From the IMG/VR virus record IMGVR_UViG_3300015050_001523, positions 64,001 through 128,000 of that record: a stretch of DNA of 64,000 nucleotides; one strand, given 5' to 3'. Both the position numbers and the translations under genes were made by a program. The notes below the pieces were generated by a model. That model did not search any database. It was not told where the DNA came from and saw nothing but the letters and a program-made list of their open reading frames with translations. This document shows, piece by piece, positions 1-64,000 of this stretch. How positions within the stretch are numbered: the stretch's first letter is position 1; every line of letters starts with the position of its first letter. The stretch is from a virus. Lineage: Duplodnaviria > Caudoviricetes.

Positions 1-42
1 GTCTTGGTCCACATAATTAACAGTAAGATTGAGTGACATTAT

Positions 43-426
43 TTATTCCTTTTTGGATGGTTGTCCTGGAAGTAAAGCTTGACCCTCTTTTTCAATTTCG
101 ACTAAAATATCTAATCCATATGTTCTATATGCCTCCCAAGAAGTAAGGCAGCGTCCAGTTGCTTTTGGTGAATATTCACTAATTTGAAATGTAGAGCAAA
201 CATAAATTTTAGTGGAGGCACGAGCGCGTTCATCTATGTTGGTTAATTTACCGGGGCCGAAAATACGATCCAATAAAACTGGATCATAATTTTCTTTATT
301 TTTCAAATCCAATTTAGTTCGCAACGATTCAAGTGCTATAATAGCATCTCTCGCAGCAAGTGGAGCGATACTATTTAGTGCATTTAATGCCATTTCGATA
401 GTGTTTAGATTCTCAAATATTGTCAT
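43..426 (-). CDS. hypothetical protein
   Basis: ORF tiles with minus-strand run; no motif recognised. Confidence 0.65.
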   Translation of the reverse strand: MTIFENLNTIEMALNALNSIAPLAARDAIIALESLRTKLDLKNKENYDPVLLDRIFGPGKLTNIDERARASTKIYVCSTFQISEYSPKATGRCLTSWEAYRTYGLDILVEIEKEGQALLPGQPSKKE

Positions 427-459
427 AAATAAAACTTTTTTATCGCTAATTTGTAGCTT

Positions 460-729
460 TCAATATCGCTCAGGCCAAAAGTGTCCTGTATCCATTGCCG
501 AGTCATTCGGGGAATAGGAGCGGCTGGCAATACGTTGTTCTGCTGCCCTCTCTGCTGCCATCTTTTCTTTCCAGTGGCGTGATAGATCTTGGTCGACATC
601 CTCAGATTGGACAAGTCTTTCAATAACTTGTTTGATATATTCTTGCGACTCTTTTGATTTTTCTTGATTACAAGAAAATTTGCAAGAAAGTTTGAATGCT
701 TTTAGGAGTTCTGGATATGAAGGTTTCAT
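460..729 (-). CDS. hypothetical protein
   Basis: Starts 4 nt after clpS stop; preferred over overlapping frame 423..623. Confidence 0.55.
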   Translation of the reverse strand: MKPSYPELLKAFKLSCKFSCNQEKSKESQEYIKQVIERLVQSEDVDQDLSRHWKEKMAAERAAEQRIASRSYSPNDSAMDTGHFWPERY

Positions 730-732
730 AAT

Positions 733-1029
733 TTATTCTTCTTTAATTGTTACAAGTAGAGGATGCTCAGTAAGCTTTATAATATTGGTAACTTCTAGAA
801 GTTTGGTTTCAGCAATTTCATATGTATATGAACCTGCGCTTCCAATTCCTTTTTTATGTGTTTCAGAAGCAATAAATTCTGCTTCTTCTCTTGTTTTATG
901 AAATACTTTTTGTAATAGTTCGACTACAAATGTGGCTGGCGTGTAGTCGTCATTATGAAAAAGTACAACATATTTTTTTGGCCTCTTTAATTTAAATTCA
1001 GACTTGTCAATCGTTTTAGTTTGAGACAT
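733..1029 (-). CDS. clpS: ATP-dependent Clp protease adaptor ClpS
   Basis: YVVLFHNDDYTP..FVVELLQKVF..ETHKKG..YTYEIAETK..HPL matches ClpS signature; SD and promoter upstream. Confidence 0.93.
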   Translation of the reverse strand: MSQTKTIDKSEFKLKRPKKYVVLFHNDDYTPATFVVELLQKVFHKTREEAEFIASETHKKGIGSAGSYTYEIAETKLLEVTNIIKLTEHPLLVTIKEE

Positions 1030-1049
1030 ATAGTGCCCCCTTCACTAAC

Positions 1050-1077
1050 AGAATAGCATGCCAAAAGAAGATGTCAA
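1050..1077 (-). promoter_or_regulatory. sigma70-like promoter of clpS
   Basis: TTGACA-16nt(ending TGC)-TATTCT. Confidence 0.75.
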
Positions 1078-1379
1078 ATGTCTTTAACGACTTTAACGTC
1101 TGAGATTGACATCATCACATATCCAGCTGGGATGCCGAAATGGCCACCTTTAACGATATGTGTGACGACACAAGTCAACTCTCGACCAGTATAGCCTTCG
1201 CTATGACCGTCGATGATAATAGCTTCTGGCCAGCGCTCAAACGGCCTGTACTCGCGCAGATGTAGGACATCGCCAACTTGGAATTGTTGGCGATCAGCAA
1301 GACGAAACTCGGCTCGCTTGGAACCATCGAGCACCGATTGAAACGGACTTGGCCAAGTCTTGAGTTCGTGCGTTGTCAT
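1074..1379 (-). CDS. ASCH/PUA-like (DUF3850-type) protein
   Basis: HELKTWPSPFQSVLDGSKRAEFR..DR..FQVGDVLHLREY..YTGREL pattern. Confidence 0.8.
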   Translation of the reverse strand: MTTHELKTWPSPFQSVLDGSKRAEFRLADRQQFQVGDVLHLREYRPFERWPEAIIIDGHSEGYTGRELTCVVTHIVKGGHFGIPAGYVMMSISDVKVVKDI

Positions 1380-1843
1380 TAATTATAGCGATCCTTAATA
1401 GTAATTCCATCTTCAGTAACAACTTTATCTGCCATTCGTAAAGGTTCTAAACCTCCGCGAACCCCCCAATCTCCCCTCGAATTTTGAAATACTTCATGGA
1501 TTTCATTAGGGCGACCCAAACAATCTGCAAAGCAGAACGTAGCTTTTTTATATCCTGAAATATTTGAAAGAATATAATTAAGAGATTTTATCCTTTTAAT
1601 TTCTTTCCAATAGTCTTGTTCAGAATATTCTTGATCATTTAAAAAATAAAATTTTCCATATGTATATTCACAAGCGGGGCCATCTTCTCGATGAAGTTTA
1701 TTGTGAATCCAATATTCTTTATCTCCATTTTTCCGTTCAATGGCAGGAAGATTTCCGTCTCGATGAAATTTATCATTTAAGTAATAAAATTTCGTTCCAT
1801 ATTGATTAATGATCAATCCGTCTCTAATAATGTTTCCCATCAT
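1379..1843 (-). CDS. HREDGPA-repeat family protein, copy 1 (long unique C-tail)
   Basis: HRDGNLPA/HREDGPA repeats plus YWKEIKRIKSLNYILSN. Confidence 0.8.
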   Translation of the reverse strand: MMGNIIRDGLIINQYGTKFYYLNDKFHRDGNLPAIERKNGDKEYWIHNKLHREDGPACEYTYGKFYFLNDQEYSEQDYWKEIKRIKSLNYILSNISGYKKATFCFADCLGRPNEIHEVFQNSRGDWGVRGGLEPLRMADKVVTEDGITIKDRYN

Positions 1844-1852
1844 AATATTTTC

Positions 1853-2569
1853 CTATAAATTTTTTACAAAATCAAATAAATTTTCTTCACTATCTGAAGT
1901 TAGAATATTTTTAAAATTTGCACGAGGTTCAAGAATTTGCAACATTTTATATAGGCGATCTGGATTATGGTCGCAAAATTCTGCCAAATTATTAAAGAAA
2001 TCTTCTTTTAACTTAAAAGTTCTCGAAATAAATTCATCACTATCAAGATCTTCTTTTGAGATTTTCGACACAAAATCTAGAAATGCATTGAAATAAACTT
2101 CATTTTGTTTAATTTTTTCAAGATCAATTTTAAATCCGGTTATTTCAAATTGATCACTCATATCAAGCTTAAGCTCTTTTTCAATTTTTTCTTGCTTTTC
2201 AGCAGTAAAATTTACATAACTTGTCATCACATAATCAACACTTGATCGTAACGCTTTCCATGTTCTTGTTGGCGGTCTTTCTTTTTCTCTCGCCCAGTTT
2301 TTAGAAAAGTTTTCAAGAAGAAAATTCTTTATTGTTGATTTATGCTCTAAAACTTTTAGAGCGGCAGAACTAACAACAGAATATGCAGCAGCAAATTCAT
2401 CCATCAAATCTGACAATGATTTATTATCGATATTTGAATCAATTGGAAAATGTGAGACCGGTTTCTCTTTTTTATAAGAGGATTTTTTATTTGTTGATTT
2501 TATTTTTTTTGGATTTAAAAAATCCTCTTTAAAGTCTTTATCTTTTTCAAGATTTTTTGCGGTTGACAT
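1853..2569 (-). CDS. hypothetical protein
   Basis: 238-aa ORF tiling with neighbours. Confidence 0.7.
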   Translation of the reverse strand: MSTAKNLEKDKDFKEDFLNPKKIKSTNKKSSYKKEKPVSHFPIDSNIDNKSLSDLMDEFAAAYSVVSSAALKVLEHKSTIKNFLLENFSKNWAREKERPPTRTWKALRSSVDYVMTSYVNFTAEKQEKIEKELKLDMSDQFEITGFKIDLEKIKQNEVYFNAFLDFVSKISKEDLDSDEFISRTFKLKEDFFNNLAEFCDHNPDRLYKMLQILEPRANFKNILTSDSEENLFDFVKNL

Positions 2570-2586
2570 TTTTGAACTTTCTTTAT

Positions 2587-2907
2587 TTATGAACCAATAA
2601 TTCTAACAGTGTAAATCTTTTTGCCTGGAATTTTTTGATCCGGTTGATGAATCATAAATTGGACTTCTAATTCTGTTGATATGTTATGGACTTCAGCTAT
2701 AACCTCTAATTTTGATAAATATTCCAAGCCTGAAATCTCTACACTATTTTTTATTGAACCATGATGTTTAATGTCAAAAATAAATGTTTTTACTGCTTTA
2801 TTAAGCCGCAAAAATTCTGATGTTTTTGCGACTTCTAGTTCTCGCCGTTCAAAATCTTCTTTTATTGCTCTGTTTTTATTTAGTTGATCAAGTAAATTAT
2901 TTGACAT
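2587..2907 (-). CDS. hypothetical protein
   Basis: Tiling ORF. Confidence 0.65.
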   Translation of the reverse strand: MSNNLLDQLNKNRAIKEDFERRELEVAKTSEFLRLNKAVKTFIFDIKHHGSIKNSVEISGLEYLSKLEVIAEVHNISTELEVQFMIHQPDQKIPGKKIYTVRIIGS

Positions 2908-2910
2908 AAT

Positions 2911-3294
2911 TTATGCTCCAAGTTTCTTGGAAAGTTCAAGGACAGGAGCAAGGAAATTTTCTATTTTGGTACTATAATCAGAAATCAAATCATATCCATA
3001 ATTTCCAAACACAAGAAAAATTGATCCAATAGGTTCATCAGATTCTTTTTCAAAAATATAAACAATTGCCTCATCTAAATTAAATAGAAGATCTTTTATA
3101 TCTTCATCATAATAAATGTCTTCCTTATCTTCTTCATATTTCTCGTCATCAATAATCTTTAAAATATGCCCAGTTTTTTTAGCTTCGTCAATTAAACAAT
3201 CAACAATTGCTAATTCTAGCATTGCACGCGCCCGACATGAATCATCATACTTATTCAAGATTTCAATATCTTTATCTGTCATTAAAATTTGCAT
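2911..3294 (-). CDS. hypothetical acidic protein
   Basis: Tiling ORF. Confidence 0.7.
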   Translation of the reverse strand: MQILMTDKDIEILNKYDDSCRARAMLELAIVDCLIDEAKKTGHILKIIDDEKYEEDKEDIYYDEDIKDLLFNLDEAIVYIFEKESDEPIGSIFLVFGNYGYDLISDYSTKIENFLAPVLELSKKLGA

Positions 3295-3305
3295 AATTGT
3301 TATTC

Positions 3306-3608
3306 TTATTCAGAAGGATCATTTAAGTGTTCAATTTTGAACAAAGTTTTCATTTTTGATGGATTAGAATCTGATGGATCTCTAGAGCTTTGGCACCATT
3401 CATAAACTTCACAAACATATAAATCTTCAGAATCGTCGCCACAAAAAAAGTTCGGAATGCTTCTTAGCATTTCTTCCAAAAAATTAGAAGAATCTTCTAC
3501 TATTGTTCCGTAATGGAGATTAAATCTACAAAGAATATAACGATCTCCTTCAACGGCTATTGAAGATTTACTATCTTGTGGAATTGAAAACATATTTTGT
3601 GACGACAT
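3306..3608 (-). CDS. hypothetical protein
   Basis: Tiling ORF. Confidence 0.65.
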   Translation of the reverse strand: MSSQNMFSIPQDSKSSIAVEGDRYILCRFNLHYGTIVEDSSNFLEEMLRSIPNFFCGDDSEDLYVCEVYEWCQSSRDPSDSNPSKMKTLFKIEHLNDPSE

Positions 3609-3625
3609 TCTGAAGATTTTATTTA

Positions 3626-3913
3626 TTATTTAACAATAATTACTGTTGGATTGGTTTCCATTGCCTGTGGCTCTGAAAGTGATGGCTCTCCATCTCCATC
3701 TCCATCTCCATCTCCATCTCCATCTCCATCTCCATCTCCATCTCCGGTCTCAGTAGAGCCAAGATCAGGGCCTGATGATGATTCAGTGGTTGAAGTTTCA
3801 ACAGCATCAACATCGTCGGTTGGGCTGCATGAAGTTCCTGAACATGCAGTAAGCATGGTTGCAAAAATTGCAGCAATTATAGTATTTTTGGTTTTGATTT
3901 TATTAGTTAACAT
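3626..3913 (-). CDS. putative lipoprotein with (Gly-Asp)9 repeat
   Basis: Basic N-terminus, hydrophobic stretch, lipobox LTAC, S/T-rich linker, GD repeat. Confidence 0.75.
   Translation of the reverse strand: MLTNKIKTKNTIIAAIFATMLTACSGTSCSPTDDVDAVETSTTESSSGPDLGSTETGDGDGDGDGDGDGDGDGDGEPSLSEPQAMETNPTVIIVK
3691..3744. repeat. hexamer tandem repeat (CATCTC)x9
   Basis: Nine perfect copies counted; encodes the GD repeat. Confidence 0.95.
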
Positions 3914-4011
3914 ATTAGTTTCTTCTCTTTCTATTTTTATATAACCGATTTATTTATCGGGAATGGCTAATTTACAATATATAAAAGGAGTTTTATACAC
4001 TTCCTCTAATT

Positions 4012-4305
4012 TTAGTTTGAAAAATTAGCAGGTTCTGGATTATAACGAATTACATGTCCTTCGTAATCAAATGGAATGTCCTTCTCATTTTCTTCTGGAT
4101 GCACAATTAGATAATTTTCTTTTTTATAAGAAGCCAAATTTGCAATGTGTTCTGTGCAAGTTTGTCCCATTTTTACTGTGTTATCCGCCCAGAATCTGGC
4201 CCTTTCATTTCGAAAGTAAACAAGAGGGTGTTTTTTACTCTGAATCATAAAGCAATGCTGCATTGAACGAGAGTAACATGAACTTAGAACGTTGTCAATG
4301 ATCAT
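4012..4305 (-). CDS. hypothetical protein
   Basis: Tiling ORF; true start may be a downstream Met. Confidence 0.55.
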   Translation of the reverse strand: MIIDNVLSSCYSRSMQHCFMIQSKKHPLVYFRNERARFWADNTVKMGQTCTEHIANLASYKKENYLIVHPEENEKDIPFDYEGHVIRYNPEPANFSN

Positions 4306-4354
4306 ATTTTTGTTGGCTTTCTTTTGTTTGTAATCTCTTTTTATGGAATTTTTA

Positions 4355-4660
4355 TTAGCGTAATAGCCACCAAATTTTTATTTTTCGCCAAAATGTTCGC
4401 CAAAATGTAACTTTAACTTCTGGCAGACTCTCCTTATAATTGGAACAATCTCCATTTTCATTAATGTCCTTACAAAAGCCATATACATGGTCTCCTGACA
4501 CATAATCTGGCCTTATTAGAGCCAAAGAACATTTCCATTGATCGCTATGAAAATGAATATATTCATTCAGAGTTTTTTTCAAGCAATAATCACAATTTGC
4601 ACATATCGATTGGTTTGTTTTGGTTATTGACTTATATGGACTAAGTTCTTTAGATGACAT
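4355..4660 (-). CDS. Cys-rich hypothetical protein
   Basis: CANCDYC..C..C..C. Confidence 0.6.
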   Translation of the reverse strand: MSSKELSPYKSITKTNQSICANCDYCLKKTLNEYIHFHSDQWKCSLALIRPDYVSGDHVYGFCKDINENGDCSNYKESLPEVKVTFWRTFWRKIKIWWLLR

Positions 4661-4662
4661 AG

Positions 4663-5388
4663 TTATTCAACCCAATAAAAAACGCGATTACCATTATAAT
4701 TTCGGAATTCGTGCTTTAGTCGGCCATAAGACTCATCTTTTTTAAGGGCATGAATAGCATCTGAAACCGTGCTATGTGAAAAATCATGACGAGCAGATGA
4801 CATAATGTGAGACTTAAGCTCTTCAATTGTAAGGGCGGCTTTGGGGCCAGTAGGAAGCTGCGAAAGCCCAAGCCGAACAAGTTCAATTGGGTCTTTTACT
4901 TTTGGAAGGCTTTCCAAATTTGTTCGGTCAATTTTTTCTGGTGCTTCTACCTTTTCCTCTTCAACTATTTCTTCAATTAGTCCTTCTGATTCATGACGAG
5001 CAAGCCAAAAAAGCTGGCCCTTCTTTTTATTGTTATCGAGAACAATTTTCTTCTCAACAAGCTCCAAAAGAGAAGGTCGAATTTTTGCATCATAAGTTCC
5101 AATTTTCTCGCACAAAAGCTTGCGAGAAACTCGACCTTTTTCTTCTTCTAGAACCTTTAGAATTTCTGCCTTGTAGTCAAGCCCAGCGTTGCTTGCTGGG
5201 GCTTCGTTTGTTGCCATTCCATATTTTGTGCCGCGCTTCTCTCCAGTCTTCTTTACTTCACCAGACTCGATAAGACTGGCGAGCTGTACACGCAAGATAA
5301 CAGGGTCAGAACCAGTTAGCTCGACAAGGGTGCCCATTGATAGCCAAGGCTGACTGTTTAGTGCTTCCAAAAGGTTCATGATGGTCAT
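4663..5388 (-). CDS. multi winged-helix-like DNA-binding protein
   Basis: Repeated helix-helix-wing patterns (LIESGEVKKTGEKRGTKY; LVEKKIVLDNNKKKGQLFW); promoter 7 nt upstream of ATG. Confidence 0.6.
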   Translation of the reverse strand: MTIMNLLEALNSQPWLSMGTLVELTGSDPVILRVQLASLIESGEVKKTGEKRGTKYGMATNEAPASNAGLDYKAEILKVLEEEKGRVSRKLLCEKIGTYDAKIRPSLLELVEKKIVLDNNKKKGQLFWLARHESEGLIEEIVEEEKVEAPEKIDRTNLESLPKVKDPIELVRLGLSQLPTGPKAALTIEELKSHIMSSARHDFSHSTVSDAIHALKKDESYGRLKHEFRNYNGNRVFYWVE

Positions 5389-5394
5389 GGATTC

Positions 5395-5422
5395 AGTATA
5401 GCACCGTTCGCCCTGATCGCAA
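5395..5422 (-). promoter_or_regulatory. sigma70-like promoter (leaderless start at 5388)
   Basis: TTGCGA-16-TATACT. Confidence 0.7.
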
Positions 5423-5437
5423 GGAAAGAATGGAAGA

Positions 5438-5974
5438 TTAAATTATTGGAGTTAGATCATCTTCTATAATTGAAGGATGGGGCTCTAATTCTTTAGGTTT
5501 CTCAAATAGCCATTTTAATAAATTTTCAAACGACTCATTATTATCAACAATATAAGTCCATGGCAAATTGTAATTATTATATTCATTTGAAACAAAGTTT
5601 GTTGAGCTTCCTTTTAGGAATTTTTCACTAAAATGGAGGACAATAGAGGAATCACCATCAATCCATTCAAAACAAAAATTTTTGTCTCCATCACTATAGA
5701 TAAAAGGATTAGGGTATTTTAATAAATTAGAAATATATAAATTGGTAAGAAGTGAAATTTCATTTTCATTTAGATTTGAGCCCTTTAATAAATCAACTAA
5801 ATAATTTTTTAATCTAATTTTTCCATTTTCTTCTTCCTCCAAAATTTCTTCATCGTCCATTTCATCATCTATTAAGATTTTGGTCCATTTTTTCCATTTT
5901 AGTATTGACAATAAAACCAAAATGAAAGGAATAGAAGAAACTGTAATTGCAAATATAAATATTATTTGTTGCAT
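5438..5974 (-). CDS. membrane-anchored hypothetical protein
   Basis: N-terminal hydrophobic helix. Confidence 0.65.
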   Translation of the reverse strand: MQQIIFIFAITVSSIPFILVLLSILKWKKWTKILIDDEMDDEEILEEEENGKIRLKNYLVDLLKGSNLNENEISLLTNLYISNLLKYPNPFIYSDGDKNFCFEWIDGDSSIVLHFSEKFLKGSSTNFVSNEYNNYNLPWTYIVDNNESFENLLKWLFEKPKELEPHPSIIEDDLTPII

Positions 5975-5980
5975 AAATTA

Positions 5981-6334
5981 TTATTTTTTTAGATTTGTTA
6001 AAATATAATTGAGAGATTTTCTCTTTTTGATTTCTTCCCAATAATATTGTTCAGAGAATTCTTTTCCATTTAAGATATAAGCTTTATATCCTCTTTTTAT
6101 ATATTCAATAGCTGGTCCATCTTCTCTATGATATTGGCCATTTATATAATAAGATTTATCTCCATTAAAATATTCAATAGCAGGAAGATTTCCGTCTCGA
6201 TGAAACTTTCCATGAATAAAATAAGCTTTAGTTCCATCTTTATCTTCGAAAGCGGGTCCATCTTCTCGATGAAGAATATCATTTAAATAATGTCGCCTAT
6301 TTCCAAATTCGTCAATAATTAATCCATTTCTCAT
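5981..6334 (-). CDS. HREDGPA-repeat family protein, copy 2
   Basis: MRNGLIIDEFG start, three repeats, KSLNYILTN end. Confidence 0.85.
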   Translation of the reverse strand: MRNGLIIDEFGNRRHYLNDILHREDGPAFEDKDGTKAYFIHGKFHRDGNLPAIEYFNGDKSYYINGQYHREDGPAIEYIKRGYKAYILNGKEFSEQYYWEEIKKRKSLNYILTNLKK

Positions 6335-6342
6335 ATTTATAA

Positions 6343-6717
6343 CTACTTTTTGATGACGGCGACCAGGTTGTTCAGCCCGGTAAGAATATAATTTAGAGAT
6401 TTTCTTCTTTTAATTTCTTCCCAATAATAAGCTTCTTCAAAATATCTTTCTCCATTTAAATAATATTCTTTATCCCCATCTGAAAATTCAATGGCAGGTC
6501 CATTTTCTCGGTGAAGCCGTCCATTAATATAATAATTTTTCTTTCCGGTCGCCCATTCTATTGCAGGAAGATTTCCATCACGATGAGTTTCTCCATGAAT
6601 CATCCATTGTTTGTCTCCATTTATATTTTCAAATGCTGGTCCATCTTCTCTATGACGTCTATCATTTAGGTAATAACTCTTATTTCCAAATTCATCAATA
6701 ATTAATCCATTTTTCAT
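6343..6717 (-). CDS. HREDGPA-repeat family protein, copy 3
   Basis: MKNGLIIDEFG start, three repeats, KSLNYILT end. Confidence 0.85.
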   Translation of the reverse strand: MKNGLIIDEFGNKSYYLNDRRHREDGPAFENINGDKQWMIHGETHRDGNLPAIEWATGKKNYYINGRLHRENGPAIEFSDGDKEYYLNGERYFEEAYYWEEIKRRKSLNYILTGLNNLVAVIKK

Positions 6718-6736
6718 TTTTATAATTCCTTATAAA

Positions 6737-7942
6737 TTAGTTTTTGTTTTTCCATTCAAACTTTTTGTAATTTTCTTTTAGCCACAATTCAAATTTTGAC
6801 AAAACATCATCAATTTGATTTGTCATAAATTCTGCTGAATTCTTAAAGAAGAATGATTGAATCTTTTGATCAGCATGCTTTTGCACAAAAATCGCAAAAT
6901 CTTTCCTGGATGAAAATTCATTCTTTGAAATAAGTTCTGCAACATTCATTGCATTTAGTTCGATTTCTGAAGCATTATGCTTAATTTCGTCTGCAAATAA
7001 CTTTAATCGATCGCTAAGAACATCATAAACATCATCAATAAATCCTAAAAATATTGAATCAATAATTTGATTTTTGCTGTGCTCAATATCTCCACCACCA
7101 ACATGATGAAGGCTAACATATTTTGCATTCTTCATTTTGGCGATTGGACACAAATTTTCATCATAAACAACATATCCTTCAGGATATTTTCCATGATCTT
7201 CTATCTCTGACATTTTCTCAACAAAGAGTTTAACATCTTCTAGTGATTTATAACCAAGCAACCCAGGGAAAACTCTATGAGAAGTTACAATATTAGCTTC
7301 TGAAAATGCCCCATATAATATTTCATCATAAAGCTGAATATTACATTCATACCCCCCAGAATTACGATTTCTTGCTCCCAACAAAACAGCATGATCAAAA
7401 GGGTACTTTGTAACAATTCTGTTCTCTTCTGTGCAAAGCTCAAAAATATATGTAAATTCTTGGTTTAATTTATCCCAAAAAATGTCTCCAATTGTATCAA
7501 AAAAAAGTTGTTCAAATGTTTTATTTGCTTCGTGAGCATTTAATGTCGTGATTGAGCCAAGAGTAGAAATTTTCCATTCAATTCCAGAATGCCAAAGTTG
7601 AATGCATGTCCCATCTGACTTAATTGCCAAACTTAAATTTGGCAACCTTTCATTAAAAACCTTTGGATCAAAGATGGGGCAATGTCCTTCATGCTGATTG
7701 AAAAATTTATCAAATGGTCGGGCCATAAAGGCCCAATTTCCATTTTCATTTCTTAGGATTGAGCCACGACATTCTTTCGTAATTGGTTCTCCCCAATTGG
7801 CCGTAATCATTCCATATTTAAAAAGAAAAAATCCATCTTCTTCTTTGACATTTACTCCAAATTTTTGAGAAAAATCATTTTTAATGGCTTCATAATCACT
7901 TTTGGAATGATTAAGGTTTAAGTATTGAAGAAGATGGCTCAT
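6737..7942 (-). CDS. RNA ligase (T4 Rnl1-like nucleotidyltransferase)
   Basis: ECRGSIL, RPFDKFFN, motif I KSDGT, YIFEL..ENRIVTKY, PEGYVV, KMK. Confidence 0.85.
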   Translation of the reverse strand: MSHLLQYLNLNHSKSDYEAIKNDFSQKFGVNVKEEDGFFLFKYGMITANWGEPITKECRGSILRNENGNWAFMARPFDKFFNQHEGHCPIFDPKVFNERLPNLSLAIKSDGTCIQLWHSGIEWKISTLGSITTLNAHEANKTFEQLFFDTIGDIFWDKLNQEFTYIFELCTEENRIVTKYPFDHAVLLGARNRNSGGYECNIQLYDEILYGAFSEANIVTSHRVFPGLLGYKSLEDVKLFVEKMSEIEDHGKYPEGYVVYDENLCPIAKMKNAKYVSLHHVGGGDIEHSKNQIIDSIFLGFIDDVYDVLSDRLKLFADEIKHNASEIELNAMNVAELISKNEFSSRKDFAIFVQKHADQKIQSFFFKNSAEFMTNQIDDVLSKFELWLKENYKKFEWKNKN

Positions 7943-7948
7943 GATAAG

Positions 7949-7977
7949 AGGTTAGCATTGCTTTCATGTTGTGTCAA
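7949..7977 (-). promoter_or_regulatory. sigma70-like promoter (leaderless RNA ligase start)
   Basis: TTGACA-17-TAACCT, ATG 7 nt downstream. Confidence 0.7.
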
Positions 7978-8297
7978 GGCGTCCATCGATTTTTTTGAAC
8001 AAGACAATTTAAAACTTTGGGTTTATAATCGGGTGAATGCATTGAAAATATAACATCGGGTTCGTTATATTTTTTTCTAATGCTTGAAAGAATATAATTA
8101 AGAGACTTTCTCTTTTTAATTTCTTTCCAATAATATTCTTCAAGATATTCAATTCCACTTATATAATATTCTTTATTTCCATTTGGGAATTCAATTGCTG
8201 GCCCGTCTTCTCGGTGAAGAAAATCGTTTAAATAATGTCGCTTAGCCTTATCACTAATTTTAATAAAAATTCCAGTTTTCTTCATTTTTATTCCCAT
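7974..8297 (-). CDS. HREDGPA-repeat family protein, copy 4 (single repeat; start probably 8285)
   Basis: HREDGPA plus KSLNYILSS. Confidence 0.75.
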   Translation of the reverse strand: MGIKMKKTGIFIKISDKAKRHYLNDFLHREDGPAIEFPNGNKEYYISGIEYLEEYYWKEIKKRKSLNYILSSIRKKYNEPDVIFSMHSPDYKPKVLNCLVQKNRWTP

Positions 8298-8722
8298 CTA
8301 TATATTTTTGTTTTATTTTTTATTATTTTTTTCAAGTATTCGCAAAAAATAAAATTGAGAGATTTTATTCTTTTGATTTCTTCCCAATAATCTTGTTCGG
8401 AAAATCTTATATGATTTAAGTAATAATGATTTCCATTAGCAAACTCTCTAGCTGGACCGTTTTCTCTATGATATTTTCCATAAACAAGATAAGTCTTTTC
8501 TCCATTTGGCCATTCAATGGCAGGAAGATTTCCTTCTCGATGAAGTTTTCCATGAAGATAGTAAAATTTATTTCCGCTTAGAAATTCAACAGCAGGACCA
8601 CCTTCTCTATGAAGAAGACCATTTAAATAATAATATTTGGTTCCAGATTCATCAATAATTAATCCATTTTTCATATTTTATTCCCACCTGTATATTTTTG
8701 TTTTATTTTCTATTATTTTTTT
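8284..8722. repeat. ~48-bp imperfect direct repeats (8284-8332 and 8675-8722)
   Basis: Both encode KKII(K/E)NKTKIYRWE* and precede an HREDGPA gene start. Confidence 0.85.
8288..8674 (-). CDS. HREDGPA-repeat family protein, copy 5
   Basis: Three repeats, KSLNFIF; tail shared with 8678..9118. Confidence 0.85.
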   Translation of the reverse strand: MKNGLIIDESGTKYYYLNGLLHREGGPAVEFLSGNKFYYLHGKLHREGNLPAIEWPNGEKTYLVYGKYHRENGPAREFANGNHYYLNHIRFSEQDYWEEIKRIKSLNFIFCEYLKKIIKNKTKIYRWE

Positions 8723-9118
8723 AATAAATTCATCAGAAGGTTTTTCTAGTTCTTGTGGGGTGTCCTCATCTGCCATAAAGAATTTTTGAGGTTCATTAAA
8801 TGTATTTATTGTTTTTTCAAGTTCAAAATTTGGAGTTGCAACAATCCCCAATCTAAAAGATTGTTCATCCATAAAAGTTTCTAAACTATACCATTTTACA
8901 ACAGATATATCTGGAAGAAATAAAGTCGATATTCCAGCTGGAATATCTTCATTAAAAACATTTCCTCTATGATAATTTATGATTTGTTTTGATTTGATAA
9001 GAATAGATTTTATAATACATCCTCCTGGAACGTTCATGGCTTCTGTATCATTTCCAATTGAATACCATCTATTTTGAGAAATATTTGGTTTGTTAATATA
9101 AATTTTATTATTTATCAT
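8678..9118 (-). CDS. hypothetical protein
   Basis: Tiling ORF; C-terminus duplicated in the downstream gene. Confidence 0.7.
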   Translation of the reverse strand: MINNKIYINKPNISQNRWYSIGNDTEAMNVPGGCIIKSILIKSKQIINYHRGNVFNEDIPAGISTLFLPDISVVKWYSLETFMDEQSFRLGIVATPNFELEKTINTFNEPQKFFMADEDTPQELEKPSDEFIKKIIENKTKIYRWE

Positions 9119-9417
9119 ATAAATCTCTCTTTAATATTTCGGCAAAATTTTGAAAGAATATTATTAAGAGATTTTCTCTTTTTAATTTCCTGCCAATAAT
9201 CTTCTTTAGAATATTCAATATTATTTAAAAAGAAATATTCTCTTCCGTCTGGCATTAAAATGGCAGGCCCATCTTCTCTATGAAGAAGATGTCCATTAAT
9301 AATCCACTGTTTCTCGCCGTTCACCCATTCAATAGCAGGCCCATCTTCTCTATGAAGCTTATTATTTACATAATAACATTTGGTTCCACGGCCATTAACA
9401 ATTAATCCATTTAGCAT
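9115..9417 (-). CDS. HREDGPA-repeat family protein, copy 6
   Basis: Two repeats, KSLNNILS. Confidence 0.85.
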   Translation of the reverse strand: MLNGLIVNGRGTKCYYVNNKLHREDGPAIEWVNGEKQWIINGHLLHREDGPAILMPDGREYFFLNNIEYSKEDYWQEIKKRKSLNNILSKFCRNIKERFI

Positions 9418-9428
9418 TTTTTAATCCT

Positions 9429-11924
9429 TTATTTGATCTTTAATTTATTTTCACTAAGAACCATTTTGACAACGGTTCCTTGTTTTACATTGTTTGTAAG
9501 AAGATATTCAGAAAGAGGTTTCAAAATTTCTTGTTTCATTAGCCTCTTTAAAGGTCGTGCGCCATATTTTGGATCATATCCATTTTCAGCTAACCATTCA
9601 CGAGCTTCAGTTGAAAGTTCTAAACTTAAATCTCTTTCACCAAGTCTTTTTTGAAGAGATTTCATTTGAATATCAAGAATGTTTATCATGTGCTCTTTGT
9701 AAAGAGGATGAAAGTAAATCATTGAATCAATTCTATTTAGAAACTCTGGTCGAAATTTGCTTTGAAGCAACTTATCTCTCGCTTCGCTAAGAGATTCTTC
9801 GTCATGATCTTGAAAATAAAGCTCTGAGCCAATATTTGAAGTTAACAATATTATTGTATTGGTAAAATCAACTGTTCTTCCTTGAGTATCTGTTAATCTT
9901 CCTTCATCAAAAACTTGAAGCATGATATTCCAAACATCTGGATGTGCTTTTTCTACTTCATCTAAAAGAACAATTGAATATGGTCGATGTCGTACAGCTT
10001 CAGTTAATTGCCCTCCTTCACTATATCCAACATATCCAGGAGGAGAACCTACCAAACGGGAAACAGAATGTTTCTCCATGTATTCACTCATATCAATTCT
10101 TACAATTGCTGATTCATCATCAAATAAGAATTCAGCAAGAGCCTTGGCTAATTCGGTTTTGCCAACACCGCTAGGACCAAGAAACAGAAAGGTTCCGACC
10201 GGCGCTTTTGGATCGGTTAGTCCTGCGCGGCTTTGGCGAATAGCATCAGAAATCGCAGAAATTGCTGGGTGTTGCCCAACAACTCTTTCATGCAATCTAT
10301 CTTCCATTAACATAAGAGAACTTTGGGTTTTTTGCTGAAGCATTTTTTCAGCAGGAATTCCTGTCCATGAAGAAATAACTTTTGCAATATCTGCTTCTTC
10401 AACTTTGTCTCGAAGATAGCTACATCCTGACTCTTGAATCTTTTTCAGAAGATCGGCATATTTTGAATACTGTTTTTCTAGTTGAGGAATATCAACATTC
10501 AAAATATTTTTTGCCAAATCAAGATTATCATCTTTTTCAGCATTTTTGACGGAATTCTTCAATGCCTCTATTGATTCAGTAATTGATTTTATTTTGCCAA
10601 TTGCTGTTTTCTCTTCTTCCCAAGAAGCTCTCATTTTCTCAACTTCAGATTCTAATTTTTTAATTTCATTATTTATTTTGATTTTTCGTTCTTTATTTTT
10701 TCTTGACTCTTCAAGGGATGAAGATTCTACATTCAACCGAAGAATTTTTCGTTCTTTTTCATCGATAACAGCCGGAAGACTTTCGATATCCATTTTCAAT
10801 TCTGCGCAAGCCTCATCAACCAAATCAATAGCTTTGTCTGGGAGACTTCTGTTTTGAATATATCGAGCACTTAGTTTTGCTGCTGCAATAAGGGCAGAAT
10901 CTTGAATAGTTAATCCATGATGATTTTGGAACTTATCGCGCAATCCTCGCAAAATGGCAATTGAATCTTCAATTGATGGCTCATTGATTCGGATTGACTG
11001 AAATCGTCGCTCTAGCTGTGGATCTTTTTCAATATATTTTTTGTATGCATCAGTTGTAGATGCGCCAATGCAACGAATTTCTCCATTGGCCAAAGCTGGT
11101 TTTAGAATGCTTGCAGCATCTTGGCCACTCTCGCTTGAACCTGTTCCCATAATGTTATGAAGATCATCAATAAATAAAATGATATCTTTTGCTTTTGAAA
11201 TGGAGGTAATAACTCCTTTTAGTCTTTCTTCAAACTGTCCTCGAAACTGGGCTCCTGCCACAAGGCTTGATAGATCAAGCTGCAAAATGGTAATATTTTT
11301 TAGAGAATCAGGAACATCATTCTTTGCAATTCTTTGAGCGATTGCAAAAACGATGCTCGTTTTACCAACCCCAGACTCTCCAATAATAACAGGATTATTT
11401 TTATTTCTTCGGCTTAAAGTTTGAATTGCCCGACGAACTTCTTGATCTCGACCAATTACAGGGTCGAGCTGGTCTTGCCTTGCAAGCCTGGTGAGGTCCC
11501 TGGTATAATTTGATAGCTCTTCTCCATATTCTTTGGGCGACACAACTTTATTGAGATCAAGTCCTTCTAAAATATGTTTGGTAGCATTTAATTCCATCAT
11601 TGCAAGAATTAAATGGTCAACAGATATTGTATTTTTTGTTTTTGTTGCAGCGACATTAAGCATTTCTTCAATATCGCTTGAATTTCTGGGATCACCAAAC
11701 CTATTGGTTCTAGGAATCTTTGTTAGTTCTTCTTTCAGACTCAAAGAAATGTCTTTAAGAGAACCTCCTGCATTTTTAATTAGAGCCTTATTTTTTTCAT
11801 CATGAATAAGCACAGCCAAAACATGAAGGGTTGTAAACTCCTGATGTTTTAGTCTTTTTGCTTGTTCAACTGCTTTAACAATAATTTTTCGGGCTGATTC
11901 TGAAACGTTTGATGGATTAAACAT
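9429..11924 (-). CDS. clpB: ClpB chaperone/disaggregase
   Basis: Clp N domain, LDPVIGRD, GESGVGKT, coiled-coil M domain, FLFLGPSGVGKTELAKALA, RIDMSEYME, GARPL; no IGF/IGL loop seen. Confidence 0.95.
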   Translation of the reverse strand: MFNPSNVSESARKIIVKAVEQAKRLKHQEFTTLHVLAVLIHDEKNKALIKNAGGSLKDISLSLKEELTKIPRTNRFGDPRNSSDIEEMLNVAATKTKNTISVDHLILAMMELNATKHILEGLDLNKVVSPKEYGEELSNYTRDLTRLARQDQLDPVIGRDQEVRRAIQTLSRRNKNNPVIIGESGVGKTSIVFAIAQRIAKNDVPDSLKNITILQLDLSSLVAGAQFRGQFEERLKGVITSISKAKDIILFIDDLHNIMGTGSSESGQDAASILKPALANGEIRCIGASTTDAYKKYIEKDPQLERRFQSIRINEPSIEDSIAILRGLRDKFQNHHGLTIQDSALIAAAKLSARYIQNRSLPDKAIDLVDEACAELKMDIESLPAVIDEKERKILRLNVESSSLEESRKNKERKIKINNEIKKLESEVEKMRASWEEEKTAIGKIKSITESIEALKNSVKNAEKDDNLDLAKNILNVDIPQLEKQYSKYADLLKKIQESGCSYLRDKVEEADIAKVISSWTGIPAEKMLQQKTQSSLMLMEDRLHERVVGQHPAISAISDAIRQSRAGLTDPKAPVGTFLFLGPSGVGKTELAKALAEFLFDDESAIVRIDMSEYMEKHSVSRLVGSPPGYVGYSEGGQLTEAVRHRPYSIVLLDEVEKAHPDVWNIMLQVFDEGRLTDTQGRTVDFTNTIILLTSNIGSELYFQDHDEESLSEARDKLLQSKFRPEFLNRIDSMIYFHPLYKEHMINILDIQMKSLQKRLGERDLSLELSTEAREWLAENGYDPKYGARPLKRLMKQEILKPLSEYLLTNNVKQGTVVKMVLSENKLKIK

Positions 11925-12064
11925 AATTTCCTTTTATGGGAAGATGAGACAAAGGTATATCAATTCTCAGGGATAAAGTCAAGACAATTAAATTTTTTTG
12001 ACTTGCTATTAAGTTAAAATAAATTGATCTCAAAGCCTTTACAAGTCATGAGATCAATATTATC

Positions 12065-12170
12065 TTTTAATTTAATTAATGCTTTTAATTTAATTAATGC
12101 TTTTAATTTAATTAATGCTTTTAATTTAATTAATGCTTTTAATTTAATTAATGCTTTTAATTTAATTAAT
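12065..12170. repeat. 18-bp tandem repeat (TTTTAATTTAATTAATGC) x5.9
   Basis: Five perfect units plus 16 of 18 nt; 10-bp inverted repeat ATTGATCTCA/TGAGATCAAT just upstream. Confidence 0.95.
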
Positions 12171-12462
12171 TTAAATGATCTAGTGCAGAATTAGTTGGTA
12201 ATGGATTGTGAGAGAGGCATTTCGCTTCATTGGAATGATAAGCCCCACAAGATGCTCCACCTAAAAGTGTAAGTACAATAAGGGAAGTGATTCCCCATTT
12301 TGGAGGATGCTTTTCGAATTCAGCACCAAAATAAATAGTTAGGACTATAATCAAAACGGCTGCTACAATACCGCACCCAATAAAGGCAGAAAAAATAATG
12401 CAAATCATTTTGAATCGACCATTTCTAAGAATAATGAATTGGTTATTTGAATTTCTTTGCAT
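12166..12462 (-). CDS. membrane protein (two TM segments)
   Basis: Two hydrophobic stretches; start probably the internal Met. Confidence 0.65.
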   Translation of the reverse strand: MQRNSNNQFIILRNGRFKMICIIFSAFIGCGIVAAVLIIVLTIYFGAEFEKHPPKWGITSLIVLTLLGGASCGAYHSNEAKCLSHNPLPTNSALDHLN

Positions 12463-12767
12463 TGAAAATCTAAATCATCAACATAAAAAAATGGGCCATC
12501 ATTTAATTTGCTGTTAGAATTTACAATCATAATTTTGAAAAACCAGCCTAATTTTCTTGCCAATTTTGGCCCATTATTTTTTACAGTAACAATTTTAAAA
12601 TCATTGTCATTGAATTTTTCATATCCTGCATGCAGATTCTCAAGATTAAGAAGTGGTTGTTCTTTACTAAATGTAAAATAGACTATGTCTTGAATGCCTC
12701 TAACAACCATACATTTATTAAAACGCACGGCAAGAGATTGAGAATTTTCTTTTTTATTTGCTGTCAT
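12405..12767 (-). CDS. hypothetical protein, paralog of 18963..19406
   Basis: Shared KC.VVR..D.VY, LH.G...FN..D, NGP.LAR.LGW motifs. Confidence 0.75.
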   Translation of the reverse strand: MTANKKENSQSLAVRFNKCMVVRGIQDIVYFTFSKEQPLLNLENLHAGYEKFNDNDFKIVTVKNNGPKLARKLGWFFKIMIVNSNSKLNDGPFFYVDDLDFQCKEIQITNSLFLEMVDSK

Positions 12768-12777
12768 AATTTGTCTT

Positions 12778-12975
12778 TTATGAAAGTTTATCAGGAATTA
12801 TTGGATTTGGACGAGTAGGATTGAATAATGTATGATCGCAATATTTCTGTGATTTTTCTACTGAACTAAATAAAGGAACACCTTTTGGAATGTCTTTTTC
12901 ATTTATTACTTCAATATGTTTAAATTCTGCGGTTTCGTTATCTATTTTTTCAATTGTATATGTAAAGTATTTCAT
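12778..12975 (-). CDS. hypothetical protein
   Basis: Tiling ORF. Confidence 0.6.
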   Translation of the reverse strand: MKYFTYTIEKIDNETAEFKHIEVINEKDIPKGVPLFSSVEKSQKYCDHTLFNPTRPNPIIPDKLS

Positions 12976-12977
12976 AC

Positions 12978-13280
12978 CTAAAGAAATCCTTGTCTATTTA
13001 GAAGCCTTTTTGATTTTTTTAAATCAATAAACCCAATTGAGCTTAGGTCTTCTACATCATTTATACGACATTTTGTAAAGTCGTTTTTTGTCAGTTTTCT
13101 TTTTATTTTTTTTTCTACGCAGCCAATACAAAACATGCGATGATAATCTTCGCCACATACCTGTATCCATAAATCATTTTGAATCATATAATACTCACCA
13201 ATAACATTGGTATTTATATTACAGTCTCTACATAACCAACTCATTTTAAAAGATAAAAGACCTTTCAAGTGTTTTATCAT
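12978..13280 (-). CDS. putative zinc-binding protein
   Basis: CRDC..YMIQNDLW..CIGC. Confidence 0.65.
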   Translation of the reverse strand: MIKHLKGLLSFKMSWLCRDCNINTNVIGEYYMIQNDLWIQVCGEDYHRMFCIGCVEKKIKRKLTKNDFTKCRINDVEDLSSIGFIDLKKSKRLLNRQGFL

Positions 13281-13298
13281 AAGTCTTATCTGTTATCT

Positions 13299-13544
13299 TC
13301 AAATAATTCCTGCTTTCTCTAATGCAGACTTTACATTCGCTAAAGCTGCACCGTCATCAAAATATGCAGAGATAATTTCAATATCTTCTGGACGTGCATC
13401 AGTTCCCAATAACATTGTAATGTCTTGTTTTAGAACGGAAATAACTACATTGGCTGCTTTTTCAATTGCTTTTTGTTTTAGTGCTGAAAACATATTTTTG
13501 TTCCTTTGTTTGTAAGGGCTCGGGATTCTCCGAGCCATGATCAA
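13299..13544 (-). CDS. hypothetical protein
   Basis: Tiling ORF. Confidence 0.6.
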   Translation of the reverse strand: MIMARRIPSPYKQRNKNMFSALKQKAIEKAANVVISVLKQDITMLLGTDARPEDIEIISAYFDDGAALANVKSALEKAGII

Positions 13545-13985
13545 TCATACCAGTTTAAGCTTTTCAGTGCAAGAGCATTCTTGGCCCATTTCAAAGTGTG
13601 GGCCAATAGATTCCGGCAATTTATCCCAGTTATTAGAAGAAGAAATAATGTCTAAACCCAGATTAAGAATATCTTCTATTAATGGAACAAATTTATATTT
13701 AGTTTTATGAACGATTAGTGGCAATACTTCTAAGCCCTTTAAGTCTAACTTAAGTAATCTTGCTACTGGGTATTTGTTCTCGCCAGTCAAAGTTGGTCGA
13801 AAATAAATTATTTTATATATAATTTTTTCTCTATTTGATTTAAGAACAAAATTTTCTTTCAATATGGCTGCCCGACCCTTTTCAAGAGATTCAATTTTTG
13901 ATTGAAGTTTTTCATTTTGTTGTTTTAATTCTCTAATTTTAGATTCAGGACTTTCGATTTTGTTAGATAGTTTTATTTTATTCAT
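13545..13985 (-). CDS. coiled-coil hypothetical protein
   Basis: Tiling ORF with N-terminal heptads. Confidence 0.65.
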   Translation of the reverse strand: MNKIKLSNKIESPESKIRELKQQNEKLQSKIESLEKGRAAILKENFVLKSNREKIIYKIIYFRPTLTGENKYPVARLLKLDLKGLEVLPLIVHKTKYKFVPLIEDILNLGLDIISSSNNWDKLPESIGPHFEMGQECSCTEKLKLV

Positions 13986-14196
13986 TTTTATTCTCCGAAT
14001 TAATTGGCATCGAGCTAATAACTAATTCATTATTTTTATAAAGCAGAATTTGAGTAACTCCAAGAAATATTAAGGTAATAAAATTTAAAAACAAATAATA
14101 ATACAAAAATATAGTTGCCAATATAAATGATATTGTGGCGAGTATAATGTTTGATATCATTATTTTTTTTAATGTTTTTGTTGTTTTATTTTTCAT
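13978..14196 (-). CDS. small membrane protein
   Basis: Long hydrophobic stretch. Confidence 0.6.
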   Translation of the reverse strand: MKNKTTKTLKKIMISNIILATISFILATIFLYYYLFLNFITLIFLGVTQILLYKNNELVISSMPINSENKNE

Positions 14197-14428
14197 AAAG
14201 ATTGGTTTTTATATTTTTGTTTTGATGCCGATTTGACATTCGTACTCTGGTAGAAAAACAGAAAGTACGAGGGCTAATCATCGTACCTCCATTTGCTTCA
14301 TAGGCGATATATCTCTCTGAGCCGTTACGACATGTAGGACATGCGCATCCAACCAACCCTCTTGAATATCTTTGGAGCGATGCAATATTTTTACATGTTT
14401 CTCTAAATGATATCACTTTGTATTCCAT
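14186..14428 (-). CDS. hypothetical protein (Cys-containing)
   Basis: Tiling ORF with CACPTC. Confidence 0.55.
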   Translation of the reverse strand: MEYKVISFRETCKNIASLQRYSRGLVGCACPTCRNGSERYIAYEANGGTMISPRTFCFSTRVRMSNRHQNKNIKTNLYEK

Positions 14429-14971
14429 ATTCTTTTTTGTATGCTTCTGACATTTTCAGTATCGCCAATTTCATCTAAATAAATTAATAACTTCTGAAGA
14501 AGATTGTCATTTGGATCTCCAACAAATTTTGGAATTCTTATTAAATTGCCATAACTTTTTTGAAGACCAGCTGCTGTATCATCTATAAACAAAATTTGAT
14601 TTTTATGAAATCCAAATTTTTTCAATTTTTTAATATCTTTAATCCAACAATACTCATCTGTTTCTAAGTCTCGTTTTAGATGGCAACGTTCTCTGGAATA
14701 TATAAATCTTAACTGCAAGATTTGTTCAGGGGTTGCAATTAACCTTAGCATTTCCAAAGCATAGTCATGAGTTCCTGCTGTCCAAACTCCAACAGCTTCA
14801 AATCGAGCTAGGACGCCTTCTAAGAAGTGATGAATGCTAGGACGTAGATATGTTCTGCAACCGTCTAACGATTGCCAGTGAGGCTCCCACGACGGTTCTC
14901 TTTCTTTTTGTTCAACAGTATAAAGAAGAGTTTCATCAAGATCAAGCACTAAAAGTTTTGAATATTTCATT
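14413..14971 (-). CDS. HAD-family phosphatase, FCP1/NIF-like
   Basis: LVLDLDETL, YLRP, GVWTAG..YA, FIDD; start moved to MKYSKLL next to the helicase stop. Confidence 0.85.
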
Positions 14972-16753
14972 TTACTTATCAGATGCCTCAAATACATCAG
15001 TTGATGAGTAATCTCCATAATTCATAAAGTTCTCACCAGTTATTGCAGTCAGTTTTGCACGATTAAGTATTTCACGAGTAGGTAATAATGCGTGGATAGG
15101 CTCCATGTCAAATGGAGGAGCAGACTCATTTGATTGAGTTTCTTTTTCTTTCTCTTTTTCTTTTACATAGACAAGATCTTCCATATGCCTAGTATGAGCA
15201 ACATAGCTCAAATTACTTTCTTGATCCTTCATCCATTGTTTTTGGCCTTTGAAATTAATTTCAGTCGGTCCAAGGATAAAGATTCTTTTGTTCTCTAACC
15301 CTTTTGAACGATGGATTGATGATAGAGTGACGCTTGAGCGATTGTCGCTAAAAAGATCAGAAATTGCATTATTGATATCTTGAATTGAATTCACTTCTTT
15401 TCGTTGATAGATAACCCTTAAGCATTCGGCCGAATCATCAAGTGACATAATTTTTTGCTGGATGCTTGATTCATCTCCTCCTCGATTAAGAATAAGATTC
15501 TTTTCTTTTTCAAGCCATGTTTCAATTCCTTGTCCAAAAGAATCGAAATTGCTTGACTTAAGAATTACTTTAATGATTTTTGTTAGTCCTTCTCCAATTG
15601 CGCGACCCTTTACAACGGCTGGAATTCCTTTTGAAATAATTGAGAAGGCAGCACTAACAAGAGGAGCATTTCGACGACAAAGAATCATATCTCCTTCTCG
15701 AACCATATCTTTCATTTCATCATATTTAATATGAGAAACTGTTCCTTCTGGCGCGTTTGGGCGAGCCTCAATTTGCGGAACCCACCTTTTTGCAAGCTCA
15801 ATCCCAGAAGTTGGGCATCGATAACAAACAGAAAGAGGAAGAACTTTGGCCTTCAAATCTTTAATGATTTGATTAAAGCTATTTGCGTCGGCTCCCATGA
15901 ATCCGAAAATGGATTGAAATGGGTCCCCAATTGCAACAATGCGTCCACCACGCTTTGTGCATTTTTTGATGATATCTAGCTGGGCAGGAGAAGTATCCTG
16001 GCACTCATCAACAAAAACCCATGAAAACTTTTTTGGAGTATATCGATTCACATGGGGAAGCCATACCATATCCACAAAATCAATAAGAGAAATATTCTTC
16101 TTGCCATAATCTGCAAGATATTTAATAATCTCAGAGATTACTCGATCAAGATTTTGAGGACAATCAATATTATGATGGTTCGCCAAATCCCAAAGGACGT
16201 TTGGATACTCGCGTCCATCAAAATCAACTAAATTAAGTCGTGCCTTATCAAAAAGGCTCATGATGACGCTTGAAGGAAGCTTAAGTTCTCCATTTTCGGA
16301 GTTTCCACGCAACTCATACATTTCATCATAATCAAGCTTTTTGCCAAATAGAAATCCTCCATTTCGCTGAAGATCATTTTCAATTTGATTGATAACTGAC
16401 TTATACTTGTAAGTTTGTCGTTTGGGATCTTCAACCTGAACATTTACGTTTCGATTACAAAAACGAATTGCACCAAAGCCGATAGAATACGCGGTCCGCG
16501 CAGTCATGTTTGTATCTTTTAGTTTTGGCTCAATTTCATCGACAACAGCCTTACTAAAGGCGATGTAGACTCCATCTCCAATAATGAGGCGAGCACCAAA
16601 AATAATGCTTGACGTTTTTCCGGCGCCTGCGACTGCATTAACAACAGCGTTACCTGAGCCATTAACAATCCAATCAAAAAAATCGCATTGGTAATTGCTA
16701 GGAATATATGGAGATTTGACTAGTTTTTGCCATTCAGTAGGTTGGATTACCAT
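14972..16753 (-). CDS. SF1 UvrD/Rep-like helicase
   Basis: NAVAGAGKT, FVDECQD, GDPFQSIFGF, CYRCP, SIHRSKGLE, YVAHTR. Confidence 0.9.
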   Translation of the reverse strand: MVIQPTEWQKLVKSPYIPSNYQCDFFDWIVNGSGNAVVNAVAGAGKTSSIIFGARLIIGDGVYIAFSKAVVDEIEPKLKDTNMTARTAYSIGFGAIRFCNRNVNVQVEDPKRQTYKYKSVINQIENDLQRNGGFLFGKKLDYDEMYELRGNSENGELKLPSSVIMSLFDKARLNLVDFDGREYPNVLWDLANHHNIDCPQNLDRVISEIIKYLADYGKKNISLIDFVDMVWLPHVNRYTPKKFSWVFVDECQDTSPAQLDIIKKCTKRGGRIVAIGDPFQSIFGFMGADANSFNQIIKDLKAKVLPLSVCYRCPTSGIELAKRWVPQIEARPNAPEGTVSHIKYDEMKDMVREGDMILCRRNAPLVSAAFSIISKGIPAVVKGRAIGEGLTKIIKVILKSSNFDSFGQGIETWLEKEKNLILNRGGDESSIQQKIMSLDDSAECLRVIYQRKEVNSIQDINNAISDLFSDNRSSVTLSSIHRSKGLENKRIFILGPTEINFKGQKQWMKDQESNLSYVAHTRHMEDLVYVKEKEKEKETQSNESAPPFDMEPIHALLPTREILNRAKLTAITGENFMNYGDYSSTDVFEASDK

Positions 16754-16775
16754 AAGCTTTATTCCCCCTGCTCAA

Positions 16776-16803
16776 AGGATAGCACCTTGAATCGAGAAGT
16801 CAA
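16776..16803 (-). promoter_or_regulatory. sigma70-like promoter of the helicase
   Basis: TTGACT-16-TATCCT, then GGGGGA SD. Confidence 0.7.
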
Positions 16804-16854
16804 CCTTCCTTAGCTTAAATAAACAACGTCTTTGTTTAGAATATCATTATCTTT

Positions 16855-17082
16855 CTACTCATCAGGATAAAGACCTAGCCAACTGCGTTTCTGTGCAGCA
16901 TAACGCCGTCCACGTTCAAAATTATAACTCCAACTATCTAAGGTAGAAGGATATGCGAAATTCTTTCCTTCTAGATCACAAATCACGCGTCGGGCTTCGT
17001 CACGCTCTTGTGTTAAGGTATTGATTTTATTTATTAATTCTAAATATTCAGAATTAGTTAATGTTAATGTTGCTTCAACCAT
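16855..17082 (-). CDS. hypothetical protein
   Basis: ORF with short coiled coil. Confidence 0.6.
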   Translation of the reverse strand: MVEATLTLTNSEYLELINKINTLTQERDEARRVICDLEGKNFAYPSTLDSWSYNFERGRRYAAQKRSWLGLYPDE

Positions 17083-17200
17083 TGGTATAGTATCTTATGA
17101 GAAAAAGAGATTTATTGTTTGAATGATTGCAAAAGAAATTGGCCAGCCTAAAATAAATCCTAAAACGGCACCTGAAAGAAAAATATAACTTGGATCTAAT

Positions 17201-17581
17201 TCATTCATTTGATAATCTTTTTTTTAGATTTGAAAGAATAAAATTAAGAGATTTTCTCCTTTTAATTTCTTTCCAATAATCTTTTTTTGTAAAAAAGATA
17301 TAATTGTTTAAATAATAATGACTCATTCTGCCTGTTTCGCCTGTTGCTGTATGAAAAGCTGGTCCGTCTTCTCTATGATATTCTCCATGAATAAAATAAG
17401 ACTTATCTCCGTTTGCAAATTCAATTGCAGGAAGATTTCCCTCTCGATGCCGTTCTCCATAGAGATACCATGCTTTATATCCATTATTATATTCAACAGC
17501 AGGACCATCTTCTCTATGAAGAAGATCGTTTAACCAATATCTCTTTACTCCATTATTACTAATAATTAATCCATTTTTCAT
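17201..17581 (-). CDS. HREDGPA-repeat family protein, copy 7
   Basis: Three repeats, KSLNFILSN. Confidence 0.85.
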   Translation of the reverse strand: MKNGLIISNNGVKRYWLNDLLHREDGPAVEYNNGYKAWYLYGERHREGNLPAIEFANGDKSYFIHGEYHREDGPAFHTATGETGRMSHYYLNNYIFFTKKDYWKEIKRRKSLNFILSNLKKRLSNE

Positions 17582-17584
17582 AAT

Positions 17585-18310
17585 TTATATCTCAATTATA
17601 TGCAACTTTGCTGTTCTTGCACCATTATAAAATTTGGTGGCAATTTCTTTTGCAATTTTTGTTTTATTTCCGCTTTCATGGACATGGCCAAAAAAATGGT
17701 GCTTTATTTTATGTTCTTCCATAAAAAGAAATGATGACAATATTTTAATTCCATAATTTTCATTATTGAAATCTCCACCACAATCAAGAATCTTAAAAGG
17801 TGGAGAATGTGTAATTAAAATATCTGGTTCAAGGACTCCCATTTTTCTGACAATTTCATATAAATCATTTTCTGAGGTTTCATAATTCCATTCTCCTGAA
17901 ATATAATTTATATTTGGAAAACCTGACCACTTAAGTCCAACCAATTCAAAACAATTCAAATTGATTTCAAAAACATTTGGGCATCCAAACTCTATTAATT
18001 CATTTGATAATGAAATAAAGTCATGATTTCCTGATACGCTTATAAATGGTCTTCCATCTAACCAATTTGTAATATGTTCAAGAATATTGTTTCTCTTTAA
18101 CCATTCTTTTTGGAATTCAATTTCATGATCTTTATCAAGAACTCTTTCAATATATCTTGGACCCATTTTTATGATTGGGTCATTAGGAAAGAAATCTCCG
18201 GTATCAACCCAAACATCAAAATTTTTGATCAAATGAATTTTATTATGAACAATTTTCATTAGTTCAGAATGAAGATCTGAAGTATGAAAAATTTTGATGT
18301 TTTTGTTCAT
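17585..18310 (-). CDS. calcineurin-like metallophosphoesterase
   Basis: SDLH, GDFF, GNHD, THSPP, GHVHE. Confidence 0.9.
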   Translation of the reverse strand: MNKNIKIFHTSDLHSELMKIVHNKIHLIKNFDVWVDTGDFFPNDPIIKMGPRYIERVLDKDHEIEFQKEWLKRNNILEHITNWLDGRPFISVSGNHDFISLSNELIEFGCPNVFEINLNCFELVGLKWSGFPNINYISGEWNYETSENDLYEIVRKMGVLEPDILITHSPPFKILDCGGDFNNENYGIKILSSFLFMEEHKIKHHFFGHVHESGNKTKIAKEIATKFYNGARTAKLHIIEI

Positions 18311-18318
18311 AACCTTTT

Positions 18319-18597
18319 TTAATTTAAATAATTTAATAAAAAATTTAAATTTGGTTCATTGGGCTCTTGAGGTTCTTGATTTAGTTGATTATTAAGATTA
18401 TTAATTGTGATATAGGATGCTAAAAAATGAAATACCAATTCTTTAGAAAGTCCTGTTCTATTGCAAACCAAAGATTCAGTATGAGATATATCTGATTTAA
18501 AAGAATTATCTTCATTTAATAGAGAGTCAACTTCTTCTCTGGTTAGATTGGCGCCAAATTCTAAAAGTTTTTGAATTGTTTTTTGTAAGCTGTTCAT
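18319..18597 (-). CDS. hypothetical protein, tandem paralog of next ORF
   Basis: EFG.NLT.EE..SLLNED.S.KSDIS shared. Confidence 0.75.
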   Translation of the reverse strand: MNSLQKTIQKLLEFGANLTREEVDSLLNEDNSFKSDISHTESLVCNRTGLSKELVFHFLASYITINNLNNQLNQEPQEPNEPNLNFLLNYLN

Positions 18598-18624
18598 AAT
18601 TTGGTATCGATTTTATCGATTTTA

Positions 18625-18879
18625 TCAATTTTGCAAAAGTGTTAAGAGAGGTTTGGGATTTAGTCGCCTCATAAGATTATTTACACTAATATAGGCGGTT
18701 AAAAGATCTGAAACCAACAATAAATTAAAACCAGTTCGAATAGAAATAAGATTGATAGAGCTAGAAATGTCTGATTTCCAGGAACCATCTTCGTTTAGTA
18801 ATGAAATAATTTCTTCATCAGTCAAATTTTGACCAAATTCTTGAAGAGTTATAAAAGTTTTGTTTAATTTGTCATTCAT
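18625..18879 (-). CDS. hypothetical protein, tandem paralog of previous ORF
   Basis: Homology starts at MNDKLN (18879), so start shortened from 18936. Confidence 0.7.
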   Translation of the reverse strand: MNDKLNKTFITLQEFGQNLTDEEIISLLNEDGSWKSDISSSINLISIRTGFNLLLVSDLLTAYISVNNLMRRLNPKPLLTLLQN

Positions 18880-18886
18880 TTTAAAT

Positions 18887-18937
18887 AACCTTTGCGAATC
18901 CATCGTTGGTAGAAAAATAAATATTTCGGCAACCAAC
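18887..18937 (-). pseudogene. duplicated 3' end of the deaminase gene (remnant)
   Basis: 46 of 51 nt identical to 19450-19500; encodes VGCRNIYFSTNDGFAKV but has no open upstream frame. Confidence 0.85.
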
Positions 18938-18962
18938 TGATCAAAAATTTATCATACTTCTT

Positions 18963-19406
18963 CTATTTGTAGCCGAGTTCATCAAGCAATTCTACAATGG
19001 CATCATTTTGGTTTTCATCGCAGTAGTCAGTTATCTCATTCAAAGTTCGAAGTGTTTTATCAAATAATTCTGGGGATCCAATATTGATTTTGTCAGATTT
19101 TTCCCAAGATTCAATATAGCTTAAGATATGTTCTGCATTTTTTGTTGCATCAATTATTTCAATTCTTAACATCCATCCAAGATTTCTTGCAAGATTTGGA
19201 CCATTTCCAAGAACTGTTTTTATTGTCAAGTCTCTTGTATTAAATTCGTCAAATCCATTATGAAGTGATTGAACTGCTTTAATATCTCTTCCAAAGATAT
19301 CCTTTTTTGCAATATGTAAATAAACTGTGTCTGTTGAATTATGCCTAACAACAACACATTTGTCGAAAGTTATTGAAACTGATTGGTTAGTTTTTTGAAA
19401 TGCCAT
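18963..19406 (-). CDS. hypothetical protein, paralog of 12405..12767
   Basis: Shared motifs; flanked by 51-bp direct repeats. Confidence 0.75.
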   Translation of the reverse strand: MAFQKTNQSVSITFDKCVVVRHNSTDTVYLHIAKKDIFGRDIKAVQSLHNGFDEFNTRDLTIKTVLGNGPNLARNLGWMLRIEIIDATKNAEHILSYIESWEKSDKINIGSPELFDKTLRTLNEITDYCDENQNDAIVELLDELGYK

Positions 19407-19443
19407 AAGTTATTTCCTAATAGTTTTCTCTTCTTTATATTTT

Positions 19444-19836
19444 TTATACAACCTTTGCGAATCCATCATTGGTTGAAAAATAAATGTTGCGACAACCAAC
19501 AACATCCAAAAATGCGGAGCAGCAGGAACAAGGCTTGCTCATCCTAAGCGATCCATTCTTATTTAGACGAATATTCAAAATGTCAAAAGGCTTTTGATAG
19601 TCGATGATTCCCTTTGCCTTACGATAAACATCGTTCTCAGAGTGAATCTTCCCAAAATCTTGGGAATAGCCAAAGCCTTCAAGTGGCGGACCCTTTCGAT
19701 TCATTCCCATTTCCAAGATTTTATTATTTTGAATAATAAACGAAAAATGGTGAAAAGAGCCATATTCAGGATGCGAGTCTGGGTTGTTCTTCGCCCGAGC
19801 CATCGCAACACACTGCTTGATGATTCGCTTCCTCAT
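19444..19836 (-). CDS. zinc-dependent cytidine/CMP deaminase-like protein
   Basis: HSE ... PCSCC; start moved to 19836, 7 nt after a -10 box. Confidence 0.8.
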   Translation of the reverse strand: MRKRIIKQCVAMARAKNNPDSHPEYGSFHHFSFIIQNNKILEMGMNRKGPPLEGFGYSQDFGKIHSENDVYRKAKGIIDYQKPFDILNIRLNKNGSLRMSKPCSCCSAFLDVVGCRNIYFSTNDGFAKVV

Positions 19837-19842
19837 GCTTAA

Positions 19843-19870
19843 AGGATAGCGCGAAGCCATCGAAAGTCAA
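19843..19870 (-). promoter_or_regulatory. sigma70-like promoter (leaderless deaminase)
   Basis: TTGACT-16-TATCCT. Confidence 0.7.
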
Positions 19871-19891
19871 GGAGAATCGAACCAAAATCAA

Positions 19892-19921
19892 TCAATATGG
19901 CAATATTAATCCATTTCTCAT
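19892..19921 (-). pseudogene. 5' stub of an HREDGPA-family gene (MRNGLILPY*)
   Basis: AAATATGAGAAATGGATTAAT matches the starts of copies 2 and 8, then stops after 9 codons. Confidence 0.6.
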
Positions 19922-19923
19922 AT

Positions 19924-20397
19924 TTATCTTCCTATTAGTTCTATTCGATTTAATGTGTTACTTTGTTTTTTTAATTTCAATTCAAGTTCTCTAATTGCTT
20001 CTTCTAGAACTACAGCCAACATTTCTAAATGCTCTACTCTTTCTTCTAGGGTTTTTGTAGTGGCAAGATTGGATGGATTGTGTAAGGAGAAAAGCCAAGC
20101 TAATACGTCACGTGTATAAAAAACGTGGTCTTTATCGATCTGGGCTTTAAAACCGACTCGTTTGCCACGCATATGATTACTTAGACTATTCCACAGCTCA
20201 TTAGAAAGATTCTTTTTAAGCTTTGCAATAGTCCATCCTATCGCCGTGTCAGGTTGTTCTCCAATGATTAACATGATTAATTCTTGTTCGTGCAACTCCG
20301 CATTTTTAGCAGGTTGCGCTATGGAGCTATTCTGTGGGCGATTCCATTTTGGAGAATTATTAATAAAATCCATAAAGTTATTCCTATCTAATTTCAT
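19924..20397 (-). CDS. hypothetical protein (C-terminal coiled coil)
   Basis: Tiling ORF. Confidence 0.65.
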   Translation of the reverse strand: MKLDRNNFMDFINNSPKWNRPQNSSIAQPAKNAELHEQELIMLIIGEQPDTAIGWTIAKLKKNLSNELWNSLSNHMRGKRVGFKAQIDKDHVFYTRDVLAWLFSLHNPSNLATTKTLEERVEHLEMLAVVLEEAIRELELKLKKQSNTLNRIELIGR

Positions 20398-21412
20398 AAC
20401 CTTCTAAAATAAGATTATCTCGAAGTAAGTTATTTAGATTATTTACTTCATTATTCAAAAGAGAACGGTCTAAAGATCTACAATTTATTCTATAGCAATA
20501 TGAAGTTTTTCCATTTTTGTTTGTAAATTTATCAATTTGCACAACAGATTCTGCCAAATCTCCAAAAACATTTCTAACATGTTCATAAAAATCATTTGGA
20601 GAATAATTATCTGGCTCCCAAAAAGAGATATCTTTATAGCATAAAGGATATTTTGAATAAGGTTGAAATTTTGTAATTTCTCCTTCTTTGAATTGAGACA
20701 AAAAGCGATCGTCTTTTGACCAGAAAAGTCTAATATCTGGAATCTCAAAAAGAATCATTGCCAATCTTTCAAGTCCCAATCCGAAAGCCCATCCCAAATT
20801 TGAAACTTTACAATTAGACAAAATTTCTTGATGAATTACTCCACAACCAAGAACTTCTAATTTTTTATCATTCCAATTTACTTCAAATTCAAATGAAGGT
20901 TCTGTAAATGGAAAATATGAATTTGTAATTTCATATGTGCATTCAGGAAATAAATAAGAAACTAAAGAAGATAAAGTTGACAATAAATCTTTTTCAATGT
21001 CTTCTTTTGATGCATTTGGGATTATTTTTACTCCCTCCATTTGATGGAATACTGGATAATGAGAAGAATCAATTTCGTCCCTCCTAAAGACAGGGCCAGA
21101 AACTAAAAACCTTTCTTCTTTTTTATTTAGAAAATATGTTTGATGTGCAGAAGTATGCGTCCTTAAAACTTTGTTATTGTCTAAATAATAAGTGTCAGAA
21201 ACGCTTCTAGAAACATGATCTTTTGGAATCAAAAGGCTATCAAAATTATCATATATTTCAACAATAGGATCTAAAGAATCAAAACATTTAAATTCTTCAC
21301 CAAAGAATGATTGGATTCTTTTTTTGATAATTGATATTGGATGATTTGGAATTAGATGAAGATTTCTATCTTTTATTTTCCAAATATTTTCTGGAATGTT
21401 TAATCCTATCAT
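20384..21412 (-). CDS. pheS: monomeric (mitochondrial-type) phenylalanyl-tRNA synthetase: catalytic domain plus FDX-ACB
   Basis: NFDSLLIP.DH.SR..D.YY, LRTHTSAHQ, FRRDEIDSSHYPVFHQMEG, YFPFTEPSFE, GWAFGLGLERLAM, C-terminal YP..KDISFW..DKF..CYRI. Confidence 0.92.
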   Translation of the reverse strand: MIGLNIPENIWKIKDRNLHLIPNHPISIIKKRIQSFFGEEFKCFDSLDPIVEIYDNFDSLLIPKDHVSRSVSDTYYLDNNKVLRTHTSAHQTYFLNKKEERFLVSGPVFRRDEIDSSHYPVFHQMEGVKIIPNASKEDIEKDLLSTLSSLVSYLFPECTYEITNSYFPFTEPSFEFEVNWNDKKLEVLGCGVIHQEILSNCKVSNLGWAFGLGLERLAMILFEIPDIRLFWSKDDRFLSQFKEGEITKFQPYSKYPLCYKDISFWEPDNYSPNDFYEHVRNVFGDLAESVVQIDKFTNKNGKTSYCYRINCRSLDRSLLNNEVNNLNNLLRDNLILEGYEIR

Positions 21413-21428
21413 ATTTTGTCATCTTTCG

Positions 21429-21986
21429 TTATTTTGATAATTCCATTGATATACTGTGCATGGCGATTCCCGAAGCCGTCCCAACATTAACACTTCTTAC
21501 TGAGCCTCGCTGTTCAATATGAACAACCTTGTCACAAATTTCTAGGATTTCTGGCTGCAATCCTTGCTGTTCTTCTCCAAAAAAGAGCAAAGAATTTGGT
21601 TCCCATTTATGTTCTTTTAATGGGGTAGAAACTCCTGGAATTATATCCATTGCAATAAAATGTGAATATTTGCTGCGCAAATCAATAATTTGATTAATTG
21701 ATGAAAGATAAATTACATCTGAGTAGTGGTACGATCCGATTGCTCCTCTTTTATCAAACTTTTTTCGAGGACCATAATAAAAAATTTCTTGGGCACCAAA
21801 TGCATTTCCATTTCTGATCAAAGTTGAAAAATTAAAATCTCCATGAATCTGCATCATTATTGGAGCAAAAGGAAGAGTTAATTTTTGGATTTCATTTTTG
21901 ATTTCTTCGGTTGTCATTCCTTTGTATTGGTCAACAACATTTCCAAAATTGCCATTATTTGGTGCAGTATCTGGTAAAGTATTCAT
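21429..21986 (-). CDS. SpoU/TrmH-family (SPOUT) RNA methyltransferase
   Basis: N..TLIRN..AFG, FGEEQQGL, RSVNVGTASGI. Confidence 0.85.
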   Translation of the reverse strand: MNTLPDTAPNNGNFGNVVDQYKGMTTEEIKNEIQKLTLPFAPIMMQIHGDFNFSTLIRNGNAFGAQEIFYYGPRKKFDKRGAIGSYHYSDVIYLSSINQIIDLRSKYSHFIAMDIIPGVSTPLKEHKWEPNSLLFFGEEQQGLQPEILEICDKVVHIEQRGSVRSVNVGTASGIAMHSISMELSK

Positions 21987-21988
21987 TA

Positions 21989-22384
21989 TTAAATTCCAAG
22001 CTTATTTTTTAAGCGTTCTAATTCTTTTAAATCTCTTTTAAGCTGCTCTTCTTCTGATTTTTGTTTTTTTTGTTCTCTCTCTTCTTGTTCTTGTTTTTTT
22101 CTAATAGAAACTTTTTCATAAGTTGCATTGTTTATTAGCTCTTGAAAATCTTCTGGGAGGTTTTCATTTGTAAAAAGCTTATATTCATATTCTGCATGCC
22201 AATTTTCCTTTGGCTGTGCTTCATATTCTGAAATTTTTTCAATCAGGTTATTCTGATCTGAAAATTCATATAATGAATTATATGAATCTAAAGCATCATA
22301 AGCACCAAATCCATAAGTTATAGAAGAGTATTCTCTAATAACAACAAGAACATATGGAAGACTTTTTATGATATCAAGATTCAT
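21989..22384 (-). CDS. hypothetical protein
   Basis: Tiling ORF with charged C-terminal helix. Confidence 0.65.
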   Translation of the reverse strand: MNLDIIKSLPYVLVVIREYSSITYGFGAYDALDSYNSLYEFSDQNNLIEKISEYEAQPKENWHAEYEYKLFTNENLPEDFQELINNATYEKVSIRKKQEQEEREQKKQKSEEEQLKRDLKELERLKNKLGI

Positions 22385-22692
22385 TTGGATATATTTCCTG
22401 CTTTATTGAATAATTCTTTCAAATTTGAAAGAATATAATTAAGAGATTTTCTCCTTTTAATTTCTTTCCAATAATTTTCTTCAGAAAATTCTTTTCCATT
22501 TATAAGATAAAATTTGGTTCCACTTGAATTTTCAACAGCCGGACTATCTTTTCGATGAAGAATCCCTTTTATATAATAAGATTTATCTCCACCTAAATAT
22601 TCGCAGGCCGGAAGATTTCCTTCTCGATGAAATTGCCCATTTAAATAATATCGTTTGGTTCCATATGCATCAATAATTAATCCATTTCTCAT
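22381..22692 (-). CDS. HREDGPA-repeat family protein, copy 8
   Basis: Two repeats, KSLNYILSN. Confidence 0.85.
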   Translation of the reverse strand: MRNGLIIDAYGTKRYYLNGQFHREGNLPACEYLGGDKSYYIKGILHRKDSPAVENSSGTKFYLINGKEFSEENYWKEIKRRKSLNYILSNLKELFNKAGNISK

Positions 22693-23231
22693 ATTTTATT
22701 TCTTCCTTTGTGCTTGTAAACGTGTTCGTAGTATGTATTTTTATTAATTCCACGAAGAAAGGATTTTGCTGGGCCAAGGCCATAAACAGGCATTTTATTA
22801 TGAGAAAATCCATTTTCTTCAAGCCAAAAAAATGCTTGTTTCCAATCTTCTGGAAGCTTATTTGGATTTTGGCATTTAAGAATCTCTTCGCCTTCATCTC
22901 CATCGGCCGTTACAATGCAAACAGAAAAAAATTTAGCCCAATTTTTTTTATCTTCACCTGTTAGTTCTTTTGCAACTAGCCATTCATAAGCAAAAATTCT
23001 TGTTTCATCTTCGTCTCCAAATATTGCATGACAAGCTTCATGAAGAATTCCTGAGCGAGAACGATTAGAGTTGTTTTTATATAAAACGATTGGAGCTTCA
23101 TTTACACAAGCAAGTTGGCTTCCCCAATCTGAAAACATTTCATCCCCCCAAATATATTCAAGGCGAGGATCGTCATCTTCTGAAGTGTCTATACAAATTC
23201 CAAGTGCATTGACTAGACTTATAATGTTCAT
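22689..23231 (-). CDS. HExxH-motif putative metallopeptidase
   Basis: ILHEACH..E. Confidence 0.55.
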   Translation of the reverse strand: MNIISLVNALGICIDTSEDDDPRLEYIWGDEMFSDWGSQLACVNEAPIVLYKNNSNRSRSGILHEACHAIFGDEDETRIFAYEWLVAKELTGEDKKNWAKFFSVCIVTADGDEGEEILKCQNPNKLPEDWKQAFFWLEENGFSHNKMPVYGLGPAKSFLRGINKNTYYEHVYKHKGRNKI

Positions 23232-23419
23232 TATTTATAGATCAAAACAAGAATGGTAAATAAAGAGACAAGAAATAAACTAAATAAAACTCCACGTGTC
23301 CAAATAAGTTTCATAATTACCGCATGATCTTCATGCATGCAGCCTTTTAAGAATCTGATTCTTTCTTCGTAGGAATTGATGATTTGTATCTTTTCATTTT
23401 CTTCTTTATAATTGAGCAT
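23231..23419 (-). CDS. small membrane protein
   Basis: C-terminal TM helix. Confidence 0.6.
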   Translation of the reverse strand: MLNYKEENEKIQIINSYEERIRFLKGCMHEDHAVIMKLIWTRGVLFSLFLVSLFTILVLIYK

Positions 23420-23503
23420 AAATAACCTTGACCTTCATGATCTCATTGTAACTCTTCTGCATGAGAAGTCAACTCTTTCAAGTTTTCATTTTTGTTGATT
23501 TTA

Positions 23504-24097
23504 TTAGGTCTGAAAATTTCTAAAAGTTATATTAATTCTGGGCTTCCAAACCTTAGTTCTTTTAGGAAGAGAATGATCCCAATTTTTTTGAGTTTCTCCT
23601 TCCATCAAAAGCAAACTCCCATTTTCAAGAATTATTTTTCTTTTATTTTTATGATCGGTTTTTTTTCTTAATAAGAAATCTCGTTCGGCGCCAAAGCTAA
23701 CACTTGCAATTTTTGAACCAATTTCTGATTCATCATCAGAATGCCAGCCAACAACATTCAAACCTGTCTCATATAAATTAACAAGGGCAGAATTAAATGT
23801 TGTTTTACAAATTCCTTCAATTTTATTTTTTATATCTAAAAGAGAAGATGACCAATAAATTGGTTCAAGTTTTATTCCAGAATAGATATAAACTATATCA
23901 GGACTATCGGCAAACCATTGATGTTTTCGTGGAACATTATGTGTTTTTCCATATACAGAAATTTTGTCTTGCCTCCAAAGAATTGAATTAAATAATTTTT
24001 CGAAAATCAAATTGGGATTTTCAAAATTTACAATGTTTGGAGGATAGTAATTAACAACTCCCGAATTATCATCAATAATTGATATTGAATTCGTCAT
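23504..24097 (-). CDS. alkB: AlkB-family 2OG-Fe(II) dioxygenase
   Basis: FNSALVNLY..G...GWHSDDE, IASVSFG, LENGSLL.M, HSLPK, RINITFR. Confidence 0.9.
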   Translation of the reverse strand: MTNSISIIDDNSGVVNYYPPNIVNFENPNLIFEKLFNSILWRQDKISVYGKTHNVPRKHQWFADSPDIVYIYSGIKLEPIYWSSSLLDIKNKIEGICKTTFNSALVNLYETGLNVVGWHSDDESEIGSKIASVSFGAERDFLLRKKTDHKNKRKIILENGSLLLMEGETQKNWDHSLPKRTKVWKPRINITFRNFQT

Positions 24098-24537
24098 TTT
24101 GTTTGATCAAAATCAAAAGGACGTAAAAGAGGATCATGATATGTTTTTGGTGATGGAAGATATTTCTCTGGAAGCTCATCTAATTTTACTTTTGTTATGC
24201 GAGATCGCATATAAAGTTCACCAGAAGGAACTTTCTCTTCTAAAATGGCTCCATAATCACATAAAAGCCCTTCATTTGAGCTGTGTTTTGAAAGTAGTTC
24301 ATGCATTGTCAACAAACCATCAAGATATTCTTTAATTGATTTTTTCTCTGAGCGAACAAATAGAGTTCTTGTAATGGTTGGCTCACATGTTAAATCGCAA
24401 GAACACCATTTTTCAATATAAGATTCTCCATCTTTACCAATCCACTCAGACAATAAAGGTCCTTGAAAATCTTCAAGATCACGAACATATTCTAATTTAG
24501 GCAAATTAGATTCTGTTCCAATAATTGGAAATATCAC
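24094..24537 (-). CDS. hypothetical protein
   Basis: Tiling ORF. Confidence 0.65.
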   Translation of the reverse strand: MIFPIIGTESNLPKLEYVRDLEDFQGPLLSEWIGKDGESYIEKWCSCDLTCEPTITRTLFVRSEKKSIKEYLDGLLTMHELLSKHSSNEGLLCDYGAILEEKVPSGELYMRSRITKVKLDELPEKYLPSPKTYHDPLLRPFDFDQTK

Positions 24538-24776
24538 TTTTCAACCTTTTCTTCTTTTTCTGGTAACTGCGATTGGCAAGCTGAGTTTAAACCGTTGTCC
24601 CATGGCGTGTCAGTCTCTCCACACGTAACGCAGCGTATATCGTAGATGGAGCTATCAGAGAAGCGTATTCGATGGCCTAGCGAGTCTGGCCTGATCAGGT
24701 ATGGATCTTCCCCAAAATTATCTCTGGTTGCGCGAGCAATAATAGTTTCTAATTGGTTAGTTGATTTTTGAGTCAT
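24534..24776 (-). CDS. hypothetical protein (CVTC)
   Basis: Tiling ORF with GC-rich core. Confidence 0.6.
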   Translation of the reverse strand: MTQKSTNQLETIIARATRDNFGEDPYLIRPDSLGHRIRFSDSSIYDIRCVTCGETDTPWDNGLNSACQSQLPEKEEKVEK

Positions 24777-25050
24777 AAGTTTCTTTATAATTTCTAGTTT
24801 TTAAAAAATCTTCTGGGTCCAAATCCAGAAATATTGCTCTTTTTACATCTTCTGCCAACTCATCATCAATTGCATATTCTTCAATTTTTGAAATAACTTC
24901 AGAGCGAGACCAAAAATCTTTGAACTCTATAAGAATATCGTCATCTTCGCCTTCTTTTGTTACCGAAATAAAAAAAGTATTCAAAGGCTTGTCAAGTCCG
25001 GCAACAACTTCATATTCTGGATTTTTTGAATTTAATTTAATTCTACTCAT
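24757..25050 (-). CDS. hypothetical protein
   Basis: Tiling ORF. Confidence 0.65.
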   Translation of the reverse strand: MSRIKLNSKNPEYEVVAGLDKPLNTFFISVTKEGEDDDILIEFKDFWSRSEVISKIEEYAIDDELAEDVKRAIFLDLDPEDFLKTRNYKETYDSKIN

Positions 25051-25069
25051 TTAATTTTCTTCTTTATCT

Positions 25070-25489
25070 TTAATATAATTTAAGATCTTTGGTAATTGGA
25101 TCAATTTTTGAAGAGAAATCTGGCCCAATTGCAACAGTTGTATAGGTCTCAATTCCTTTAAATTCTGTCCTTCCTGAATCCTTTATTATTGAACAAATTA
25201 TATTTGAATCATTTGCTTTATTGTAAATATCTAAAAGTTCTTGTTCTGAATCAACAGTTAAACAAATTTTTGTAAATGAGCCTTGCATCCATTTGTGCAT
25301 GGCCTCTGAATTATGAACAAACTTGCAACAATACTCATTGTTTATATTTGAATCAATATTGTTTGAATTTTGTTCTTTCATTAAGTTTAAAAAAACTGCA
25401 AGAGAAGCATGGGCACCTTGGGCGACTTCTTTTCCCCTTCTCATTTTTAAATCTTTTCTAATTACTATAACTTGTTTTATATCGCTCAT
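25070..25489 (-). CDS. pth2: peptidyl-tRNA hydrolase, Pth2 type
   Basis: KQVIVIRKDLKMRRGKEVAQGAHA, TKI.L.V.SE.EL, DSGRTEF, T.VAIGP, LKLY. Confidence 0.93.
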   Translation of the reverse strand: MSDIKQVIVIRKDLKMRRGKEVAQGAHASLAVFLNLMKEQNSNNIDSNINNEYCCKFVHNSEAMHKWMQGSFTKICLTVDSEQELLDIYNKANDSNIICSIIKDSGRTEFKGIETYTTVAIGPDFSSKIDPITKDLKLY

Positions 25490-25503
25490 GATTCTAATAT
25501 ATT

Positions 25504-25821
25504 TTAAATTTTAATGAAATCTTTTTTAAGATTTGAAAGAATAAAACTAAGAGACTTTCTCCTTTCAATCTCTTTCCAATAATCTTCTTCAGAATATCTT
25601 CTATCGTCTAAATAATAGTCATAATCTTTATTTCCCCATTCGATAGCAGGGCCGTCTTCTCTATGAAGTTTTCCATGGATTCTCCATTCTTTGGTTCCAC
25701 CATATTTATCTTCGAAAGCGGGTCCATCTTCTCGATGGAGCTTGTCATTTAAAAAATACCACTTGGTTCCTAATTTATATAGATCAACATGTAACCCGTT
25801 CATTATAGACTGATTTTTCAT
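25504..25821 (-). CDS. HREDGPA-repeat family protein, copy 9
   Basis: Two repeats, KSLSFILSN. Confidence 0.85.
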   Translation of the reverse strand: MKNQSIMNGLHVDLYKLGTKWYFLNDKLHREDGPAFEDKYGGTKEWRIHGKLHREDGPAIEWGNKDYDYYLDDRRYSEEDYWKEIERRKSLSFILSNLKKDFIKI

Positions 25822-25847
25822 AATTTTATTCCTTAAATCTTAAAATC

Positions 25848-26318
25848 TCAACATGCAAAATCGCATATTTTGTATTCGTTTTTAGCATTCTTTCCCCAAT
25901 GATGCAAGGAATATTGCTCTGAACGATCTAATTTTAGTTCATGCGCAAAAGCACGTATTTCATGATTTGGAGGCGTTGAATTTGCATCTTTTAGATATTC
26001 CATTTCTAGCCATCGAAAATCCTTAACATCCCAATCATAAATTTTAGGCAAGAATTTATGATTTGATTTAAGCCAATTATTAACTTCTTTTTTATTTTGG
26101 TTATGAAATTGGTGGTCGCTACTATCTGGGCCTTCCCATTCTATTTTAAGCGCAACTGGCTCTTCATATTCTTTTATCTTTAATTTATAAACTGTTCTAC
26201 AACATCCACTGCCAAGATATTCTGAATATTTATTTAATATTTTTCTAGCACTTTGATCTTTTCTTTTCTCAATTAAGTTGAGCAACTCTCGATATAAAGA
26301 TTCTTTTATTTGTTTCAT
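25848..26318 (-). CDS. protein-kinase-like fold protein
   Basis: YLGSG..RTVY, VALK, E, LPKIY, LEMEY, terminal ICDF. Confidence 0.7.
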   Translation of the reverse strand: MKQIKESLYRELLNLIEKRKDQSARKILNKYSEYLGSGCCRTVYKLKIKEYEEPVALKIEWEGPDSSDHQFHNQNKKEVNNWLKSNHKFLPKIYDWDVKDFRWLEMEYLKDANSTPPNHEIRAFAHELKLDRSEQYSLHHWGKNAKNEYKICDFAC

Positions 26319-26400
26319 TTTGTTCTTTCTTTTTCAAGACAATTTTGACTTTCCAATTTTATAAATTTCTGCTACACTCCTAAAACAGATTGAACAAAAA

Positions 26401-27150
26401 ATGAAAAGAATTTTTATCAAAGATAAACTTAAATCGTTAGATACCAATATTGAAGATGTTCCTCTTGGTGTTTTCGATGAGATTGGCGAATACTGCGCAA
26501 AAAAAGCAAGACAACCAACAAATAAATATTATAATTCAGCAGGATGTTTTTTTCGTCCAAATTATGAACGTGGAATCCTAATTGATTCCATGGTTAGGCG
26601 CTATAGGCCAAAATCATTATTGGAAATTGGTTTTGGCCGCGGATATTGGTCAATGTGTGCAGCAATGTCAATGACAAATAATAGAATTGATGGAACTATT
26701 GATTCTATTGATGTTTCATATGATAAAACCCATCTTGACAATATGGAAAAGATTTTTCCTAAAAACTGGTTGTCAAAAATGAAACTATGGGAAGGAACAT
26801 CTTTAGAAGTTTTGAATAATCATATGCCCGACAAAACTTGGGATATTGTATATATCGATGGAGCCCATACCTACGATGCAGTAATTGCTGATTTTAAAGC
26901 CATTATGAATCGAACGAATATGTTTGTTATTTTTGATGATTATTATTTTGAAATGGATGAAACGGCCCCAGATATTCAGGTTCGACAAGCTGTTGATGAT
27001 GCTGTTTTATGGGATAAGGAATTGATCCATATGGATAGATTAATTTTTTCTGACGATAGAGAATCATGGAGATCAAATGAAGATCTAGAAAAAATGAAAT
27101 CTTCAACCTATGGCCAAGTAATCGCAAGAAACCCAGCATTTAATGGCTAA
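26401..27150 (+). CDS. class I SAM-dependent methyltransferase
   Basis: LLEIGFGRGYWS, SID, DIVYIDGAHTY..V..D, FDDY. Confidence 0.85.
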   Translation: MKRIFIKDKLKSLDTNIEDVPLGVFDEIGEYCAKKARQPTNKYYNSAGCFFRPNYERGILIDSMVRRYRPKSLLEIGFGRGYWSMCAAMSMTNNRIDGTIDSIDVSYDKTHLDNMEKIFPKNWLSKMKLWEGTSLEVLNNHMPDKTWDIVYIDGAHTYDAVIADFKAIMNRTNMFVIFDDYYFEMDETAPDIQVRQAVDDAVLWDKELIHMDRLIFSDDRESWRSNEDLEKMKSSTYGQVIARNPAFNG

Positions 27151-27413
27151 GTTTCTTCTTTTGTTATTTCGAGAACGCCAAAGTCAACAAGATTCCAGTC
27201 ATCAATAATCTTTTTTGCATCCTCGTCTCTTAGCTCGATTGAATCAGGTTCTTTGCTGTAGTTTGTTGAGGTTCTACTATACTTTTTTATTTCATTAAAG
27301 ACATCTTGAATGGTTGGCTCAGGTGGGAAATTTCCATCCGGCCAAATTTCAAATTCATCCATAACAAGGTCAATAGTGTATCTAATCCTGAATTTTGAGC
27401 TATAATCTTTCAT
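27147..27413 (-). CDS. hypothetical protein
   Basis: Tiling ORF. Confidence 0.6.
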   Translation of the reverse strand: MKDYSSKFRIRYTIDLVMDEFEIWPDGNFPPEPTIQDVFNEIKKYSRTSTNYSKEPDSIELRDEDAKKIIDDWNLVDFGVLEITKEET

Positions 27414-27429
27414 AATTTTATTTCTTTAA

Positions 27430-27714
27430 TTAATAAGTAAAAGTGAACCAGCCACGAGTTGAAGTTGATTGATATTGAATCAGTCCGATTGTTCCAACTT
27501 CTGGTTTGCCAACTACCTGATTACTCATTAGATAATAATAATCTCCATTTTCATCTTCGTCCTTTATAACCCATTTGTATCCAGTTTCAGGACTTGGGAC
27601 TTTTAGAATTTTGGCTTTTTTCGGTTCGTTTTTAGTCGCAGCCATAACTAGCACCATATCCTTTCGGTTCGTCACTATGATCATAATCATCATTGTAATC
27701 ATGATCCTGTTCAT
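27430..27714 (-). CDS. hypothetical protein (true start likely ~27650)
   Basis: 5' part overlaps the previous gene in another frame. Confidence 0.5.
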   Translation of the reverse strand: MNRIMITMMIMIIVTNRKDMVLVMAATKNEPKKAKILKVPSPETGYKWVIKDEDENGDYYYLMSNQVVGKPEVGTIGLIQYQSTSTRGWFTFTY

Positions 27715-27919
27715 CGATGTCTAAGTCTTCACATAATTCTTCACATAGTGTCATTCCGGCGGCAGCATCATTAAGTTTATTTTCAGAATCAATAAATTCT
27801 TCAGCGTCTTCTTTATACTTAAAGTAAGCCAAGGTAAGAGGTTCTGGCTCCTCTTCAGAAATAAAATCATCAGTAATGACAAAAAAGAGACCATGTTCTT
27901 CTGAAATAATTGTAGCCAT
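27632..27919 (-). CDS. highly acidic hypothetical protein
   Basis: Tiling ORF, D/E-rich. Confidence 0.65.
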   Translation of the reverse strand: MATIISEEHGLFFVITDDFISEEEPEPLTLAYFKYKEDAEEFIDSENKLNDAAAGMTLCEELCEDLDIDEQDHDYNDDYDHSDEPKGYGASYGCD

Positions 27920-27922
27920 AAT

Positions 27923-28180
27923 CTATCCCTTCGTTTGCTGCTTTGTCCAAATGTTTAAGGTTTGAATATCAAGTGCCTCATTTAGTGTTTTGACTTTAAC
28001 TCCAAGCAGTTTACCATATTTTCCGGCCACATAACCAGCTCCATAGTCAGCTGATTCATTGCTTACAGGCCGCCCAGTTTTATTTTGTTTATCTCTTTGG
28101 CCATCATCATATCCAGCCAAAAAATGATTTTCTCGTTCTTTTATATTGAGACCTTGTTGCTGTTGTGTTTCAAGAGTCAT
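27923..28180 (-). CDS. hypothetical protein
   Basis: Tiling ORF. Confidence 0.65.
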   Translation of the reverse strand: MTLETQQQQGLNIKERENHFLAGYDDGQRDKQNKTGRPVSNESADYGAGYVAGKYGKLLGVKVKTLNEALDIQTLNIWTKQQTKG

Positions 28181-28186
28181 TTTTAT

Positions 28187-28372
28187 TTAATCTTTCTTCT
28201 CGTATGAGATTTTGATTTGGGTTGAGCGACGAACATCACCAAGCGGCCCTCCATAACATTGGCCTTGACCTATGGTTCCAGGCTGAACTTCAATGGCGAG
28301 ATCATATATCTTTACATCAAGATGATCGGCAAGAATATTAAGTATTTCGTTATGGTTTAGTGTCTTTTTCAT
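28187..28372 (-). CDS. hypothetical protein
   Basis: First ORF after promoter TTGACT-16-TACAAT (28407-28434). Confidence 0.6.
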   Translation of the reverse strand: MKKTLNHNEILNILADHLDVKIYDLAIEVQPGTIGQGQCYGGPLGDVRRSTQIKISYEKKD

Positions 28373-28568
28373 AAGATTTTTTTTGGTATATCTTTGTCCC
28401 TTAGTGATTGTAGCACCTCTTCATTGGGAGTCAAGAAGATTTAATTACCATATTTTTATTCTCTGAATAAAATAGAATAACATATTGAAAAATAAAGACG
28501 CAAATATGCTAACAAACAAACTTACTAAAAATGCAGATAAAGTCATTCAAGGATTCCTATTGGTTTTG

Positions 28569-37058: not shown

Positions 37059-37566
37059 GTTTAATTAAAAGAGACTCTGCTTCTGCTTGGAATTCTTCTG
37101 TATCATGGTTTTGGAGAATTGCTTGCTCCATCGCATCCTGCCTGCTTATTTCTAGCTTGTTCTCAAGATACAGCGACGAAGCTGCTAAACATAGTGTTTG
37201 GTTGTCAAGATATTTTGTACATGTTACTATCTCCATAATCTTTTTATTGTCATCTAACGACAATGAATAAATTGAAGATTCTGGGTGCAAGGTATCGAGG
37301 CTATAAACTCGATTCATTTTTTCACTGAATTTATCAATTTTTATAAATTTACCTTTTATAAGGAATTCAAATTCTTCATCAATTTCATTTGAATAAGGGC
37401 CGCATTGATTAAAATCAAATTTAATCTCTTTGGCAGGTTCTAGTTTTTGCTGCTTTAAAACATAGATTAAATACTCTAATCGAGAATATTCACTTATGCT
37501 GCTTTGATGATTTAGAATCGATAGAATTACTGAGCGAATGTTAAAAGTATTATTTGATTCTGTCAT
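37021..37566 (-). CDS. YwgA/SocA(Panacea)-like wHTH protein
   Basis: SRLEYLIY.L..F.F...GPYS.EI.EE..L; start moved to MTESN. Confidence 0.6.
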   Translation of the reverse strand: MTESNNTFNIRSVILSILNHQSSISEYSRLEYLIYVLKQQKLEPAKEIKFDFNQCGPYSNEIDEEFEFLIKGKFIKIDKFSEKMNRVYSLDTLHPESSIYSLSLDDNKKIMEIVTCTKYLDNQTLCLAASSLYLENKLEISRQDAMEQAILQNHDTEEFQAEAESLLIKLGFGRKLYVIKN

Positions 37567-37719
37567 TTGATAATTTCCTTTCAGATCTACTTCGCGGATG
37601 CATAAAATCATAAATTTTAAATGATAAAATTTCTCTAAATCCAAATTTATCTTCAGTTTTTAATAGCCATGCCAAACAAATTAAAAATTGTGTTTGTTTC
37701 TTTTCAAAGTCATCTTTGA

Positions 37720-38106
37720 TTATTTTAAAGTAGGACATTTAATATAACATTTAATATTTGAAAGAATGCAATTAAGGGATTTTCTTTTCTTGATTTCTTC
37801 CCAATAATCTTGTTCAGAATATTTTTTCCCATTTAAATAAAAATAATTATTTTTATTTTCGTCGTTTTTTTCCCATTTATAAGCTGGGCCATCTTCTCTA
37901 TGATATTTCCCGTTGACGAAATAAGATTCATCTCCATTATGATATTCAATGGCAGGAAGATTTCCTTCTCGGTGACGTCTTCCATGAACAAACCATTCTT
38001 TGGTTCCATTTAACCTTTCAATGGCAGGACCGTCTTCTCGGTGAAGAAAACCATTAAAATAATAACAATTATTTCCACAACTATCAACATTTAATCCATT
38101 TTTCAT
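37720..38106 (-). CDS. HREDGPA-repeat family protein, copy 11
   Basis: Three repeats, KSLNCILSN. Confidence 0.85.
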   Translation of the reverse strand: MKNGLNVDSCGNNCYYFNGFLHREDGPAIERLNGTKEWFVHGRRHREGNLPAIEYHNGDESYFVNGKYHREDGPAYKWEKNDENKNNYFYLNGKKYSEQDYWEEIKKRKSLNCILSNIKCYIKCPTLK

Positions 38107-38120
38107 ATTTTTATCCTTAA

Positions 38121-38432
38121 TTATTCTATATCCAAATTTGGATATAAATTTAAAGTTTTCTCATACCTAATTTCTAAATTTCCAATTAGGGATGGCGAAG
38201 AGAGAGAATACCATTTATTTCCATTAATGGCCATGATAGAATTAATGGAAACTTTCTCTCCAACATATTCAGAAGCATGATCTAATGCCTCATCCAATTT
38301 TTCAAAATGACATTTTATTGCATTTTTTGAATTCATTTGCTTATTTGCAAGGAACCCATTGAAATAAACTGTATAATATAAAGAATTATTCATTTTAGTT
38401 AAATTGGTTCTGTGCTTATCGATTTGATGCAA
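38121..38432 (-). CDS. hypothetical protein
   Basis: Tiling ORF; start uncertain. Confidence 0.55.
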   Translation of the reverse strand: MHQIDKHRTNLTKMNNSLYYTVYFNGFLANKQMNSKNAIKCHFEKLDEALDHASEYVGEKVSINSIMAINGNKWYSLSSPSLIGNLEIRYEKTLNLYPNLDIE

Positions 38433-38620
38433 GCGAGTATGACACTAGCTGGAACGCCATTTCCGTCCTGCGACCATGTAATGACGTTACCGTCCTCTTT
38501 GGCCCTGCATGAGCGTACATAGTGTGGCTGTTGGCGCTCGGCTTTGGTCTGTCCACTATCAACAGCATAGCCCTTTTCCCTAAATTCCCAATTTGGAGGG
38601 AGAATAATTGCATTATTCAT
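38399..38620 (-). CDS. hypothetical protein (GC-rich)
   Basis: Tiling ORF. Confidence 0.55.
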   Translation of the reverse strand: MNNAIILPPNWEFREKGYAVDSGQTKAERQQPHYVRSCRAKEDGNVITWSQDGNGVPASVILACIKSISTEPI

Positions 38621-38946
38621 TTTTCAACGCTTCGAAATACTCCGCTTCCAAAATTAACAAAGCCAGAGTTTAATGTTTCTTCGTGCAGACTAAGATTTGT
38701 TTCTAAATCCTTAACAGCGTCTTCAATAGAATGTCTTGAACTACCATAAATTTTATGATTTATAGAAGTTCCAAATGGCAGAAAAATACAAATGCTTGTT
38801 TCAACATGCCATTTATATAAAACATGGTATTCTCCGATCTTATCTTGTTTTGGTTCAAGATTAGATTTACAAGAGATAGAAAATGTATGACCTGGATGTT
38901 TGTTTGAAAGGTCATGAATTATATTAACGATGTCATTAGTAATCAT
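38617..38946 (-). CDS. hypothetical protein
   Basis: Tiling ORF. Confidence 0.6.
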   Translation of the reverse strand: MITNDIVNIIHDLSNKHPGHTFSISCKSNLEPKQDKIGEYHVLYKWHVETSICIFLPFGTSINHKIYGSSRHSIEDAVKDLETNLSLHEETLNSGFVNFGSGVFRSVEK

Positions 38947-38986
38947 AATAGGATTCCAGTCTTTATATCATCAAGATACTTTTTTG

Positions 38987-39946
38987 TCAAGGGATTAGGA
39001 AAGCAGGTTCGACATAGTTAGAGGCTTTTTTGCCTTTTTGAATATAAGTCAAAACTGCTGATTCTTTTGCCTTGCACTCGCACATTACCCAGGCACTTGT
39101 TTTATAATCAGTAACTTCTTCATAAATCCAATCTGCATGCGCCCTAGCCATCTGGTCAGGCGATTCATGATTTATTGTGGAAGAAAAATGAAATACAGGA
39201 GCAATATTGTCTGGCCATGTAGATGCCGCCATATTTGCAGCAGCTTTATGATTCATATTGCTTGAACAAAATTTGTGATGATGAACATCAAATACAATTG
39301 GAACATTTATATTCTTATAAACAAGATCATATAGATCTTTTACTGAATATTGAGAAGACTTATCATCATTTTCTATAGTTAGACGTTTTTTTGTATTTTC
39401 ATTTAGATCTTCAAATGATTTACAAAACCTTACAGCAGCTTTATCTTTTCCGTCCTGGGTTGTACTAATATGAATATTGATTTTATTCCAAACAGACGGA
39501 ACAAATCCCATCTCATCAAAAATTTGAGAATGTTGATTGAGTTCTTTTATTGTCTTGGAGATAACATTAGGATTAAGTGATGCCAAAACATTAAAATGGC
39601 CAGGATGAAAGGTTAGCCTTTGATTATATTTAGTTGCCAAATCTCCAACCAATTTCAAATTTTTTGCAATAAGGGACCAATTAGGAAGATCGGTTAGTTC
39701 GTACTCTGACATCCATGGAAATAAATTGGAGGAGATACGAAAAAATTTTATTCCATTTTTTTCATTCCATTCAACAATTTTTGCAAGATCTTTAATATTT
39801 TGCAATGCCAAATTGGATACTTTTTTATTTGAAGTCTTTTGAGCTTCAAAAGTTTTTTTAATCATTCCTCTACTTGTAAAAATTCCTTGTTCTTTTTGAA
39901 GCCTGTCATTGATGCAAGGGTATCCAAGGCGTTTATTTATTTCCAT
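38987..39946 (-). CDS. uvsE: UV DNA damage endonuclease UvsE
   Basis: RLGYPCIN, FFRISSNLFP, RLTFHPGHFNVL, IENDDK, VFDVHHH, AHADWI, ECKAKE. Confidence 0.93.
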   Translation of the reverse strand: MEINKRLGYPCINDRLQKEQGIFTSRGMIKKTFEAQKTSNKKVSNLALQNIKDLAKIVEWNEKNGIKFFRISSNLFPWMSEYELTDLPNWSLIAKNLKLVGDLATKYNQRLTFHPGHFNVLASLNPNVISKTIKELNQHSQIFDEMGFVPSVWNKINIHISTTQDGKDKAAVRFCKSFEDLNENTKKRLTIENDDKSSQYSVKDLYDLVYKNINVPIVFDVHHHKFCSSNMNHKAAANMAASTWPDNIAPVFHFSSTINHESPDQMARAHADWIYEEVTDYKTSAWVMCECKAKESAVLTYIQKGKKASNYVEPAFLIP

Positions 39947-40084
39947 TTAATCTTTCTTTTTTATAAAGCTATCTGGGCTCGAACCAGAAATACAATTTTA
40001 GGAAAATTGTGTGATATCCATTTCACCATAGCTTCATGGTCTCTTTGATTGTAGCATGTAAGTTGCCTCAATGCAACTACTAGA

Positions 40085-40630
40085 TCAATACCAGATTTTA
40101 GTATCTTTTATAATATTTGATTCTAAAGAGCGAAGAAGATTTCTATTATATCCAAGAATTCTATCGATTAAGGTTACCATACGACGATTCGGAAGAATTT
40201 GTTGTTTTACATCTAGCAATTGATTAATTGCCAAATCTGCACTTTCTTGAGAGGGCTCAAGTCTTTGTGCTAAAATTGCTAGAGCAGCGGCAGAACTTCT
40301 AGAAATGCCAGCACCACAATGAACTAAAACATTTACATTATCTTTATTTTCTGAATCGTTAAAAGCTTTATTGACCAATTTTGCGAAATCAATAATTTGA
40401 ACCATATCATTATGTGATGGCAAAATCATGTCTCCACGAATTTTTGTCAAATCATAAAATGATAAAACAAGATGTTCTCCATTATGATTTGATAGATTTG
40501 CAGGAGGATTTTCTCCTGGATCATTTATTGAAATTACATGAGAGATTGAAGAATTTAAACTTGGATTTTCCAATAAAGCATTTGCTTCAAATTTTCCAAG
40601 AATTCTAATATTTGGATGGTTATTGTTCAT
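40085..40630 (-). CDS. CX5R protein tyrosine/dual-specificity phosphatase
   Basis: HVISI.DP, VLVHCGAGISRS, PNRRMV. Confidence 0.88.
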   Translation of the reverse strand: MNNNHPNIRILGKFEANALLENPSLNSSISHVISINDPGENPPANLSNHNGEHLVLSFYDLTKIRGDMILPSHNDMVQIIDFAKLVNKAFNDSENKDNVNVLVHCGAGISRSSAAALAILAQRLEPSQESADLAINQLLDVKQQILPNRRMVTLIDRILGYNRNLLRSLESNIIKDTKIWY

Positions 40631-41027
40631 AGTTTATCCCAAATTTCTTTTTCATATTCGAAAGAATATAATTCAGAGATTTTCTCCTTTTAATTTCTTT
40701 CCAATAATTTTGTTCAGAAAATTCTATTCCATCTAAATAATAAAATTTTGTTCCATTTACATATTCAGAAGCAGGTCCATCTTCTCGATGAGCCTTTCCG
40801 TGAATATAGTAAAATTTGTCTCCATTAGAAAACTCAACAGCAGGAAGATTTCCATCTCGATGCATTTCTCCATTAATGCACCAATATTTGGTTCCACTTA
40901 GATATTCAATTGCTGGGCCGTCTTCTCGATGAAACCTGTCATTTAAATAATATTTAATTGAAACATCATCAACAATTTTGCCATTTTTTGGTTTTGATTT
41001 ATTGTTTTCCATAACTGTATCATCCAT
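40620..41027 (-). CDS. HREDGPA-repeat family protein, copy 12
   Basis: Three repeats, KSLNYILSN. Confidence 0.85.
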   Translation of the reverse strand: MDDTVMENNKSKPKNGKIVDDVSIKYYLNDRFHREDGPAIEYLSGTKYWCINGEMHRDGNLPAVEFSNGDKFYYIHGKAHREDGPASEYVNGTKFYYLDGIEFSEQNYWKEIKRRKSLNYILSNMKKKFGINYEQ

Positions 41028-41421
41028 AAGATGTAAGAAGCAATAACTTTCCTGGTTGCGGTTTTACCCCAAAGAATTTAGCAATTTCTCGAAGCTTTTC
41101 ATCAGCATTGTCAGGGATGGAAAGGTCTCCAATCTCTTGAGCAGCATCCCAGCTACCCGAGACAAACTTAAAGCCAAAAGCATAGCTCGGATCTCCATCA
41201 TATGGCACTCCCCACAAGATGAGCTGCCCGGCTTCTCGCAATGCCGCATTTTCTGCTTTGAAATTGTAATCCTTTGGATTTATTCCGACCGCTTCGTAAA
41301 CCATGGCATTCCATGCCTCGCTAAGCTTATCGAAATGTTCAGATTGGTCATCTTCGTCGCTTTCCCAATCGAATGTATATACAAAACCATAAATAATGTC
41401 AGATTGTGGGCTTTGTCCCAT
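41020..41421 (-). CDS. hypothetical protein
   Basis: Tiling ORF, GC-richer. Confidence 0.65.
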   Translation of the reverse strand: MGQSPQSDIIYGFVYTFDWESDEDDQSEHFDKLSEAWNAMVYEAVGINPKDYNFKAENAALREAGQLILWGVPYDGDPSYAFGFKFVSGSWDAAQEIGDLSIPDNADEKLREIAKFFGVKPQPGKLLLLTSYG

Positions 41422-41423
41422 AT

Positions 41424-41693
41424 TTAATCTTCTCCAAATTTTTCTAATGTATTATTTTTTAAGTAAATTTCTTTATAATTGGAAATTGCTTCATTTAAAG
41501 AAATATTTTCTTTTTTGTTCTCTAAGAGATGTGAAGCGGCAGCACAAGCATTTTGCAAATCTCGCGCATGCAATTTATCATGAGTTGATACGCTCCATAC
41601 ATATTTAACATTATTTCTAAATCCACTGGAGTTATCATAATATTCTCTGGCAGTTAGGTTTGGATATTCATCAATATTTTCAATGCGAATCAT
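41424..41693 (-). CDS. hypothetical protein
   Basis: Tiling ORF. Confidence 0.6.
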   Translation of the reverse strand: MIRIENIDEYPNLTAREYYDNSSGFRNNVKYVWSVSTHDKLHARDLQNACAAASHLLENKKENISLNEAISNYKEIYLKNNTLEKFGED

Positions 41694-41701
41694 AATTTTC
41701 C

Positions 41702-42046
41702 TTATTTTTTTCTGATATCTTCAAGATTAGCTCCTCCATTGCAAAATTTTCGATAAAGTTGCCAATCAATCATTGGCAAAAAATCTTCACAAAGAAGACG
41801 ATTTGTAAGCTCTCCTCCAAGCTTCTCAATCATCAAATTTTTAACATCTTCTGGTAACTCATGCAAAGGATTATTTTTATTTCCATTTGTAAAATGGGTC
41901 CTAATTCTAATTGGTTTGACATCGCTTTCCCAATTAGAACCAAGTGGAGTTAGGTTTACTTCCACAAACAAACTGTTTGAAGGGATATGAAATCCTTTAT
42001 TTAGAAGTCTTGACCAAGTACCCCAATAATCACTCTTGATGAACAT
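41702..42046 (-). CDS. hypothetical protein (leaderless)
   Basis: ATG 7 nt after TTGCCA-17-TATTCT (42053-42081). Confidence 0.7.
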   Translation of the reverse strand: MFIKSDYWGTWSRLLNKGFHIPSNSLFVEVNLTPLGSNWESDVKPIRIRTHFTNGNKNNPLHELPEDVKNLMIEKLGGELTNRLLCEDFLPMIDWQLYRKFCNGGANLEDIRKK

Positions 42047-42095
42047 GCTTGAAGAATAGCACGTCTTTCAAGGTGTGGCAAGAAATTTTAAGTAT

Positions 42096-42719
42096 TCAAA
42101 AAAAGCGAACCTCTTCCAATAATTCAATTTCTGGTTTTGACTGATTTAAAATTTCTTCTTTCAGAAGAAAAGGAATCATACATTTTGCAGGAACAGAAAA
42201 TATTTGGTCTTGAACAAGTACGCTGTATACAATCCCCAAACAAGAAACAAGCTTATTCTCTTCTTTTTTAATGACCCTCCCAATTAAAGGCTCTTTAAAA
42301 ACTGTCCAACCATACATGGTTTTTGGGTCATGTGATTCAAAAACTATTACTTCTTCATTTGAGTCAAATATAAAGGAATAATTTGATTGCATTCCTTTGT
42401 ATTCTATTTTATTATTATTTCCAAAAAAATGTTCAATTTCAGAAGTTTTTGGATCTGGCAAACTTGAAATTGGTCCTTTAAAAAATCTTTTTGGCCCAAT
42501 ATATTCTTCAATAATGTGCTCGATTCCTAGAGCATTTTTTTCCATATCATGGAGATAATGTGGTCTAAAGTTGCACCAATGAACTTTCAATCCAGGCTTG
42601 AAAAGAATATAATCATATAGCCTTATTTTTTGATTTGTCATTAGATATTCGTTGGTCGCATTTTTGCGATATATTCTTTGCATCCATGATTTTGCATAAA
42701 AAATGCCTTTCCTGCACAA
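42096..42719 (-). CDS. hypothetical protein (true start likely ~42641)
   Basis: Tiling ORF. Confidence 0.6.
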   Translation of the reverse strand: MCRKGIFYAKSWMQRIYRKNATNEYLMTNQKIRLYDYILFKPGLKVHWCNFRPHYLHDMEKNALGIEHIIEEYIGPKRFFKGPISSLPDPKTSEIEHFFGNNNKIEYKGMQSNYSFIFDSNEEVIVFESHDPKTMYGWTVFKEPLIGRVIKKEENKLVSCLGIVYSVLVQDQIFSVPAKCMIPFLLKEEILNQSKPEIELLEEVRFF

Positions 42720-42955
42720 TCAAGAGTTACAGGGTTTCCATTGACAAGAAATGAACATGCTAAATATCCATCATAGTCCGTATCATGTTTCATGCATGAA
42801 ACAAACTTAACATCGGCACCAGCAGCGCTAGCTTCTTTGGCATAAAATTTGGCTTCTTTTTCGGCTTGCTGCTGATTGGCACCGGTCCAATTGAAACAAC
42901 CAGATAAAAAAGTAAGCAAAACAATTGAAGGAATGAATTTTTTAATGCTTTTCAT
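42641..42955 (-). CDS. putative lipoprotein
   Basis: Signal peptide with FLSGC lipobox; Cys-rich tail. Confidence 0.7.
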   Translation of the reverse strand: MKSIKKFIPSIVLLTFLSGCFNWTGANQQQAEKEAKFYAKEASAAGADVKFVSCMKHDTDYDGYLACSFLVNGNPVTLDCAGKAFFMQNHGCKEYIAKMRPTNI

Positions 42956-42975
42956 ATAAGTTCTCTTTTCTAAAA

Positions 42976-43329
42976 TTAATCTACTTCGTCAGAACCATCT
43001 CCAAAACAAGTAATATAATCTAATTTTGATTTCCATAAAATTGTTAGCAAGAAAGCAGCAGCTTCTTTGGTGGATTTAAAGTTTGTTGGATTTCCTGAAG
43101 GTTCAGAGCCCATAAGCCCTGCCGAATAATCTGAAATGTCTTCTCCACGATCAATTGAAATATTGTTAGATGATTCATCAATCCAAACAAAAAATCCGCC
43201 TCTGTCATAACCGCTGCTATAAAATAACATTTCTTCAACTTCGACTTCATTATTATGAAATCCCATCGAGAATGAAAGATGTTTGAATTCGTTTGCAAAG
43301 TTTTTTAAAGTATTCATTTTAGTTACCAT
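42976..43329 (-). CDS. hypothetical protein
   Basis: Tiling ORF. Confidence 0.6.
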   Translation of the reverse strand: MVTKMNTLKNFANEFKHLSFSMGFHNNEVEVEEMLFYSSGYDRGGFFVWIDESSNNISIDRGEDISDYSAGLMGSEPSGNPTNFKSTKEAAAFLLTILWKSKLDYITCFGDGSDEVD

Positions 43330-43846
43330 AACGGCTTTTGGTCAATTTGGTAATTTCGAGGATGCTGAAACCAGTATTTATAATTTCGCTAATCGAAACT
43401 TTATTCTTATAAAGCTCGATCATTTTTCCAACCTTTGTTGCGCTTAGAAACTCATTCAAGGTTACATCTTCCTTCCGCTCAGTATAGGACACATTCCATC
43501 GAATGCATGTTATACAAACAGCCCAAAGATGCTGACTTTGCTCGGGAGTAAAAGAAATTTCATTATCATTCAAAAACAAAATGAAATTGGCAATATCTTC
43601 ATATCCTCGAAAATCAAAAGAAATATGATTGACATGATCTTCTTCATTTCGAATCATTGCCATGAAGTCTGAATAAGTTGAACGCTTTGGAGCGTTAACC
43701 CTGCCATTGCTTGGATTTGTTGTTTGAGTTACGAATCGATATCCTTTTCCTGGTTTGAATTCAAGATTAAATGTAATCTTGCATCGAAGCCTTCCATAAG
43801 GATAATCATTGCTAACTTGCTCGCCAGTCAAAATTTCGTACTTCAT
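43319..43846 (-). CDS. hypothetical phage protein
   Basis: V.NDYPYGRLRC..E.K..KG.R...T.NP..G..N.PK.STY. Confidence 0.7.
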   Translation of the reverse strand: MKYEILTGEQVSNDYPYGRLRCKITFNLEFKPGKGYRFVTQTTNPSNGRVNAPKRSTYSDFMAMIRNEEDHVNHISFDFRGYEDIANFILFLNDNEISFTPEQSQHLWAVCITCIRWNVSYTERKEDVTLNEFLSATKVGKMIELYKNKVSISEIINTGFSILEITKLTKSRYGN

Positions 43847-43872
43847 TATGTGATTTCCTTTTTGTTTTAGTT

Positions 43873-44115
43873 TTACTTCAATTCAGCTTGACCAAGTTCA
43901 TAGGTAATAATATATTGGTATCTGCAACCGAACCATTTATATTCAGTTCTTACTGGCTGAGCACACATAACAAACATGAATTGTTTAACGGCTAAACATA
44001 AACGCTGAACAAACTTGAATCGAGAGTTATGCGCATATTTTTCGGCGACTTCGGCTTCAACGCGAGCAAAGGCAAGAGAATTCATGATTCGTCGAAATTT
44101 GTTTGTAATACGCAT
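43873..44115 (-). CDS. hypothetical protein
   Basis: Tiling ORF. Confidence 0.55.
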   Translation of the reverse strand: MRITNKFRRIMNSLAFARVEAEVAEKYAHNSRFKFVQRLCLAVKQFMFVMCAQPVRTEYKWFGCRYQYIITYELGQAELK

Positions 44116-44388
44116 TTAACTACTATTTTTAGTATTGTTTTGTATATGCTCAGCTGCGACTGCAAAAGCTTTAGCTCTTCCCGCATGATATTGTGCAGAA
44201 TCTAAATGCTCATTATCTCGATAAGAAGAAGCTAGTATAAGATCCATTTTTTCAAGAGCATTAAGTTCTTTATGAATTGAATCAATTATACTTTTCACTT
44301 TTTCTAGAGCATCAACCATATCTTCATCAGGTGTGGTTGGCGCAAAGATTGCTGATTCAAGTTCTTTAAGGGATTCTTGTAGATTCAT
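44116..44388 (-). CDS. hypothetical helical protein
   Basis: Start at MNLQES after GGAG SD and promoter TTGACA-16-TATTCT (44410-44437). Confidence 0.65.
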   Translation of the reverse strand: MNLQESLKELESAIFAPTTPDEDMVDALEKVKSIIDSIHKELNALEKMDLILASSYRDNEHLDSAQYHAGRAKAFAVAAEHIQNNTKNSS

Positions 44389-44433
44389 GTTTGAAGCTCC
44401 AATGATGGTAGAATAGCACACGAAAAAAAGATG

Positions 44434-44736
44434 TCAATATGGCCGAGGAGGAAAAAGAAATGGGAGAAAAGGCTTAATTTGTTTTTGCAAATTTTGCATT
44501 TGCTTAATCTTATCTTTTTTTTCTTTTTCCAAGTAATCAACATAACAAGACGGACAAAACCATTTAGGAGGTTTATTTTTTGATTGATAATTTATTGATT
44601 GAGTTCCCCAACCAATTGATACTGCATCTTTTCCACGAGAAGGTCCAATTGTCTTGCATGTTTCACAAGTGGCTTTATTATTTGATTTCGCTTGTCCCAT
44701 TATTTTCCAAATCTTTTTTTGTCCAATTTTCACCAT
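44434..44736 (-). CDS. putative zinc-binding protein
   Basis: CETC ... WFCPSC. Confidence 0.6.
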   Translation of the reverse strand: MVKIGQKKIWKIMGQAKSNNKATCETCKTIGPSRGKDAVSIGWGTQSINYQSKNKPPKWFCPSCYVDYLEKEKKDKIKQMQNLQKQIKPFLPFLFPPRPY

Positions 44737-44844
44737 AGGAAGAAAGTGGCAAACAGAATTTTACACGCCAACAGGCTAACACACAAGCATGATGGCATTT
44801 TCCATCGTCAGGACATTTTATAATGCATTTTTGTTGTTCATTGT

Positions 44845-45402
44845 TCATAGCCGACCACCTATTTCGGCAATCTGATTGTCATTATAATATTCTTCGTCAT
44901 AATTGTCATTATAAAACATTTCATTATGATTGAATGGTGGTTTTGCCCATTTTGAAATAATATCTTTTGAAAAAAGAAAGAGTTCTTTTTGAATGTTTGG
45001 AGATAGACCACCCGCCATTAAACAAACTTCATTATAAATTTTAGAAGATTGATAATATTGGTTCTCATTATCAATATCTGTTTCAAATTTGTAATTATAA
45101 AATATAAAATTTGTTATACTGATAAAATCTAAATCTTGATTTAGCATATTGTAAAGTGAAATTTCATACATTAATGCATTTTTCTCTGATTGATTTCTTT
45201 CTTTTAACGATAAAGAACTATAAAATTTATCCATTTCCAATAGATTTAGCATAAAATCATGTTTTGATTCAAATTTATTTTTGATATCAAAACAGTGGCC
45301 TAGATCATGGATAATGAATCTTGAACCAGGTCGACCTTCGATCTTTTTTTCTAGTTTTTGAATATTGTTTAGAAATTCTTCTTTTTCAGATAAAGAAATC
45401 AT
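44845..45402 (-). CDS. paralog of 31888..32346 (HDLGH, degenerate HExxH)
   Basis: Shared motifs. Confidence 0.65.
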   Translation of the reverse strand: MISLSEKEEFLNNIQKLEKKIEGRPGSRFIIHDLGHCFDIKNKFESKHDFMLNLLEMDKFYSSLSLKERNQSEKNALMYEISLYNMLNQDLDFISITNFIFYNYKFETDIDNENQYYQSSKIYNEVCLMAGGLSPNIQKELFLFSKDIISKWAKPPFNHNEMFYNDNYDEEYYNDNQIAEIGGRL

Positions 45403-45812
45403 TTACTTATCCTTTCATTTAAGGATTGAGGATCAAATTTTTTTTCATAATTTTCAAAGTCTACAAAATCTTCACGCACAAGAGGAGAACGATACACGCC
45501 TTCTCTGAGCTTGATTTGGCTGGAGAAGTCAGATGTCCATCCTTCAGGAAAAGACGCCTCTACAGCCTCCACAGAAGCTCCTGATGCATATTCTACATAT
45601 GGACCAACGGCCGATTCAAGAACAACAGAAATTTCTTGGCAAACAAATGGTTTTATTTTTTGACAAATCTGTGGCCCTCCATAAGAATAGCCAAAACATA
45701 AATCTGTAATCATCCATGGATATCTTTGGCTATCTTTAATTTCCCACCAAATACTTCCTATCTTTGCATTTTTAGATGAATCTGGGAGTTTTACAATTTT
45801 ATGATTTTTCAT
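45399..45812 (-). CDS. hypothetical protein
   Basis: Tiling ORF. Confidence 0.55.
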   Translation of the reverse strand: MKNHKIVKLPDSSKNAKIGSIWWEIKDSQRYPWMITDLCFGYSYGGPQICQKIKPFVCQEISVVLESAVGPYVEYASGASVEAVEASFPEGWTSDFSSQIKLREGVYRSPLVREDFVDFENYEKKFDPQSLNERISK

Positions 45813-45824
45813 CTTAAATCTTAT

Positions 45825-46232
45825 TTAGGTTTGAAGTTTTAATGGTCCAATTCGAGCCATAAGATCAGGAAAGAATTCTAGGGCCAATGACCACATCATT
45901 TCGAAATCGAGCGTTCCTTGGACAATGAAGTTTCCGTTAGAGTTTGGGCGAGGATCTCCGCTTCGATCCCAAAACGAAAGCATTGTCCAACCATTTTTAT
46001 GATGGAGACAAGCCACGCCAAGAGGTTGGGAATCTCCCGGAATTCCTTGTGGTTGCATCTTTCCGTCGATTTCCCACCCCCACGGAATCTGTGGTTTGTT
46101 GATGAAAGTCATCCCTCGAAGCTCGGGCTCTCTCCCTGACATTCCTGGCTTGGGCGTCGGCATTGTCATACATGAGGTATAGAAATGATGACCGGGAGAA
46201 TCTCCCTTTCCATAAAAATAGATATTTAGCAT
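45825..46232 (-). CDS. hypothetical protein
   Basis: YFYG..D.PGHHF ... GWT.LSFWDRSGD.RPNSN. Confidence 0.7.
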   Translation of the reverse strand: MLNIYFYGKGDSPGHHFYTSCMTMPTPKPGMSGREPELRGMTFINKPQIPWGWEIDGKMQPQGIPGDSQPLGVACLHHKNGWTMLSFWDRSGDPRPNSNGNFIVQGTLDFEMMWSLALEFFPDLMARIGPLKLQT

Positions 46233-46242
46233 AGAATTTTCT

Positions 46243-46698
46243 TTAAAATTTATTTAGGATTTGAATGGCGAACCAACATAAAAATCCAATAAATGATGCG
46301 CTCAAGAGAAATCCGCAAAACCACATAAAATAAATCATTTTTTCCATTTTATTTTTTCCTTTTAATTGTTTTTTAACTTTCAAATTTTTACAATAATCTT
46401 CTTTTGAAAAGAAGCGTTTCCCATTTAAAAAATACCATTTGTCTCCATTGGAATGTTCAATTGCAGGGCTGTTTTCCCGATGAAGAAGATCATTTATATA
46501 CCAAGATTTAGTTCCGTCAGAATATTCAACAGCAGGACCATCTTCTCGATGGCGTTTTCCATTGATATACCAAACTTTGGTTCCTTTTGGATTCTCCCAT
46601 GCAGGACCATCTTCTCTATGAAGAATATCATTTACAAAATAAACCCTGATCCCATCTTTTGGGTCAATAAATAATCCATTTTTCATATTTTTCATCAT
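46243..46698 (-). CDS. HREDGPA-repeat family protein, copy 13 (C-terminal TM instead of KSLN motif)
   Basis: Three repeats, hydrophobic tail. Confidence 0.8.
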   Translation of the reverse strand: MMKNMKNGLFIDPKDGIRVYFVNDILHREDGPAWENPKGTKVWYINGKRHREDGPAVEYSDGTKSWYINDLLHRENSPAIEHSNGDKWYFLNGKRFFSKEDYCKNLKVKKQLKGKNKMEKMIYFMWFCGFLLSASFIGFLCWFAIQILNKF

Positions 46699-47024
46699 CG
46701 GTCGAAATATCCATTATTTTCTGACTTTGTATCAGAAAAAGTATAAGTCATTTCAATATATTTAATTTCGCCTCGCTGATCAGCCACATGTTCTTTTGTA
46801 GTTCCATATGAAATAAACCATCCAGCAGCACGAAAACGATCAAGAGCGGCTTCGATTGTAATGTTTGGATATTTGTCTGGATGATTTGAAATTTTTACTT
46901 CAAAAGGAATCGAAACCGCTCGATTAATTTGATCGTTAATTATTTTTGACAATTTAATTGAAAGCTCTGAGCTTTCGGCTGTAAGTTTGTTGCGTATTTG
47001 TTTTGGTGTTGTAATATTTGTCAT
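46695..47024 (-). CDS. hypothetical protein
   Basis: Tiling ORF. Confidence 0.65.
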   Translation of the reverse strand: MTNITTPKQIRNKLTAESSELSIKLSKIINDQINRAVSIPFEVKISNHPDKYPNITIEAALDRFRAAGWFISYGTTKEHVADQRGEIKYIEMTYTFSDTKSENNGYFDR

Positions 47025-47030
47025 AATTTT

Positions 47031-47357
47031 TTAAACCCAATAAATCCCTTTCTCTTTATCAAAGTCATTTTTAATTCGAGGATCTGCAACCCAGCTAAGC
47101 ATTTCGAATATAGCACCATTTTGAATGTCCCATTCAAGACAATAAAATAATATGGGTCCACTTGACCATGGAGCTATTTGCAATTTTTCACGGATTACTC
47201 CGCGCTCAGGATGCTTCCATTTTCGTAATGGAGTCTTCTCTTCATACATTTCTAAAAATGTAGAAATAGTAGAGGTATCTGATGGCAAAGGCTCCAAATC
47301 TTTTACAAAATCTAATGCACTTTGAGTAAGGCCAACTATTTGAATTGAGCGTGACAT
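47031..47357 (-). CDS. hypothetical protein
   Basis: Tiling ORF; APWSSGP. Confidence 0.65.
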   Translation of the reverse strand: MSRSIQIVGLTQSALDFVKDLEPLPSDTSTISTFLEMYEEKTPLRKWKHPERGVIREKLQIAPWSSGPILFYCLEWDIQNGAIFEMLSWVADPRIKNDFDKEKGIYWV

Positions 47358-47527
47358 AATTTTATCCTTAATTGTTTTAATTCAAAAGAAAAGGGAGCCC
47401 AATATCAGAAATTGATTGGAGCCGAAAGATGCCAGAATCATTAGCAACAAAAATTAATTTTTGTTTGACTGCTCTTTTTGGAGGAGTTCCGTCCATCGTA
47501 GAAAGGTGAATTGTTCGAATAATTTCT

Positions 47528-47866
47528 TTAGTTATCATAAATATTGCAGGAGAATTTCTCATTTGATGCTGAGAAATCATGATTATTATAATCAGCTTGG
47601 GATGGGTCAGAACACCAAGCAGATAAAATCCATTCTTCTCCGTCAAAAAATTTTTCTATAAGTTGATATTGACAAACTCGAACATCTTCTTCATTTAGAT
47701 CGGTAGGAGGATCTAGATAATAATGGAAAGAGCCATCTTTAAAGACTCCTTTTATAATATCAAAAGAACCTCTCTCCCAATTGAATTCAGTTGAGAATAG
47801 ATTATAAACTTCTTCAATTTGAAGCAGATCAAAAAAAACGTCAAGGGACCAAAATTCCATAATCAT
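47528..47866 (-). CDS. hypothetical acidic protein
   Basis: Tiling ORF. Confidence 0.6.
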   Translation of the reverse strand: MIMEFWSLDVFFDLLQIEEVYNLFSTEFNWERGSFDIIKGVFKDGSFHYYLDPPTDLNEEDVRVCQYQLIEKFFDGEEWILSAWCSDPSQADYNNHDFSASNEKFSCNIYDN

Positions 47867-47948
47867 ATTATTTTATTTCCTTTTATTGCTCGGGATCCAA
47901 GCCATCCACCATAGAAAGAGAAAAGAACCAGCCAAATTTCATTATTTA

Positions 47949-48317
47949 TCATGGATTTTTAATTAGTCGAGCAACAGCCCATCCATCCATTTCGGTTTCT
48001 CCGTCATCTTCTTCAGGAAAATAATTGGACACAATTGCAACATAAATTCCTGGATGGCTAAGAATATGATCTTCGAGATAGCCACCAATAAATTCTGAAT
48101 TGTGCATAATGGGTCCCATATATCGGCCGCTAGGTCCGCTTCCAGCTTGGCTAGAAAACCCAGATAGAAGTTCCCACTCAGAGGAGTCTAGCTTCCCTTC
48201 CCACAATTCAGGAGCTGAAATTGAGTTTGGTCCGTCCGTAACAGAACCGTCCTCATGAACCGTTACAATATGATCAAAGTCCATAATGCTGCTCAGGGAT
48301 TTTTGATTGGTGCTCAT
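47949..48317 (-). CDS. hypothetical protein (leaderless)
   Basis: ATG 7 nt after TTGCTC-17-TATCCT (48324-48352). Confidence 0.7.
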   Translation of the reverse strand: MSTNQKSLSSIMDFDHIVTVHEDGSVTDGPNSISAPELWEGKLDSSEWELLSGFSSQAGSGPSGRYMGPIMHNSEFIGGYLEDHILSHPGIYVAIVSNYFPEEDDGETEMDGWAVARLIKNP

Positions 48318-48357
48318 AAGAAGAGGATAGCATGAGACGAATAGAGGAGCAAGAATT

Positions 48358-48777
48358 TTAAATGGCTTCTAGATTACAATATTGAAACCATAAAGTTCCA
48401 AATTTTGGATGTTTTGTTTTGACATATTGTCCTGGAGCTACGATTTCTTTACTATTATAAAATTGAATTGTTTCTTTCGCCTTAATAATAGATTTACAAC
48501 CTGACAAATTTCCACACTGGCAACCGATTAATTCACAATTAATTAAAGACATATAAGAAAATACATAAAGTCGTTTCTTTTTTTGGTTAAATTTAATTGA
48601 TTTAGATTTTTTGTAAGGCTTCCTAAAAAGATGCCGAAAGGGAAAATGTTGGCATCTAATTGTTCCAAATAATTTTAATTTATTTTGTTCGGATAAAGAT
48701 AATTTAATGAAAGCAAATTTTTTTATAGCTGGTCGTGAATCAAACTTTATCAAACATTTTTCATTTATAGGATTCAT
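48358..48777 (-). CDS. basic hypothetical protein
   Basis: Tiling ORF. Confidence 0.55.
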   Translation of the reverse strand: MNPINEKCLIKFDSRPAIKKFAFIKLSLSEQNKLKLFGTIRCQHFPFRHLFRKPYKKSKSIKFNQKKKRLYVFSYMSLINCELIGCQCGNLSGCKSIIKAKETIQFYNSKEIVAPGQYVKTKHPKFGTLWFQYCNLEAI

Positions 48778-49370
48778 GCTTCTCTTTCAAACATTGTACA
48801 TTGATTATTTGCGTCCAAAAATAATGGCCGAGAATAATTAACAGGTTTTCCTTGATCAGCATGGCATCTAAATTGTCTATCTATTTTGCCATTTACATCT
48901 TCAGACCATTTAGCGAATCGACATAATTTTCCACATGGAGTTTTGTTTGGCGGCGGAATTTGTTTCCCTGGCAATCTTATTTGTGCCAAAACTGCACCAT
49001 TTTTATCAACAATTTCTGCCATTACTTTTTCAAGTTTTTTCTCTCTTTCTTTAGATAGGGAAAGTTCTTCATTTGCTTCTTTAAGCTTTTTTGTTGATAA
49101 TTCGATGGTGCTTCTAAGAGAATTTAATTCTTCATTTGCATTTGTTATTTTTTGCTGAACTTCTGAATCAAGCCTGGCGCCAGGCAAAGCTAATTGGCCG
49201 CGAATATTTCCATCATCATCAAGAACCTCGACAAGAGTTTCTTCTAGCATCAACCTTTTATTTTTTTCTTCTTCAAGAAAATTAATTAATGTTTTGTTTC
49301 TCTTTGCGATATAGAAAAAAGGAATTCCAAAAACAGGAATTAAAATTATTGTAAAAATGAAATATCCCAT
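48774..49370 (-). CDS. membrane-anchored coiled-coil protein with Cys-rich tail
   Basis: N-terminal TM, heptads, C..C..C..C. Confidence 0.7.
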   Translation of the reverse strand: MGYFIFTIILIPVFGIPFFYIAKRNKTLINFLEEEKNKRLMLEETLVEVLDDDGNIRGQLALPGARLDSEVQQKITNANEELNSLRSTIELSTKKLKEANEELSLSKEREKKLEKVMAEIVDKNGAVLAQIRLPGKQIPPPNKTPCGKLCRFAKWSEDVNGKIDRQFRCHADQGKPVNYSRPLFLDANNQCTMFEREA

Positions 49371-49371
49371 T

Positions 49372-49764
49372 TTAAAAATTGATCATTGCGTATAGATATA
49401 GTTTTCCAAATAGCCAAGCAATTGTTGGAAAAATCATATAATATGAAACAAAGTGAATAAAGGTTTGTTTCATATTGGCTTTATCTTGCTTTTGCTTTTT
49501 CTCTAGATCGTCCTGGTCCTGATTTATTTCACTCTTGTCGAGTTGAAGCCAAATAATAACAGAAGAGGATCCGCTAAGCCAACTACAAATCGACCACAAC
49601 GCAACAGCGTGCCAAATCCCAATCGGAATGACACCAAGAGGGACCACAAACCATCCCCATAGCTGAGTCAAGACCCAGCCACTCCAAACTATGGCTGGAA
49701 AAAATAGTAAGAATTGAGCGAGGGAGAACCCCCAATGATTTTTATAATTTTTTTTGTGATTCAT
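49372..49764 (-). CDS. membrane protein
   Basis: Several Trp-rich TM segments. Confidence 0.7.
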   Translation of the reverse strand: MNHKKNYKNHWGFSLAQFLLFFPAIVWSGWVLTQLWGWFVVPLGVIPIGIWHAVALWSICSWLSGSSSVIIWLQLDKSEINQDQDDLEKKQKQDKANMKQTFIHFVSYYMIFPTIAWLFGKLYLYAMINF

Positions 49765-49790
49765 TTTGATTCTTTCTGACTTTATGGTTT

Positions 49791-50480
49791 TTATTCATTT
49801 TCTTTTAAATCGCTTTCAAGCCAAATTGTGGTAACCATGCAGTCTTTTGAAAGCATCATTGGATTACCATCAATATCATGTGCGTGAATTATTCCATCTT
49901 TAATATAACCAGGGCTTGATATCCATGGCTCACGACTTGGACATTCAATTGACCATCTCTTTTCTGGGTCTGAGCTGGAAACTACTACCTCAAGAAGATA
50001 TACCATTCCTAAAAATCCCGAAATAAGTAGAATGAGAATCCCAAATGGAATAATTAGGTCGGACCAGTTATCCAACACGTTCAATAAATGCCTGAATGAA
50101 AATTTCAGTTTTGCACTAACCTTTTCAAATCGAGTTGAAGGGCCAGTAACTGGAGGAATTCGATATGGATTATTCATTTGTTTAATTTCTTTCCAATACT
50201 CTTGTTCTGAAAATTCTTTTCCTTCTATATAAAATAAGGTATATCCATCAAAATATGAGAATGCCGGGCCGTCAAGCTTATGAAGTTCTCCATTTTTATA
50301 CCAAAATTTTGATCCATTTGCAAATTCAACAGCAGGACCATCTTCTCGGTGAAGCTTTCCTTCAACCCACCATTCTTTGGTTCCATTTATCCATTCAACA
50401 ACATGGCCGTTTTCTTGTTTATATGTTTTATTTATCTCAGGAAACATGGCTGCCCATTGCCGCCATCTTGTCAAAAACAA
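49791..50480 (-). CDS. HREDGPA-repeat family protein, copy 14, fused to TM and extra domain (start probably MFPE)
   Basis: HREDGPA/HKLDGPA, EFSEQEYWKEIK, then TM. Confidence 0.75.
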   Translation of the reverse strand: MFLTRWRQWAAMFPEINKTYKQENGHVVEWINGTKEWWVEGKLHREDGPAVEFANGSKFWYKNGELHKLDGPAFSYFDGYTLFYIEGKEFSEQEYWKEIKQMNNPYRIPPVTGPSTRFEKVSAKLKFSFRHLLNVLDNWSDLIIPFGILILLISGFLGMVYLLEVVVSSSDPEKRWSIECPSREPWISSPGYIKDGIIHAHDIDGNPMMLSKDCMVTTIWLESDLKENE

Positions 50481-50494
50481 GGCTTGGATCCAAA

Positions 50495-51021
50495 TCCCTG
50501 ATTATTTCTACATCGTCAAGAAACATTTTAATTTTTTCGCCTGATTTTTTGTTTTGTGCTCAACTTATTCAGACTTCACGGCAATGTTTCGAAATGAATA
50601 AATTTAATTCTCGCGTTCCAATTGGCTCAAGGTTATTTTGAGTTATAAACTTTTGAACTCGAACCCAAACATTTGCATAAGGTAGAAGCGCGAATCCATT
50701 ATGGAAAGCTTTCATTGTTGAAATGATGACAAATTCTTCATTTTTAATTTGAAGCTCAAGAACAGGAGACGCTGATGCTCCAAGCTTTTTATAAATTTCA
50801 GGCTCTAGAAAAAAGAAAATATTGTGATAAATTTCTTGGCGAGAACTTCGTGAATCTAAACGAACTTCATCATATTCACAAAGAGCGCTAAAATCAAAGG
50901 TTGAAACAGTAAATTTATTTTTCATGATTGTATAGCCTTTATGGACAACAGTCTGGATTCATACAGTGTGCGTCCCTGATTATTTCTACATCGTCAAGAA
51001 ACATTTTAATTTTTTCGCCTG
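50495..51021. repeat. 49-bp perfect direct repeat (50495-50543 and 50973-51021)
   Basis: TCCCTGATTATTTCTACATCGTCAAGAAACATTTTAATTTTTTCGCCTG occurs twice. Confidence 0.92.
50569..50925 (-). CDS. hypothetical protein between the 49-bp repeats
   Basis: Tiling ORF. Confidence 0.65.
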   Translation of the reverse strand: MKNKFTVSTFDFSALCEYDEVRLDSRSSRQEIYHNIFFFLEPEIYKKLGASASPVLELQIKNEEFVIISTMKAFHNGFALLPYANVWVRVQKFITQNNLEPIGTRELNLFISKHCREV

Positions 51022-51160
51022 GACACCAATCACTTTCATAAAGCAACCCCATCAAAATTAGTTCGACAAACTCCAAATCTAAGTTAGCCGGAACATTGAT
51101 TGTATACTCATGTTCATTGGCATTATAAAAATAAATGACTTTTGCAATTTTGGTTTCCAT
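50939..51160 (-). CDS. hypothetical protein
   Basis: Contains one repeat copy. Confidence 0.6.
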   Translation of the reverse strand: METKIAKVIYFYNANEHEYTINVPANLDLEFVELILMGLLYESDWCPGEKIKMFLDDVEIIRDAHCMNPDCCP

Positions 51161-51206
51161 TTTTATTTCCTTTTTTTGAAATAATTTATTTGATGTTAAA
51201 AATTTT

Positions 51207-51280
51207 TGCGTCCGATAGGAATTGAACCTATAACCTATGGCTTAGAAGGCCATTGCTCTATCCTGTTGAGCTACGAACGC
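51207..51280 (-). tRNA. tRNA-Arg(UCU)
   Basis: ATGGC-CTTCTAA-GCCAT, canonical cloverleaf. Confidence 0.92.
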
Positions 51281-51284
51281 ATAT

Positions 51285-51378
51285 TTAAGTGATAACTGAA
51301 AATATGAAAAGCGAAAAACCAAGAACAAGAAACGCAAGTGAAACCATTTTCACAAGAGTTTATTCAGTTATCACTTAA
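51285..51378 (-). ncRNA. stem-closed U-rich RNA element E2
   Basis: 16-bp terminal inverted repeat, GTGAAA-ATGG-TTTCAC hairpin, U-rich tract; fills the gap between two tRNAs. Confidence 0.6.
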
Positions 51379-51451
51379 TGCACCTAGATGGACTTGAACC
51401 ATCAACTTCCATTTTATAAGAATGGCACTCTAACCATTGAGTTATAGGTGC
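51379..51451 (-). tRNA. tRNA-Ile(UAU), second copy
   Basis: CCATT-CTTATAA-AATGG. Confidence 0.9.
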
Positions 51452-51678
51452 AGAAAAAATCTAGCCCGACCCCTGTTTACCATTACATTTCAATGGACCA
51501 AACCATTTGGTATGGGTAGAGTATCGAGATAGAAATAAGCCTCCCAGATTCCGTGGACCAACAATATCTTGCTCAAGGATATTGATTTATTTAATCGACG
51601 AGTCTGCCCCAAACATTTTCAATCAAAAACCAATTCGAAAACCCTTGGGGATTTTGGCTGCCAAGCTTCCCTGGCATC
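51452..51678 (-). ncRNA. 227-nt structured leader / candidate ncRNA
   Basis: Lies between promoter TTGACC-16-TATCCT (51685-51712) and tRNA-Ile; several hairpins. Confidence 0.45.
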
Positions 51679-51780
51679 TCTTGAAGGATAGCATCTTCTG
51701 GCGAAGGGTCAAGGCTATCTTTCATCCTTTTTTTGGGCTGTTCTATCTAAACAATAAATGCAAATCTTATATCATAAGAT

Positions 51781-52221
51781 ATGGGTTATATAGATATTGA
51801 TTATAGATCATTAAAAATATTAGAAGAAGATATAAAATGTATTTTGAAATCTCCAATGGTTTATTCTGAAAACATTTATTCATTCGAAGTCATGTTAGAT
51901 TTATTTTTAAAAAGTTATTTAAAAATAAAAGGATATGATGAGGATTATAGAAAAAAAATTCTCAAAAAATCTAGAGAAAAAATACATAAAAAATACTCAT
52001 TTAAATACCCGGCAGGTGGTGTACTGAAATATTATCTTTATTGCAGTATGCCTAAAAAATATTTAACACCTTACTGGGATGACATTAAATGGGAAATGCT
52101 GCAAGAAATATTTGATATATATGATGAGTTTGTAAGAGAAGTTTTAGAATATCCTCTTCCAATTAAAACAATTTTTGAAAAAATATTGTCAGAAAATCAC
52201 TATAACCCATATTATGATTAA
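51781..52221 (+). CDS. hypothetical protein
   Basis: Isolated plus-strand ORF followed by a hairpin. Confidence 0.6.
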   Translation: MGYIDIDYRSLKILEEDIKCILKSPMVYSENIYSFEVMLDLFLKSYLKIKGYDEDYRKKILKKSREKIHKKYSFKYPAGGVLKYYLYCSMPKKYLTPYWDDIKWEMLQEIFDIYDEFVREVLEYPLPIKTIFEKILSENHYNPYYD

Positions 52222-52282
52222 TTTCAAATTTATTGGCCCATCCTTTGCATGGGCACTTATTGTTAATTAATAACCATATTAA

Positions 52283-52312
52283 AAAAAGAAATACAATATT
52301 GTATTTCTTTTT
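52283..52312 (-). terminator. intrinsic terminator-like hairpin
   Basis: AAAAAGAAATACAA/TTGTATTTCTTTTT at a convergent junction. Confidence 0.6.
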
Positions 52313-52321
52313 GAAAATTGC

Positions 52322-52582
52322 TTAGTCTACGTCACAATCTCTTGTAATTGCATTAAGCAAATCTTGCACATCACTTAATTCATTAATTTGGCCAGATTCT
52401 TCTCCTCCGTAGCGATAAGCAATGCGCCATGCCCAACCCTCATTTTCGCAGTCCTGGTTATTCCCAGAAAACTCGGGCATGAGGAACATGCTCTTCACTA
52501 ATAATAAGACAAGTGCCGCTATCATAACGCCAATTAATATCATTAGTAGATAATTCAGCGGCAATAAGATTAAGATCATCAA
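52322..52582 (-). CDS. membrane-anchored hypothetical protein
   Basis: Hydrophobic N-terminus; start uncertain. Confidence 0.45.
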   Translation of the reverse strand: MMILILLPLNYLLMILIGVMIAALVLLLVKSMFLMPEFSGNNQDCENEGWAWRIAYRYGGEESGQINELSDVQDLLNAITRDCDVD

Positions 52583-52614
52583 TTTGTAGACTTGTTGACA
52601 TAATATATTTCCAA

Positions 52615-53130
52615 TTAAATCTTATTAAGTTTGTGTTTTTTTAAAGACCAAGACTTTGTTGATAAATCAAAACGAGGATCTTTAAGATCAAAATCTTGAA
52701 TATTGACAAATCCTCCAATTCCTTCAACTTCTCCCCCAAGAATCGGGCAAAAAGCAAATAAATCTTTTTCAATAAAAACTTGGTTCAAACTTTTTTGAAT
52801 TAGCTCATATTCAATTGAGGATAATTCATTATTCTCATTCATTTTTGCTGCAATGGCTTTTGCATCTTCAACTGTGGGGCATTTATCAAAATGCATGGCA
52901 ATGGGTTTTTCAACCAAATCATCAGGATTTTTGTCGAGATCAAGAATTGGGATTTTCAACTCAAAAATATAATCATTTTTTTCATTATTGCGGCATGAAT
53001 AAACGCCAGCTCTAAAACCCTTTTTTAGAGCCAAATAATGATCTGGCTCATAACCACAATAAGTTGATTTGAGGTCTGGTGCGAAAGAATGTATCCATTT
53101 TTTGAACAAGTATGTCCAAGAAGTATTCAT
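52615..53130 (-). CDS. hypothetical protein
   Basis: Tiling ORF. Confidence 0.6.
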   Translation of the reverse strand: MNTSWTYLFKKWIHSFAPDLKSTYCGYEPDHYLALKKGFRAGVYSCRNNEKNDYIFELKIPILDLDKNPDDLVEKPIAMHFDKCPTVEDAKAIAAKMNENNELSSIEYELIQKSLNQVFIEKDLFAFCPILGGEVEGIGGFVNIQDFDLKDPRFDLSTKSWSLKKHKLNKI

Positions 53131-53262
53131 TGATTAAGCCAATCCCAACAATAAGATCCATCTTCTGCACGATAATAAAAAACCCAACGTCCACGGATTC
53201 GTCCAATATCATCTATAGTGGCAGAACCGATTTTTGTTCCAATCAGTTTATTTCTCATAATT

Positions 53263-53769
53263 TTATGTAAGGTATTGTTTAATTTCATTTTTTATAACCT
53301 CTGCTACTATTTGCTCTGGATCAATTCCAAGTTCGTCCCAAATCACATCGATGATTGTATTCTGTAAAACTTCATTACAATATTTCGTCGGACCTGGTGG
53401 TCCACTGAGTATTGCAGCCACTCGCTGCTGTACCCAACGCTGAAGACTCTGCCACTCCTGAAGATTGAGCTGGTCGTGTTCAGGCTCGATTCCTTGCAAC
53501 CGCTGCGCAAGCTCTCGCGCTGATTCAGTAGTCAAATTTTGGCGCAGAATCTCTGCCCATCCTCGATATTCTTCTGCATGAGCAAGCTCATATGTGGCTC
53601 GCTTACGATGTGATCTCTCGTTATTTTCAACCAGTTCAAGCATATATTCACGAGATCCAGAAGCGATTCCATCGCACCACTCATCTTCGATATAAATTTC
53701 AATTATAAAATGATCTGCACTTGATTGAACAAGTCTGCAATCACCATGCTTTGGACTTGGACTATTCAT
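53263..53769 (-). CDS. hypothetical protein
   Basis: Tiling ORF, GC-richer core. Confidence 0.6.
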   Translation of the reverse strand: MNSPSPKHGDCRLVQSSADHFIIEIYIEDEWCDGIASGSREYMLELVENNERSHRKRATYELAHAEEYRGWAEILRQNLTTESARELAQRLQGIEPEHDQLNLQEWQSLQRWVQQRVAAILSGPPGPTKYCNEVLQNTIIDVIWDELGIDPEQIVAEVIKNEIKQYLT

Positions 53770-53995
53770 CAGATTTCCCGCGAATAAAATTTTCTAAATT
53801 TAGTGTAGGGATTCCTAGTGGACCATCTGTCTCAGTGAATAATTCAATACTGCTTCCATCAGTAAAATTAATTACCCACATATTGATACAAGTAGTATCA
53901 ATTGACTGAATTGTTTTTCCATAAATGTGATTTTTATTTTTTGCCTTATTTAACATATTTAATCCTTTATTTTCTAGCTCTTCATCGCCACCCAA
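53762..53995 (-). CDS. hypothetical protein
   Basis: Tiling ORF; start probably MLNKAK. Confidence 0.55.
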   Translation of the reverse strand: MGGDEELENKGLNMLNKAKNKNHIYGKTIQSIDTTCINMWVINFTDGSSIELFTETDGPLGIPTLNLENFIRGKSDE

Positions 53996-54303
53996 CGTCG
54001 CGGCATCATTTTGCCCCTATAACGTGAAAATTGACGGTTACGGGTTCCTTCGCTTATTTGCAGACTGCCGATGCCGCTCATATCGACTCGACGCGAAGCA
54101 ATTGCAGTAAGCGCCATGGCTACCCTCACAAATTCCCATCGTCCGCGTGGCGTGGGTCCAAGTCGGCGATGTATTTCAGCAGCGGTTGTAGACCCATATG
54201 ATTTTGTTAGCTCAAGCGCTGCTGCGAATACCTGGCATTCAACGCGATCATCAAAATCCCCATGCATTTCAACGGGTCGTTTTTTTGGTAGTTGTTCTTC
54301 CAT
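53974..54303 (-). CDS. hypothetical protein (GC-rich)
   Basis: Tiling ORF. Confidence 0.55.
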   Translation of the reverse strand: MEEQLPKKRPVEMHGDFDDRVECQVFAAALELTKSYGSTTAAEIHRRLGPTPRGRWEFVRVAMALTAIASRRVDMSGIGSLQISEGTRNRQFSRYRGKMMPRRWVAMKS

Positions 54304-54314
54304 TTTTTTATCTA

Positions 54315-54605
54315 CTAATATCGAATAAAAAATTCTGAAAAATCATCGATTGAAAGATTTCGAATATCTGACATATTAGGCCGAGCACATGTCATATTGG
54401 TTTTGGCAGCCTTAATATATCCGGCAGTTTCGCTGGGAGTTTGACACTCAGAATCGCTCCCAAATCGAACCCACCGAGCCCAACCAGACTTGGCCTCAGA
54501 AATTTCAAAGCCATGACGATGCATTAGCGGAAATTCCTTCGCTTCGCAAGTGAGAACTTCATTAAGGGAAAGAACTTGAGCAGAATATGAAACATTGTTA
54601 ATCAT
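54315..54605 (-). CDS. hypothetical protein
   Basis: Tiling ORF. Confidence 0.55.
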   Translation of the reverse strand: MINNVSYSAQVLSLNEVLTCEAKEFPLMHRHGFEISEAKSGWARWVRFGSDSECQTPSETAGYIKAAKTNMTCARPNMSDIRNLSIDDFSEFFIRY

Positions 54606-54652
54606 TGAACTAATCTCCTAAAATTAACTAATCATATATTTAGAGTTTATTG

Positions 54653-54958
54653 TCAATCAATTTCCCAAATTTTGGATCGGCTTTTAAGGGCTTGCAATTT
54701 TTGATTCAGCAATTCCGAATGAAGCTCGGAAGCAGCCCAACGCAAGGTCCGAGCACGCTCCCTCATTTCGGCTTCATACACCCCGCGCTTATAGCCAGAC
54801 GGGCGATCATTCGTCAAAGTTTTCTCTTGGCTTTCAAGGCGATCAGCTTCTGCGCGCCACCTAACAACAAGATCTTCGATTTTGGAATTCATTGTCCTGA
54901 ATCTTTCTTTCTTTTTTATTTGTTGAAATCCATGGCCCCGCTTTTGGAGCCTCTGCAC
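54653..54958 (-). CDS. coiled-coil hypothetical protein (true start MNSKIE ~54890)
   Basis: Longest ORF overlaps the tRNA, so the start is downstream. Confidence 0.55.
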   Translation of the reverse strand: MQRLQKRGHGFQQIKKKERFRTMNSKIEDLVVRWRAEADRLESQEKTLTNDRPSGYKRGVYEAEMRERARTLRWAASELHSELLNQKLQALKSRSKIWEID

Positions 54959-55027
54959 CAGATAGGATTCGAACCTATGACCTACGGCTTAGAAGGCCGT
55001 TGCTCTATCCAGCTGAGCTACTGATGC
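54954..55027 (-). tRNA. tRNA-Arg(UCU), second copy
   Basis: ACGGC-CTTCTAA-GCCGT; promoter TTGACT-17-TATACT at 55037-55065. Confidence 0.93.
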
Positions 55028-55084
55028 GTATTCTAAAGTATAAACGAGGCCAAGTGAAAAGTCAAGGGAGAAATCGCATAAATT

Positions 55085-55309
55085 TTATTCGTATGTAGTA
55101 CAAATATGTTTTACATCTTTTCCTGCATAATCTTGATCCCATCGGCAGCCAACTTCTTCATGAGAATCTTTATTGGTTGCATAATACCTTTTTTCCCCCT
55201 TAATCCAATGACCATCTTCCAAAATCATAAAAGTTACCAAATATGAATCTGAGTAAGTGCAACGATCTTTTGTATTTTTTAGTTCTGAGTCAATTTTAAT
55301 CATTAGCAA
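55085..55309 (-). CDS. hypothetical protein
   Basis: Tiling ORF. Confidence 0.55.
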   Translation of the reverse strand: MLMIKIDSELKNTKDRCTYSDSYLVTFMILEDGHWIKGEKRYYATNKDSHEEVGCRWDQDYAGKDVKHICTTYE

Positions 55310-55587
55310 TCTCCTAAATCTACATGAACAAGACCATCTTTAATTTCATGCTCTTCTACGCTTACATCTGGATCATAATTGTATGAATCTTTCATTAATT
55401 CACGAGCAGAAGCCTCAGAAGTAGAGACCACAACAATTGAACCACGCCAACTTAAATTTTGAACATAAATTTTAAGATTCATTTTAATTCTTCTTCTTTT
55501 TGATAGACGAGATAAAAGCGTCAAGAGCAGCAGAATCAAATTCGACAACTTTACATTCTCGAATTTCCTCCCAAGCCGAGACAACAC
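55303..55587 (-). CDS. hypothetical protein (true start MNLKIY ~55482)
   Basis: 5' part overlaps the previous gene. Confidence 0.5.
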   Translation of the reverse strand: MLSRLGRKFENVKLSNLILLLLTLLSRLSKRRRIKMNLKIYVQNLSWRGSIVVVSTSEASARELMKDSYNYDPDVSVEEHEIKDGLVHVDLGDC

Positions 55588-55777
55588 CTTCCATAACTTC
55601 CAGAAAGTCCATCATACTCAGATCGGGAGCGGTTGCAGCTTCAAGAACCAATTCCCTCAAATCTCCAACCTTTCCAATGTCTGAAATCTCATCCAGCTTA
55701 TCCAAGAAATTCGTTCGAAGATCGCAAGATTTTGGGTCGAAATGAGGAGGAGGCAAGGTTCCTGGCAGCAGATTCAT
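55484..55777 (-). CDS. hypothetical protein (leaderless)
   Basis: ATG 7 nt after TTGCCC-16-TATCAT (55784-55811). Confidence 0.7.
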   Translation of the reverse strand: MNLLPGTLPPPHFDPKSCDLRTNFLDKLDEISDIGKVGDLRELVLEAATAPDLSMMDFLEVMEGVVSAWEEIRECKVVEFDSAALDAFISSIKKKKN

Positions 55778-55830
55778 GAAAGAATGATAGCATCAAATGG
55801 TGGGAGGGCAAGAGATTTTGATCTGGATTT

Positions 55831-56262
55831 CTAAATCTTTTCCAGTTTTTGAAAATTAACACTTTCACTATAGTAACCGTTGCTACTACCAAGCCAACGA
55901 ACAGTTACATAACCTTTGACTGTAGCGAATTTATAGAATGTCCAAGTGAAACTTTCAGCGTTGTCTGGATGAGGACGGTCTTCGCCTTCATTATCAATAC
56001 TCTCAGCCAACAATATCGGAGAATCCATAAGATCACTTAAGTCGCCAGAAATATCTTCAATATAAACATATTCGCAGCAACTCTGAGAATGAATAAAAGC
56101 ATAGGTAGTGCCATCGCTTAGATGAAATATGATGGATTCATCATCCTGTTCAACAAGAGTAGCGGTTTGGTCGATAAGAACGTCGATATCTGCCATAGCT
56201 CCGATTTTGTAATGCTGGGTCATCAACATATTATAGCCCATATCTGGCGTGATGCAATCCAA
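55831..56262 (-). CDS. hypothetical phage protein
   Basis: H.QSCCE.VYIEDI.GDL..L...PIL.AE..TWTFYK.AT.KG.V.VRW.G.SNGYYSE. Confidence 0.8.
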   Translation of the reverse strand: MDCITPDMGYNMLMTQHYKIGAMADIDVLIDQTATLVEQDDESIIFHLSDGTTYAFIHSQSCCEYVYIEDISGDLSDLMDSPILLAESIDNEGEDRPHPDNAESFTWTFYKFATVKGYVTVRWLGSSNGYYSESVNFQKLEKI

Positions 56263-56307
56263 AAAAAATTTCTTGCATACTCATTTTTTAGGTGTATACT
56301 CAAGCTT

Positions 56308-56727
56308 ATGAATTTGAGTAAGGACGAATTTGAAAGCATTCTAAATCTTGAAGTTGGTGAGGACTTTCAGGATTCAACTGGTACTGTTTGGGCTCGCTTC
56401 CCGAGCACCGATGGAAATATGGAATATAAAATTAGCACAAACGGCCATAATAATGATTATGATACAGGTTCTTCTTGGGTCCCTAAAAAAGAATTGCAAG
56501 AAATTTTTGACATTGGCCAGCGAGAAGCTCAGCTTCATAAAACCCCAAATTGCTCACGTCCGCTCTATGGGATTCGATTGAAGGCCGGAGACACCTTGCA
56601 GGCAACCGATATGTATGATTCAACTGGAGGCGACTGGGCGCCTTGTCCAGTGCCAGGATTGAAGCTTGGGCATCTTGGTTCAGATTCAGTAGTCTGGGTT
56701 CGCCCAATAATAACTAATAAGGAATAA
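56308..56727 (+). CDS. hypothetical protein (leaderless)
   Basis: Start reset to MNLSKD after TTGCAT-17-TATACT. Confidence 0.7.
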   Translation: MNLSKDEFESILNLEVGEDFQDSTGTVWARFPSTDGNMEYKISTNGHNNDYDTGSSWVPKKELQEIFDIGQREAQLHKTPNCSRPLYGIRLKAGDTLQATDMYDSTGGDWAPCPVPGLKLGHLGSDSVVWVRPIITNKE

Positions 56728-56730
56728 ATT

Positions 56731-56922
56731 ATGCGAGAACTAATTCTATCAAAAATTGAATTTCATAAAAATGGATCACAAAATTTTTCAAATGAATATC
56801 GATGGAAAAATGCTATATTGAATGATATTCATGCTTCAAAAATTAAATTTGAAGACTTGTCAGATGAGGACTTACTTAAGATTTTTGAAAAAATCCTATA
56901 TCATTCATTCAGAATGATTTAA
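56731..56922 (+). CDS. hypothetical protein
   Basis: Follows the previous gene; terminator after the stop. Confidence 0.6.
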   Translation: MRELILSKIEFHKNGSQNFSNEYRWKNAILNDIHASKIKFEDLSDEDLLKIFEKILYHSFRMI

Positions 56923-56933
56923 AAAATGAAATG

Positions 56934-57030
56934 AAAAAATGGCGAAATTTCGCCATTTTTCTTTTTAATGGAACTTATTAATTAATAACCAAGAGCTATG
57001 CAAAATTCGAGCCAAGTGGCTCGAATTTTT
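56934..57030. terminator. paired intrinsic terminators at a convergent junction
   Basis: AAAATGGCGAA/TTCGCCATTTT and AAAATTCGAGCC/GGCTCGAATTTT. Confidence 0.8.
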
Positions 57031-57042
57031 TCTTTCTTGAAA

Positions 57043-57714
57043 TTAAGTCGAAAGAAGATTGTCGGTTCGCTTAATTGTTCCAATTTTAACAAGCATTTCG
57101 ACTGTCTCGAAAATAAACTTGATTTTTGTTTCATTTACAGAATCAATTTTTGCCTTGGTGCAAGGACCAGACTTGAGGCACTTAAGAATAAATTCCCTTG
57201 CAGGAAGAGTATTCAATCGAAAACCAGAATCATCTTTAACAATGGTTCCAAGGCTTAATAGTTTATTTGTCCGATACAAAACCCTTTGATATGGAATTGA
57301 AGTCCTTTTTGCAATAGTTGCGGTGCCAAAGCTGGATGCTGGGTCTCGGCTCAAAAAATTGATAACTTTATCCATTTCTTGCTGAATGTCGATGGCCTCT
57401 TTTTGAGGCTCGATCAAATAATCATCTCGGCGATGCAAGATTTCATTTTTTTGAGGAATCAACAATTGCGCAAATTCCGTCAATGGAATTTCCATAACTT
57501 GTTCCTTTACTCCCTTGGACCGCTTAATCTCATCCCAAAGACTTCCAAAAGAATAAAAAGGATTTTCTTCAATCCTTTGCTGAATCAAATCAATAAGGCT
57601 TTGCTTTGCGGCAGCTGCACGCATTTCCTTGAGCTTTTCATTTGTTTGTTTTGAAACTTGATCTGCAAATGACATATTGATTGTTTTCCTTTTTAAAATG
57701 AAAGAAGAGTCCAA
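57043..57714 (-). CDS. winged-helix-containing protein (start probably MSFADQ)
   Basis: TATIAKRTSIPYQRVLYRTNKLLSLGTIVK..GFRL. Confidence 0.6.
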   Translation of the reverse strand: MDSSFILKRKTINMSFADQVSKQTNEKLKEMRAAAAKQSLIDLIQQRIEENPFYSFGSLWDEIKRSKGVKEQVMEIPLTEFAQLLIPQKNEILHRRDDYLIEPQKEAIDIQQEMDKVINFLSRDPASSFGTATIAKRTSIPYQRVLYRTNKLLSLGTIVKDDSGFRLNTLPAREFILKCLKSGPCTKAKIDSVNETKIKFIFETVEMLVKIGTIKRTDNLLST

Positions 57715-58016
57715 TAAGAAACACCATCAATCTCAAATCGACACACTTCGATATCGTCTAAGGTAAATGTTTCCAAAATTGGCCATGAGAGTTTTTTACA
57801 TTCATTGTCATTTTCATATTTTTGATCAATGTTTGTCATGACATCATAAAGATAAACACACTCTTCATTATCTTCAAAATGACGATAAGCTTTATCATCC
57901 ATTGAATACAAAACTGTATAAGCAACAGCCAATGACTTTTTGAGAAAAACTGGATATGAAGTATATTTAATCATATATTCTACAGCTCTAGGGCTTCTCG
58001 CTGTGTAGGTTCTCAA
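57693..58016 (-). CDS. hypothetical protein
   Basis: Tiling ORF. Confidence 0.55.
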   Translation of the reverse strand: MRTYTARSPRAVEYMIKYTSYPVFLKKSLAVAYTVLYSMDDKAYRHFEDNEECVYLYDVMTNIDQKYENDNECKKLSWPILETFTLDDIEVCRFEIDGVSYWTLLSF

Positions 58017-58251
58017 TCGCTGGCACGCATGCGTCTAAAATCTCGCGCAGAGACACACCTGCCTCTAGAGCTTCCACAAGAACACCTTCGATACCCTTCA
58101 AGAAAGACTGGGAACTCAGAATAAACCGATCCTTGTCGTCGATCACTCGAAGCTGGCTTTGCACGGCAAGGCACTGGCCACGGACGCAACGTTCACCGCT
58201 GTTACGTTGGGACAGGCATCCATCCGATAGGCATATGAGTTTGATTGGCAT
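57988..58251 (-). CDS. Cys-containing hypothetical protein (GC-rich)
   Basis: Tiling ORF. Confidence 0.55.
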   Translation of the reverse strand: MPIKLICLSDGCLSQRNSGERCVRGQCLAVQSQLRVIDDKDRFILSSQSFLKGIEGVLVEALEAGVSLREILDACVPAIENLHSEKP

Positions 58252-58259
58252 AATAAAAT

Positions 58260-58565
58260 TTACAGTCCGAGGACTTCCCGTTCTTCTTTGGTGAGCTTAG
58301 AAATGGCTTCAACTTTAAGTTCTTCACGACGTTGAAGTTCAAGTTCGTCGCAGGTATCAAGAATTGTTATTACTGTCTCGTAAATATTGTTGATATCCGC
58401 TTTCTCGCTTTGATATCCCATTACACACCAGCGGACGTATGCCGGCGACTTCACAAACTTAATTGCAGCCCGTTCATTGGAGAATCGCGCTACAACTTTC
58501 ATAGGGCCTCGACCCTCCATTGTGTCGGTGTGGCCCATTACTTCAAAACATTTAATAATTTGCAT
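58260..58565 (-). CDS. hypothetical protein
   Basis: D.MEGRGP; ends ALSKLT.EEREVLGL-like. Confidence 0.7.
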   Translation of the reverse strand: MQIIKCFEVMGHTDTMEGRGPMKVVARFSNERAAIKFVKSPAYVRWCVMGYQSEKADINNIYETVITILDTCDELELQRREELKVEAISKLTKEEREVLGL

Positions 58566-58624
58566 TTTTTTAGTTTCCTATTTCTTTAAAAAATGAATCT
58601 ATTTTTTGGCAGGATTGTAACGAA

Positions 58625-58885
58625 TCAATCAATGATGGTATAATCCCTCTTTTTCCTCAAAAAATAACCATCACAAAACCCGTGGAATCCAAGCCATGTA
58701 CTCTCATTATGTTCAAGGCGACTCATTGATTGAGGAATAAAATCAGAACCATATGCACCTTGATCTCGCTCCTCCTTTCGGCGCTGAGCCATCCCAGAGT
58801 CAAACCCTGAATCATATTGGACTTTGAGCCATTCTTTAGCGCCAATCTTTGCCATAAGACAGTTCTCATTAAGATTTGTGAACAT
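58625..58885 (-). CDS. hypothetical protein
   Basis: Tiling ORF. Confidence 0.6.
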   Translation of the reverse strand: MFTNLNENCLMAKIGAKEWLKVQYDSGFDSGMAQRRKEERDQGAYGSDFIPQSMSRLEHNESTWLGFHGFCDGYFLRKKRDYTIID

Positions 58886-58916
58886 TTATTTTTTCTTTCT
58901 AAAAAATGAAAGGAAA

Positions 58917-59294
58917 TTAGTAGCCGATGACTGCCAGGCCAGGTTCGATTTGATAACTGCGAATTATTGGCGTTGCATAAGCGAAATAATTTTGTGAATT
59001 ATTTGCAGTATCTACAAGATCGATTACTGGATTAAAGGACTTTATAGCCTTTGTGGCGGCAACCAACCTAATCGCTGTATCTTCCATAAATCCTGACCAC
59101 TTGCAGAGATGGCGAGAAATAAGAAAATAACCAGCTGCATTAAGCTGAGTCTCTGCACTTTTGGCCAATTTTAGAGTGACTGAAAATCGATGAGTATCAG
59201 AATAATTCTGAGTCACATTACGAATAAGGTGTACCTCGATATCATGCTTGTCAAGCTGATATCGCGGAAAATCGTTGGAGTCAACCTTAATCAT
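58917..59294 (-). CDS. hypothetical protein
   Basis: Tiling ORF. Confidence 0.6.
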   Translation of the reverse strand: MIKVDSNDFPRYQLDKHDIEVHLIRNVTQNYSDTHRFSVTLKLAKSAETQLNAAGYFLISRHLCKWSGFMEDTAIRLVAATKAIKSFNPVIDLVDTANNSQNYFAYATPIIRSYQIEPGLAVIGY

Positions 59295-59408
59295 TTTATT
59301 CCTTTTGCAAAGATTTGCTGCTTGCTAAATGCTGTGATTTGATTCTAATTTTTGGCAAGAAATGAAAAAATAATTCCATTTAATGCCAATTTATTATTAA
59401 AAAATCAT

Positions 59409-59813
59409 TCAGATATCAGAACGATGAAATAATTTTGAGTAATCAGCACTTGATGACGTTCCAAACCGGCGCTCGTCTTTAAACAACGATTCCTTTAATT
59501 CTGGGCAGTAAATAACCCATCCAAAGCCAAGTGAATCAGTTTTCCATTCAAGTTCAAAAAACTGGGTAATTTCTTCAAAAAAATCGTCCAGTCGATCATC
59601 TTCATCGTCAACACAATTATTCCTCGCAAACATAAAAAGACAAGGGATAAGTTTCCCAAAAAATTGGAGAGGGCTTGCGTTAGATTCTGGATCGGAATTG
59701 AAACAAAAGCAGCTTTCACCGAACATTCCGCGACCAGAGTAAAGACTAACAGAAAATTCCATTTCGTCAACTGCAAACATCAAAGCATCGATCATGTTGT
59801 TTGACAAGTTCAT
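59409..59813 (-). CDS. hypothetical protein
   Basis: YSGRGMFGESC..D(S)LG.G.VIY. Confidence 0.7.
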   Translation of the reverse strand: MNLSNNMIDALMFAVDEMEFSVSLYSGRGMFGESCFCFNSDPESNASPLQFFGKLIPCLFMFARNNCVDDEDDRLDDFFEEITQFFELEWKTDSLGFGWVIYCPELKESLFKDERRFGTSSSADYSKLFHRSDI

Positions 59814-59855
59814 TTTTTATATTCTTTCTTTGGAAGATGAAAAATCTTAGAAATT

Positions 59856-59927
59856 TGAGCCTAGTAAGATTCGAACTTACAACCTTGAGATTAAAAGTCT
59901 CTCGCTCTACCGTTGAGCTATAGGCCC
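59856..59927 (-). tRNA. tRNA-Lys(UUU)
   Basis: GGGCCTA acceptor, GAGA-CTTTTAA-TCTC, AGTTCGAATCT. Confidence 0.88.
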
Positions 59928-59962
59928 TAAAACCCGGCAAATGGCCAAGCCGTTGCTTTTAT

Positions 59963-60163
59963 CTAAACAATTGATTTTTTTCCAATCCTTTTTTCATATT
60001 CGGCCTTACTAACAGCAGGGCCGTCGATCAACCATTTCATCGGAGCGACTGGGCTAATTGGATCTGGAACGATGCCACTGCCCTTACATGGATTACATGA
60101 GTAAACAAATAGGAAACCTCGACCGTTGCAATCTGGACATTTCATGGATTTTATCCACAGCAC
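59963..60163 (-). CDS. small DnaJ-type zinc-finger protein (start MKCPDC)
   Basis: CPDCNGRG..CNPCKGSG. Confidence 0.65.
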   Translation of the reverse strand: MLWIKSMKCPDCNGRGFLFVYSCNPCKGSGIVPDPISPVAPMKWLIDGPAVSKAEYEKRIGKKSIV

Positions 60164-60390
60164 TTAAGGATTGCTTCGGCAACCAGCTTCATTTCGAGCG
60201 GCGTTCCCATGATCCGATTGCCAACCTTTCCATCATCAGTATAGCATCGAACCTCGACAAGATCAATACCATCAGCATCAGGACCGACTTCAATGTATTC
60301 ACCAGACTTATCATTATAAATCCGATAAACGGTTTCGACACTATATTTCTCAAAGGTTTCGACCATTGGAGTTTTCATCAGGGCTTCCAT
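60151..60390 (-). CDS. hypothetical protein (leaderless)
   Basis: ATG 7 nt after TTGCAT-16-TATCCT. Confidence 0.65.
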   Translation of the reverse strand: MEALMKTPMVETFEKYSVETVYRIYNDKSGEYIEVGPDADGIDLVEVRCYTDDGKVGNRIMGTPLEMKLVAEAILKCCG

Positions 60391-60518
60391 ATACAAAGGA
60401 TACACTGGAAACGGGGTGATGCAAGCGATCTTTGGCGATTTATTTTATGCTGCGCCTTTGGCGCTTTGGCACGGTTTGTGCATGGATTAATTTATTAATT
60501 AATAACAATTGCCTATGC

Positions 60519-60542
60519 AAAAAAAGGGCCATCGGCCCTTTT
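60519..60542 (-). terminator. intrinsic terminator
   Basis: AAAAAGGGCC-ATC-GGCCCTTTT. Confidence 0.75.
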
Positions 60543-60543
60543 A

Positions 60544-60948
60544 TCAATCCGTTTTTTCAATTTCTTTACGTATTTTTTCAATATCCAATATGGAAATTTC
60601 AGAACATCCAGCCCCACAATCAAGAAGCCTTATTTCAAGTTTGTCAATCAAACTTTGAAGAACATTCATTTCGATTCCAAGTGTAGAACATGCGTCCCAT
60701 GTAGTAAGTGTGGAACCCATGTAAACTGCCGATTTTGAAAGGTTCGCAATTCGAGATTTAATTTCTGACAATTTTCCAATAGATGAAAGACCACAAAAAG
60801 TAGCGAAGATTTTAATTTCACGACCAGTCTTTAGATTGTTTTCAATCAAGGCCAAAGAGTCTTGAAAGTTCGACTTCTCAATCATTTCCTTTAGTTCGCG
60901 TGCCTTCATGCTTTTATGATACCATATAACAAATGAAGCGCAACCCAT
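60544..60948 (-). CDS. hypothetical helical protein (start probably MKAREL)
   Basis: ORF followed by a terminator. Confidence 0.6.
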   Translation of the reverse strand: MGCASFVIWYHKSMKARELKEMIEKSNFQDSLALIENNLKTGREIKIFATFCGLSSIGKLSEIKSRIANLSKSAVYMGSTLTTWDACSTLGIEMNVLQSLIDKLEIRLLDCGAGCSEISILDIEKIRKEIEKTD

Positions 60949-60960
60949 TTAATGGAAATA

Positions 60961-60985
60961 AAAAAGGGCGCATAATGCGCCCTTT
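60961..60985 (-). terminator. intrinsic terminator after the AAA ATPase gene
   Basis: AAAGGGCGCA-TAA-TGCGCCCTTT. Confidence 0.75.
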
Positions 60986-61021
60986 CATTTTTTTATTCTA
61001 TTTTTTGGCGCTTTGGCGCCT

Positions 61022-62098
61022 TTAGCGCTTCTCTACCATTTGAAGCATGCGAGCATGATGCTTCCAACGCTCACCAGGCAGTTGCATGCGATAGTTGCAA
61101 AGATGGACAATGAGCCGCAAGGAAAGCTGGCGCCACTTATTCACGTTTTCGTGAACAAAGTCAAGAATTTCTTGCTGGATTTTGGGGTCAGTGACCCCAT
61201 TTTCCACCATAATCCCAGAATCCTGGCAAACCTGAACAACGCGCAGAAGCCGCCGTCGCTTTGAAAAGAGCCCGAGATTCATGTAACCAGAGCGCGACAG
61301 AAGCGCCTTGACATGCTCGGCCTTTTTGGAGCCAGATTCGCATTCTCGCTGAAAATCGATATTTGTCAGGAACAAAATTCGACCCTGGAAATCAATAGAA
61401 TTTGGGATATCCTCCTTTTGAAGAGTACCAGATTCCTTGAGCCAGCAAATCTTGCGCGCCCTTCCCGGCGGCAAAACTTCAAGCGCTGCCTTCAAGAGAT
61501 TAAGAGTCGTTTCATCTTTGAAAACGCTATCGCAATCATCAAAGCAAAGCACGCCACCTTCAGATGCGCGATGAAGTGCCATGTAGAGATTGATGGGAGA
61601 AATATCCCCCTTAATCAATTCATAGTAAATTCCATCCTCGATTGCCTTTTCGGCATACTTGCCGATACAGTGACTTTTGCCGCAACCGGCAGGGCCGCTG
61701 ATCAGAGTGCTCGGGCGATTGCCCAAAACAACCTGCTCGACACACTCCTCAAAGGTTTCAAATCGACCGGCAATTTCGGTAATAATTTCATCATCCGAAA
61801 GAAGATCGTCAGGATCCTGATAGACAAATTCATTCGCCTCGCGGGGAGTAGCAGGAGCAGATCCAGATCGGGCGAAGCCTGGAGCGAAATCGCCCGAAGC
61901 AACCGCATCAGCCAAGGCGCGCATAGTTTGCGCAAGACGAGGGCTAATAGACTTGCTAGGATCATTGAGAGTCTGAGAGATCGTTGGCTGACTAACACTA
62001 TGTCCAAGCTTGTTAGCCTTGTCAGTCGCGGCCTTCTGCCATCCATGATTAGGATAGCCAAGCGCCTTACAGATCGTCATAAATTCGTCGTGATTCAT
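61022..62098 (-). CDS. N-terminal HTH plus AAA+ ATPase
   Basis: VSQPTISQTL helix; Walker A GPAGCGKS; Walker B LCFDDCD; ILFLTN; GC-rich; promoter TTGCGT-16-TATCAT (62144-62171). Confidence 0.8.
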   Translation of the reverse strand: MNHDEFMTICKALGYPNHGWQKAATDKANKLGHSVSQPTISQTLNDPSKSISPRLAQTMRALADAVASGDFAPGFARSGSAPATPREANEFVYQDPDDLLSDDEIITEIAGRFETFEECVEQVVLGNRPSTLISGPAGCGKSHCIGKYAEKAIEDGIYYELIKGDISPINLYMALHRASEGGVLCFDDCDSVFKDETTLNLLKAALEVLPPGRARKICWLKESGTLQKEDIPNSIDFQGRILFLTNIDFQRECESGSKKAEHVKALLSRSGYMNLGLFSKRRRLLRVVQVCQDSGIMVENGVTDPKIQQEILDFVHENVNKWRQLSLRLIVHLCNYRMQLPGERWKHHARMLQMVEKR

Positions 62099-62468
62099 TT
62101 TGTCTCGTTTGTTCGGGTTCGGTAAGGTTCCTGTCTCCCCCTCATGATAGCTTGAAGCCGACTTGACGCAAGGAACCTTCGCAACAAATTTCTTTCACCC
62201 TTTGGCATCCTTTATGCATCAATCCAAAATTATTACTAAACAAAATAAATGGTATGCAGCATCCGTGCCAAGCCTTTGCTTGGCGGGACCACTATAAAGG
62301 ATCGGAAGCATCTTTGCCGAAAAGGAAATGATTTCAATGGCTTGCGAGATTTGTCTGAAAAAGAGACCGGCCGAGGTTGCACTTCGAAGGTTATCGTCCA
62401 TACTGTGAGGGTGGTCGGGAAAGAGCCCGCCACGCCCAACCAAACCAAAAAGAAAGAAGATACCAATC

Positions 62469-63092
62469 ATGACCACCGAAACCGTCACCGCTCCCGCTGC
62501 CACCGAAACCGCCACCGCTCCCGCGAAGCCCGCTGGCCGCCCGCGCAAGATCTCCGATAAGGCCCTGGCTCGTGCCGAGCAGCTCTATGACTCTGGCCAG
62601 ACCATCGCGCAGATCTGTAGTCAGCCCTGGTGCAATGTCGGCCCTGCCGCGCTTTACTACCACTTCGCTGGCCGTTCGCCCAAGGGCGATTCTGGCGTCG
62701 AAATGCGACCGCGCGGTCGCAAGGGTCCGAATCCCACGCAGCTCGCGCACCTACTTGCCGAGTTTGAAAAGGGCCGCACCCTGACCGAGATCCGGGAGGA
62801 TGCCGTGCTTTGCTCGCGCGTCAAGGTCAAGAACCCCGCTGAAGGTGAGCCGGCGAGTAAGAAGCATATGTTCTCACTGGCCACGCTCAGCAAGGCCGTG
62901 AAGGATGCGGGATTCACGCCGCGCCGCGGCCGACCGGCGAATCCGGTTGCGGTTGAGGAGGTTGCGGAGGTTGCGGAGGTTGCGGCCGAGCCCGCTGCCG
63001 ACGCTCCGATGGCTGCTGAGCCGGTTGCGGAGGTTGCGGCCGAGCCCATGGCCGAGGCTCCGATGGTCGACGAGGCGAGCGCCGCGGAGTAA
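62469..63092 (+). CDS. tandem Hin/resolvase-type HTH DNA-binding protein with acidic tail
   Basis: GRPRKIS..A.QL..SG.TIAQIC..VGPAALYYHF, second HTH, RRGRP; no catalytic recombinase domain. Confidence 0.7.
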   Translation: MTTETVTAPAATETATAPAKPAGRPRKISDKALARAEQLYDSGQTIAQICSQPWCNVGPAALYYHFAGRSPKGDSGVEMRPRGRKGPNPTQLAHLLAEFEKGRTLTEIREDAVLCSRVKVKNPAEGEPASKKHMFSLATLSKAVKDAGFTPRRGRPANPVAVEEVAEVAEVAAEPAADAPMAAEPVAEVAAEPMAEAPMVDEASAAE

Positions 63093-63099
63093 TCCATGA

Positions 63100-63174
63100 A
63101 TGGTGGGAGGGTTTCCCCTCCCACCATATTATTTTAATCTTAATTTAAGGTGCGCCAATCGCGCACCTTTTTTT
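63100..63174 (+). terminator. two tandem hairpins/terminators
   Basis: ATGGTGGGAGG/CCTCCCACCAT and AAGGTGCGC/GCGCACCTT followed by T tract. Confidence 0.75.
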
Positions 63175-63270
63175 ATGGACATCAAAAATTAATTAATTAA
63201 TAACAAGCCTTATGCATGAAAGATGCCAAAGCGCCAAAGGCGCGGCATAAATTAAATCGACCGAAGATGC

Positions 63271-63298
63271 TTGCATCCTGATTTAGATAAGCTATCTT
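63271..63298 (+). promoter_or_regulatory. sigma70-like promoter for TL3/TL4
   Basis: TTGCAT-16-TATCTT; +7 falls on the first nt of TL3. Confidence 0.7.
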
Positions 63299-63304
63299 TA
63301 GGTC

Positions 63305-63420
63305 TGAGGATAGGCGAGATAAAGGAAAGACCAAGGGGCTCTGCCAAGAACCAAGGTCACTATTTCCAGGAACACGCAAGCTGGCAGGCTTTCTCCCGGG
63401 TTCGAATCCTGGATCCTCAT
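63305..63420 (+). ncRNA. 116-nt tRNA-like RNA TL3
   Basis: TGAGGAT/ATCCTCA acceptor, CCGGG-TTCGAAT-CCTGG T arm, no canonical anticodon arm. Confidence 0.65.
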
Positions 63421-63426
63421 TTTTGA

Positions 63427-63547
63427 CGGTATGAGACGAATAGGAGCACGTCTGCACCAAGCCACCCCGGTGCAAGAGATCTAAAGATCTATGCGAAAGC
63501 TAAGGATTTATTTAGATTTATAGTTGGTTCGAATCCAGCCATATCGA
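63427..63547 (+). ncRNA. 121-nt tRNA-like RNA TL4 (G3.U70, A73)
   Basis: CGGTATG/CATATCG acceptor, D arm, 6-bp arm with 10-nt loop, extra hairpins, GTTGG-TTCGAAT-CCAGC. Confidence 0.7.
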
Positions 63548-63590
63548 AATTTTAATTGGACATCAAACCTTCTCATGCTAGGATTTTAAC

Positions 63591-63920
63591 ATGTTCAGGC
63601 AAATGAAAATTGTCGTTGAAGTTTCGCCCGAGCTTGCTGCTGGCATGAGCGAGTCTCAATTGGCGCGACTCGCGCGAGGGATTGATATCTCCTCATGTTA
63701 TCGAGGAATTAGGATTGATGGATTTCAAGATCCTCAAGTTTTTGATTCGCTTGGAAACGCTGTTATGTTCCTTCTAAACACGTCCGCGACCGAGCGAGCC
63801 CTGTCCCTTGCTTGTGGAGGAAAAGCGACTGCTACGGGCTTGTGGAGGCATGACCGAGCCGAATTCTTTAGGCTCGCGGCCGAGGCTCTTTACAATCATC
63901 GAAATCTTTTTTGGCCTTGA
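63591..63920 (+). CDS. hypothetical protein (leaderless)
   Basis: ATG 7 nt after TGGACA-16-TAGGAT. Confidence 0.65.
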   Translation: MFRQMKIVVEVSPELAAGMSESQLARLARGIDISSCYRGIRIDGFQDPQVFDSLGNAVMFLLNTSATERALSLACGGKATATGLWRHDRAEFFRLAAEALYNHRNLFWP

Positions 63921-63950
63921 CTCCCTCGAAATATAGGCTATAACCAAATC

Positions 63951-64000: not shown

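What the first reader, a model, noticed from the sequence alone, without database searches (positions are those of the whole stretch)
1379..50480. Fourteen dispersed HREDGPA-repeat genes with sharp DNA boundaries and borrowed C-termini
Seen: 14 paralogs (1379, 5981, 6343, 7974, 8288, 9115, 17201, 22381, 25504, 33091, 37720, 40620, 46243, 49791). Each is built from 1-3 units of HREDGPA or HR(D/E)GNLPA in differing order. Most start with ATGA(A/G)AAATGGATTAAT. Twelve end in a conserved ~50-nt block (YW.EIK.RKSLNYILSN), after which similarity stops abruptly and the frame runs into unrelated tails of a few to ~60 aa; two swap the block for TM fusions. Inference: a cassette without its own stop codon that spreads and shuffles repeat units, giving a diversified binder or decoy repertoire (for example anti-defence). 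The shared C-terminal helix could dock onto one common partner. The repeat itself is familiar from hypothetical phage and giant-virus proteins; the defined module ends and the copy density are what stand out.
Basis: partly seen in the sequence, partly recalled or inferred. Interest (0 to 1): 0.75.

Follow-up and report, generated by a model that had tools for sequence, protein, structure and literature searches.

The report
Expanded MORN-like repeat gene family in phage
A 322-kb uncultured T4-like phage carries 35 small genes (14 in this window) for MORN-like beta-hairpin repeat proteins with shared end caps. They look like an old, mostly vertically inherited gene-family expansion, not a stop-less mobile cassette, but both ends are unusually conserved at silent DNA sites.

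Summary
All 14 genes are real, all on the minus strand. They belong to a family of 35 genes (5.3% of a 322,518-bp T4-like phage). Each protein has an N-cap strand (MKNGLIID), one to three 23/24-residue HREDGPA units and a C-terminal helix (YWKEIKRRKSLNYILSN); AlphaFold pLDDT is 94.6. Its structural neighbours are MORN proteins. By sequence the repeat is Pfam DUF6745, with 32,597 cluster representatives in public data.

The "differing order" is a fixed D-N-D plan with units deleted. DNA similarity starts at the start codon. It fades over about 25 nt after the C-block, with no common breakpoint.

Synonymous sites in the repeat cores are near saturation. No reverse transcriptase or site-specific recombinase is present, and a PHI test shows no mosaicism. 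Closest relatives carry copies at matching positions with matching tails. More distant syntenic relatives have none, so the family spread once and has since been inherited vertically.

The N-cap and C-block keep their silent sites, also in another phage. The C-block is an imperfect palindrome whose codons favour a hairpin, and its cause is open.

Function (a set of binders) is inferred. This scan has met such families in at least 10 genomes.

The parts
1379..1843 (-). Family gene, 154 aa. Architecture ND. C-block at 1559-1612. 59-aa unique tail with higher GC (0.385 against 0.283 in the body).
5981..6334 (-). Family gene, 117 aa. DND. Canonical N-cap ATGAGAAATGGATTAAT. C-block at 5990-6043. 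Tail KK. Tandem neighbour of 6343, 68% identical to it.
6343..6717 (-). Family gene, 124 aa. DND. This is the protein that was modelled: beta-hairpins at residues 1-92, helix at 95-123. C-block at 6373-6426.
7974..8297 (-). Family gene, 107 aa. One unit (D). Variant N-cap KKTGIFIK. C-block at 8079-8132. 34-aa unique tail.
8288..8674 (-). Family gene, 128 aa. DND. C-block at 8336-8389. The tail overlaps the start of gene 7974 by 10 nt.
9115..9417 (-). Family gene, 100 aa. DD. C-block at 9145-9198. Lies directly downstream of the ClpB-like gene.
17201..17581 (-). Family gene, 126 aa. DND. C-block at 17225-17278. Lies 3 nt downstream of a Metallophos gene. The syntenic Metallophos gene in the 351-kb relative L016 has no family copy after it.
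22381..22692 (-). Family gene, 103 aa. ND. C-block at 22420-22473. Sits between a 180-aa gene and a 131-aa gene followed by SpoU. P0006 in a relative sits in the same order, but is DND.
25504..25821 (-). Family gene, 105 aa. DD. C-block at 25528-25581. Lies upstream of a PTH2 gene.
33091..33447 (-). Family gene, 118 aa. DND. C-block at 33106-33159. Lies upstream of a SprT-like gene. No copy lies at that place in L016.
37720..38106 (-). Family gene, 128 aa. DND. C-block at 37753-37806.
40620..41027 (-). Family gene, 135 aa. DND, with a 12-aa N-terminal extension. C-block at 40653-40706; this copy gave the best hairpin (MFE -14.7, z -3.8).
46243..46698 (-). Family gene, 151 aa. DDD. Degenerate C-block (YCKNLKVKKQL) followed by a membrane-type hydrophobic segment.
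49791..50480 (-). Family gene. 229 aa from a TTG start; the ATG at 50447 is a more likely start. Degenerate first unit, then two D units. The block is cut after YWKEIKQ. After that come a hydrophobic segment and a 60-aa unique domain.
19893..19921 (-). Solo N-cap relic. A ribosome-binding site plus ATGAGAAATGGATTAAT opens a 9-codon ORF (MRNGLILPY*), 33 nt upstream of a conserved gene. Probably what is left of a deleted copy.

Best explanation
This is a lineage-specific expansion of one gene family in a T4-like jumbo phage: 35 genes, 14 of them in the window.

What the genes encode. The products are small proteins, mostly soluble. Each is a single-layer beta-sheet of 23/24-residue MORN-like hairpin repeats. 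The repeat consensus is H-R-E-D-G-P-A-[IV]-E-x-x-[ND]-G-x-K-x-[WY]-[YF]-[IV]-[NH]-G-x-x, which is the repeat of Pfam DUF6745. An N-terminal strand (MKNGLIID) and a C-terminal amphipathic helix (SEEDYWKEIKRRKSLNYILSNLKK) close the array.

Why the ends look like module ends. The shared 'module ends' are these two caps. DNA similarity begins at the start codon and fades at the end of the helix because only the coding sequence is kept by selection.

How the variants arose. The ancestral plan is D-N-D. Shorter copies arose by in-frame loss of 69/72-nt units. Some copies fused with a neighbouring gene or with foreign C-terminal pieces.

History. The copies were spread into the slots between conserved genes in the common ancestor of this phage and its closest relatives. 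Tandem duplication is visible; how copies reached distant sites is unknown. Since then they have mostly been inherited vertically, packed inside polycistronic units without promoters of their own.

What is shown and what is inferred. Two further points are inference. First, the proteins act as a set of binders with a fixed frame and variable hairpin positions (10, 11, 14, 16, 22, 23), possibly against host defence or toxin proteins. Second, the helix packs on the sheet in cis.
For: Family and anatomy.
Fold: AF2 pLDDT 94.6, pTM 0.78. Foldseek top hits are MORN1, MORN4 and junctophilin, with probability 1.0 and TM about 0.41. VIA Z is 5.5 for MORN4. BFVD hits include phage and giant-virus MORN proteins, E down to 9e-13. 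Atlas neighbours have TM 0.74-0.82, some of them MORN_2.
DUF6745: paralogue g197464 scores 43.7 bits against a cut-off of 27. Database homologues are pre-annotated PF20530.
Age: synonymous divergence (pS) in the cores is about 0.6, which is 83% of saturation. The tree is star-like with outside copies interleaved; the 'own' label needs 7 changes, against 8.7 when shuffled.
Vertical inheritance: the order DNMK, RNA ligase, copy, 84/85-aa gene is shared with a relative's contig, and the tails are KKELSK and KKELPK. The order 2OG oxygenase, then a small gene (62 aa here, 136 aa in the relative), a 177/180-aa gene, the copy, a 131-aa gene, SpoU is also shared. P0094 has the same Gp23-like tail as g234908.
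Past spread: there is no copy in the syntenic stretches of L014/L015, L016/L017, L018 or L019.
Packing: the gap to the upstream gene is -11 to +26 nt for 13 of 14 copies. No shared upstream element is seen beyond the ribosome-binding site.
No RT and no site-specific recombinase.
Against: Synonymous sites in the N-cap and C-block diverge much less than in the cores: 38% and 52% of saturation, against 83%. The same codons are kept in another phage, L004, where 44-47 of 51 nt match the consensus. Protein-level selection alone does not explain this.

A 59-nt perfect patch inside an 81%-identical 200-nt stretch links two otherwise distant copies, so some exchange or partial duplication of units has happened.

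The positional orthology rests on gene order, gene lengths, Pfam families and tails. No DNA was available for those contigs, and the 131-aa flanking gene found no homologue by word search.

No direct evidence bears on function. MORN and MORN_2 Pfam models do not reach threshold on the window proteins.
Confidence: 0.7

Rival explanations
1. A mobile cassette without its own stop codon copies itself into new sites and shuffles repeat units, so the tails are whatever sequence lies downstream.
For: There is no conserved stop position, and tail lengths cannot be told from random run-on (KS p 0.15 and 0.26). Copies are absent from syntenic sites in more distant relatives. One solo N-cap relic exists. 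Two genes are in-frame fusions with the next family gene.
Against: The cores are near synonymous saturation. Tails and positions are conserved in the closest relatives. The 3' similarity fades over about 25 nt, and fusion junctions lie at different places. No RT, integrase, resolvase or flanking repeat was found. No solo C-block exists anywhere in the genome.
Confidence: 0.07
2. The conserved N-cap (about 24 nt) and C-block (about 50 nt) serve as homology handles. The phage's general recombination system (UvsX/RecA-like) uses them for gene conversion, exchange of unit blocks and shuffling of the genes between copies. This would resemble the PeSL elements of T4-type phages and would keep a recombining library of binders.
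For: Synonymous divergence is lower in both blocks only. Perfect matches of 56 nt and 36-39 nt in the C-block link copies that are far apart. A 59-nt patch links g54677 and g197464. Unit number differs between positional orthologues. A RecA/UvsX-like gene is present. PeSL-mediated shuffling is documented in T4-type phages (PMC2839356). An earlier agent of this scan reported variable family genes between assemblies of another phage (e1-5345446).
Against: The PHI test shows no recombination signal (p 0.905 and 0.579). Core data do not reject one clade for the four genes that share the KRIKSL variant (AU p 0.21). Gene conversion would also homogenise the HREDGPA cores, which share runs of up to 33 nt, yet their synonymous divergence is high. 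The blocks are conserved between phages too, which points to selection and not to homogenisation within one genome.
Confidence: 0.15
3. The silent-site conservation reflects RNA-level function. The N-cap would be a selected translation-initiation region. The C-block would be a 3' hairpin of about 19 pairs (GAAAGAA..AAGAGA-AAA-UCUCUU..UUCUUUC) that affects mRNA stability, processing or coupling to the next gene. This adds to the best explanation and does not replace it.
For: Real codons fold better than synonymous resamples: mean MFE -8.2 against -4.7 kcal/mol, mean z -1.29, with 9 of 24 below -1.64. Two control windows in the same genes give z 0.02 and -0.5. In the proposed structure 81.6% of cells are paired, against 37-54% when the partners are slid. 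The codons TCT, CTT and AGA are nearly fixed, although the genome uses them at 0.34, 0.32 and 0.53. The same codons are kept in L004. The N-cap region is less folded than shuffles, z +0.63.
Against: There is no covariation (1 double change; shuffles do as well). RNAalifold gives no consensus structure. Copies with AGAAGA or AGGATA lose the inner stem. A charged-then-hydrophobic helix gives purine-then-pyrimidine codons by itself. The copies are not independent samples, so the t-test p value is inflated. No RegA or RegB homologue was found, though those searches had no positive control.
Confidence: 0.3

Closest known systems
Pfam DUF6745 (PF20530), an uncharacterised repeat-bearing family of bacteria and phages
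   Same: It has the same HREDGPA-type motif, at model positions about 55-100. A paralogue in this genome and all long database relatives tested pass the Pfam cut-off. The profile of the window genes finds 32,597 cluster representatives.
   Different: The 14 window proteins are short and score below the cut-off; the best is 22.4 bits against 27. The MKNGLIID cap and the YWKEIKRRKSLNYILSN helix define a narrow subfamily. That subfamily was seen only in this phage, in one IMG/VR contig (L004) and in a few metagenome proteins.
Eukaryotic MORN-repeat proteins (MORN1, MORN4/retinophilin 6JLE, junctophilins 7RXE, SETD7 N-domain) and the bacterial MORN_2/YwqK type (PF07661)
   Same: They share the 23-residue period and a single-layer antiparallel sheet of hairpins with Gly at the turns. 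Support comes from Foldseek (probability 1.0), VIA (Z 4-5.5) and Atlas neighbours, one cluster of which is 62% MORN_2. In junctophilins a long helix lies along the sheet, and MORN4 binds a helix of its partner; both points are from my own knowledge of those structures.
   Different: No MORN or MORN_2 Pfam match reaches threshold. The core motif HREDGPA is not the MORN consensus. TM is only about 0.41, and CPAP G-box sheets score as well (Z 6-6.7). The proteins are far smaller, with 1-3 units.
Expanded repeat-protein families of giant viruses (MORN, ankyrin and F-box families of pandoraviruses and mimiviruses), and the roughly 35-copy zinc-ribbon expansion of Bacillus phage G
   Same: A large virus devotes several percent of its genome to dozens of diverged paralogues of one small binding module. 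The phage G case is called unprecedented in PMC7824862. BFVD hits include mimivirus R871 and klosneuvirus MORN proteins. Pandoravirus MORN families are discussed in bioRxiv 10.1101/500207, which I listed but did not read in depth.
   Different: Here the host is bacterial and the virus is T4-like. The copies are dispersed singly between conserved genes and not gathered in terminal arrays. The jumbo-phage review I searched does not mention MORN.
PeSL regulatory cassettes of T4-type phages (Arbiol et al. 2010, PMC2839356)
   Same: Both are short repeated sequences at gene boundaries in the variable regions of a T4-like genome. Each includes a stem-loop, and such sequences can act as substrates for modular shuffling.
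   Different: PeSLs are intergenic and pair a promoter with a terminator. Here the repeats lie inside the coding sequence, no promoter is shared, and no shuffling was shown.

Membership tests
Pfam DUF6745 (PF20530) | A score at or above the gathering cut-off of 27 bits against the Pfam model | tested here: inconclusive
   Window proteins score 12-22.4 bits. Same-genome paralogue g197464 scores 43.7 bits. Eight of ten long relatives score 28-56 bits. The family as a whole belongs; the short window members fall below the cut-off because they hold few units.
MORN repeat (PF02493) | A sequence match to the MORN profile | tested here: not met
   hmmscan at E up to 1 lists no MORN hit for 8 window proteins.
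MORN repeat (PF02493) | Tandem repeats of about 23 residues that form beta-hairpins in a single-layer sheet | tested here: met
   Unit spacing is 23 or 24 residues in all window genes. The AF2 model is all-beta up to residue 92. Foldseek's best PDB hits are MORN1, MORN4 and junctophilin.
MORN_2 / YwqK type (PF07661) | A sequence match to the MORN_2 profile | tested here: inconclusive
   There is no hit on the window proteins. Paralogue g7_942 scores 17 bits against a cut-off of 29.6. Atlas structural neighbours include a cluster that is 62% PF07661, at TM 0.74.
Diversity-generating retroelement target | A reverse transcriptase and a template repeat in the same genome | tested here: not met
   PF00078 finds nothing in the 93%-complete genome, while the controls respond.
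PeSL-type mobile regulatory cassette | A gene flanked by an intergenic promoter plus a terminator stem-loop that is repeated at other sites | tested here: not met
   The alignment upstream of the ATG shows only a ribosome-binding site above background. Gaps to neighbouring genes are -11 to +26 nt. Sigma-70-like sites are not enriched: 76 found, 89 expected.
Site-specific recombination cassette (integron-like or invertible) | A tyrosine or serine recombinase in the genome | tested here: not met
   PF00589 and PF00239 give no match, and the controls respond.

The most novel reading that the evidence does not exclude
The two terminal blocks are functional nucleic-acid elements embedded in coding sequence, and not only protein caps. 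The roughly 50-nt C-block would be an imperfect palindrome or hairpin, and the N-cap an operator-like start region. More than 20 dispersed genes share them, and they are kept at silent sites across phages. They would either co-regulate the whole family after transcription, or act as PeSL-like homology handles through which the phage swaps repeat blocks and neighbouring genes.
Probability: 0.3. Interest if true: 0.65.

Novelty: new member of a known kind. Interest (0 to 1): 0.4.

Why it matters
Large phages carry many small genes of unknown function. Here one module takes up 5% of a 322-kb genome, and the same repeat occurs in over 30,000 protein clusters without a single characterised member in the literature I could search. 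Showing what even one of these proteins binds would annotate a very large dark family. It would also test whether phages, like giant viruses, build sets of repeat-protein binders against host systems. The silent-site conservation of the gene ends is a small, testable case of a coding sequence under a second, nucleotide-level constraint.

Tried and rejected
- Homodimer prediction (two copies, alignment A1): the job gave no verdict.
- PDB sequence search with the family profile: no hit at E up to 10.
- PHROGs and NCBIfam: no family for the repeat proteins.
- Literature: 'HREDGPA' and 'DUF6745' give 0 papers. MORN-plus-phage searches gave nothing relevant. The jumbo-phage review does not mention MORN.
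- Close relatives with DNA:
  - RNA-ligase query in IMG/VR: none.
  - C-block DNA pattern and the family profile in IMG/VR: only contig L004.
  - Degenerate pattern in the metagenome collection: 6 of 7 loci were chance matches.
  - GenBank phages: only Celeribacter phage P12053L.
  - Contigs holding P0006, P0013 and P0020: gene tables but no DNA.
  - Records behind L014, L016 and L001 could not be searched whole.
- The 131-aa flanking gene found no homologue by word search.
- Sequencing runs: the best holder has 0.08 of the sampled words. The contigs laid were mostly HREDGPA cores of other organisms, and the 'joints' are repeat artefacts at 85% likeness. Nothing can be said about population variation or expression.
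- Promoter idea for the C-block (TTAAAA-17-TATATT): the -10-like hexamer falls on a variable residue, and the most conserved silent sites lie in the spacer. Rejected.
- RegA or RegB as readers of the blocks: no homologue found, but the controls also gave nothing, so this is uninformative.
- Positional identity of linkers (L1 against L2): no positional signal beyond the N-type core.
- Tails of window copies against the rest of the genome: no source found.

Full report
**Where the window lies.** The window is bases 64,001-128,000 of a single 322,518-bp virus record that is about 93% complete. Earlier notes of this scan call it an uncultured freshwater T4-like phage. GC is 29-37% over the part that holds the finding. 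Nearly all genes there run on the minus strand. They include a ClpB-like ATPase, an RNA ligase, a helicase, PTH2, a SprT-like protein, SpoU, a 2OG oxygenase and a Metallophos protein.

**Observation.**
- All 14 ORFs exist as described.
- A repeat-unit HMM run over all six frames finds the same 14 in the window and 35 in the genome. That is 17.2 kb, or 5.3% of the genome.
- The genes have one to three strong units spaced 23 or 24 residues apart.
- The order is not free. Seven window genes are D-N-D (HREDGPA, HR[DE]GNLPA, HREDGPA). The rest are that plan with units missing: ND, DD, D. One gene is DDD.
- The strict start motif is present in 5 genes and a relaxed form in 8.
- The C-block motif occurs 12 times in the window, only inside these genes, against 0.02 expected.

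**Boundaries.** I anchored 22 genes on the ATG. Mean pairwise DNA identity is 0.28-0.34 upstream and 0.41-0.54 over the last 18 nt, where there is an AGGA-type ribosome-binding site and an A/T spacer. It jumps to 0.90 at the start codon.

I then anchored 24 genes on the C-block. Identity falls in steps: 0.94, 0.86, 0.78, 0.59, 0.57, 0.43, 0.36, and then the 0.30 background. The fall takes about 25 nt. Fourteen of 24 tails still start with K.

Copies that lost the block diverge at different places:
- after KQ in 49791;
- after KKQL in 46243;
- after RRK in g7_942, and after KKRK in g56962.

So the 5' edge is the start codon, and the 3' edge is graded without a common breakpoint. The copies are packed tightly. 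The gap to the upstream gene is -11 to +26 nt for 13 of 14. Sigma-70-like sites are not enriched.

**What the proteins are.** An AlphaFold model of 6343-6717, built on the 14-row alignment, has pLDDT 94.6 and pTM 0.78. It shows beta-hairpins up to residue 92 and one helix at 95-123.
- The best PDB matches by Foldseek are MORN1, MORN4 and junctophilin, with probability 1.0 and TM about 0.41.
- VIA gives Z 5.5 for MORN4, and 6-6.7 for the CPAP G-box. All of these are single-layer sheets.
- BFVD gives phage and giant-virus relatives: several proteins of the jumbo phage Atu_ph07, Celeribacter phage P12053L, mimivirus R871, and klosneuvirus 'MORN repeat' proteins.
- The ESM Atlas lists many viral clusters at TM 0.74-0.82, some of them carrying MORN_2.

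By sequence, no MORN model matches. The repeat is that of Pfam DUF6745. The window proteins fall below the cut-off, but paralogue g197464 scores 43.7 bits, and long database relatives also pass. A profile of the 14 proteins finds 32,597 cluster representatives at E up to 0.001. So the repeat is very common, and in the literature I could search it is undescribed.

The unit has fixed H1, R2, P6, A7, E9, G13, K15 and G21. Positions 10, 11, 14, 16, 22 and 23 are variable.

**Age and inheritance.** In the HREDGPA cores and linkers, synonymous divergence (pS) is 0.51-0.60. That is 76-87% of the value expected if codons were redrawn from genome usage. In a tree, ten copies from other phages interleave with the 24 own copies. 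The 'own' label needs 7 changes, against 8.7 when labels are shuffled, and no branch is well supported. The copies are therefore old.

Two contigs of a close relative (gene tables only, no DNA) show the same local orders.
- First order: DNMK, RNA ligase, family copy, 84/85-aa gene. This matches G000:165166-167748. The tails are KKELPK in the relative and KKELSK here.
- Second order: 2OG oxygenase, a small gene (136 aa in the relative, 62 aa here), a 177/180-aa gene, family copy, a 131-aa gene, SpoU. This matches window copy 22381. There the relative's copy has three units and ours has two.

P0094 carries the same long tail as g234908, and that tail matches the Gp23 capsid family.

In contrast, four more distant relatives have SpoU at 64-74% identity and flanking genes at up to 84%. 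They hold no family member in the 6-20-kb syntenic stretches, whereas the window has four copies in that interval. The family therefore spread after that split and before the split from the closest relatives.

Visible routes of spread and change:
- four adjacent tandem pairs; the pair 5981/6343 is 68% identical and groups as sisters in the tree, though with weak support (SH-aLRT 87);
- in-frame fusion of neighbouring copies (g7_942, g197464);
- deletion, seen as the solo N-cap relic at 19893-19921.

**Tests of the cassette and shuffling ideas.**
- No reverse transcriptase, tyrosine recombinase or serine recombinase is present. One RecA/UvsX-like gene is.
- The PHI test gives p 0.905 for eight D-N-D genes and p 0.579 for 22 genes.
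- Core data do not reject a single clade for the four genes that share the KRIKSL variant of the block (AU p 0.21).
- One clear patch exists: 59 identical nt inside an 81%-identical 200-nt stretch between g54677 and g197464. C-block matches of 36-56 nt also link distant copies.
- Tail lengths have a median of 9 and cannot be told from random run-on (KS p 0.15). The stop position is therefore not conserved, but this is equally expected for an unconstrained helix end.

**The unexpected part.** Silent sites are not equally free along the gene. Synonymous divergence is 38% of saturation in the N-cap and 52% in the C-block, against 83% in the cores. In the block, Ser is TCT in 21 of 22 genes, Leu is CTT in 17 of 21, and Arg is AGA in 17 of 18. 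Genome usage of these codons is 0.34, 0.32 and 0.53. The same codons stand in the three blocks of contig L004, where 44-47 of 51 nt match the consensus. That phage's other shared proteins are only 33-61% identical to ours.

The block is an imperfect palindrome. Its real codons fold better than synonymous resamples (mean -8.2 against -4.7 kcal/mol, z -1.29). Two control windows in the same genes give z 0.02 and -0.5. In the proposed 19-pair hairpin, 81.6% of cells are paired, against 37-54% when the partners are slid. But there is no covariation, and RNAalifold gives no consensus.

I therefore treat a 3' RNA hairpin, or a DNA-level role in recombination, as open candidates. A selected start region is a sufficient reading for the N-cap.

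**Verdict.** The inference of a stop-less spreading cassette is not supported. The best reading is an old lineage-specific expansion of a MORN-like (DUF6745) repeat-protein family whose shared ends are the caps of the fold. A binder role is inferred. This scan has already met such families in at least 10 genomes, and I found no paper on them. The silent-site constraint on the ends is the one feature that deserves follow-up.

Noticed in passing
window 19893-19921 (-): A solo family N-cap. A ribosome-binding site plus ATGAGAAATGGATTAAT opens a 9-codon ORF (MRNGLILPY*), 33 nt upstream of a gene that is 84% identical in relatives. It is the only N-cap outside a family gene in the genome, and there are no solo C-blocks.
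   Followed up: partly
window C-blocks, e.g. 40653-40706 (-), 17225-17278 (-), 22420-22473 (-): The conserved 54-nt block is an imperfect palindrome (GAAAGAA..AAGAGA-AAA-TCTCTT..TTCTTTC). Its codon choice favours a hairpin, and the same silent sites are kept in another phage (L004).
   Followed up: partly
G000:C1:7-942 (+) and 322177-322518 (+), outside the window: The contig begins and ends inside family copies, and the last copy is cut within its C-block (...EEDYWKEI). The assembly probably broke on this repeat family, so the true copy count may be higher.
   Followed up: no
G000:C1:7-942 (+) and 197464-198309 (-), outside the window: Two long members are in-frame fusions of two family genes. 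The second half starts with a different cap (M.PI.K....IEYRL.NG.LHREDGPA), which marks a second subfamily.
   Followed up: partly
G000:C1:54677-55045 (-) and 197464-198324 (-): A 59-nt perfect match (REDGPAFEGLNGNGHKEWW, with a rare 2-residue insert) lies inside an 81%-identical 200-nt stretch between two copies that are 143 kb apart. This is a partial-gene duplication or conversion.
   Followed up: partly
G000:C1:234908-235597 (+), outside the window: The tail of this family member matches the Gp23 major capsid family (24.9 bits, cut-off 24.4). The same tail is present in metagenome protein P0094. Earlier findings of this scan already reported it.
   Followed up: partly
window 9429-11924 (-): An 831-aa ClpB-like AAA+ protein (phrog_4871, E 6e-252), encoded by the phage and flanked by family copies and an RNA ligase.
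   Followed up: no
window 1379-1560 (-): The 59-residue tail of copy 1379 has clearly higher GC (0.385) than the body of the gene (0.283) and has no relative in the genome. It may be a captured fragment or a real extra domain.
   Followed up: partly
window 60000-64000: GC rises from about 0.33 to 0.52 at the right end of the window. Earlier notes of this scan describe a cassette array with sigma-54-like junctions starting there.
   Followed up: no

What the first reader, a model, noticed from the sequence alone, without database searches (positions are those of the whole stretch)
20384..21412. Monomeric mitochondrial-type PheRS in a bacteriophage
Seen: a 342-aa class II catalytic domain fused to a C-terminal FDX-ACB anticodon-binding domain. 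Established: this is the organellar (FARS2-like) architecture, whereas bacteria mostly use an (alpha-beta)2 enzyme with an editing domain. No tRNA-Phe is present in the window. Inference: a minimal, editing-less PheRS supports the heavy UUU/Phe use of an AT-rich phage, or bypasses host PheRS inactivation. It also bears on the origin of the organellar enzyme.
Basis: partly seen in the sequence, partly recalled or inferred. Interest (0 to 1): 0.6.

Follow-up and report, generated by a model that had tools for sequence, protein, structure and literature searches.

The report
Mitochondrial-type phenylalanyl-tRNA synthetase in jumbo phages
A large uncultured bacteriophage carries an intact one-piece enzyme for loading phenylalanine onto tRNA, built like the one in our mitochondria; the same enzyme occurs in about 30 other phage records, so phages are an overlooked reservoir, and a possible but unproven source, of the mitochondrial enzyme.

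Summary
Confirmed. 20384-21412(-) is an intact 342-aa single-chain PheRS (class II core plus FDX-ACB; TIGR00469 376 bits, cut-off 258; model TM 0.93 to human FARS2). The contig is a 322-kb T4-like phage, not a giant virus or organelle.

The phage has a tRNA-Phe(GAA), 55 kb past the window, with a rewired core that Rfam misses. The AT-rich/UUU idea also fails: carrier loci span 27-62% GC.

The gene occurs in 31 IMG/VR prokaryote-virus records, is under purifying selection, and often sits beside tRNA-maintenance genes. It most likely keeps Phe-tRNA supplied during infection; activity is untested. It is not an obligate partner of the odd tRNA, which four complete phages carry without it.

In trees the query lies outside the monophyletic organellar clade. 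Phage monophyly is rejected, and so is an organelle-plus-giant-virus clade once CPR homologues are included. The root is unresolved, so a phage origin of mitochondrial PheRS is allowed, not shown.

I found no paper on the phage form. This scan already noted the architecture in CPR and other bacteria, and one note mentioned huge-phage copies.

The parts
20384..21412 (-). Single-chain (PheRS-M type) phenylalanyl-tRNA synthetase, 342 aa, no targeting peptide, no editing domain. Its likely substrate, the phage's tRNA-Phe(GAA), lies outside the window at G000:C1:183400-183472 (-).
   Evidence: tRNA:
20690..21367 (-). Class IIc catalytic domain (aa 16-241); motif 2 (HYPVFHQMEG), Phe-pocket loop (YFPFTEPS) and motif 3 (AFGLGLERL) intact
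20411..20656 (-). FDX-ACB anticodon-binding domain (aa 253-334), homologous to the C-terminal domain of bacterial PheT
21429..21986 (-). SpoU/TrmH-family RNA 2'-O-methyltransferase directly upstream (16-bp gap, same strand; co-transcription inferred, substrate unknown)
19924..20397 (-). 157-aa ORF of no known family, overlapping the PheRS stop by 14 bp (translational coupling inferred)
25070..25489 (-). PTH2 peptidyl-tRNA hydrolase in the same gene run; a PTH2 also lies near PheRS in other phage lineages
6737..7942 (-). T4 Rnl1-like RNA ligase (tRNA-repair type); context only

Best explanation
The gene encodes an active monomeric PheRS that works like mitochondrial PheRS. The class II core makes Phe-AMP, the fused FDX-ACB domain reads the GAA anticodon, and the enzyme transfers Phe to tRNA with no beta subunit and no editing. 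It is made during infection and charges the phage's own tRNA-Phe(GAA) and probably the host's. It belongs to a phage tRNA-maintenance kit (tRNA array, RNA ligase, PTH2, methyltransferase, Ro60) that keeps translation supplied when the host tRNA pool is degraded or cut. The one-piece form suits a phage because it is a single 1-kb gene, needs no host partner, and reads few tRNA features (G1-C72, A73, anticodon), so it tolerates drifted phage tRNAs. Shown here: intact fold and active site, purifying selection, wide phage distribution, co-occurring tRNA-Phe, neighbourhood. Inferred: catalytic activity (about 0.9 likely), monomeric state, timing, and the selective purpose (about 0.6).
For: Catalytic and Phe-pocket residues are invariant across 25 aligned homologues and match human FARS2. 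The model has pLDDT 94.9 and TM 0.93 to 3CMQ. dN/dS is 0.075-0.17 in six phage pairs where dS could be computed, some near saturation. 31 prokaryote-virus records in IMG/VR carry the gene. 10 of 12 carriers at least 73% complete have one or more tRNA-Phe(GAA), 5 have two or more, and 23 of 25 parsed hits keep G1-C72. Neighbours in other phages include Thg1, a CCA-adding enzyme, PTH2 and a truncated AlaRS. Mitochondrial PheRS has broad tRNA specificity with identity at G1-C72, A73 and the anticodon (PMC9976931). Huge-phage synthetases were proposed to charge phage tRNA variants (PMC7162821). A phage-activated bacterial Schlafen gives cleavage signatures on tRNA-Phe(GAA) among other tRNAs (PMC13056530).
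Against: No activity assay exists. Most phages with tRNA-Phe do without the enzyme (0 of 34 control records, 15 of them near-complete), so it is dispensable in general. tRNA-Phe of carriers has not lost the E. coli determinants U20+U59 more often than controls (13/25 versus 39/68). PheRS is the only synthetase found in this genome, which a general tRNA-supply role does not explain. The host is unknown.
Confidence: 0.6

Rival explanations
1. Bypass of a disabled host PheRS: a host defence, toxin or antibiotic blocks the (alpha-beta)2 enzyme, and the differently built one-piece enzyme is insensitive to it.
For: It would explain why only PheRS is carried here. Bacteroidota keep a one-piece copy beside a normal pheT, in one genome next to a Vat resistance gene, as expected of a resistant back-up paralogue (concept in PMC5388404).
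Against: My searches returned no anti-phage system that targets PheRS. Several carriers also hold other synthetases, which fits general supply better. It is not exclusive of the best explanation.
Confidence: 0.15
2. Dedicated orthogonal pair: the rewired G8-type tRNA-Phe cannot be charged by the host and needs this enzyme.
For: This phage's only tRNA-Phe has G8, G14, C15:G48 and A59-A60, and Rfam misses it. Four other PheRS carriers have the same tRNA type.
Against: Four complete phage genomes with terminal repeats carry the G8-type tRNA and no PheRS. The four co-carriers belong to one clade. The tRNAs of those PheRS-less phages keep U59, whereas this phage's copy does not, so a dependence specific to this phage is still possible.
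Confidence: 0.12
3. Codon demand: the enzyme supports heavy UUU/Phe use by an AT-rich phage.
For: The genome is 33.6% GC and 83% of its Phe codons are UUU.
Against: Phe content is ordinary at 4.9%. One tRNA-Phe(GAA) reads both codons, so UUU bias does not raise synthetase demand (established knowledge). Carrier loci reach 62% GC with 6% UUU and 3.4% Phe.
Confidence: 0.05
4. Non-canonical ligase, as the NCBIfam name 'PheS-related mystery ligase SrmL' allows: it activates another amino acid or acylates a non-tRNA acceptor.
For: The related Bacteroidota clade is accessory and of untested function.
Against: The query misses the NF051887 cut-off (254 versus 300) and passes pheS_mito. The Phe-pocket residues and the anticodon-binding domain are intact. 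tRNA-Phe co-occurs in most near-complete carriers.
Confidence: 0.06
5. Artefact or recent capture: the contig is a eukaryotic virus or organelle, or the gene was recently taken from a eukaryote.
For: Many top homologues are eukaryotic organellar enzymes at 50-57% identity.
Against: Gp23, terminase and sheath genes are present. The gene's GC3 (0.16) is within the genome's spread (mean 0.24, sd 0.10). There is no presequence. All 42 regrafts of the query clade inside the eukaryote clade are rejected (best AU p 0.035, all others at most 0.0015).
Confidence: 0.02

Closest known systems
Mitochondrial/plastid monomeric PheRS (PheRS-M; human FARS2, yeast Msf1; TIGR00469; PDB 3CMQ, 3TUP)
   Same: Domain order, fold (TM 0.93, 43% identity), active-site motifs, no editing domain; passes the TIGR00469 cut-off.
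   Different: Phage-encoded; 342 aa; no targeting peptide; lacks the insertion that human FARS2 has after motif 2; falls outside the organellar clade; activity untested.
Nucleocytovirus PheRS (Kijima et al. 2024, PMC11304981)
   Same: Viral, single gene, organellar type, proposed monomer; about 45-54% identical to the query.
   Different: That study did not include phages (0 mentions) and grouped the viral enzyme with organelles. With phages added, the giant-virus clade sits next to T4-like jumbo-phage sequences in most trees, and an organelle-plus-giant-virus clade is rejected when CPR homologues are included (AU p 0.011 and 0.006). Without them the test is mixed (p 0.041 and 0.11).
NCBIfam NF051887 'PheS-related mystery ligase SrmL' (accessory one-piece enzyme; Bacteroidota copies pass its cut-off)
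   Same: Same two-domain architecture and size, about 48-51% identity.
   Different: The query scores under the cut-off (254 versus 300) and lies outside that clade. The bacterial carriers also keep pheT.
Single-chain PheRS of Patescibacteria/CPR (lead from earlier scan notes)
   Same: Catalytic core fused to FDX-ACB.
   Different: About 380-390 aa, 36-42% identical; forms a long-branched clade that is sister to all other one-piece enzymes in my trees; reported by earlier notes as a housekeeping replacement of pheST (not checked here).
Aminoacyl-tRNA synthetases of huge phages (Al-Shayeb et al. 2020, PMC7162821)
   Same: Phage-borne synthetase beside a large tRNA set, proposed to charge phage tRNA variants.
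   Different: Those were described as related to host enzymes. This one is not of the host (alpha-beta)2 type, and PheRS is not discussed in that paper's main text (0 mentions; one automatic annotation in the supplementary files searched).

Membership tests
PheRS-M (mitochondrial-type monomeric PheRS) | Class IIc catalytic domain fused to a C-terminal FDX-ACB domain in one chain | tested here: met
PheRS-M (mitochondrial-type monomeric PheRS) | Score above the TIGR00469 cut-off and below the bacterial pheS cut-off | tested here: met
   376 > 258 and 181 < 237
PheRS-M (mitochondrial-type monomeric PheRS) | Intact class II motifs and Phe-binding pocket | tested here: met
   T170 and A209 correspond to E. 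coli PheS T251 and A294 (that numbering is from my own knowledge).
PheRS-M (mitochondrial-type monomeric PheRS) | No beta subunit or B3/4 editing domain | tested here: met
   (control rings in 14 of 14); the genome is about 93% complete
PheRS-M (mitochondrial-type monomeric PheRS) | Active as a monomer; charges tRNA-Phe with Phe | not testable with these tools
   needs biochemistry
Eukaryotic organellar PheRS clade (FARS2/Msf1 orthologues) | Organelle-targeting presequence and nuclear encoding | tested here: not met
   no N-terminal extension; phage genome
Eukaryotic organellar PheRS clade (FARS2/Msf1 orthologues) | Placement inside the eukaryote clade | tested here: not met
   all 42 placements rejected; sister position not rejected (AU p 0.38-0.63)
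NF051887 SrmL | Score at or above 300 bits and placement in the clade that passes it | tested here: not met
   254 bits; outside the Bacteroidota clade
Bacterial (alpha-beta)2 PheRS alpha subunit | N-terminal coiled-coil arm, adjacent pheT, TIGR00468 cut-off | tested here: not met
Obligate orthogonal synthetase:tRNA pair | The tRNA type occurs only together with the synthetase | tested here: not met
   4 of 5 complete genomes with the G8-type tRNA-Phe lack the enzyme

The most novel reading that the evidence does not exclude
The one-piece PheRS diversified mainly in large bacteriophages. The mitochondrial enzyme, present before the last eukaryotic common ancestor, and separately the giant-virus and Bacteroidota copies, were taken from phage lineages. 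FARS2 would then be a phage-derived translation enzyme, alongside the phage-type mitochondrial RNA and DNA polymerases, with this phage's lineage among the nearest living relatives.
Probability: 0.3. Interest if true: 0.85.

Novelty: new member of a known kind. Interest (0 to 1): 0.55.

Why it matters
The enzyme type is known. Its spread across many jumbo-phage lineages seems undescribed in the papers I could search. That spread changes the question of where mitochondrial PheRS came from: the published giant-virus study lacked these sequences, and adding them weakens the organelle-plus-giant-virus grouping and makes a phage origin testable. At 342 aa it is also a very small natural PheRS, a simple system for studying how phages keep translation running and a candidate scaffold for genetic-code engineering. 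The rewired G8-type tRNA-Phe is a by-product of interest because Rfam missed this genome's copy.

Tried and rejected
1. Obligate pairing with the G8-type tRNA-Phe: rejected as a general rule.
2. Loss of the host identity elements U20/U59 in carriers' tRNA-Phe: no difference from controls. The controls were chosen by a canonical D-arm, so D-arm drift could not be compared.
4. AT-rich/UUU demand: rejected.
5. Other synthetases in this genome: none found with PF00579, PF00587, PF00152, PF00133, PF00749, PF01411 or a motif scan. Arg, Cys and Met families were not searched with their own models. No PolyA_pol-type CCA-adding enzyme.
6. Relatives chosen by capsid protein: none of 25 carried PheRS, but all are fragments of 4-65% completeness, so this is uninformative.
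7. Cultured phages: no full-length homologue among 50,697 GenBank phage records, only catalytic-domain matches, the annotated one being host-type pheS. PHROGs covers only the catalytic domain.
8. Host: not determined; nearest cultured capsid matches are 43% or lower.
9. Promoter scan: at chance level.
10. The full mixture-model tree with bootstraps did not finish; support values are SH-aLRT and constrained searches were short.
11. Ten paper searches found no description of a phage PheRS-M; subscription papers are mostly not covered.

Full report
Observation. The stretch 20384-21412 is an open frame on the minus strand encoding 342 aa. It has a class IIc catalytic domain at aa 16-241 and an FDX-ACB anticodon-binding domain at aa 253-334. 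It passes the cut-off of the mitochondrial PheRS model TIGR00469 (376 versus 258). It fails those of bacterial pheS (181 versus 237) and of NF051887 'PheS-related mystery ligase SrmL' (254 versus 300). The closest solved structures are human mitochondrial PheRS, by sequence (E 3.7e-94) and by fold (model pLDDT 94.9, TM 0.93 to 3CMQ). Motif 2, the aromatic Phe-pocket loop and motif 3 are intact and largely invariant across 25 aligned homologues.

The genome. The window is part of a single 322,518-bp virus record, 33.6% GC and about 93% complete. It has a Gp23 major capsid protein, a terminase and two sheath-like genes. There is no NCLDV capsid hit, although that search had a blank control. It is therefore a T4-like jumbo phage. 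No B3/4 editing domain and no other synthetase was found. The host could not be named.

The missing tRNA. The window holds 8 tRNAs and none is Phe. The genome has about 37, including one tRNA-Phe(GAA) at C1:183400-183472, 55 kb past the window. It folds as a cloverleaf and keeps G1-C72, A73 and U20. Its core is rewired (G8, G14, C15:G48, G21), and it has G37-C38 and A59-A60. Rfam's tRNA model misses it while finding its neighbours. A pattern for this core found 25 IMG/VR contigs, all with full tRNA-Phe cloverleaves in tRNA arrays. Only four of them, from one clade, carry the synthetase, and four complete genomes do not. The tRNA type therefore does not need this enzyme in general.

Distribution. 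Relatives were found at 42 IMG/VR loci. Of these, 31 are held as prokaryote-virus records, several with capsid, terminase or sheath genes. The other 11 are giant-virus-like or eukaryotic, judged by GVMAG names and by ankyrin and RING neighbours. Many further 330-345-aa homologues lie on short contigs; those checked have phage-like gene arrays, but four rows labelled phage in my trees (P0027, P0037, P0045, P0084) were not checked. Bacteroidota carry an accessory copy that passes NF051887 and also keep pheT. Patescibacteria carry a more distant one-piece enzyme; earlier scan notes gave that lead. No GenBank phage record has a full-length homologue.

Selection and context. dN/dS is 0.075-0.17 in six phage pairs, some near saturation. 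Carrier loci range from 27% to 62% GC, and UUU makes up 6-87% of their Phe codons. Phe is 4.9% of codons in this genome. Here the gene follows a SpoU methyltransferase and lies near PTH2, and the genome also has an Rnl1-like ligase and a Ro60 protein. In other phages it lies beside Thg1, PTH2, a CCA-adding enzyme or a truncated AlaRS. Ten of 12 carriers at least 73% complete have tRNA-Phe(GAA), five have two or more, and nearly all copies keep G1-C72 and A73. Those bases are the identity set of mitochondrial PheRS, which charges tRNA-Phe from many sources (PMC9976931). Control phage tRNAs keep the same bases, though, and U20+U59 is no rarer in carriers (13/25 versus 39/68). None of 34 control records has the enzyme.

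Mechanism. The best reading is an active, non-editing, monomeric PheRS that charges phage and probably host tRNA-Phe during infection, as part of a tRNA-maintenance kit (confidence 0.6; activity alone about 0.9). The fold, active site, selection, distribution and neighbourhood are shown. Activity, monomeric state, timing and purpose are inferred. tRNA-cleaving defences make such supply plausible, and one Schlafen system shows cleavage signatures on tRNA-Phe (PMC13056530). Rivals are bypass of a blocked host PheRS (0.15), a phage-specific pair (0.12), a non-canonical ligase (0.06), codon demand (0.05) and artefact or recent capture (0.02).

Phylogeny. In trees of 69-177 rows, organellar enzymes from plants, algae, stramenopiles, Discoba, fungi and animals form one clade (SH-aLRT 82-99; taxa). 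One eukaryote-like contig (P0106) falls outside it. The query and two 67%-identical relatives lie outside that clade, and all 42 regrafts inside it are rejected, so this is not a recent capture from a sampled eukaryote group. Phage monophyly is rejected under both models, with or without CPR sequences (AU p 0.005-0.033). An organelle-plus-giant-virus clade is rejected with CPR included (p 0.011 and 0.006) and mixed without (0.041 and 0.11). The giant-virus clade usually joins T4-like jumbo-phage sequences. The mixture-model trees nest the organellar clade among phage rows, near the query's lineage, with weak support (85-88). However, 'eukaryotes sister to all other non-CPR one-piece enzymes' is not rejected (p 0.37-0.48), nor is eukaryotes plus CPR (0.09-0.23), and the root moved between runs. 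The direction of transfer is therefore open. Limits: 340 columns, short searches, no bootstrap, some labels inferred.

Comparison and novelty. The protein works like PheRS-M and meets that family's sequence and architecture tests, but it is not a member of the eukaryotic organellar clade or of NF051887. Organellar-type PheRS in giant viruses is published (PMC11304981, which does not mention phages). Synthetases in huge phages are published too (PMC7162821), but as host-related enzymes. Ten paper searches found no account of a phage PheRS-M. Phage origins of mitochondrial DNA and RNA polymerases are accepted precedent (PMC4558845). This scan had already noted the architecture in CPR and other bacteria, and one note mentioned copies in huge phages.

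Verdict. Real and intact; a new member of a known kind in an apparently undescribed and widespread phage lineage. Interest 0.55. A phage origin of mitochondrial PheRS has probability about 0.3 and would deserve 0.85.

Noticed in passing
G000:C1:183400-183472 (-); L134-L158: Conserved phage tRNA-Phe(GAA) subfamily with a rewired core (U7:R66, G8, G14, Y15, R48, 4-nt variable loop) in 25 IMG/VR contigs. This genome's copy is missed by Rfam RF00005; blastn with two members found nothing in GenBank phages.
   Followed up: partly
G000:C1:183206-183279 (-): Divergent tRNA-like gene with a GUG (His) anticodon and an odd D-arm, 120 bp from tRNA-Phe. ARAGORN misses it; Rfam gives 30.4 bits.
   Followed up: no
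G000:C1:180146-181747 (-) and about 182084-182189 (-): Ro60/TROVE protein inside the tRNA array, with a YrlA-like Y-RNA match beside it (35.7 bits, under the gathering score).
   Followed up: partly
G000 tRNA set: Only about 1 of 37 tRNA genes encodes CCA, yet no PolyA_pol-type CCA-adding enzyme was found. tRNA-Tyr and tRNA-Ser(UGA) also appear to lack U8.
   Followed up: no
L087:3858-4015, L086:4904-5083, L283:3800-3874 (G006); L273:5452-5844 (G022): Two 520-540-kb carriers hold three to four or more diversified tRNA-Phe genes with varied bases at 37-38. G006 also has a cloverleaf with an 8-nt anticodon loop containing GAA.
   Followed up: partly
L031 and L051: Contigs binned as Nitrospiraceae and Ca. 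Berkiella MAGs carry phage-clade PheRS. L051 shares gene order with the G009 phage clade, so it is probably mis-binned phage DNA.
   Followed up: partly
L404:1101-2249 (P0106): A eukaryote-like contig (next to a SNARE gene) encodes a presequence-bearing PheRS that falls among phage rows, not in the organellar clade: either a later replacement or a long-branch artefact.
   Followed up: no
L406:6783-7625: A 280-aa truncated AlaRS (catalytic domain only) lies directly upstream of the phage-like PheRS that is often sister to the organellar clade.
   Followed up: no
L045:6037-6813 and related Bacteroidota loci: The accessory one-piece PheRS sits next to a Vat streptogramin acetyltransferase in Pedobacter, hinting at a resistance or stress role.
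   Followed up: no
window 23504-24097, 38987-39946, 9429-11924; G000:C1:187063-188733: AlkB-like 2OG-Fe(II) oxygenase, UvsE endonuclease, a ClpB-like chaperone, and a homologue of a PARP found near PheRS in another phage clade.
   Followed up: no
L096 (LR745206.1, 635-kb phage): A very distant PheRS-like ORF (359 aa, 26% identity over query aa 17-283) that was left out of the trees.
   Followed up: no

Follow-up and report, generated by a model that had tools for sequence, protein, structure and literature searches.

The tRNA-Ile/tRNA-Arg junction

The element considered here, E2, lies between two tRNA genes of a large tailed phage represented by a 322,518-bp IMG/VR virus record, of which bases 64001-128000 make up the window, the 64,000-nt stretch of DNA that was analysed and in whose coordinates positions are given. 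The record is 93% complete by CheckV, has a G+C content of ~33% genome-wide and carries a gp23-type capsid gene and 37 tRNA genes. All of the tRNAs and nearly all of the genes in the arm of the genome around E2 occupy the minus strand, and E2 lies on the same strand as every neighbouring gene and tRNA. Read on that strand, the order is tRNA-Ile(UAU), E2, the linker ATAT and tRNA-Arg(UCU) (Table 1). The genes around the junction are ORFans, and the surroundings form a cassette-rich accessory arm.

Table 1. Features of the E2 locus and of the second copy, E1, in window coordinates
Feature	Position	Strand	Remarks
Sigma-70-like promoter candidate	51685..51712	(-)	TTGACC-16-TATCCT with TG; consensus match only
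tRNA-Ile(UAU)	51379..51451	(-)	directly 5′ of E2; CCA not encoded; Rfam and ARAGORN
E2	51285..51378	(-)	94 bases
E2 closing stem, 5′ arm TTAAGTGATAACTGAA	51363..51378	(-)	first base follows tRNA-Ile discriminator
E2 conserved core CTTGTGAAAATGGTTTCAC	51338..51356	(-)	holds 6-bp hairpin GTGAAA/TTTCAC with AUGG loop
E2 U-rich interior	51304..51337	(-)	mostly single-stranded; UUUC motifs; ends in tract TTTTTCGCTTTTCAT
E2 conserved tract TTTTTCGCTTTTCAT	51304..51318	(-)	
E2 closing stem, 3′ arm TTCAGTTATCACTTAA	51285..51300	(-)	inverted-repeat partner of 5′ arm
Linker AUAU (ATAT)	51281..51284	(-)	4 nt, from stem to tRNA-Arg +1
tRNA-Arg(UCU)	51207..51280	(-)	directly 3′ of E2; then ORF 50939-51160 without terminator between
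E1, sole other copy	35001..35085	(-)	core CTTGTGAAATGGTTTTCA at 35048-35065; 3 nt upstream of tRNA-Glu(UUC)

The coordinates of the flanking tRNAs are those given by Rfam, and ARAGORN calls the same genes to within 1 nt. According to the first-pass annotation, E2 begins directly after the discriminator base of tRNA-Ile and fills the gap between the two tRNAs, and its coordinates and sequences were confirmed. The last base of the tRNA-Ile acceptor strand is 51380, and 51379 is the discriminator A, so that E2 starts directly after it (0 nt), and it ends 4 nt short of the +1 position of tRNA-Arg. None of the 37 tRNA genes of the phage encodes CCA, and their 3′ ends must therefore be cut or trimmed back to the discriminator before CCA is added. 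Since no gene for a CCA-adding enzyme (PF01743) was found in the phage genome either, the phage tRNAs must rely on the host for 3′ processing and CCA addition.

The promoter candidate, as judged from its sequence, would begin a transcript ~225 nt upstream of tRNA-Ile. Terminator-like sites were not found on the minus strand at 50500-52500 or at 34500-36000, the latter interval containing E1, and with no terminator ahead of the next ORF at 51160, the RNA block would occupy the 5′ portion of a transcript that also carries an mRNA. Both the operon of E1 and that of E2 are headed by a tRNA-Ile(UAU), and these paralogues match in 61 of 77 alignment columns (~80%). The proteins encoded downstream of E1 and of E2 show no homology to one another and belong to no Pfam family. 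An ORF immediately upstream of the E1 tRNA operon (35791-36675, minus strand) encodes 294 aa, also of no Pfam family; relatives 29-38% identical to it are encoded by at least 26 further contigs of large phages, and some two-thirds of the loci with such relatives also carry tRNA genes. This protein may be a tRNA-related enzyme.

Fold of E2 and its kinship with E1

The 16-bp closing stem, the core and the U-rich tract that had been reported for E2 were all recovered on the minus strand. The two arms, of 16 nt each, are 100% complementary and are spaced 62 nt apart. The folding energy of E2 is −25.3 kcal/mol vs. −11.1 ± 2.7 kcal/mol for dinucleotide shuffles (z = −5.25; 0/200), and the pair probability of the stem is ~1.0 when E2 is co-folded with both flanking tRNAs; the core hairpin with the AUGG loop has a pair probability of ~0.5 in E2. 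E1 is closed by a perfect stem of 15 bp (35001-35015/35071-35085) around an interior of 55 nt, its fold has a z of −5.63 against shuffles, and its U-rich strand is predicted to be >90% unpaired. Perfect inverted repeats with arms of at least 15 nt and spacers of 20-120 nt arose in two of 10 Markov-simulated genomes, one in each. UUUC motifs number five in E1 and four in E2, against 0.55-0.62 expected. The two stems together comprise 31 bp, all of them Watson-Crick and none G-U; such stems would fold equally well on the opposite strand or as DNA.

Some further sequences in the genome recall parts of this arrangement. A perfect inverted repeat at 18211-18302, with 16-bp pairing across a spacer of 60 nt, has the geometry of E2 and no E-like core, and it falls within the first 100 nt of a protein-coding ORF (17585-18310). 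Outside the window, the spacer between a tRNA-Trp and a tRNA-Thr (G000:C1:177377-177451) holds a U-rich hairpin with a 7-bp closure and contains TTGTTCTTAG, which resembles TTGTTCTTGG of E2, possibly by chance. An apparent AAA-TGG-TTT echo in the upstream leader was set aside, the 9-mer not being enriched (19 occurrences in the genome vs. 8-21 in simulated ones).

That E2 is a second copy of E1, as had been proposed, is well borne out. A covariance model built from E2 only, consisting of the outer stem and the small hairpin, retrieved E1 with E-values of 1.5e-6 (search of the window) and 7e-6 (search of the genome). The next match in the genome was at E = 5, from which we conclude that exactly two copies are present in the 322,518 bp. 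The model also gives a match on the plus strand, to which only the stem contributes. Local alignment of the two interiors gave a score of 42 vs. 15.3 ± 2.9 for shuffled sequences (0/2000), with five indels of 1, 1, 3, 1, and 1 nt and with the common blocks CTTGTGAAA(A)TGGTTT and GTTTTTCG(C/T)TTTTCAT. Conservation of the interiors is about that of the tRNA-Ile paralogues (about 80%). E1 and E2 are thus one family.

MAFFT was unable to align E1 and E2 in structural register, and the structural alignment was therefore taken from the covariance model. With the register set by the model, the two stems agree at about half of their positions, and seven outer pairs have changed on both sides and still pair. 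The earlier statement that the stem sequence of E2 is unrelated to that of E1 was thus an overstatement, and the stems are better described as diverged and compensated. All cells of the stem helix (100%) are paired in the model-fitted alignment, and sliding the 3′ partners by 1-3 columns in either direction lowers pairing over the whole structure from 97.7% to 24-55%. Retention of stem pairing through seven double changes, as seen in two sequences and an alignment fitted to the structure, is suggestive of a selected structure and argues against a neutral spacer. Conservation of the interior at the level of a tRNA, together with a stem whose sequence has drifted, points to a sequence constraint on the loop and a pairing constraint on the stem.

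Homologues were found neither in 73 records of related or similar jumbo phages nor in three public sequence collections nor in Rfam, and all of the evolutionary support therefore comes from two paralogues and a structure-fitted alignment. Exact-pattern scans of viral, metagenome, and genome contigs yielded chance matches only, none of them stem-closed and none near a tRNA, and one bacterial hairpin and one CRISPR spacer were judged to be coincidences. The best matches of the covariance model R2 were noise, with none near a tRNA, in 49 records reached by way of the capsid protein or of a neighbouring 229-aa protein, and the model gave nothing credible in 27 loci and 24 whole jumbo-phage records that encode the 294-aa tRNA-neighbour protein. 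BLAST searches with the tRNA-E2-tRNA block gave no match in relatives, and blastn with E2 gave nothing significant in phage and plasmid records. In one E. coli phage, a match to the tRNA-Arg seemed to extend into E2, but the extension overlies a protein-coding gene and was rejected. Rfam searches at E up to 5 returned only chance matches to microRNA precursors. The closest relatives by capsid protein, 87 and 79% identical, are fragmentary and do not include the E2 region. A listing of sequencing runs showed none of RNA with the E2 stretch; the single run that contains part of the region is a small DNA run, with a 157-nt contig over 51195-51351 that is identical to the record and shows no variation. 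The two-copy family is thus known from this genome only, and it may be specific to the present phage lineage.

One record, IMGVR_UViG_3300033049_000066 (293 kb), was considered as a relative and rejected, as it matches through MORN-like repeats only. The 229-aa ORF near E2 (49791-50480, minus strand) is built of such repeats and matches dozens of repeat copies across that record, and a repeat-only match of this kind provides no evidence of synteny. The tRNA cluster of the record has no E element and contains other stem-closed spacers. At 143243-143937, the spacer between a tRNA-Asp and a tRNA-Gly holds two copies of a module closed by an AT-rich stem. The 18-bp stem of the first copy is perfect and that of the second nearly so, and a 3-nt loop in one copy contrasts with an insert of ~30 nt in the other. 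From these modules it appears that stem-closed inserts in tRNA spacers are common in such phages. The Pro-Gln spacer of the same record opens with six tandem AAAGTGTACTT units. ARAGORN also reported suppressor-type tRNAs, with the anticodon CUA in several jumbo-phage loci and with UUA at 114659-114732 of IMGVR_UViG_3300033049_000066, a hint that stop codons may be reassigned or suppressed in these jumbo phages.

A possible small-RNA module and competing explanations

Several known kinds of element can be set aside. E2 is not a tRNA (RF00005), having no cloverleaf or anticodon arm, and ARAGORN and Rfam call the flanking tRNAs only. It is not a Y RNA or YrlA (RF02553, with its Ro60-binding helix), to which Rfam gave no match at E up to 5; the AGGATG...GCCTA stems that are repeated in the main tRNA cluster of the phage differ from the E stems. 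An intrinsic terminator is excluded by the lack of a G+C-rich hairpin with a direct U run in the E1 and E2 regions. A mimic of CRISPR repeats was rejected because the core is absent from any multi-copy locus, and a role of the stem arms as guides was rejected because complementary sites were not found.

We propose that E2 could be a self-contained small-RNA module that is set in an otherwise normal 4-nt tRNA spacer and acts in trans, a reading to which we give about an even chance. Most other tRNA-tRNA spacers of the phage are 4-12 nt long and unstructured, and a clamp is therefore not required merely to separate tRNAs. Likewise, the Ile-Arg spacer without E2 would be a normal 4 nt, which marks E2 as an insert with its own fold rather than a necessity of processing. 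Transcription would yield a minus-strand precursor consisting of the leader, tRNA-Ile, E2, tRNA-Arg, and mRNA. The exact abutment of E2 to the tRNA ends suggests that it would be freed by the tRNA-maturing nucleases of the host. RNase Z cuts CCA-less precursors at the discriminator, and RNase P cuts at position +1. The 5′ end of E2, at 51378, would result from an RNase Z-type cut after the discriminator of the CCA-less tRNA-Ile, and the 3′ end, at 51281, from the RNase P cut at +1 of tRNA-Arg, which would leave the 4-nt linker as an overhang.

By the general rules of RNA decay, the predicted product of ~98 nt, in which the 5′ end is base-paired and only 4 nt extend beyond the 16-bp helix at the 3′ end, would be stable, in that the clamp geometry should protect it from 5′-end-dependent RNase E and from 3′ exonucleases. 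U-rich sequence is a preferred cleavage target of RNase E, so the E2 RNA could also be short-lived. Action is the weakest step of the scheme. The clamp would expose the AUGG-loop hairpin and a U-rich strand of 35-45 nt with four to five UUUC motifs, and this conserved strand would be the working part, serving as a binding platform in trans, a sponge or a decoy. Its partner might be an RNA-binding factor of the host or the phage or a purine-rich RNA; searches of the phage genome for partners found neither genes for RegA, RNase III or Hfq nor convincing complementary sites for the E RNA.

A different explanation, which we regard as unlikely, is that E2 exists only for the maturation of the flanking tRNAs, as a processing stalk or folding insulator. 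The duplex would then be a double-strand-specific cleavage site for host RNase III or a means of holding the two tRNA ends together, and the interior would be discarded. A perfect, G-U-free duplex that is formed by the sequences flanking a dispensable loop and directly adjoins the tRNA ends is what such a stalk would look like. However, the 4-12 unstructured nt that separate most adjacent tRNAs show that no stalk is needed, and the interior is conserved like a tRNA while the stem drifts, which is unexpected for a loop to be thrown away. Typical substrates of RNase III extend over about two helical turns. The stem of 16 bp is shorter, and RNase III is not encoded by the phage.

Since every pair of the stems is Watson-Crick whichever strand is read, and the covariance model matches the plus strand via the stem, E2 might instead be significant as DNA. 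It would then be a palindrome-bounded module (a cassette, a recombination module or a palindrome kept by template switching) with a functionless RNA, an idea that we consider distinctly improbable. The setting is favourable to it in several respects: removal of E2 restores the normal 4-nt spacer, the tRNA-Ile/tRNA-Arg junction of phage T4 houses a mobile homing-endonuclease gene (segB), and the surroundings of E2 are a cassette-rich accessory arm of ORFans. Template-switch correction of quasi-palindromes is known from T4 genetics, and it could keep the arms perfect without selection on the RNA. However, the terminal repeats differ between the copies and the interior is what they have in common, which is the reverse of a transposon or MITE. 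Moreover, the arms have no further occurrence in the genome and no target-site duplication flanks E2, and for these reasons we rejected a MITE or IS-type element. Only two copies exist in 322 kb, and both are in tRNA operons at processing sites.

A bolder form of the small-RNA proposal would make E1 and E2 a new class of phage RNA, a clamp-stabilised decoy, cut from tRNA precursors by the tRNA nucleases of the host, whose UUUC-repeat loop titrates a host RNA-binding factor such as Hfq, RNase E or Rho, or during takeover pairs with the beginning of an mRNA for host defence, and we give it little chance of being correct. The pairing partner envisaged there is suggested by the complement of the conserved tract, ATGAAAARCGAAAAAC (AUGAAAARCGAAAAAC), which resembles the start of a gene, so that the E RNAs could block mRNAs that begin in this way. 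We think it very unlikely, in turn, that E2 is simply a trans-acting antisense RNA that blocks translation of a host or plasmid mRNA, such as that of a defence gene. In both copies the complement of the tract reads ATG and then Lys/Glu-type codons, but the frame closes after seven codons in E1, a target in the phage genome was not found, and plasmid and phage collections gave no significant match.

Least probable of all, to the point that we give it hardly any weight, is that E2 encodes a tiny hydrophobic peptide from the 20-codon frame at 51285-51347 (minus strand), for although the conserved AUG opens a frame in both copies (24 codons at 34983-35057 in E1), both products are hydrophobic, and structured mRNAs with paired ends are known from type I toxins, the frame has no Shine-Dalgarno sequence where neighbouring genes carry AGGA-type sites, its AUG lies in the hairpin loop, the E1 frame continues through the stem into tRNA-Glu, a U-rich strand gives a hydrophobic product in any frame, and the indels of the interior cause the conserved tract to be read in different frames in the two copies. 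A small-protein gene of the type I toxin kind was therefore rejected for want of a Shine-Dalgarno sequence and of a frame conserved between the copies; the plus-strand frames, of 24 and 7 codons, are not conserved either.

Comparison of E2 with known RNAs of tRNA operons

The tRNA region of T4 yields the small RNAs RNAC and RNAD, whose roles are unknown (PMC3014915; PMC9697503). As a putative small non-coding RNA, E2 is like rnaC and rnaD in lying only a few bases from tRNA genes, inside a tRNA operon of a T4-type phage, but it is shorter than either (rnaC, species 1, has 139 nt and rnaD, species 2, has 119 nt) and bears no homology to them, as R2 scored no higher than 11.2 bits (E = 0.44) when run on the tRNA region of T4. 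They also differ in structure. T4 rnaC carries a tRNA-type T-arm, whereas E2 is without a T-arm and, unlike rnaC and rnaD, consists simply of a clamp that encloses a U-rich loop. In T4 (69800-73200), tRNA-Ile is followed by tRNA-Arg as it is here, but with segB between them and with rnaD and rnaC after tRNA-Arg, whereas E2 is placed between the Ile and Arg tRNAs. On this comparison, the Ile-Arg junction seems to tolerate inserts.

[quoted passage not shown] It provides a working model for the proposed release of E2 and its action as a sponge in trans. The two nevertheless show no sequence similarity, and 3′ETS-leuZ is a 3′ external spacer with a terminator end and depends on Hfq, whereas E2 lies in an internal spacer and has a clamp on both of its ends. 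The leader-trailer helices of rRNA and the intervening sequences of 23S rRNA are RNase III stalks that are excised from stable-RNA precursors. As in those stalks, the duplex of E2 is made by the two flanks of a segment that would be cut from a precursor, but rRNA and 23S stalks are longer and either enclose a functional rRNA or are discarded, while it is the enclosed sequence that is conserved in E2. E2 thus resembles the RNAs of phage tRNA operons and those of bacterial tRNA spacers, and by sequence or structure it is a member of neither.

Extra small RNAs without an explanation have been known from phage tRNA operons for 50 years. E2, which most probably belongs to a small RNA present in two copies and has its ends locked by a perfect 16-bp stem, adds another to them and is no new kind of system. 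Taken alone, as two copies in one uncultured genome, it changes little. In T4-type phages, no trans-acting RNA has been characterised so far (PMC3014915). E1 and E2 offer a simple and compact example of such operon RNAs with clear predicted ends, and their conserved single-stranded loop suggests a working surface. E2 also indicates that a junction between two tRNAs can take a self-folding insert without disturbance to the processing sites on either side.

Follow-up and report, generated by a model that had tools for sequence, protein, structure and literature searches.

The stretch of DNA analysed here (the window) is 64,000 nt long and corresponds to bases 64001-128000 of a 322,518-bp virus record with a G+C content of 33.6%. 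The genome is that of a phage, which encodes a T4-type major capsid protein and 37 tRNA genes. The element considered in this work, TL3, is 116 nt long (window positions 63305-63420, plus strand) and is located at the left edge of a G+C-richer stretch (~46%) that extends from 125 to 142.5 kb of the genome. It is followed after 6 nt by a second RNA of similar type, TL4, and is preceded by genes for a helix-turn-helix (HTH) protein and an ATPase. The features of the locus are as follows.

61022-62098, minus strand: P-loop ATPase of 358 aa (phrog_1250), the usual neighbour of the HTH gene
62469-63092, plus strand: HTH_7/AT-hook-like protein of 207 aa, directly upstream of the TL3 unit
63100-63176, plus strand: terminator hairpins T1 (63100-63127) and T2 (63147-63169) of the HTH gene; in contig L123 a tRNA-like RNA lies between T1 and T2
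63271-63298, plus strand: cassette promoter, with TTGCAT (-35) at 63271-63276, a 16-nt spacer and TATCTT (-10) at 63293-63298
63305-63311, plus strand: 5' strand of the acceptor, TGAGGAT, pair probabilities 0.7-1.0
63312-63328, plus strand: purine-rich single-stranded linker in the place of the D arm, with GG dinucleotides that could mimic G18-G19
63329-63358, plus strand: core of the central arm, in which GACC (63329-63332) and GGUC (63355-63358) pair with a probability of 0.96
63341-63346 and 63382-63387, plus strand: CTGCCA and TGGCAG, a competing, improbable alternative pairing that encloses 35 nt
63378-63391, plus strand: small extra hairpin AAGCU/GGCUU with loop GGCA at the variable-arm position, probability ~0.3, not found in the relative TL3r (see below)
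63396-63412, plus strand: T arm, CCGGG-TTCGAAT-CCTGG, with one G-U pair
63413-63420, plus strand: 3' strand of the acceptor, ATCCTCA (63413-63419), and discriminator T63420; CCA is not encoded
63421-63426, plus strand: U-rich 6-nt spacer between TL3 and TL4
63427-63547, plus strand: TL4, a second oversized tRNA-like RNA, in the transcription unit of TL3 (z = -3.4)

The G+C-richer stretch is made up of small units parted by one repeated terminator-promoter module, of which the form TTGCAT-N16-TATCTT is present in about 12 copies at 124-139 kb of the genome; within the window, cassette promoters are found at about 60424 (minus strand) and at 63271. In at least five cassettes with TTGCAT-N16-TATCYT promoters an ATG is located exactly 6 nt past the -10 box, and therefore many of the small cassette genes are probably translated from leaderless mRNAs. 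A minus-strand ORF at 63197-63475 (92 aa) was considered as a gene and rejected; it is without a homologue and crosses the repeated non-coding module. No direct repeat of the 3' end of TL3 or TL4, such as might mark an integration site, was found at the far edge of the G+C-richer island.

True tRNA genes are scattered among small accessory genes at window positions 51206-59927 (minus strand), where promoter-like sequences precede the genes for tRNA-Arg(UCU) (TTGACT-N17-TATACT, ending 9 nt before base 1) and tRNA-Arg(CCU) (TTGCAT-N17-TACAAT, ending 11 nt before base 1). A genuine encoded 3' CCA was not found in any of the phage's 37 tRNA genes, and a search of the genome for a CCA-adding enzyme gave no match to Pfam PF01743. 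The HTH protein carries invariant GRPR, RPRGRKG and RGRP motifs and an acidic repeat tail, and its homologues in public assemblies form 18 clusters at E<1e-10. The P-loop ATPase and HTH_7 genes occur together in several lineages (L123, L137 and the P0002 contig).

Anatomy, promoter and fold of TL3

Several features proposed for TL3 in an initial annotation, which had been made from the sequence, held at the nucleotide level. TGAGGAT and ATCCTCA form seven Watson-Crick pairs, so that the acceptor is indeed perfect, and the T arm is canonical, as every conserved base (G53, T54, T55, C56, A58 and C61) is present and the arm abuts the 3' strand of the acceptor directly. TL3 thus has one hallmark of a canonical tRNA, a 7-bp acceptor with a conserved T arm stacked on it, and lacks the others, namely a D stem (3-4 pairs) and an anticodon arm in which 5 bp close a 7-nt loop that carries U33 and a purine at position 37. 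The "weak D arm" of the initial annotation was not recovered, since no D stem can be drawn in TL3. The upstream terminators that it had noted are present as the terminator-like hairpins at 63100-63127 and 63147-63169, and the element begins right after a -10 box of its own, with 6 nt in between and T63305 as the seventh base after TATCTT. T63305 occupies the place where sister cassettes under the same promoter module have the A of the leaderless ATG. Bacterial RNA polymerase prefers to start with a purine, and a U start is unusual; we infer that transcription starts at T63305 or, more likely, at G63306, 1 nt inside the acceptor.

In a variant of the locus from a freshwater metagenome, 2 of 144 bases are changed in the piece with the promoter and TL3 (63269-63412), and the flanking pieces differ at about 6%. 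A metagenome variant has G3-C70 instead of G3-U70 in TL4 (T>C at 63544). A search for sequencing runs that contain this region listed none made from RNA. When TL3 was compared with the phage genome by BLAST, T loops were the only matches, and no significant complementarity to TL3, as would be expected of an antisense target, was found elsewhere in the genome.

The minimum free energy of TL3 is -36.0 kcal/mol when folded without constraints, and the same energy is reached when the acceptor and the T arm are enforced; this value is no better than that of shuffled sequences (z = -1.07). In the ensemble, the acceptor pairs at 0.7-1.0, GACC/GGUC at 0.96 and the T arm, in the unconstrained fold, at 0.31. 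The layout favoured by the thermodynamic model is therefore an acceptor, a purine-rich linker, the GACC/GGUC arm, a small hairpin and the T arm. The initial annotation had instead placed a branched insert in the position of the anticodon loop and closed it with a CTGCCA/TGGCAG helix. The two segments are complementary and do enclose 35 nt. However, the helix has a probability of about 0.01, the best structure that contains it reaches -31.8 kcal/mol versus -36.0 kcal/mol, and it has no counterpart in the two relatives of TL3 described below; it is probably not the fold that is adopted, although the complementarity itself is real, and the branched insert is likewise not supported.

To estimate how often the remaining half would arise by chance, we searched all 322 kb of the genome for T arms that are followed by one strand of a 7-bp acceptor, the other strand lying 40-170 nt upstream, with 20 shuffled genomes as a control. 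The genome gave 38 matches, of which 31 were tRNAs called by ARAGORN and 6 were other tRNA-like elements that include TL3 and TL4, versus a mean of 0.35 matches in the shuffled genomes. The acceptor/T-arm half of TL3 is not a chance match.

TL3 was also compared with known RNAs. ARAGORN did not call it with default settings, with introns allowed or with relaxed thresholds, and no Rfam family, including the tRNA family RF00005 and the intron families, matched 63305-63420 at gathering thresholds or at E<=10, the latter applied to the last kilobase of the window. For comparison, the gathering threshold of RF00005 is 29 bits and seven true tRNAs in the window score 65-74 bits. The possibility that TL3 is an ordinary tRNA that had been folded wrongly, which the initial annotation had named as a finding that would overturn it, is thus contradicted by both programs. 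Bacterial Y RNA (YrlA, RF02553), whose hallmark is a terminal helix that binds Ro60 and closes a tRNA-like module, was considered and rejected; it gave no Rfam match at E<=10, and the terminal helix of TL3 is an ordinary acceptor stem. We also deleted in silico every segment of 15-69 nt from TL3 and ran ARAGORN on the 2,915 variants, none of which was a normal tRNA; the only solutions were four odd ones of 98 nt with long variable arms. The suggestion that an insert might be removed from TL3 was therefore not borne out, and deletion of 5-59 nt from the relative TL3r likewise recovered no tRNA.

Other tRNA-like elements are present in this genome. TL4 folds well; between its acceptor and its T arm the fold has a D-like hairpin, a stem of 5 bp closing a 10-nt loop, and a long extra arm. 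About 7 kb past the end of the window, in the same cassette island, a 101-nt tRNA-like gene (genome G000:C1, complement 135060-135160) has a canonical acceptor, D arm and T arm and about 30 extra nucleotides in the anticodon arm. It was missed by ARAGORN at default settings and was called as tRNA-Gln(UUG) with a 30-nt intron at position 34 when introns were allowed, a solution in which the anticodon stem contains a G-G mismatch and position 37 is U. The large tRNA cluster contains a further element of 73 nt (genome complement 183207-183279), absent from the ARAGORN list, in which an acceptor of 7 bp is combined with a T arm that has the loop TGCAAGT. An architecture like that of TL3 is found again in TL4, in TL1 and in the element at 135 kb.

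Counterparts in diverged relatives and likeness to tRNA-Gln

Two diverged relatives carry a tRNA-shaped element behind a homologue of the HTH gene. The first, TL3r (97 nt, L123:6770-6866, or 6770-6869 with CCA), follows an HTH homologue of 52% identity in contigs L123-L125 and is placed after the T1 hairpin of that gene and before a second terminator, T2. It combines the acceptor CGAGGGG/CCCUUCG with the T arm GUAGG-UUCGAGU-CCUAC and the discriminator A, and CCA is encoded. The second, TL3s (116 nt, L133:1036-1151), begins 4 nt after T1 of an HTH homologue of 45% identity and has the acceptor UGCCGCG/CGCGGCA, the T arm GGAGG-UUCGAAU-CCUCU, whose stem is separated from the acceptor by 2 nt, and the discriminator U followed by a U tract. 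Both have a linker that forms no stem and carries AUGG at positions 10-13, and in both the central arm is long and irregular (54 nt in TL3r and ~70 nt in TL3s); neither was called as a tRNA or matched an Rfam family. The terminator hairpin of the HTH gene precedes them by 4-6 nt, and neither has a promoter of its own. A 5' end defined by a promoter, which the initial annotation had made part of the description of this RNA, is therefore not a property of the family, and on these sequences the promoter-plus-start layout is a local trait of TL3 in this phage.

The stem sequences of TL3r and TL3s are entirely unlike those of TL3. Nevertheless, all 36 stem positions in the three elements pair and 7 of the 12 pairs differ on both sides (5 pairs in the formal two-sequence count). 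This speaks against a random relic, by an argument that is partly circular because the relatives were recognised by their stems and the middles cannot be aligned. Between the middles of TL3, TL3r and TL3s there is no likeness beyond that of shuffled sequences (z = 0.4-1.4), and the homology therefore rests on position and architecture. A block common to TL3 and TL3r, AAnGGnAA..AGACC..GGGG, is weak evidence; it has no antisense target in the phage or in L123, and as a search pattern it retrieved only four ordinary tRNAs. An alignment of TL3 and TL3r by MAFFT and RNAalifold was set aside, as the ends were misaligned. Taken together, the comparison is best read as constraint on the acceptor/T-arm half only of TL3-type RNAs.

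Among the seven other lineages that could be read as DNA, an HTH homologue is followed by a tRNA-like RNA in two and stands without one in five. A 2,420-nt contig of P0003 (JGI 3300059473) encodes an HTH homologue of 76% identity, behind which the 109-aa ORF begins after 260 nt, versus 498 nt here. The gap is shorter by about 238 nt, which is close to the 243 nt of the TL3-TL4 pair; this contig therefore probably lacks the pair, and TL3-TL4 look like a unit that is gained or lost. With five HTH lineages and probably this further contig without it, the tRNA-like RNA is recurrent but dispensable.

Outside these cases the searches returned little. Sequence searches of phage, viral and metagenome collections matched only near-identical short contigs from freshwater metagenomes, and no relatives were reached in viral contigs by way of the 109-aa ORF, the HTH protein or the ATPase as protein neighbours. 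DNA patterns for the 3' end of TL3, the double T loop and the cassette module had no match in viral contigs, and a pattern scan of metagenome DNA gave ordinary tRNA arrays only. DNA and covariance-model searches of 30, 46 and 50 capsid-related phage records, which are mostly fragments, found only true tRNAs, so that the covariance search proposed in the initial annotation produced no homologue of TL3 among the 50 related records. The third match of covariance model R1 (L119:2704-2769) proved to be a terminator-like hairpin and was discarded.

The ends of TL3 resemble those of a particular tRNA. Exact copies of the 21-mer from its T loop to its 3' end are present in eight genomes of Brocadiia/Planctomycetota. 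ARAGORN assigns seven of these copies to tRNA-Gln(CUG), as its 3' end, and the 5' strand of this tRNA is also TGAGGAT. As the search was limited to exact matches, this is uninformative about the host. Over the terminal positions of TL3 (12 at the 5' end and 25 at the 3' end), 34 of 37 are identical to bacterial tRNA-Gln(CUG), whereas the 84-nt middle is unrelated, which is not what uniform decay would produce. The pentamer CUCUG at 63339-63343 corresponds to the start, or 5' part, of the anticodon loop of tRNA-Gln(CUG) and is missing in TL3r and TL3s. TL3 is thus probably descended from a bacterial-type tRNA-Gln(CUG) gene.

Possible roles of TL3

TL3 keeps the coaxial acceptor/T-arm half of a tRNA, with a purine-rich linker instead of the D arm and a longer irregular arm and a small hairpin instead of the anticodon arm. 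The explanation that we prefer, with confidence that is about evenly balanced, is that it is a real gene for a non-decoding tRNA-like small RNA. The acceptor/T-arm half is the part of a tRNA that is recognised by RNase P, the CCA-adding enzyme, 3' trimming nucleases and the enzymes that modify the T loop. TL3 would be transcribed from the cassette promoter, with its start at T63305 or, more probably, G63306; RNase P would remove a 5' leader, if there is one, and by a further cut, at the start of TL4, would free the 3' end of TL3; exonucleases would trim the tail, the CCA-adding enzyme of the host would complete the molecule, and TrmA and TruB would modify its T loop. Such tRNA-like processing would let TL3 accumulate in stable form, at a length of about 116 nt; its tRNA module would confer processing and nuclease resistance, and the lineage-specific central arm would be the working part. 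TL3r and TL3s, which are without a promoter, must be cut from a longer transcript and, with one encoded CCA, fit maturation of the tRNA type, while the 5' end of TL3 may be made by initiation alone, the cassette promoter having been acquired.

It is unlikely, although the best of the alternatives, that TL3 acts only in cis, as an RNase P signal or terminator that sets the ends of neighbouring mRNAs and whose released RNA has no function. Such a role fits the relatives better than it fits TL3. TL3r and TL3s lie 4-6 nt behind T1, lack a promoter and are followed by a terminator or a U tract, and a cut by RNase P would leave the HTH mRNA with a protective hairpin at its end. A discriminator U followed by a U-rich tract is found both in TL3 and in L133, a terminator-like alternative hairpin can be drawn at 63398-63416, and non-conserved middles are what would be expected if only the tRNA-like half mattered. 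In this phage, however, a strong second terminator and a separate promoter part TL3 from the HTH gene, whose mRNA is therefore not punctuated by it, and the downstream ORF has a promoter-like site of its own with leaderless spacing. Furthermore, a bare processing signal does not need a central arm of about 45-70 nt.

It is improbable that TL3 is a decaying relic without a function, left over from a tRNA-Gln gene in which a single insertion or recombination event exchanged the body, and still next to a promoter by accident. This reading draws on the tRNA-Gln(CUG) ends and the CUCUG pentamer, on the non-significant folding energy, on the absence of the element from most HTH lineages and from the 50 related records, and on the tRNA genes scattered through the hyperplastic region, among which debris is to be expected. 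A relic would hardly retain all 12 stem pairs and every conserved T-loop base around a middle that shares nothing with a tRNA. The architecture also recurs in TL4, TL1, the 135-kb element and the syntenic site of two relatives, one of them with CCA and a terminator, and in the metagenome variant the promoter-plus-TL3 piece has diverged less than the neighbouring pieces. The initial annotation had argued against a random relic from the dedicated promoter and the upstream terminators. Its conclusion is retained, because non-decoding tRNA-shaped RNAs stand at the same position in two diverged relatives, while the promoter is specific to this phage.

A more speculative reading, which we consider a long shot, joins the tRNA-like RNA, the AT-hook/HTH protein and the P-loop ATPase into one module, a small ribonucleoprotein. 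In such a complex, the arginine-rich GRP motifs of the HTH protein, which are invariant in four homologues, might bind the lineage-specific arm of the RNA, and the tRNA half might dock the complex on a tRNA-handling machine of the host or hide the RNA from nucleases. If this were true, it would be a partnership of a phage protein and a tRNA mimic that has not been described before.

Quite improbable, too, is a decoy, in which the acceptor/T-arm half would titrate a host factor such as an anti-phage toxin or nuclease that targets acceptor ends, or a tRNA-processing enzyme. What TL3 retains of a tRNA is just the half that acceptor-end enzymes recognise, the phage has several other tRNA mimics, and TL3 resides in an accessory cassette region of early type; the idea is nevertheless purely inferential, and no defence-family matches were obtained beyond the P-loop-level similarity of the neighbouring ATPase.

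The two remaining readings fail direct tests. An aminoacylated, tmRNA-like or otherwise charged tRNA mimic is very improbable. The succession of acceptor, stemless GG-containing D-like linker, long arm and T arm does recall the tRNA-like domain of tmRNA, and TL3r encodes A73-CCA, but TL3 has A3-U70 instead of G3-U70, is only 116 nt long, and has neither a tag reading frame nor pseudoknots, and both the tmRNA mode of ARAGORN and Rfam were blank. Since the discriminator (U, A and U) and the acceptor sequences vary among the three elements, no set of synthetase identity elements is conserved. The least probable reading is a precursor of a decoding tRNA-Gln from which an insert of about 43 nt is removed: CUCUG, which contains the anticodon CUG, lies at a roughly fitting distance from the 5' end, and the island element at 135060-135160 is called as an intron-bearing tRNA-Gln(UUG), yet ARAGORN with introns and the deletion variants gave nothing at TL3, the flanking "anticodon stem" has four pairs of which three are G-U, position 37 is C, the D stem is missing, CUCUG is not in the relatives, TL3r is not rescued by any deletion, and the phage already has tRNA-Gln(CUG) and tRNA-Gln(UUG). 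With regard to the mode of splicing, a bulge-helix-bulge motif, which has 3-nt bulges around a 4-bp helix, is absent, as the candidate helix in TL3, on inspection, has 6 bp and is flanked by a 2x1 internal loop; the extra length of about 43 nt is far too small for a group I intron, and no Rfam intron family was detected at E<=10.

Should TL3 prove to be stable and to mature in the predicted way, it would be nature's counterpart of the biotechnological tRNA scaffold and a handle on what such RNAs do for large phages rich in tRNA mimics; without expression, it would amount to no more than a well-preserved remnant of a tRNA-Gln gene.

Likeness to known systems

The TL3 unit is bounded by the repeated terminator-promoter module, as are the PeSL cassettes of T4-type phages (Arbiol et al. 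2010, PMC2839356). Like these, TL3-TL4 form one unit in an array of accessory cassettes bounded by promoters and terminators in a hyperplastic region; unlike them, the payload consists of RNA genes instead of a small ORF.

The mascRNA of MALAT1 is a tRNA-like processing signal in a longer transcript. The t-elements of plant mitochondria are also tRNA-like processing signals in longer transcripts (PMC1920247). TL3r and TL3s resemble both in that they lie in the 3' untranslated part of the HTH transcript, behind a hairpin, where a cut by RNase P would make the 3' end of the mRNA. The known cases are eukaryotic or organellar, whereas TL3 has its own promoter and is not joined to the HTH mRNA. The tRNA-like domain of tmRNA, like TL3, combines an acceptor and T arm with a long helix and has no more than a stemless linker with GG for a D region; TL3 differs from tmRNA in being without G3-U70, a messenger part and pseudoknots and in having about one third of its size.

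In the tRNA scaffold of Ponchon and Dardel, whose principle has been demonstrated by experiment, a foreign structured RNA stands in for the anticodon stem-loop, and the chimera gains the processing and protection of a tRNA (PMC3753655). The proposed reading of TL3 is similar, in that the acceptor stem and T arm are kept and the anticodon stem-loop is swapped out. The scaffold, though, has a normal D arm and carries its insert on an intact anticodon stem, whereas TL3 has no D stem and no convincing anticodon-like closing helix; moreover, the scaffold is a laboratory design and not a natural family.

The closest known RNA to TL3 is the species 1 RNA of phage T4 (rnaC, NC_000866 70908-71046, 139 nt), a stable, non-decoding RNA of a T4-type phage to which TL3 is likened as a predicted gene. 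To our knowledge, no function has been assigned to the T4 species 1 and 2 RNAs, which have been known for about fifty years. The T arm of rnaC, CCGGG-UUCGAAU-CCCGG, is one base off that of TL3; rnaC has an acceptor-like terminal stem and long hairpins in the places of the D and anticodon arms, and rnaD (species 2 RNA) lies at a distance of 6 nt from it, the same spacing as between TL3 and TL4. The acceptor of rnaC contains two U-U mismatches, whereas that of TL3 is perfect. The likeness does not extend to detectable homology: a model of TL3 and TL3r gave rnaC a partial-length score of 13.7 bits, lower than the scores of the T4 tRNA-Leu and tRNA-Ser, which are ordinary class II tRNAs, and a DNA search of the phage collection returned no match. 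The T4 species I and II RNAs are made from the T4 tRNA transcript, their genes standing at the end of the tRNA operon, and are released from its long precursor (PMC2330249), unlike TL3, which is located in an accessory cassette with its own promoter.

By its phage origin, T arm, acceptor-like stem, non-tRNA body and lack of an anticodon, TL3 can be placed, as far as its predicted features go, with the T4-type tRNA-like stable RNAs of the rnaC kind. It adds to the phage tRNA look-alikes known since T4 a compact case with a defined promoter and no overlapping gene, and its two positional counterparts show which half is kept, the acceptor and T arm, and which half, the central arm, is free to change.

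Follow-up and report, generated by a model that had tools for sequence, protein, structure and literature searches.

TL4, a tRNA-shaped RNA encoded on the plus strand of a freshwater jumbo phage, has the frame of a tRNA and is incapable of reading codons. It is not a mini-tmRNA; it is a narrowly distributed addition to the known but unexplained tRNA look-alikes of phages. With moderate confidence, we regard it as a functional, non-decoding, lineage-restricted tRNA mimic that would be made together with a companion RNA, TL3, and matured by tRNA-processing enzymes. The stretch of DNA analysed, referred to here as the window, comprises 64,000 nucleotides (bases 64001-128000 of an IMG/VR virus record of 322,518 bp, or 322 kb), and the remainder of the phage genome and related contigs were drawn upon for comparison.

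Taken by itself, TL4 is no great surprise, and the claim that it is an alanine-charged mini-tmRNA does not hold. The wider interest lies in the many unannotated RNAs carried by phages that are tRNA-like in outer frame yet cannot decode, the T4 examples of which have gone unexplained for around 50 years. TL4 can be dated, being present in the closest strains and absent where its older partner TL3 persists, and it sits in an RNA-only cassette with its own promoter. The TL3-TL4 locus is a compact test bed for the origin of tRNA mimics and for the question of which tRNA-handling machinery they address.

Setting and anatomy of the TL3-TL4 cassette

The phage genome is approximately 33% GC and its minus strand carries most of the genes. 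The phage helicase shares at most 35% identity with any GenBank phage protein. Freshwater and lake samples account for most of the metagenomic runs in which parts of the locus occur; one run is a crustacean metagenome, and no RNA run was among them. At around 125-147 kb of the genome lies a GC-richer island (GC up to 44-49%), which is an array of small plus-strand cassettes. The TL3-TL4 locus is found at the left edge of this island, within a 498-nt intergenic gap that is flanked on one side by the gene for a 207-aa HTH_7/AT-hook-like protein and on the other by a 109-aa ORF. The HTH_7 gene has two terminator hairpins at its end and its product has no catalytic domain. TL4 is distant from the tRNA clusters of the phage and forms part of a promoter-driven cassette of its own, the features of which are as follows.

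63271 to 63298, plus strand: cassette promoter, with a -35 box TTGCAT (63271-76), a 16-nt spacer and a -10 box TATCTT (63293-98)
63305 to 63420, plus strand: TL3, the companion tRNA-shaped RNA and first in the cassette; acceptor stem perfect over 7 bp, T arm canonical, core large and non-canonical
63421 to 63426, plus strand: spacer TTTTGA between TL3 and TL4, 6 nt, a spacing like that of tandem phage tRNA genes
63427 to 63547, plus strand: TL4, the whole tRNA-shaped RNA, 121 nt including the discriminator A63547, with no encoded CCA
63427 to 63433, plus strand: 5' strand of the TL4 acceptor stem, CGGTATG, pairing with CATATCG at 63540-63546
63434 to 63452, plus strand: D region of TL4, consisting of an AG linker (63434-35), the stem, the loop and then a C
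63453 to 63474, plus strand: anticodon-like arm of TL4, a 6-bp stem TGCACC/GGTGCA (63453-58 and 63469-74)
63475 to 63522, plus strand: AT-rich extra arm of TL4 in the position of the variable region, 48 nt
63523 to 63539, plus strand: T arm of TL4, GTTGG-TTCGAAT-CCAGC, with one U.G among its 5 bp and a canonical T loop
63557 to 63584, plus strand: promoter of the next cassette, TGGACA, a 16-nt spacer and TG-TAGGAT, serving the 109-aa ORF at 63591-63920

The anatomy described in an earlier note on this DNA, comprising the acceptor stem, D arm, anticodon-like arm, hairpins and T arm, was confirmed element by element. The 7-bp acceptor stem contains the pairs C1-G72, G2-C71 and G3.U70 (G63429.T63544), the discriminator is A73 (A63547) and position 8 is an A rather than a U. 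The D stem ACG/CGT (63436-38 and 63449-51) has an alternative reading as GACG/CGTC, with 4-5 bp, and encloses the 10-nt loop AATAGGAGCA, which contains GG. Class II tRNAs have this layout of a 3-bp D stem with a large loop plus a long extra arm. The anticodon-like stem carries the 10-nt loop AAGCCACCCC, closed by a C-G pair, which has no U33 and is not of the 7-nt size. RNAfold draws the extra arm as a single long bulged hairpin of 14 bp with a GNRA mini-hairpin, GC-GAAA-GC, as its cap; an alternative pairing consists of AGATC-TAAA-GATCT plus GC-GAAA-GC.

The cloverleaf is both the minimum-free-energy fold and the centroid of TL4 in RNAfold, at -36 kcal/mol (z = -3.67), and none of 200 shuffled sequences was equally stable. 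No stem pair of the cloverleaf is mismatched, all four stems and the extra arm being intact, and the fold is the same when TL4 is folded jointly with TL3. Metagenome contigs from other studies cover 63269-63457 and 63239-63486 (TL3 into TL4) as well as 63513-63662 (TL4 into the next gene), and TL4 is found at the same site in contigs from at least three studies. Because both junctions occur in independent metagenome assemblies, TL4 is no assembly artefact. A target for its 10-nt loop within the phage genome is ruled out, as a 9-10-mer complementary to the loop has no other match there.

ARAGORN, in both default and intron mode, made no tRNA call for TL4, and Rfam, including RF00005, did not match it at gathering thresholds, nor at E<=10 on 266 nt. 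Trimming the extra arm in silico to 5 nt alone left ARAGORN silent, while taking 43 nt out of the extra arm and 3 nt out of the loop (10 to 7 nt) produced a tRNA call. The acceptor, D, stem and T parts of TL4 therefore satisfy tRNA criteria and the loop and extra arm do not. TL4 has the 7-bp acceptor stem, the 5-bp T arm with a T-psi-C loop and the GG-containing D loop of a decoding tRNA, and it has neither a 7-nt anticodon loop with U33 nor an anticodon that could be read. The earlier view that TL4 cannot decode is thus borne out by the 10-nt loop without U33, the 48-nt extra arm and the ARAGORN and Rfam misses. ARAGORN finds 37 tRNAs in the whole phage genome, and since none of the 37 encodes its CCA, the missing CCA of TL4 is uninformative. 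No gene for a CCA-adding enzyme, SmpB or AlaRS was found in the phage genome, which means that the host enzymes would have to act.

A protein-coding role was rejected: relatives have single-base indels at 63321, 63363 and 63393 that would disrupt any frame, the cassette is without a credible ORF, and no homologues were found, the use of a spurious 92-aa antisense ORF as search bait included.

The promoter motif of the cassette, CTTGCATC...TATC(C/T)T, occurs at least 11 times on both strands at 124-140 kb of the genome (window 60400-64000 plus L002). An ATG usually stands 6-7 nt past the -10 box, which implies leaderless mRNAs and an array of leaderless small genes, and base 1 of TL3 sits 6 nt past its -10 box, as the ATGs do. 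The motif before TL3 is conserved in the relative L004; a strict sigma-70 scan did not list it. That scan type also gave no sigma-70-type promoter between TL3 and TL4, so that TL4 would most simply be the second unit of a dimeric precursor, and no terminator was found after TL4. The downstream limit of the RNA cassette is the next-cassette promoter, whose -10 box is conserved in L004 along with the start of the ORF; the 109-aa ORF is near-leaderless behind TG-TAGGAT. An 18-nt direct repeat (63169-86 and 63550-67; TTTTTTATGGACATCAAA and TTTTAATTGGACATCAAA, 15/18 identical and 381 nt apart) brackets the spacer-promoter-TL3-TL4 unit, and its second copy contributes the -35 box of the next gene. 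The repeat suggests gain or loss of cassettes by recombination at boundary strings of this kind.

Tandem repeats were also seen within the neighbouring HTH gene, the 3' end of which (window 62933-63076; 63% GC) is made of 9-nt and 54-nt units that encode an acidic tail of the (E/P)VAEVAA type. Its homologues in relatives vary in length, with 191, 220 and 239 aa vs 207 aa here.

Elsewhere in the genome, a 537-aa TROVE/Ro60-like protein is encoded at 180-182 kb (L005:1501-1728, minus strand; 26.8 bits, above the Pfam cut-off). A YrlA-like RNA lies beside its gene (L005:2764-2869, minus strand; RF02553, 35.7 bits, E = 2e-5, below the gathering score), with a second similar T-arm element at genome position 180096 on the minus strand, and the TROVE/YrlA pair is located within the main tRNA cluster. 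Two further oversized tRNA-like genes are called by ARAGORN in intron mode only. One (L002:13059-13160, minus strand; genome 135059-135160) is 102 nt long; its loop at the anticodon position has 17 nt, and in its acceptor stem and T arm it resembles the phage tRNA-Arg(TCT). The other (window 35150-35295, minus strand) is 146 nt long and lies between tRNA-Gly and tRNA-Glu. The minus strand of the window also encodes a T4 Rnl1-type RNA ligase (6737-7942; phrog_562, E = 2e-47) and a Lon-like ATP-dependent protease (9429-11924; phrog_4871). The presence of the ligase is a hint that damage to tRNAs, and its repair, may play a part in the biology of this phage.

Relatives and the age of the two RNAs

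Traces of TL4 were confined to close relatives. In run X1, the share of sampled 31-mers present was 0.32 for TL3-TL4 vs 0.11 for the flanks, and the X1 contig that covers TL3 differs from the window at 2/144 positions. A contig of X9/X10, which are perhaps one data set filed twice, has 12 substitutions or indels in the 173 nt before TL4 (about 7%) and no listed change in at least the first 45 nt or so of TL4 (63427-63471), a span that stops some 15 nt short of the end of coverage, since changes near contig ends are not listed. The contrast between the start of TL4 and the sequence upstream is suggestive only (rough Poisson P of about 0.04), and a recent origin, instead of selection, could account for the low divergence of TL4. 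The contigs, which cover none of 63487-63512 in the extra arm, revealed a single substitution inside TL4.

Homologues of the downstream ORF led to L004, in which that ORF is 83-84% identical. There the order is promoter, TL3 homologue, a T8 run and the next promoter, and TL4 is absent. In a second contig of the L004 lineage, the one carrying P0002, the intergenic gap measures 260 nt vs 498 nt here, which is too short for both RNAs, and this contig is probably without TL4. Homologues of the HTH protein (52% identical) led to three long contigs, L008-L010, in which the HTH gene is immediately followed by a TL3-like RNA with an encoded A-CCA at its end and a hairpin terminator behind it; TL4 is absent from these as well. 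The absence of TL4 from L004 and from L008-L010 marks it as dispensable for this phage group.

Relatives of TL3 were traced over a greater distance. Members of its family, which has no Rfam match, were placed at window 63305-63420, at L004:153-268 (approximate) and at L008:6770-6872, as well as in L009 and L010. They lie downstream of the HTH_7/AT-hook-like gene, with a gene for a phrog_1250 AAA_16-type ATPase adjacent, down to 52% protein identity. The middle pair of the TL3 T stem is G.U, G-C or A-U among relatives, with a G.A mismatch in X9/X10, and the central helix CTGCCA/TGGCAG becomes CAGCCA/TGGCTG in L004. Judged from these comparisons, the changes in TL3 mostly keep its stems, and TL3 is the old, conserved RNA of the module. 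TL4, with a D region that resembles that of TL3 and the same T loop, would be either a young addition or one that has been repeatedly lost. Its presence in only the closest relatives points to a young gene.

Searches for further copies of TL4 were negative. A covariance model of TL4 (R1) found only TL4 itself in the 322-kb genome, and nhmmer and blastn-short revealed no second copy there. No TL4 homologue was recovered by exact-pattern scans of IMG/VR (T arm plus acceptor strand; anticodon-like arm; gapped TL3 pattern), by searches of JGI metagenome contigs with a 5' 22-mer and a 3' 24-mer (Y allowed at position 70) or by a scan of GTDB genomes. Blastn against 50,697 GenBank phage records gave chance matches only (E = 0.9), and the neighbouring ORFs had no relatives in IMG/VR or GTDB. 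With filters off, R1 scored tRNA-Pro at 24.3 bits, T4 rnaC at 21.9, the L008 TL3-like RNA at 17.1, TL3 at 10.6 and the other tRNAs of the phage at 8-16 bits. These scores are at the level of any tRNA and demonstrate no homology. Descent of TL4 from a given phage tRNA was likewise rejected, the best candidate, tRNA-Pro, sharing generic features only.

The alanine mark, the proposed role and competing readings

The earlier note had read G3.U70 together with A73 as an alanine mark. The mark is present in this strain, and the phage's own tRNA-Ala has the same G3.U70 and A73, but it is not conserved. In the close-relative run X1, T63544>C gives G3-C70, by which pairing is retained and the wobble is gone (one contig at a k-mer depth of 7.9, with the 5' acceptor strand of that strain outside its coverage). 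Loss of G3.U70 in homologues is what the earlier note itself had said would count against its reading, and the X1 contig provides an instance of it. U70>C is the sole change seen in a TL4 stem, and since it retains the pair it would fit a structural rather than an identity constraint on the stem.

G3.U70 confers alanine acceptance even on minihelices, and the host AlaRS presumably uses the G3.U70/A73 marks of the phage tRNA-Ala, making alanine charging of TL4 possible in this strain. Because G3.U70 is not a conserved property, such charging is probably not the selected function of TL4. There is a slim chance that TL4 of this strain receives CCA and alanine via G3.U70/A73 and acts as a non-ribosomal mimic of alanyl-tRNA, with the U70/C70 polymorphism as an on/off switch; it might then, for example, be a decoy for a host defence enzyme that attacks tRNA acceptor ends, or an aminoacyl donor.

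The suggestion that TL4 is a minimal tmRNA-like rescuer found no support. ARAGORN's tmRNA mode, which had been proposed as a check, reported no tmRNA in the window or the genome at default -m settings, and at -ps80 gave noise-level tmRNA calls only across the whole genome. The Rfam tmRNA covariance models did not match at E<=10 on 266 nt. The fold of TL4 is a plain cloverleaf plus one hairpin, with no pseudoknots and no P2 helix, and no SmpB is encoded by the phage (the host presumably has one). The internal frame ARDLKIYAKA, which the earlier note had thought loosely tag-like, indeed has no in-frame stop inside the RNA, but its reading as a tag is unsupported: the frame traverses the T arm and the acceptor strand and meets its first stop 6 nt past the RNA.

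TL4 has retained the features by which processing and 3'-end enzymes would recognise a tRNA: its 7-bp acceptor stem stacks on the 5-bp T arm, and it has the T loop and an elbow-forming GG D loop. In the mechanism we propose, the cassette promoter would transcribe a TL3-TL4 precursor from a predicted start at base 1 of TL3, with TL4 as its second unit. RNase P would release the 5' end of TL4, while the 3' end would be trimmed and given CCA by the host enzyme, as all 37 CCA-less phage tRNAs require. The mature RNA may then serve, off the ribosome, as a decoy or scaffold, engaging a factor from host or phage that recognises the acceptor/T-arm/elbow half of a tRNA. The wider set of tRNA mimics in this phage makes a functional reading of TL4 reasonable.

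The patchy distribution of TL4 keeps another reading alive. We consider it unlikely, if well worth keeping in mind, that TL4 is a functionless passenger of the TL3 cassette, a tRNA or TL3-like gene that was recently duplicated or inserted, has acquired insertions and has yet to decay. Its restriction to the closest relatives and absence from L004 and L008-L010, the lack of a paralogue or homologue elsewhere among the searched data, a D region like that of TL3 with an identical T loop, and the polymorphic G3.U70 would all be expected of such a relic, and the T run that ends TL3 may already stop much of the transcription. Four intact stems and a 14-bp extra arm free of mismatches argue the other way, as does the 5' part of TL4 in X9/X10, which has no listed change compared with some 7% in TL3 and the spacer; moreover, the extra arm is a well-formed hairpin with a GNRA cap and not random filler. 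The alanine reading, by which the host AlaRS would charge TL4 via G3.U70/A73 and TL4 would serve as a tmRNA-like rescuer of minimal form, as an alanyl donor or as a decoy for AlaRS or EF-Tu, can call on G3.U70, A73 and G2-C71 in this strain and on the same marks in the phage tRNA-Ala. It is made quite improbable by C70 in X1, the silence of ARAGORN (default) and Rfam (E<=10) on tmRNA, the missing pseudoknots, P2 and in-RNA stop, and the absence of phage SmpB and AlaRS, and a single G.U in a 7-bp stem would fall at 3:70 in the right orientation by chance in about 1 of 14 cases.

Two further readings were considered. TL4 could be a cis-acting module of the TL3 transcript, in which an RNase P cut sets the 3' trailer of TL3, or a barrier to exonucleases or to transcription running on into the next leaderless gene. 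Its position 6 nt behind TL3 and immediately ahead of the next promoter would suit this role, and tRNA-like processing signals are known elsewhere, mascRNA being an example. The TL3 homologue of L008 directly follows the hairpin of the HTH gene with no intervening promoter motif seen, and tRNA-shaped elements may thus be used at transcript ends in these phages. We nevertheless find the cis-acting role improbable, given that relatives manage without TL4 (L004 has a T8 run, L008 a hairpin terminator) and that a processing signal would not need a complete D arm, an anticodon-like arm and an extra arm of 48 nt. That TL4 is the footprint of a mobile event, whether an inserted tRNA-like sequence or, at the margin of the GC-richer island, a site where an integrating element attaches, seems very improbable. 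Presence or absence at one exact site between relatives, the short similar A/T-rich strings ATTTTTGA and AATTTTAA at its flanks, the 18-nt direct repeat around the whole cassette and the location at the left edge of the 125-147 kb island are compatible with such an event, but no integrase or transposase is found nearby, the HTH_7 protein has no catalytic domain and the genome holds no second copy; the flanking strings are weak and the island of cassettes extends to both sides.

Comparison with known RNAs

Our favoured reading of TL4 as a functional, non-decoding tRNA mimic can be set against four kinds of known RNA. With the tRNA-like domain of tmRNA (SsrA), TL4 shares the G3.U70/A73 acceptor stem, a canonical T arm and the lack of a decoding anticodon. 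It differs in that the places of P2 and the pseudoknots of tmRNA are taken by a D stem and an anticodon-like hairpin, in its want of a message domain with a stop codon and in its length of 121 nt, typical tmRNAs being around 260-400 nt.

Class II tRNAs (bacterial Leu, Ser and Tyr) and tRNA pseudogenes have in common with TL4 the 7/5 frame of acceptor stem and T arm, the TTCGAAT T loop, the GG D loop, the short D stem with its large loop and the extra arm between the anticodon and T arms. The extra arm of class II tRNAs is about 13-21 nt long, however, compared with 48 nt in TL4, and TL4 is further set apart by its 10-nt loop without U33 and by A8.

Bacterial and phage Y RNAs of the YrlA type are partners of Ro60/Rsr (PMC4201824), and like them TL4 is a phage-encoded, non-decoding tRNA mimic, located roughly 53 kb from the TROVE gene of this phage. 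YrlA RNAs are circularly permuted, with ends at the would-be anticodon and a loop-closed acceptor stem, whereas TL4 ends at the acceptor stem. Its topology is not permuted, and no match to the YrlA model RF02553 was obtained at E<=10.

T4 provides the remaining comparison in its species 1 and species 2 stable RNAs (rnaC and rnaD), which are phage-encoded, non-decoding and of unknown function (PMC3014915, PMC9697503). Like TL3 and TL4, these form a tandem (119 + 139 nt) with 6 nt between them, in T4 behind tRNA-Arg, and rnaC, like TL4, ends with a canonical T arm and a closing stem and has a hairpin immediately ahead of that arm. The 3' 92 nt of T4 rnaC (L012:1110-1201, minus strand) can be drawn as a tRNA-like unit with the stem CGGAACG/CGUUUCG, containing C1-G72, G2-C71 and G3.U70, and with the hairpin ahead of the canonical T arm; the minimum-free-energy fold instead uses the true 5' end. 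Homology between TL4 and rnaC was considered and found no support, the R1 score of 21.9 bits being inside the 8-24 bit range of the phage's ordinary tRNAs. Unlike rnaC and rnaD, TL4 retains a D arm and an anticodon-like arm, and it belongs to a promoter-driven cassette away from tRNA clusters in one narrow freshwater lineage. As tandem genes for non-decoding RNAs with tRNA-like ends, TL3 and TL4 are of the same kind as T4 rnaC and rnaD, a kind that is not a sequence family.
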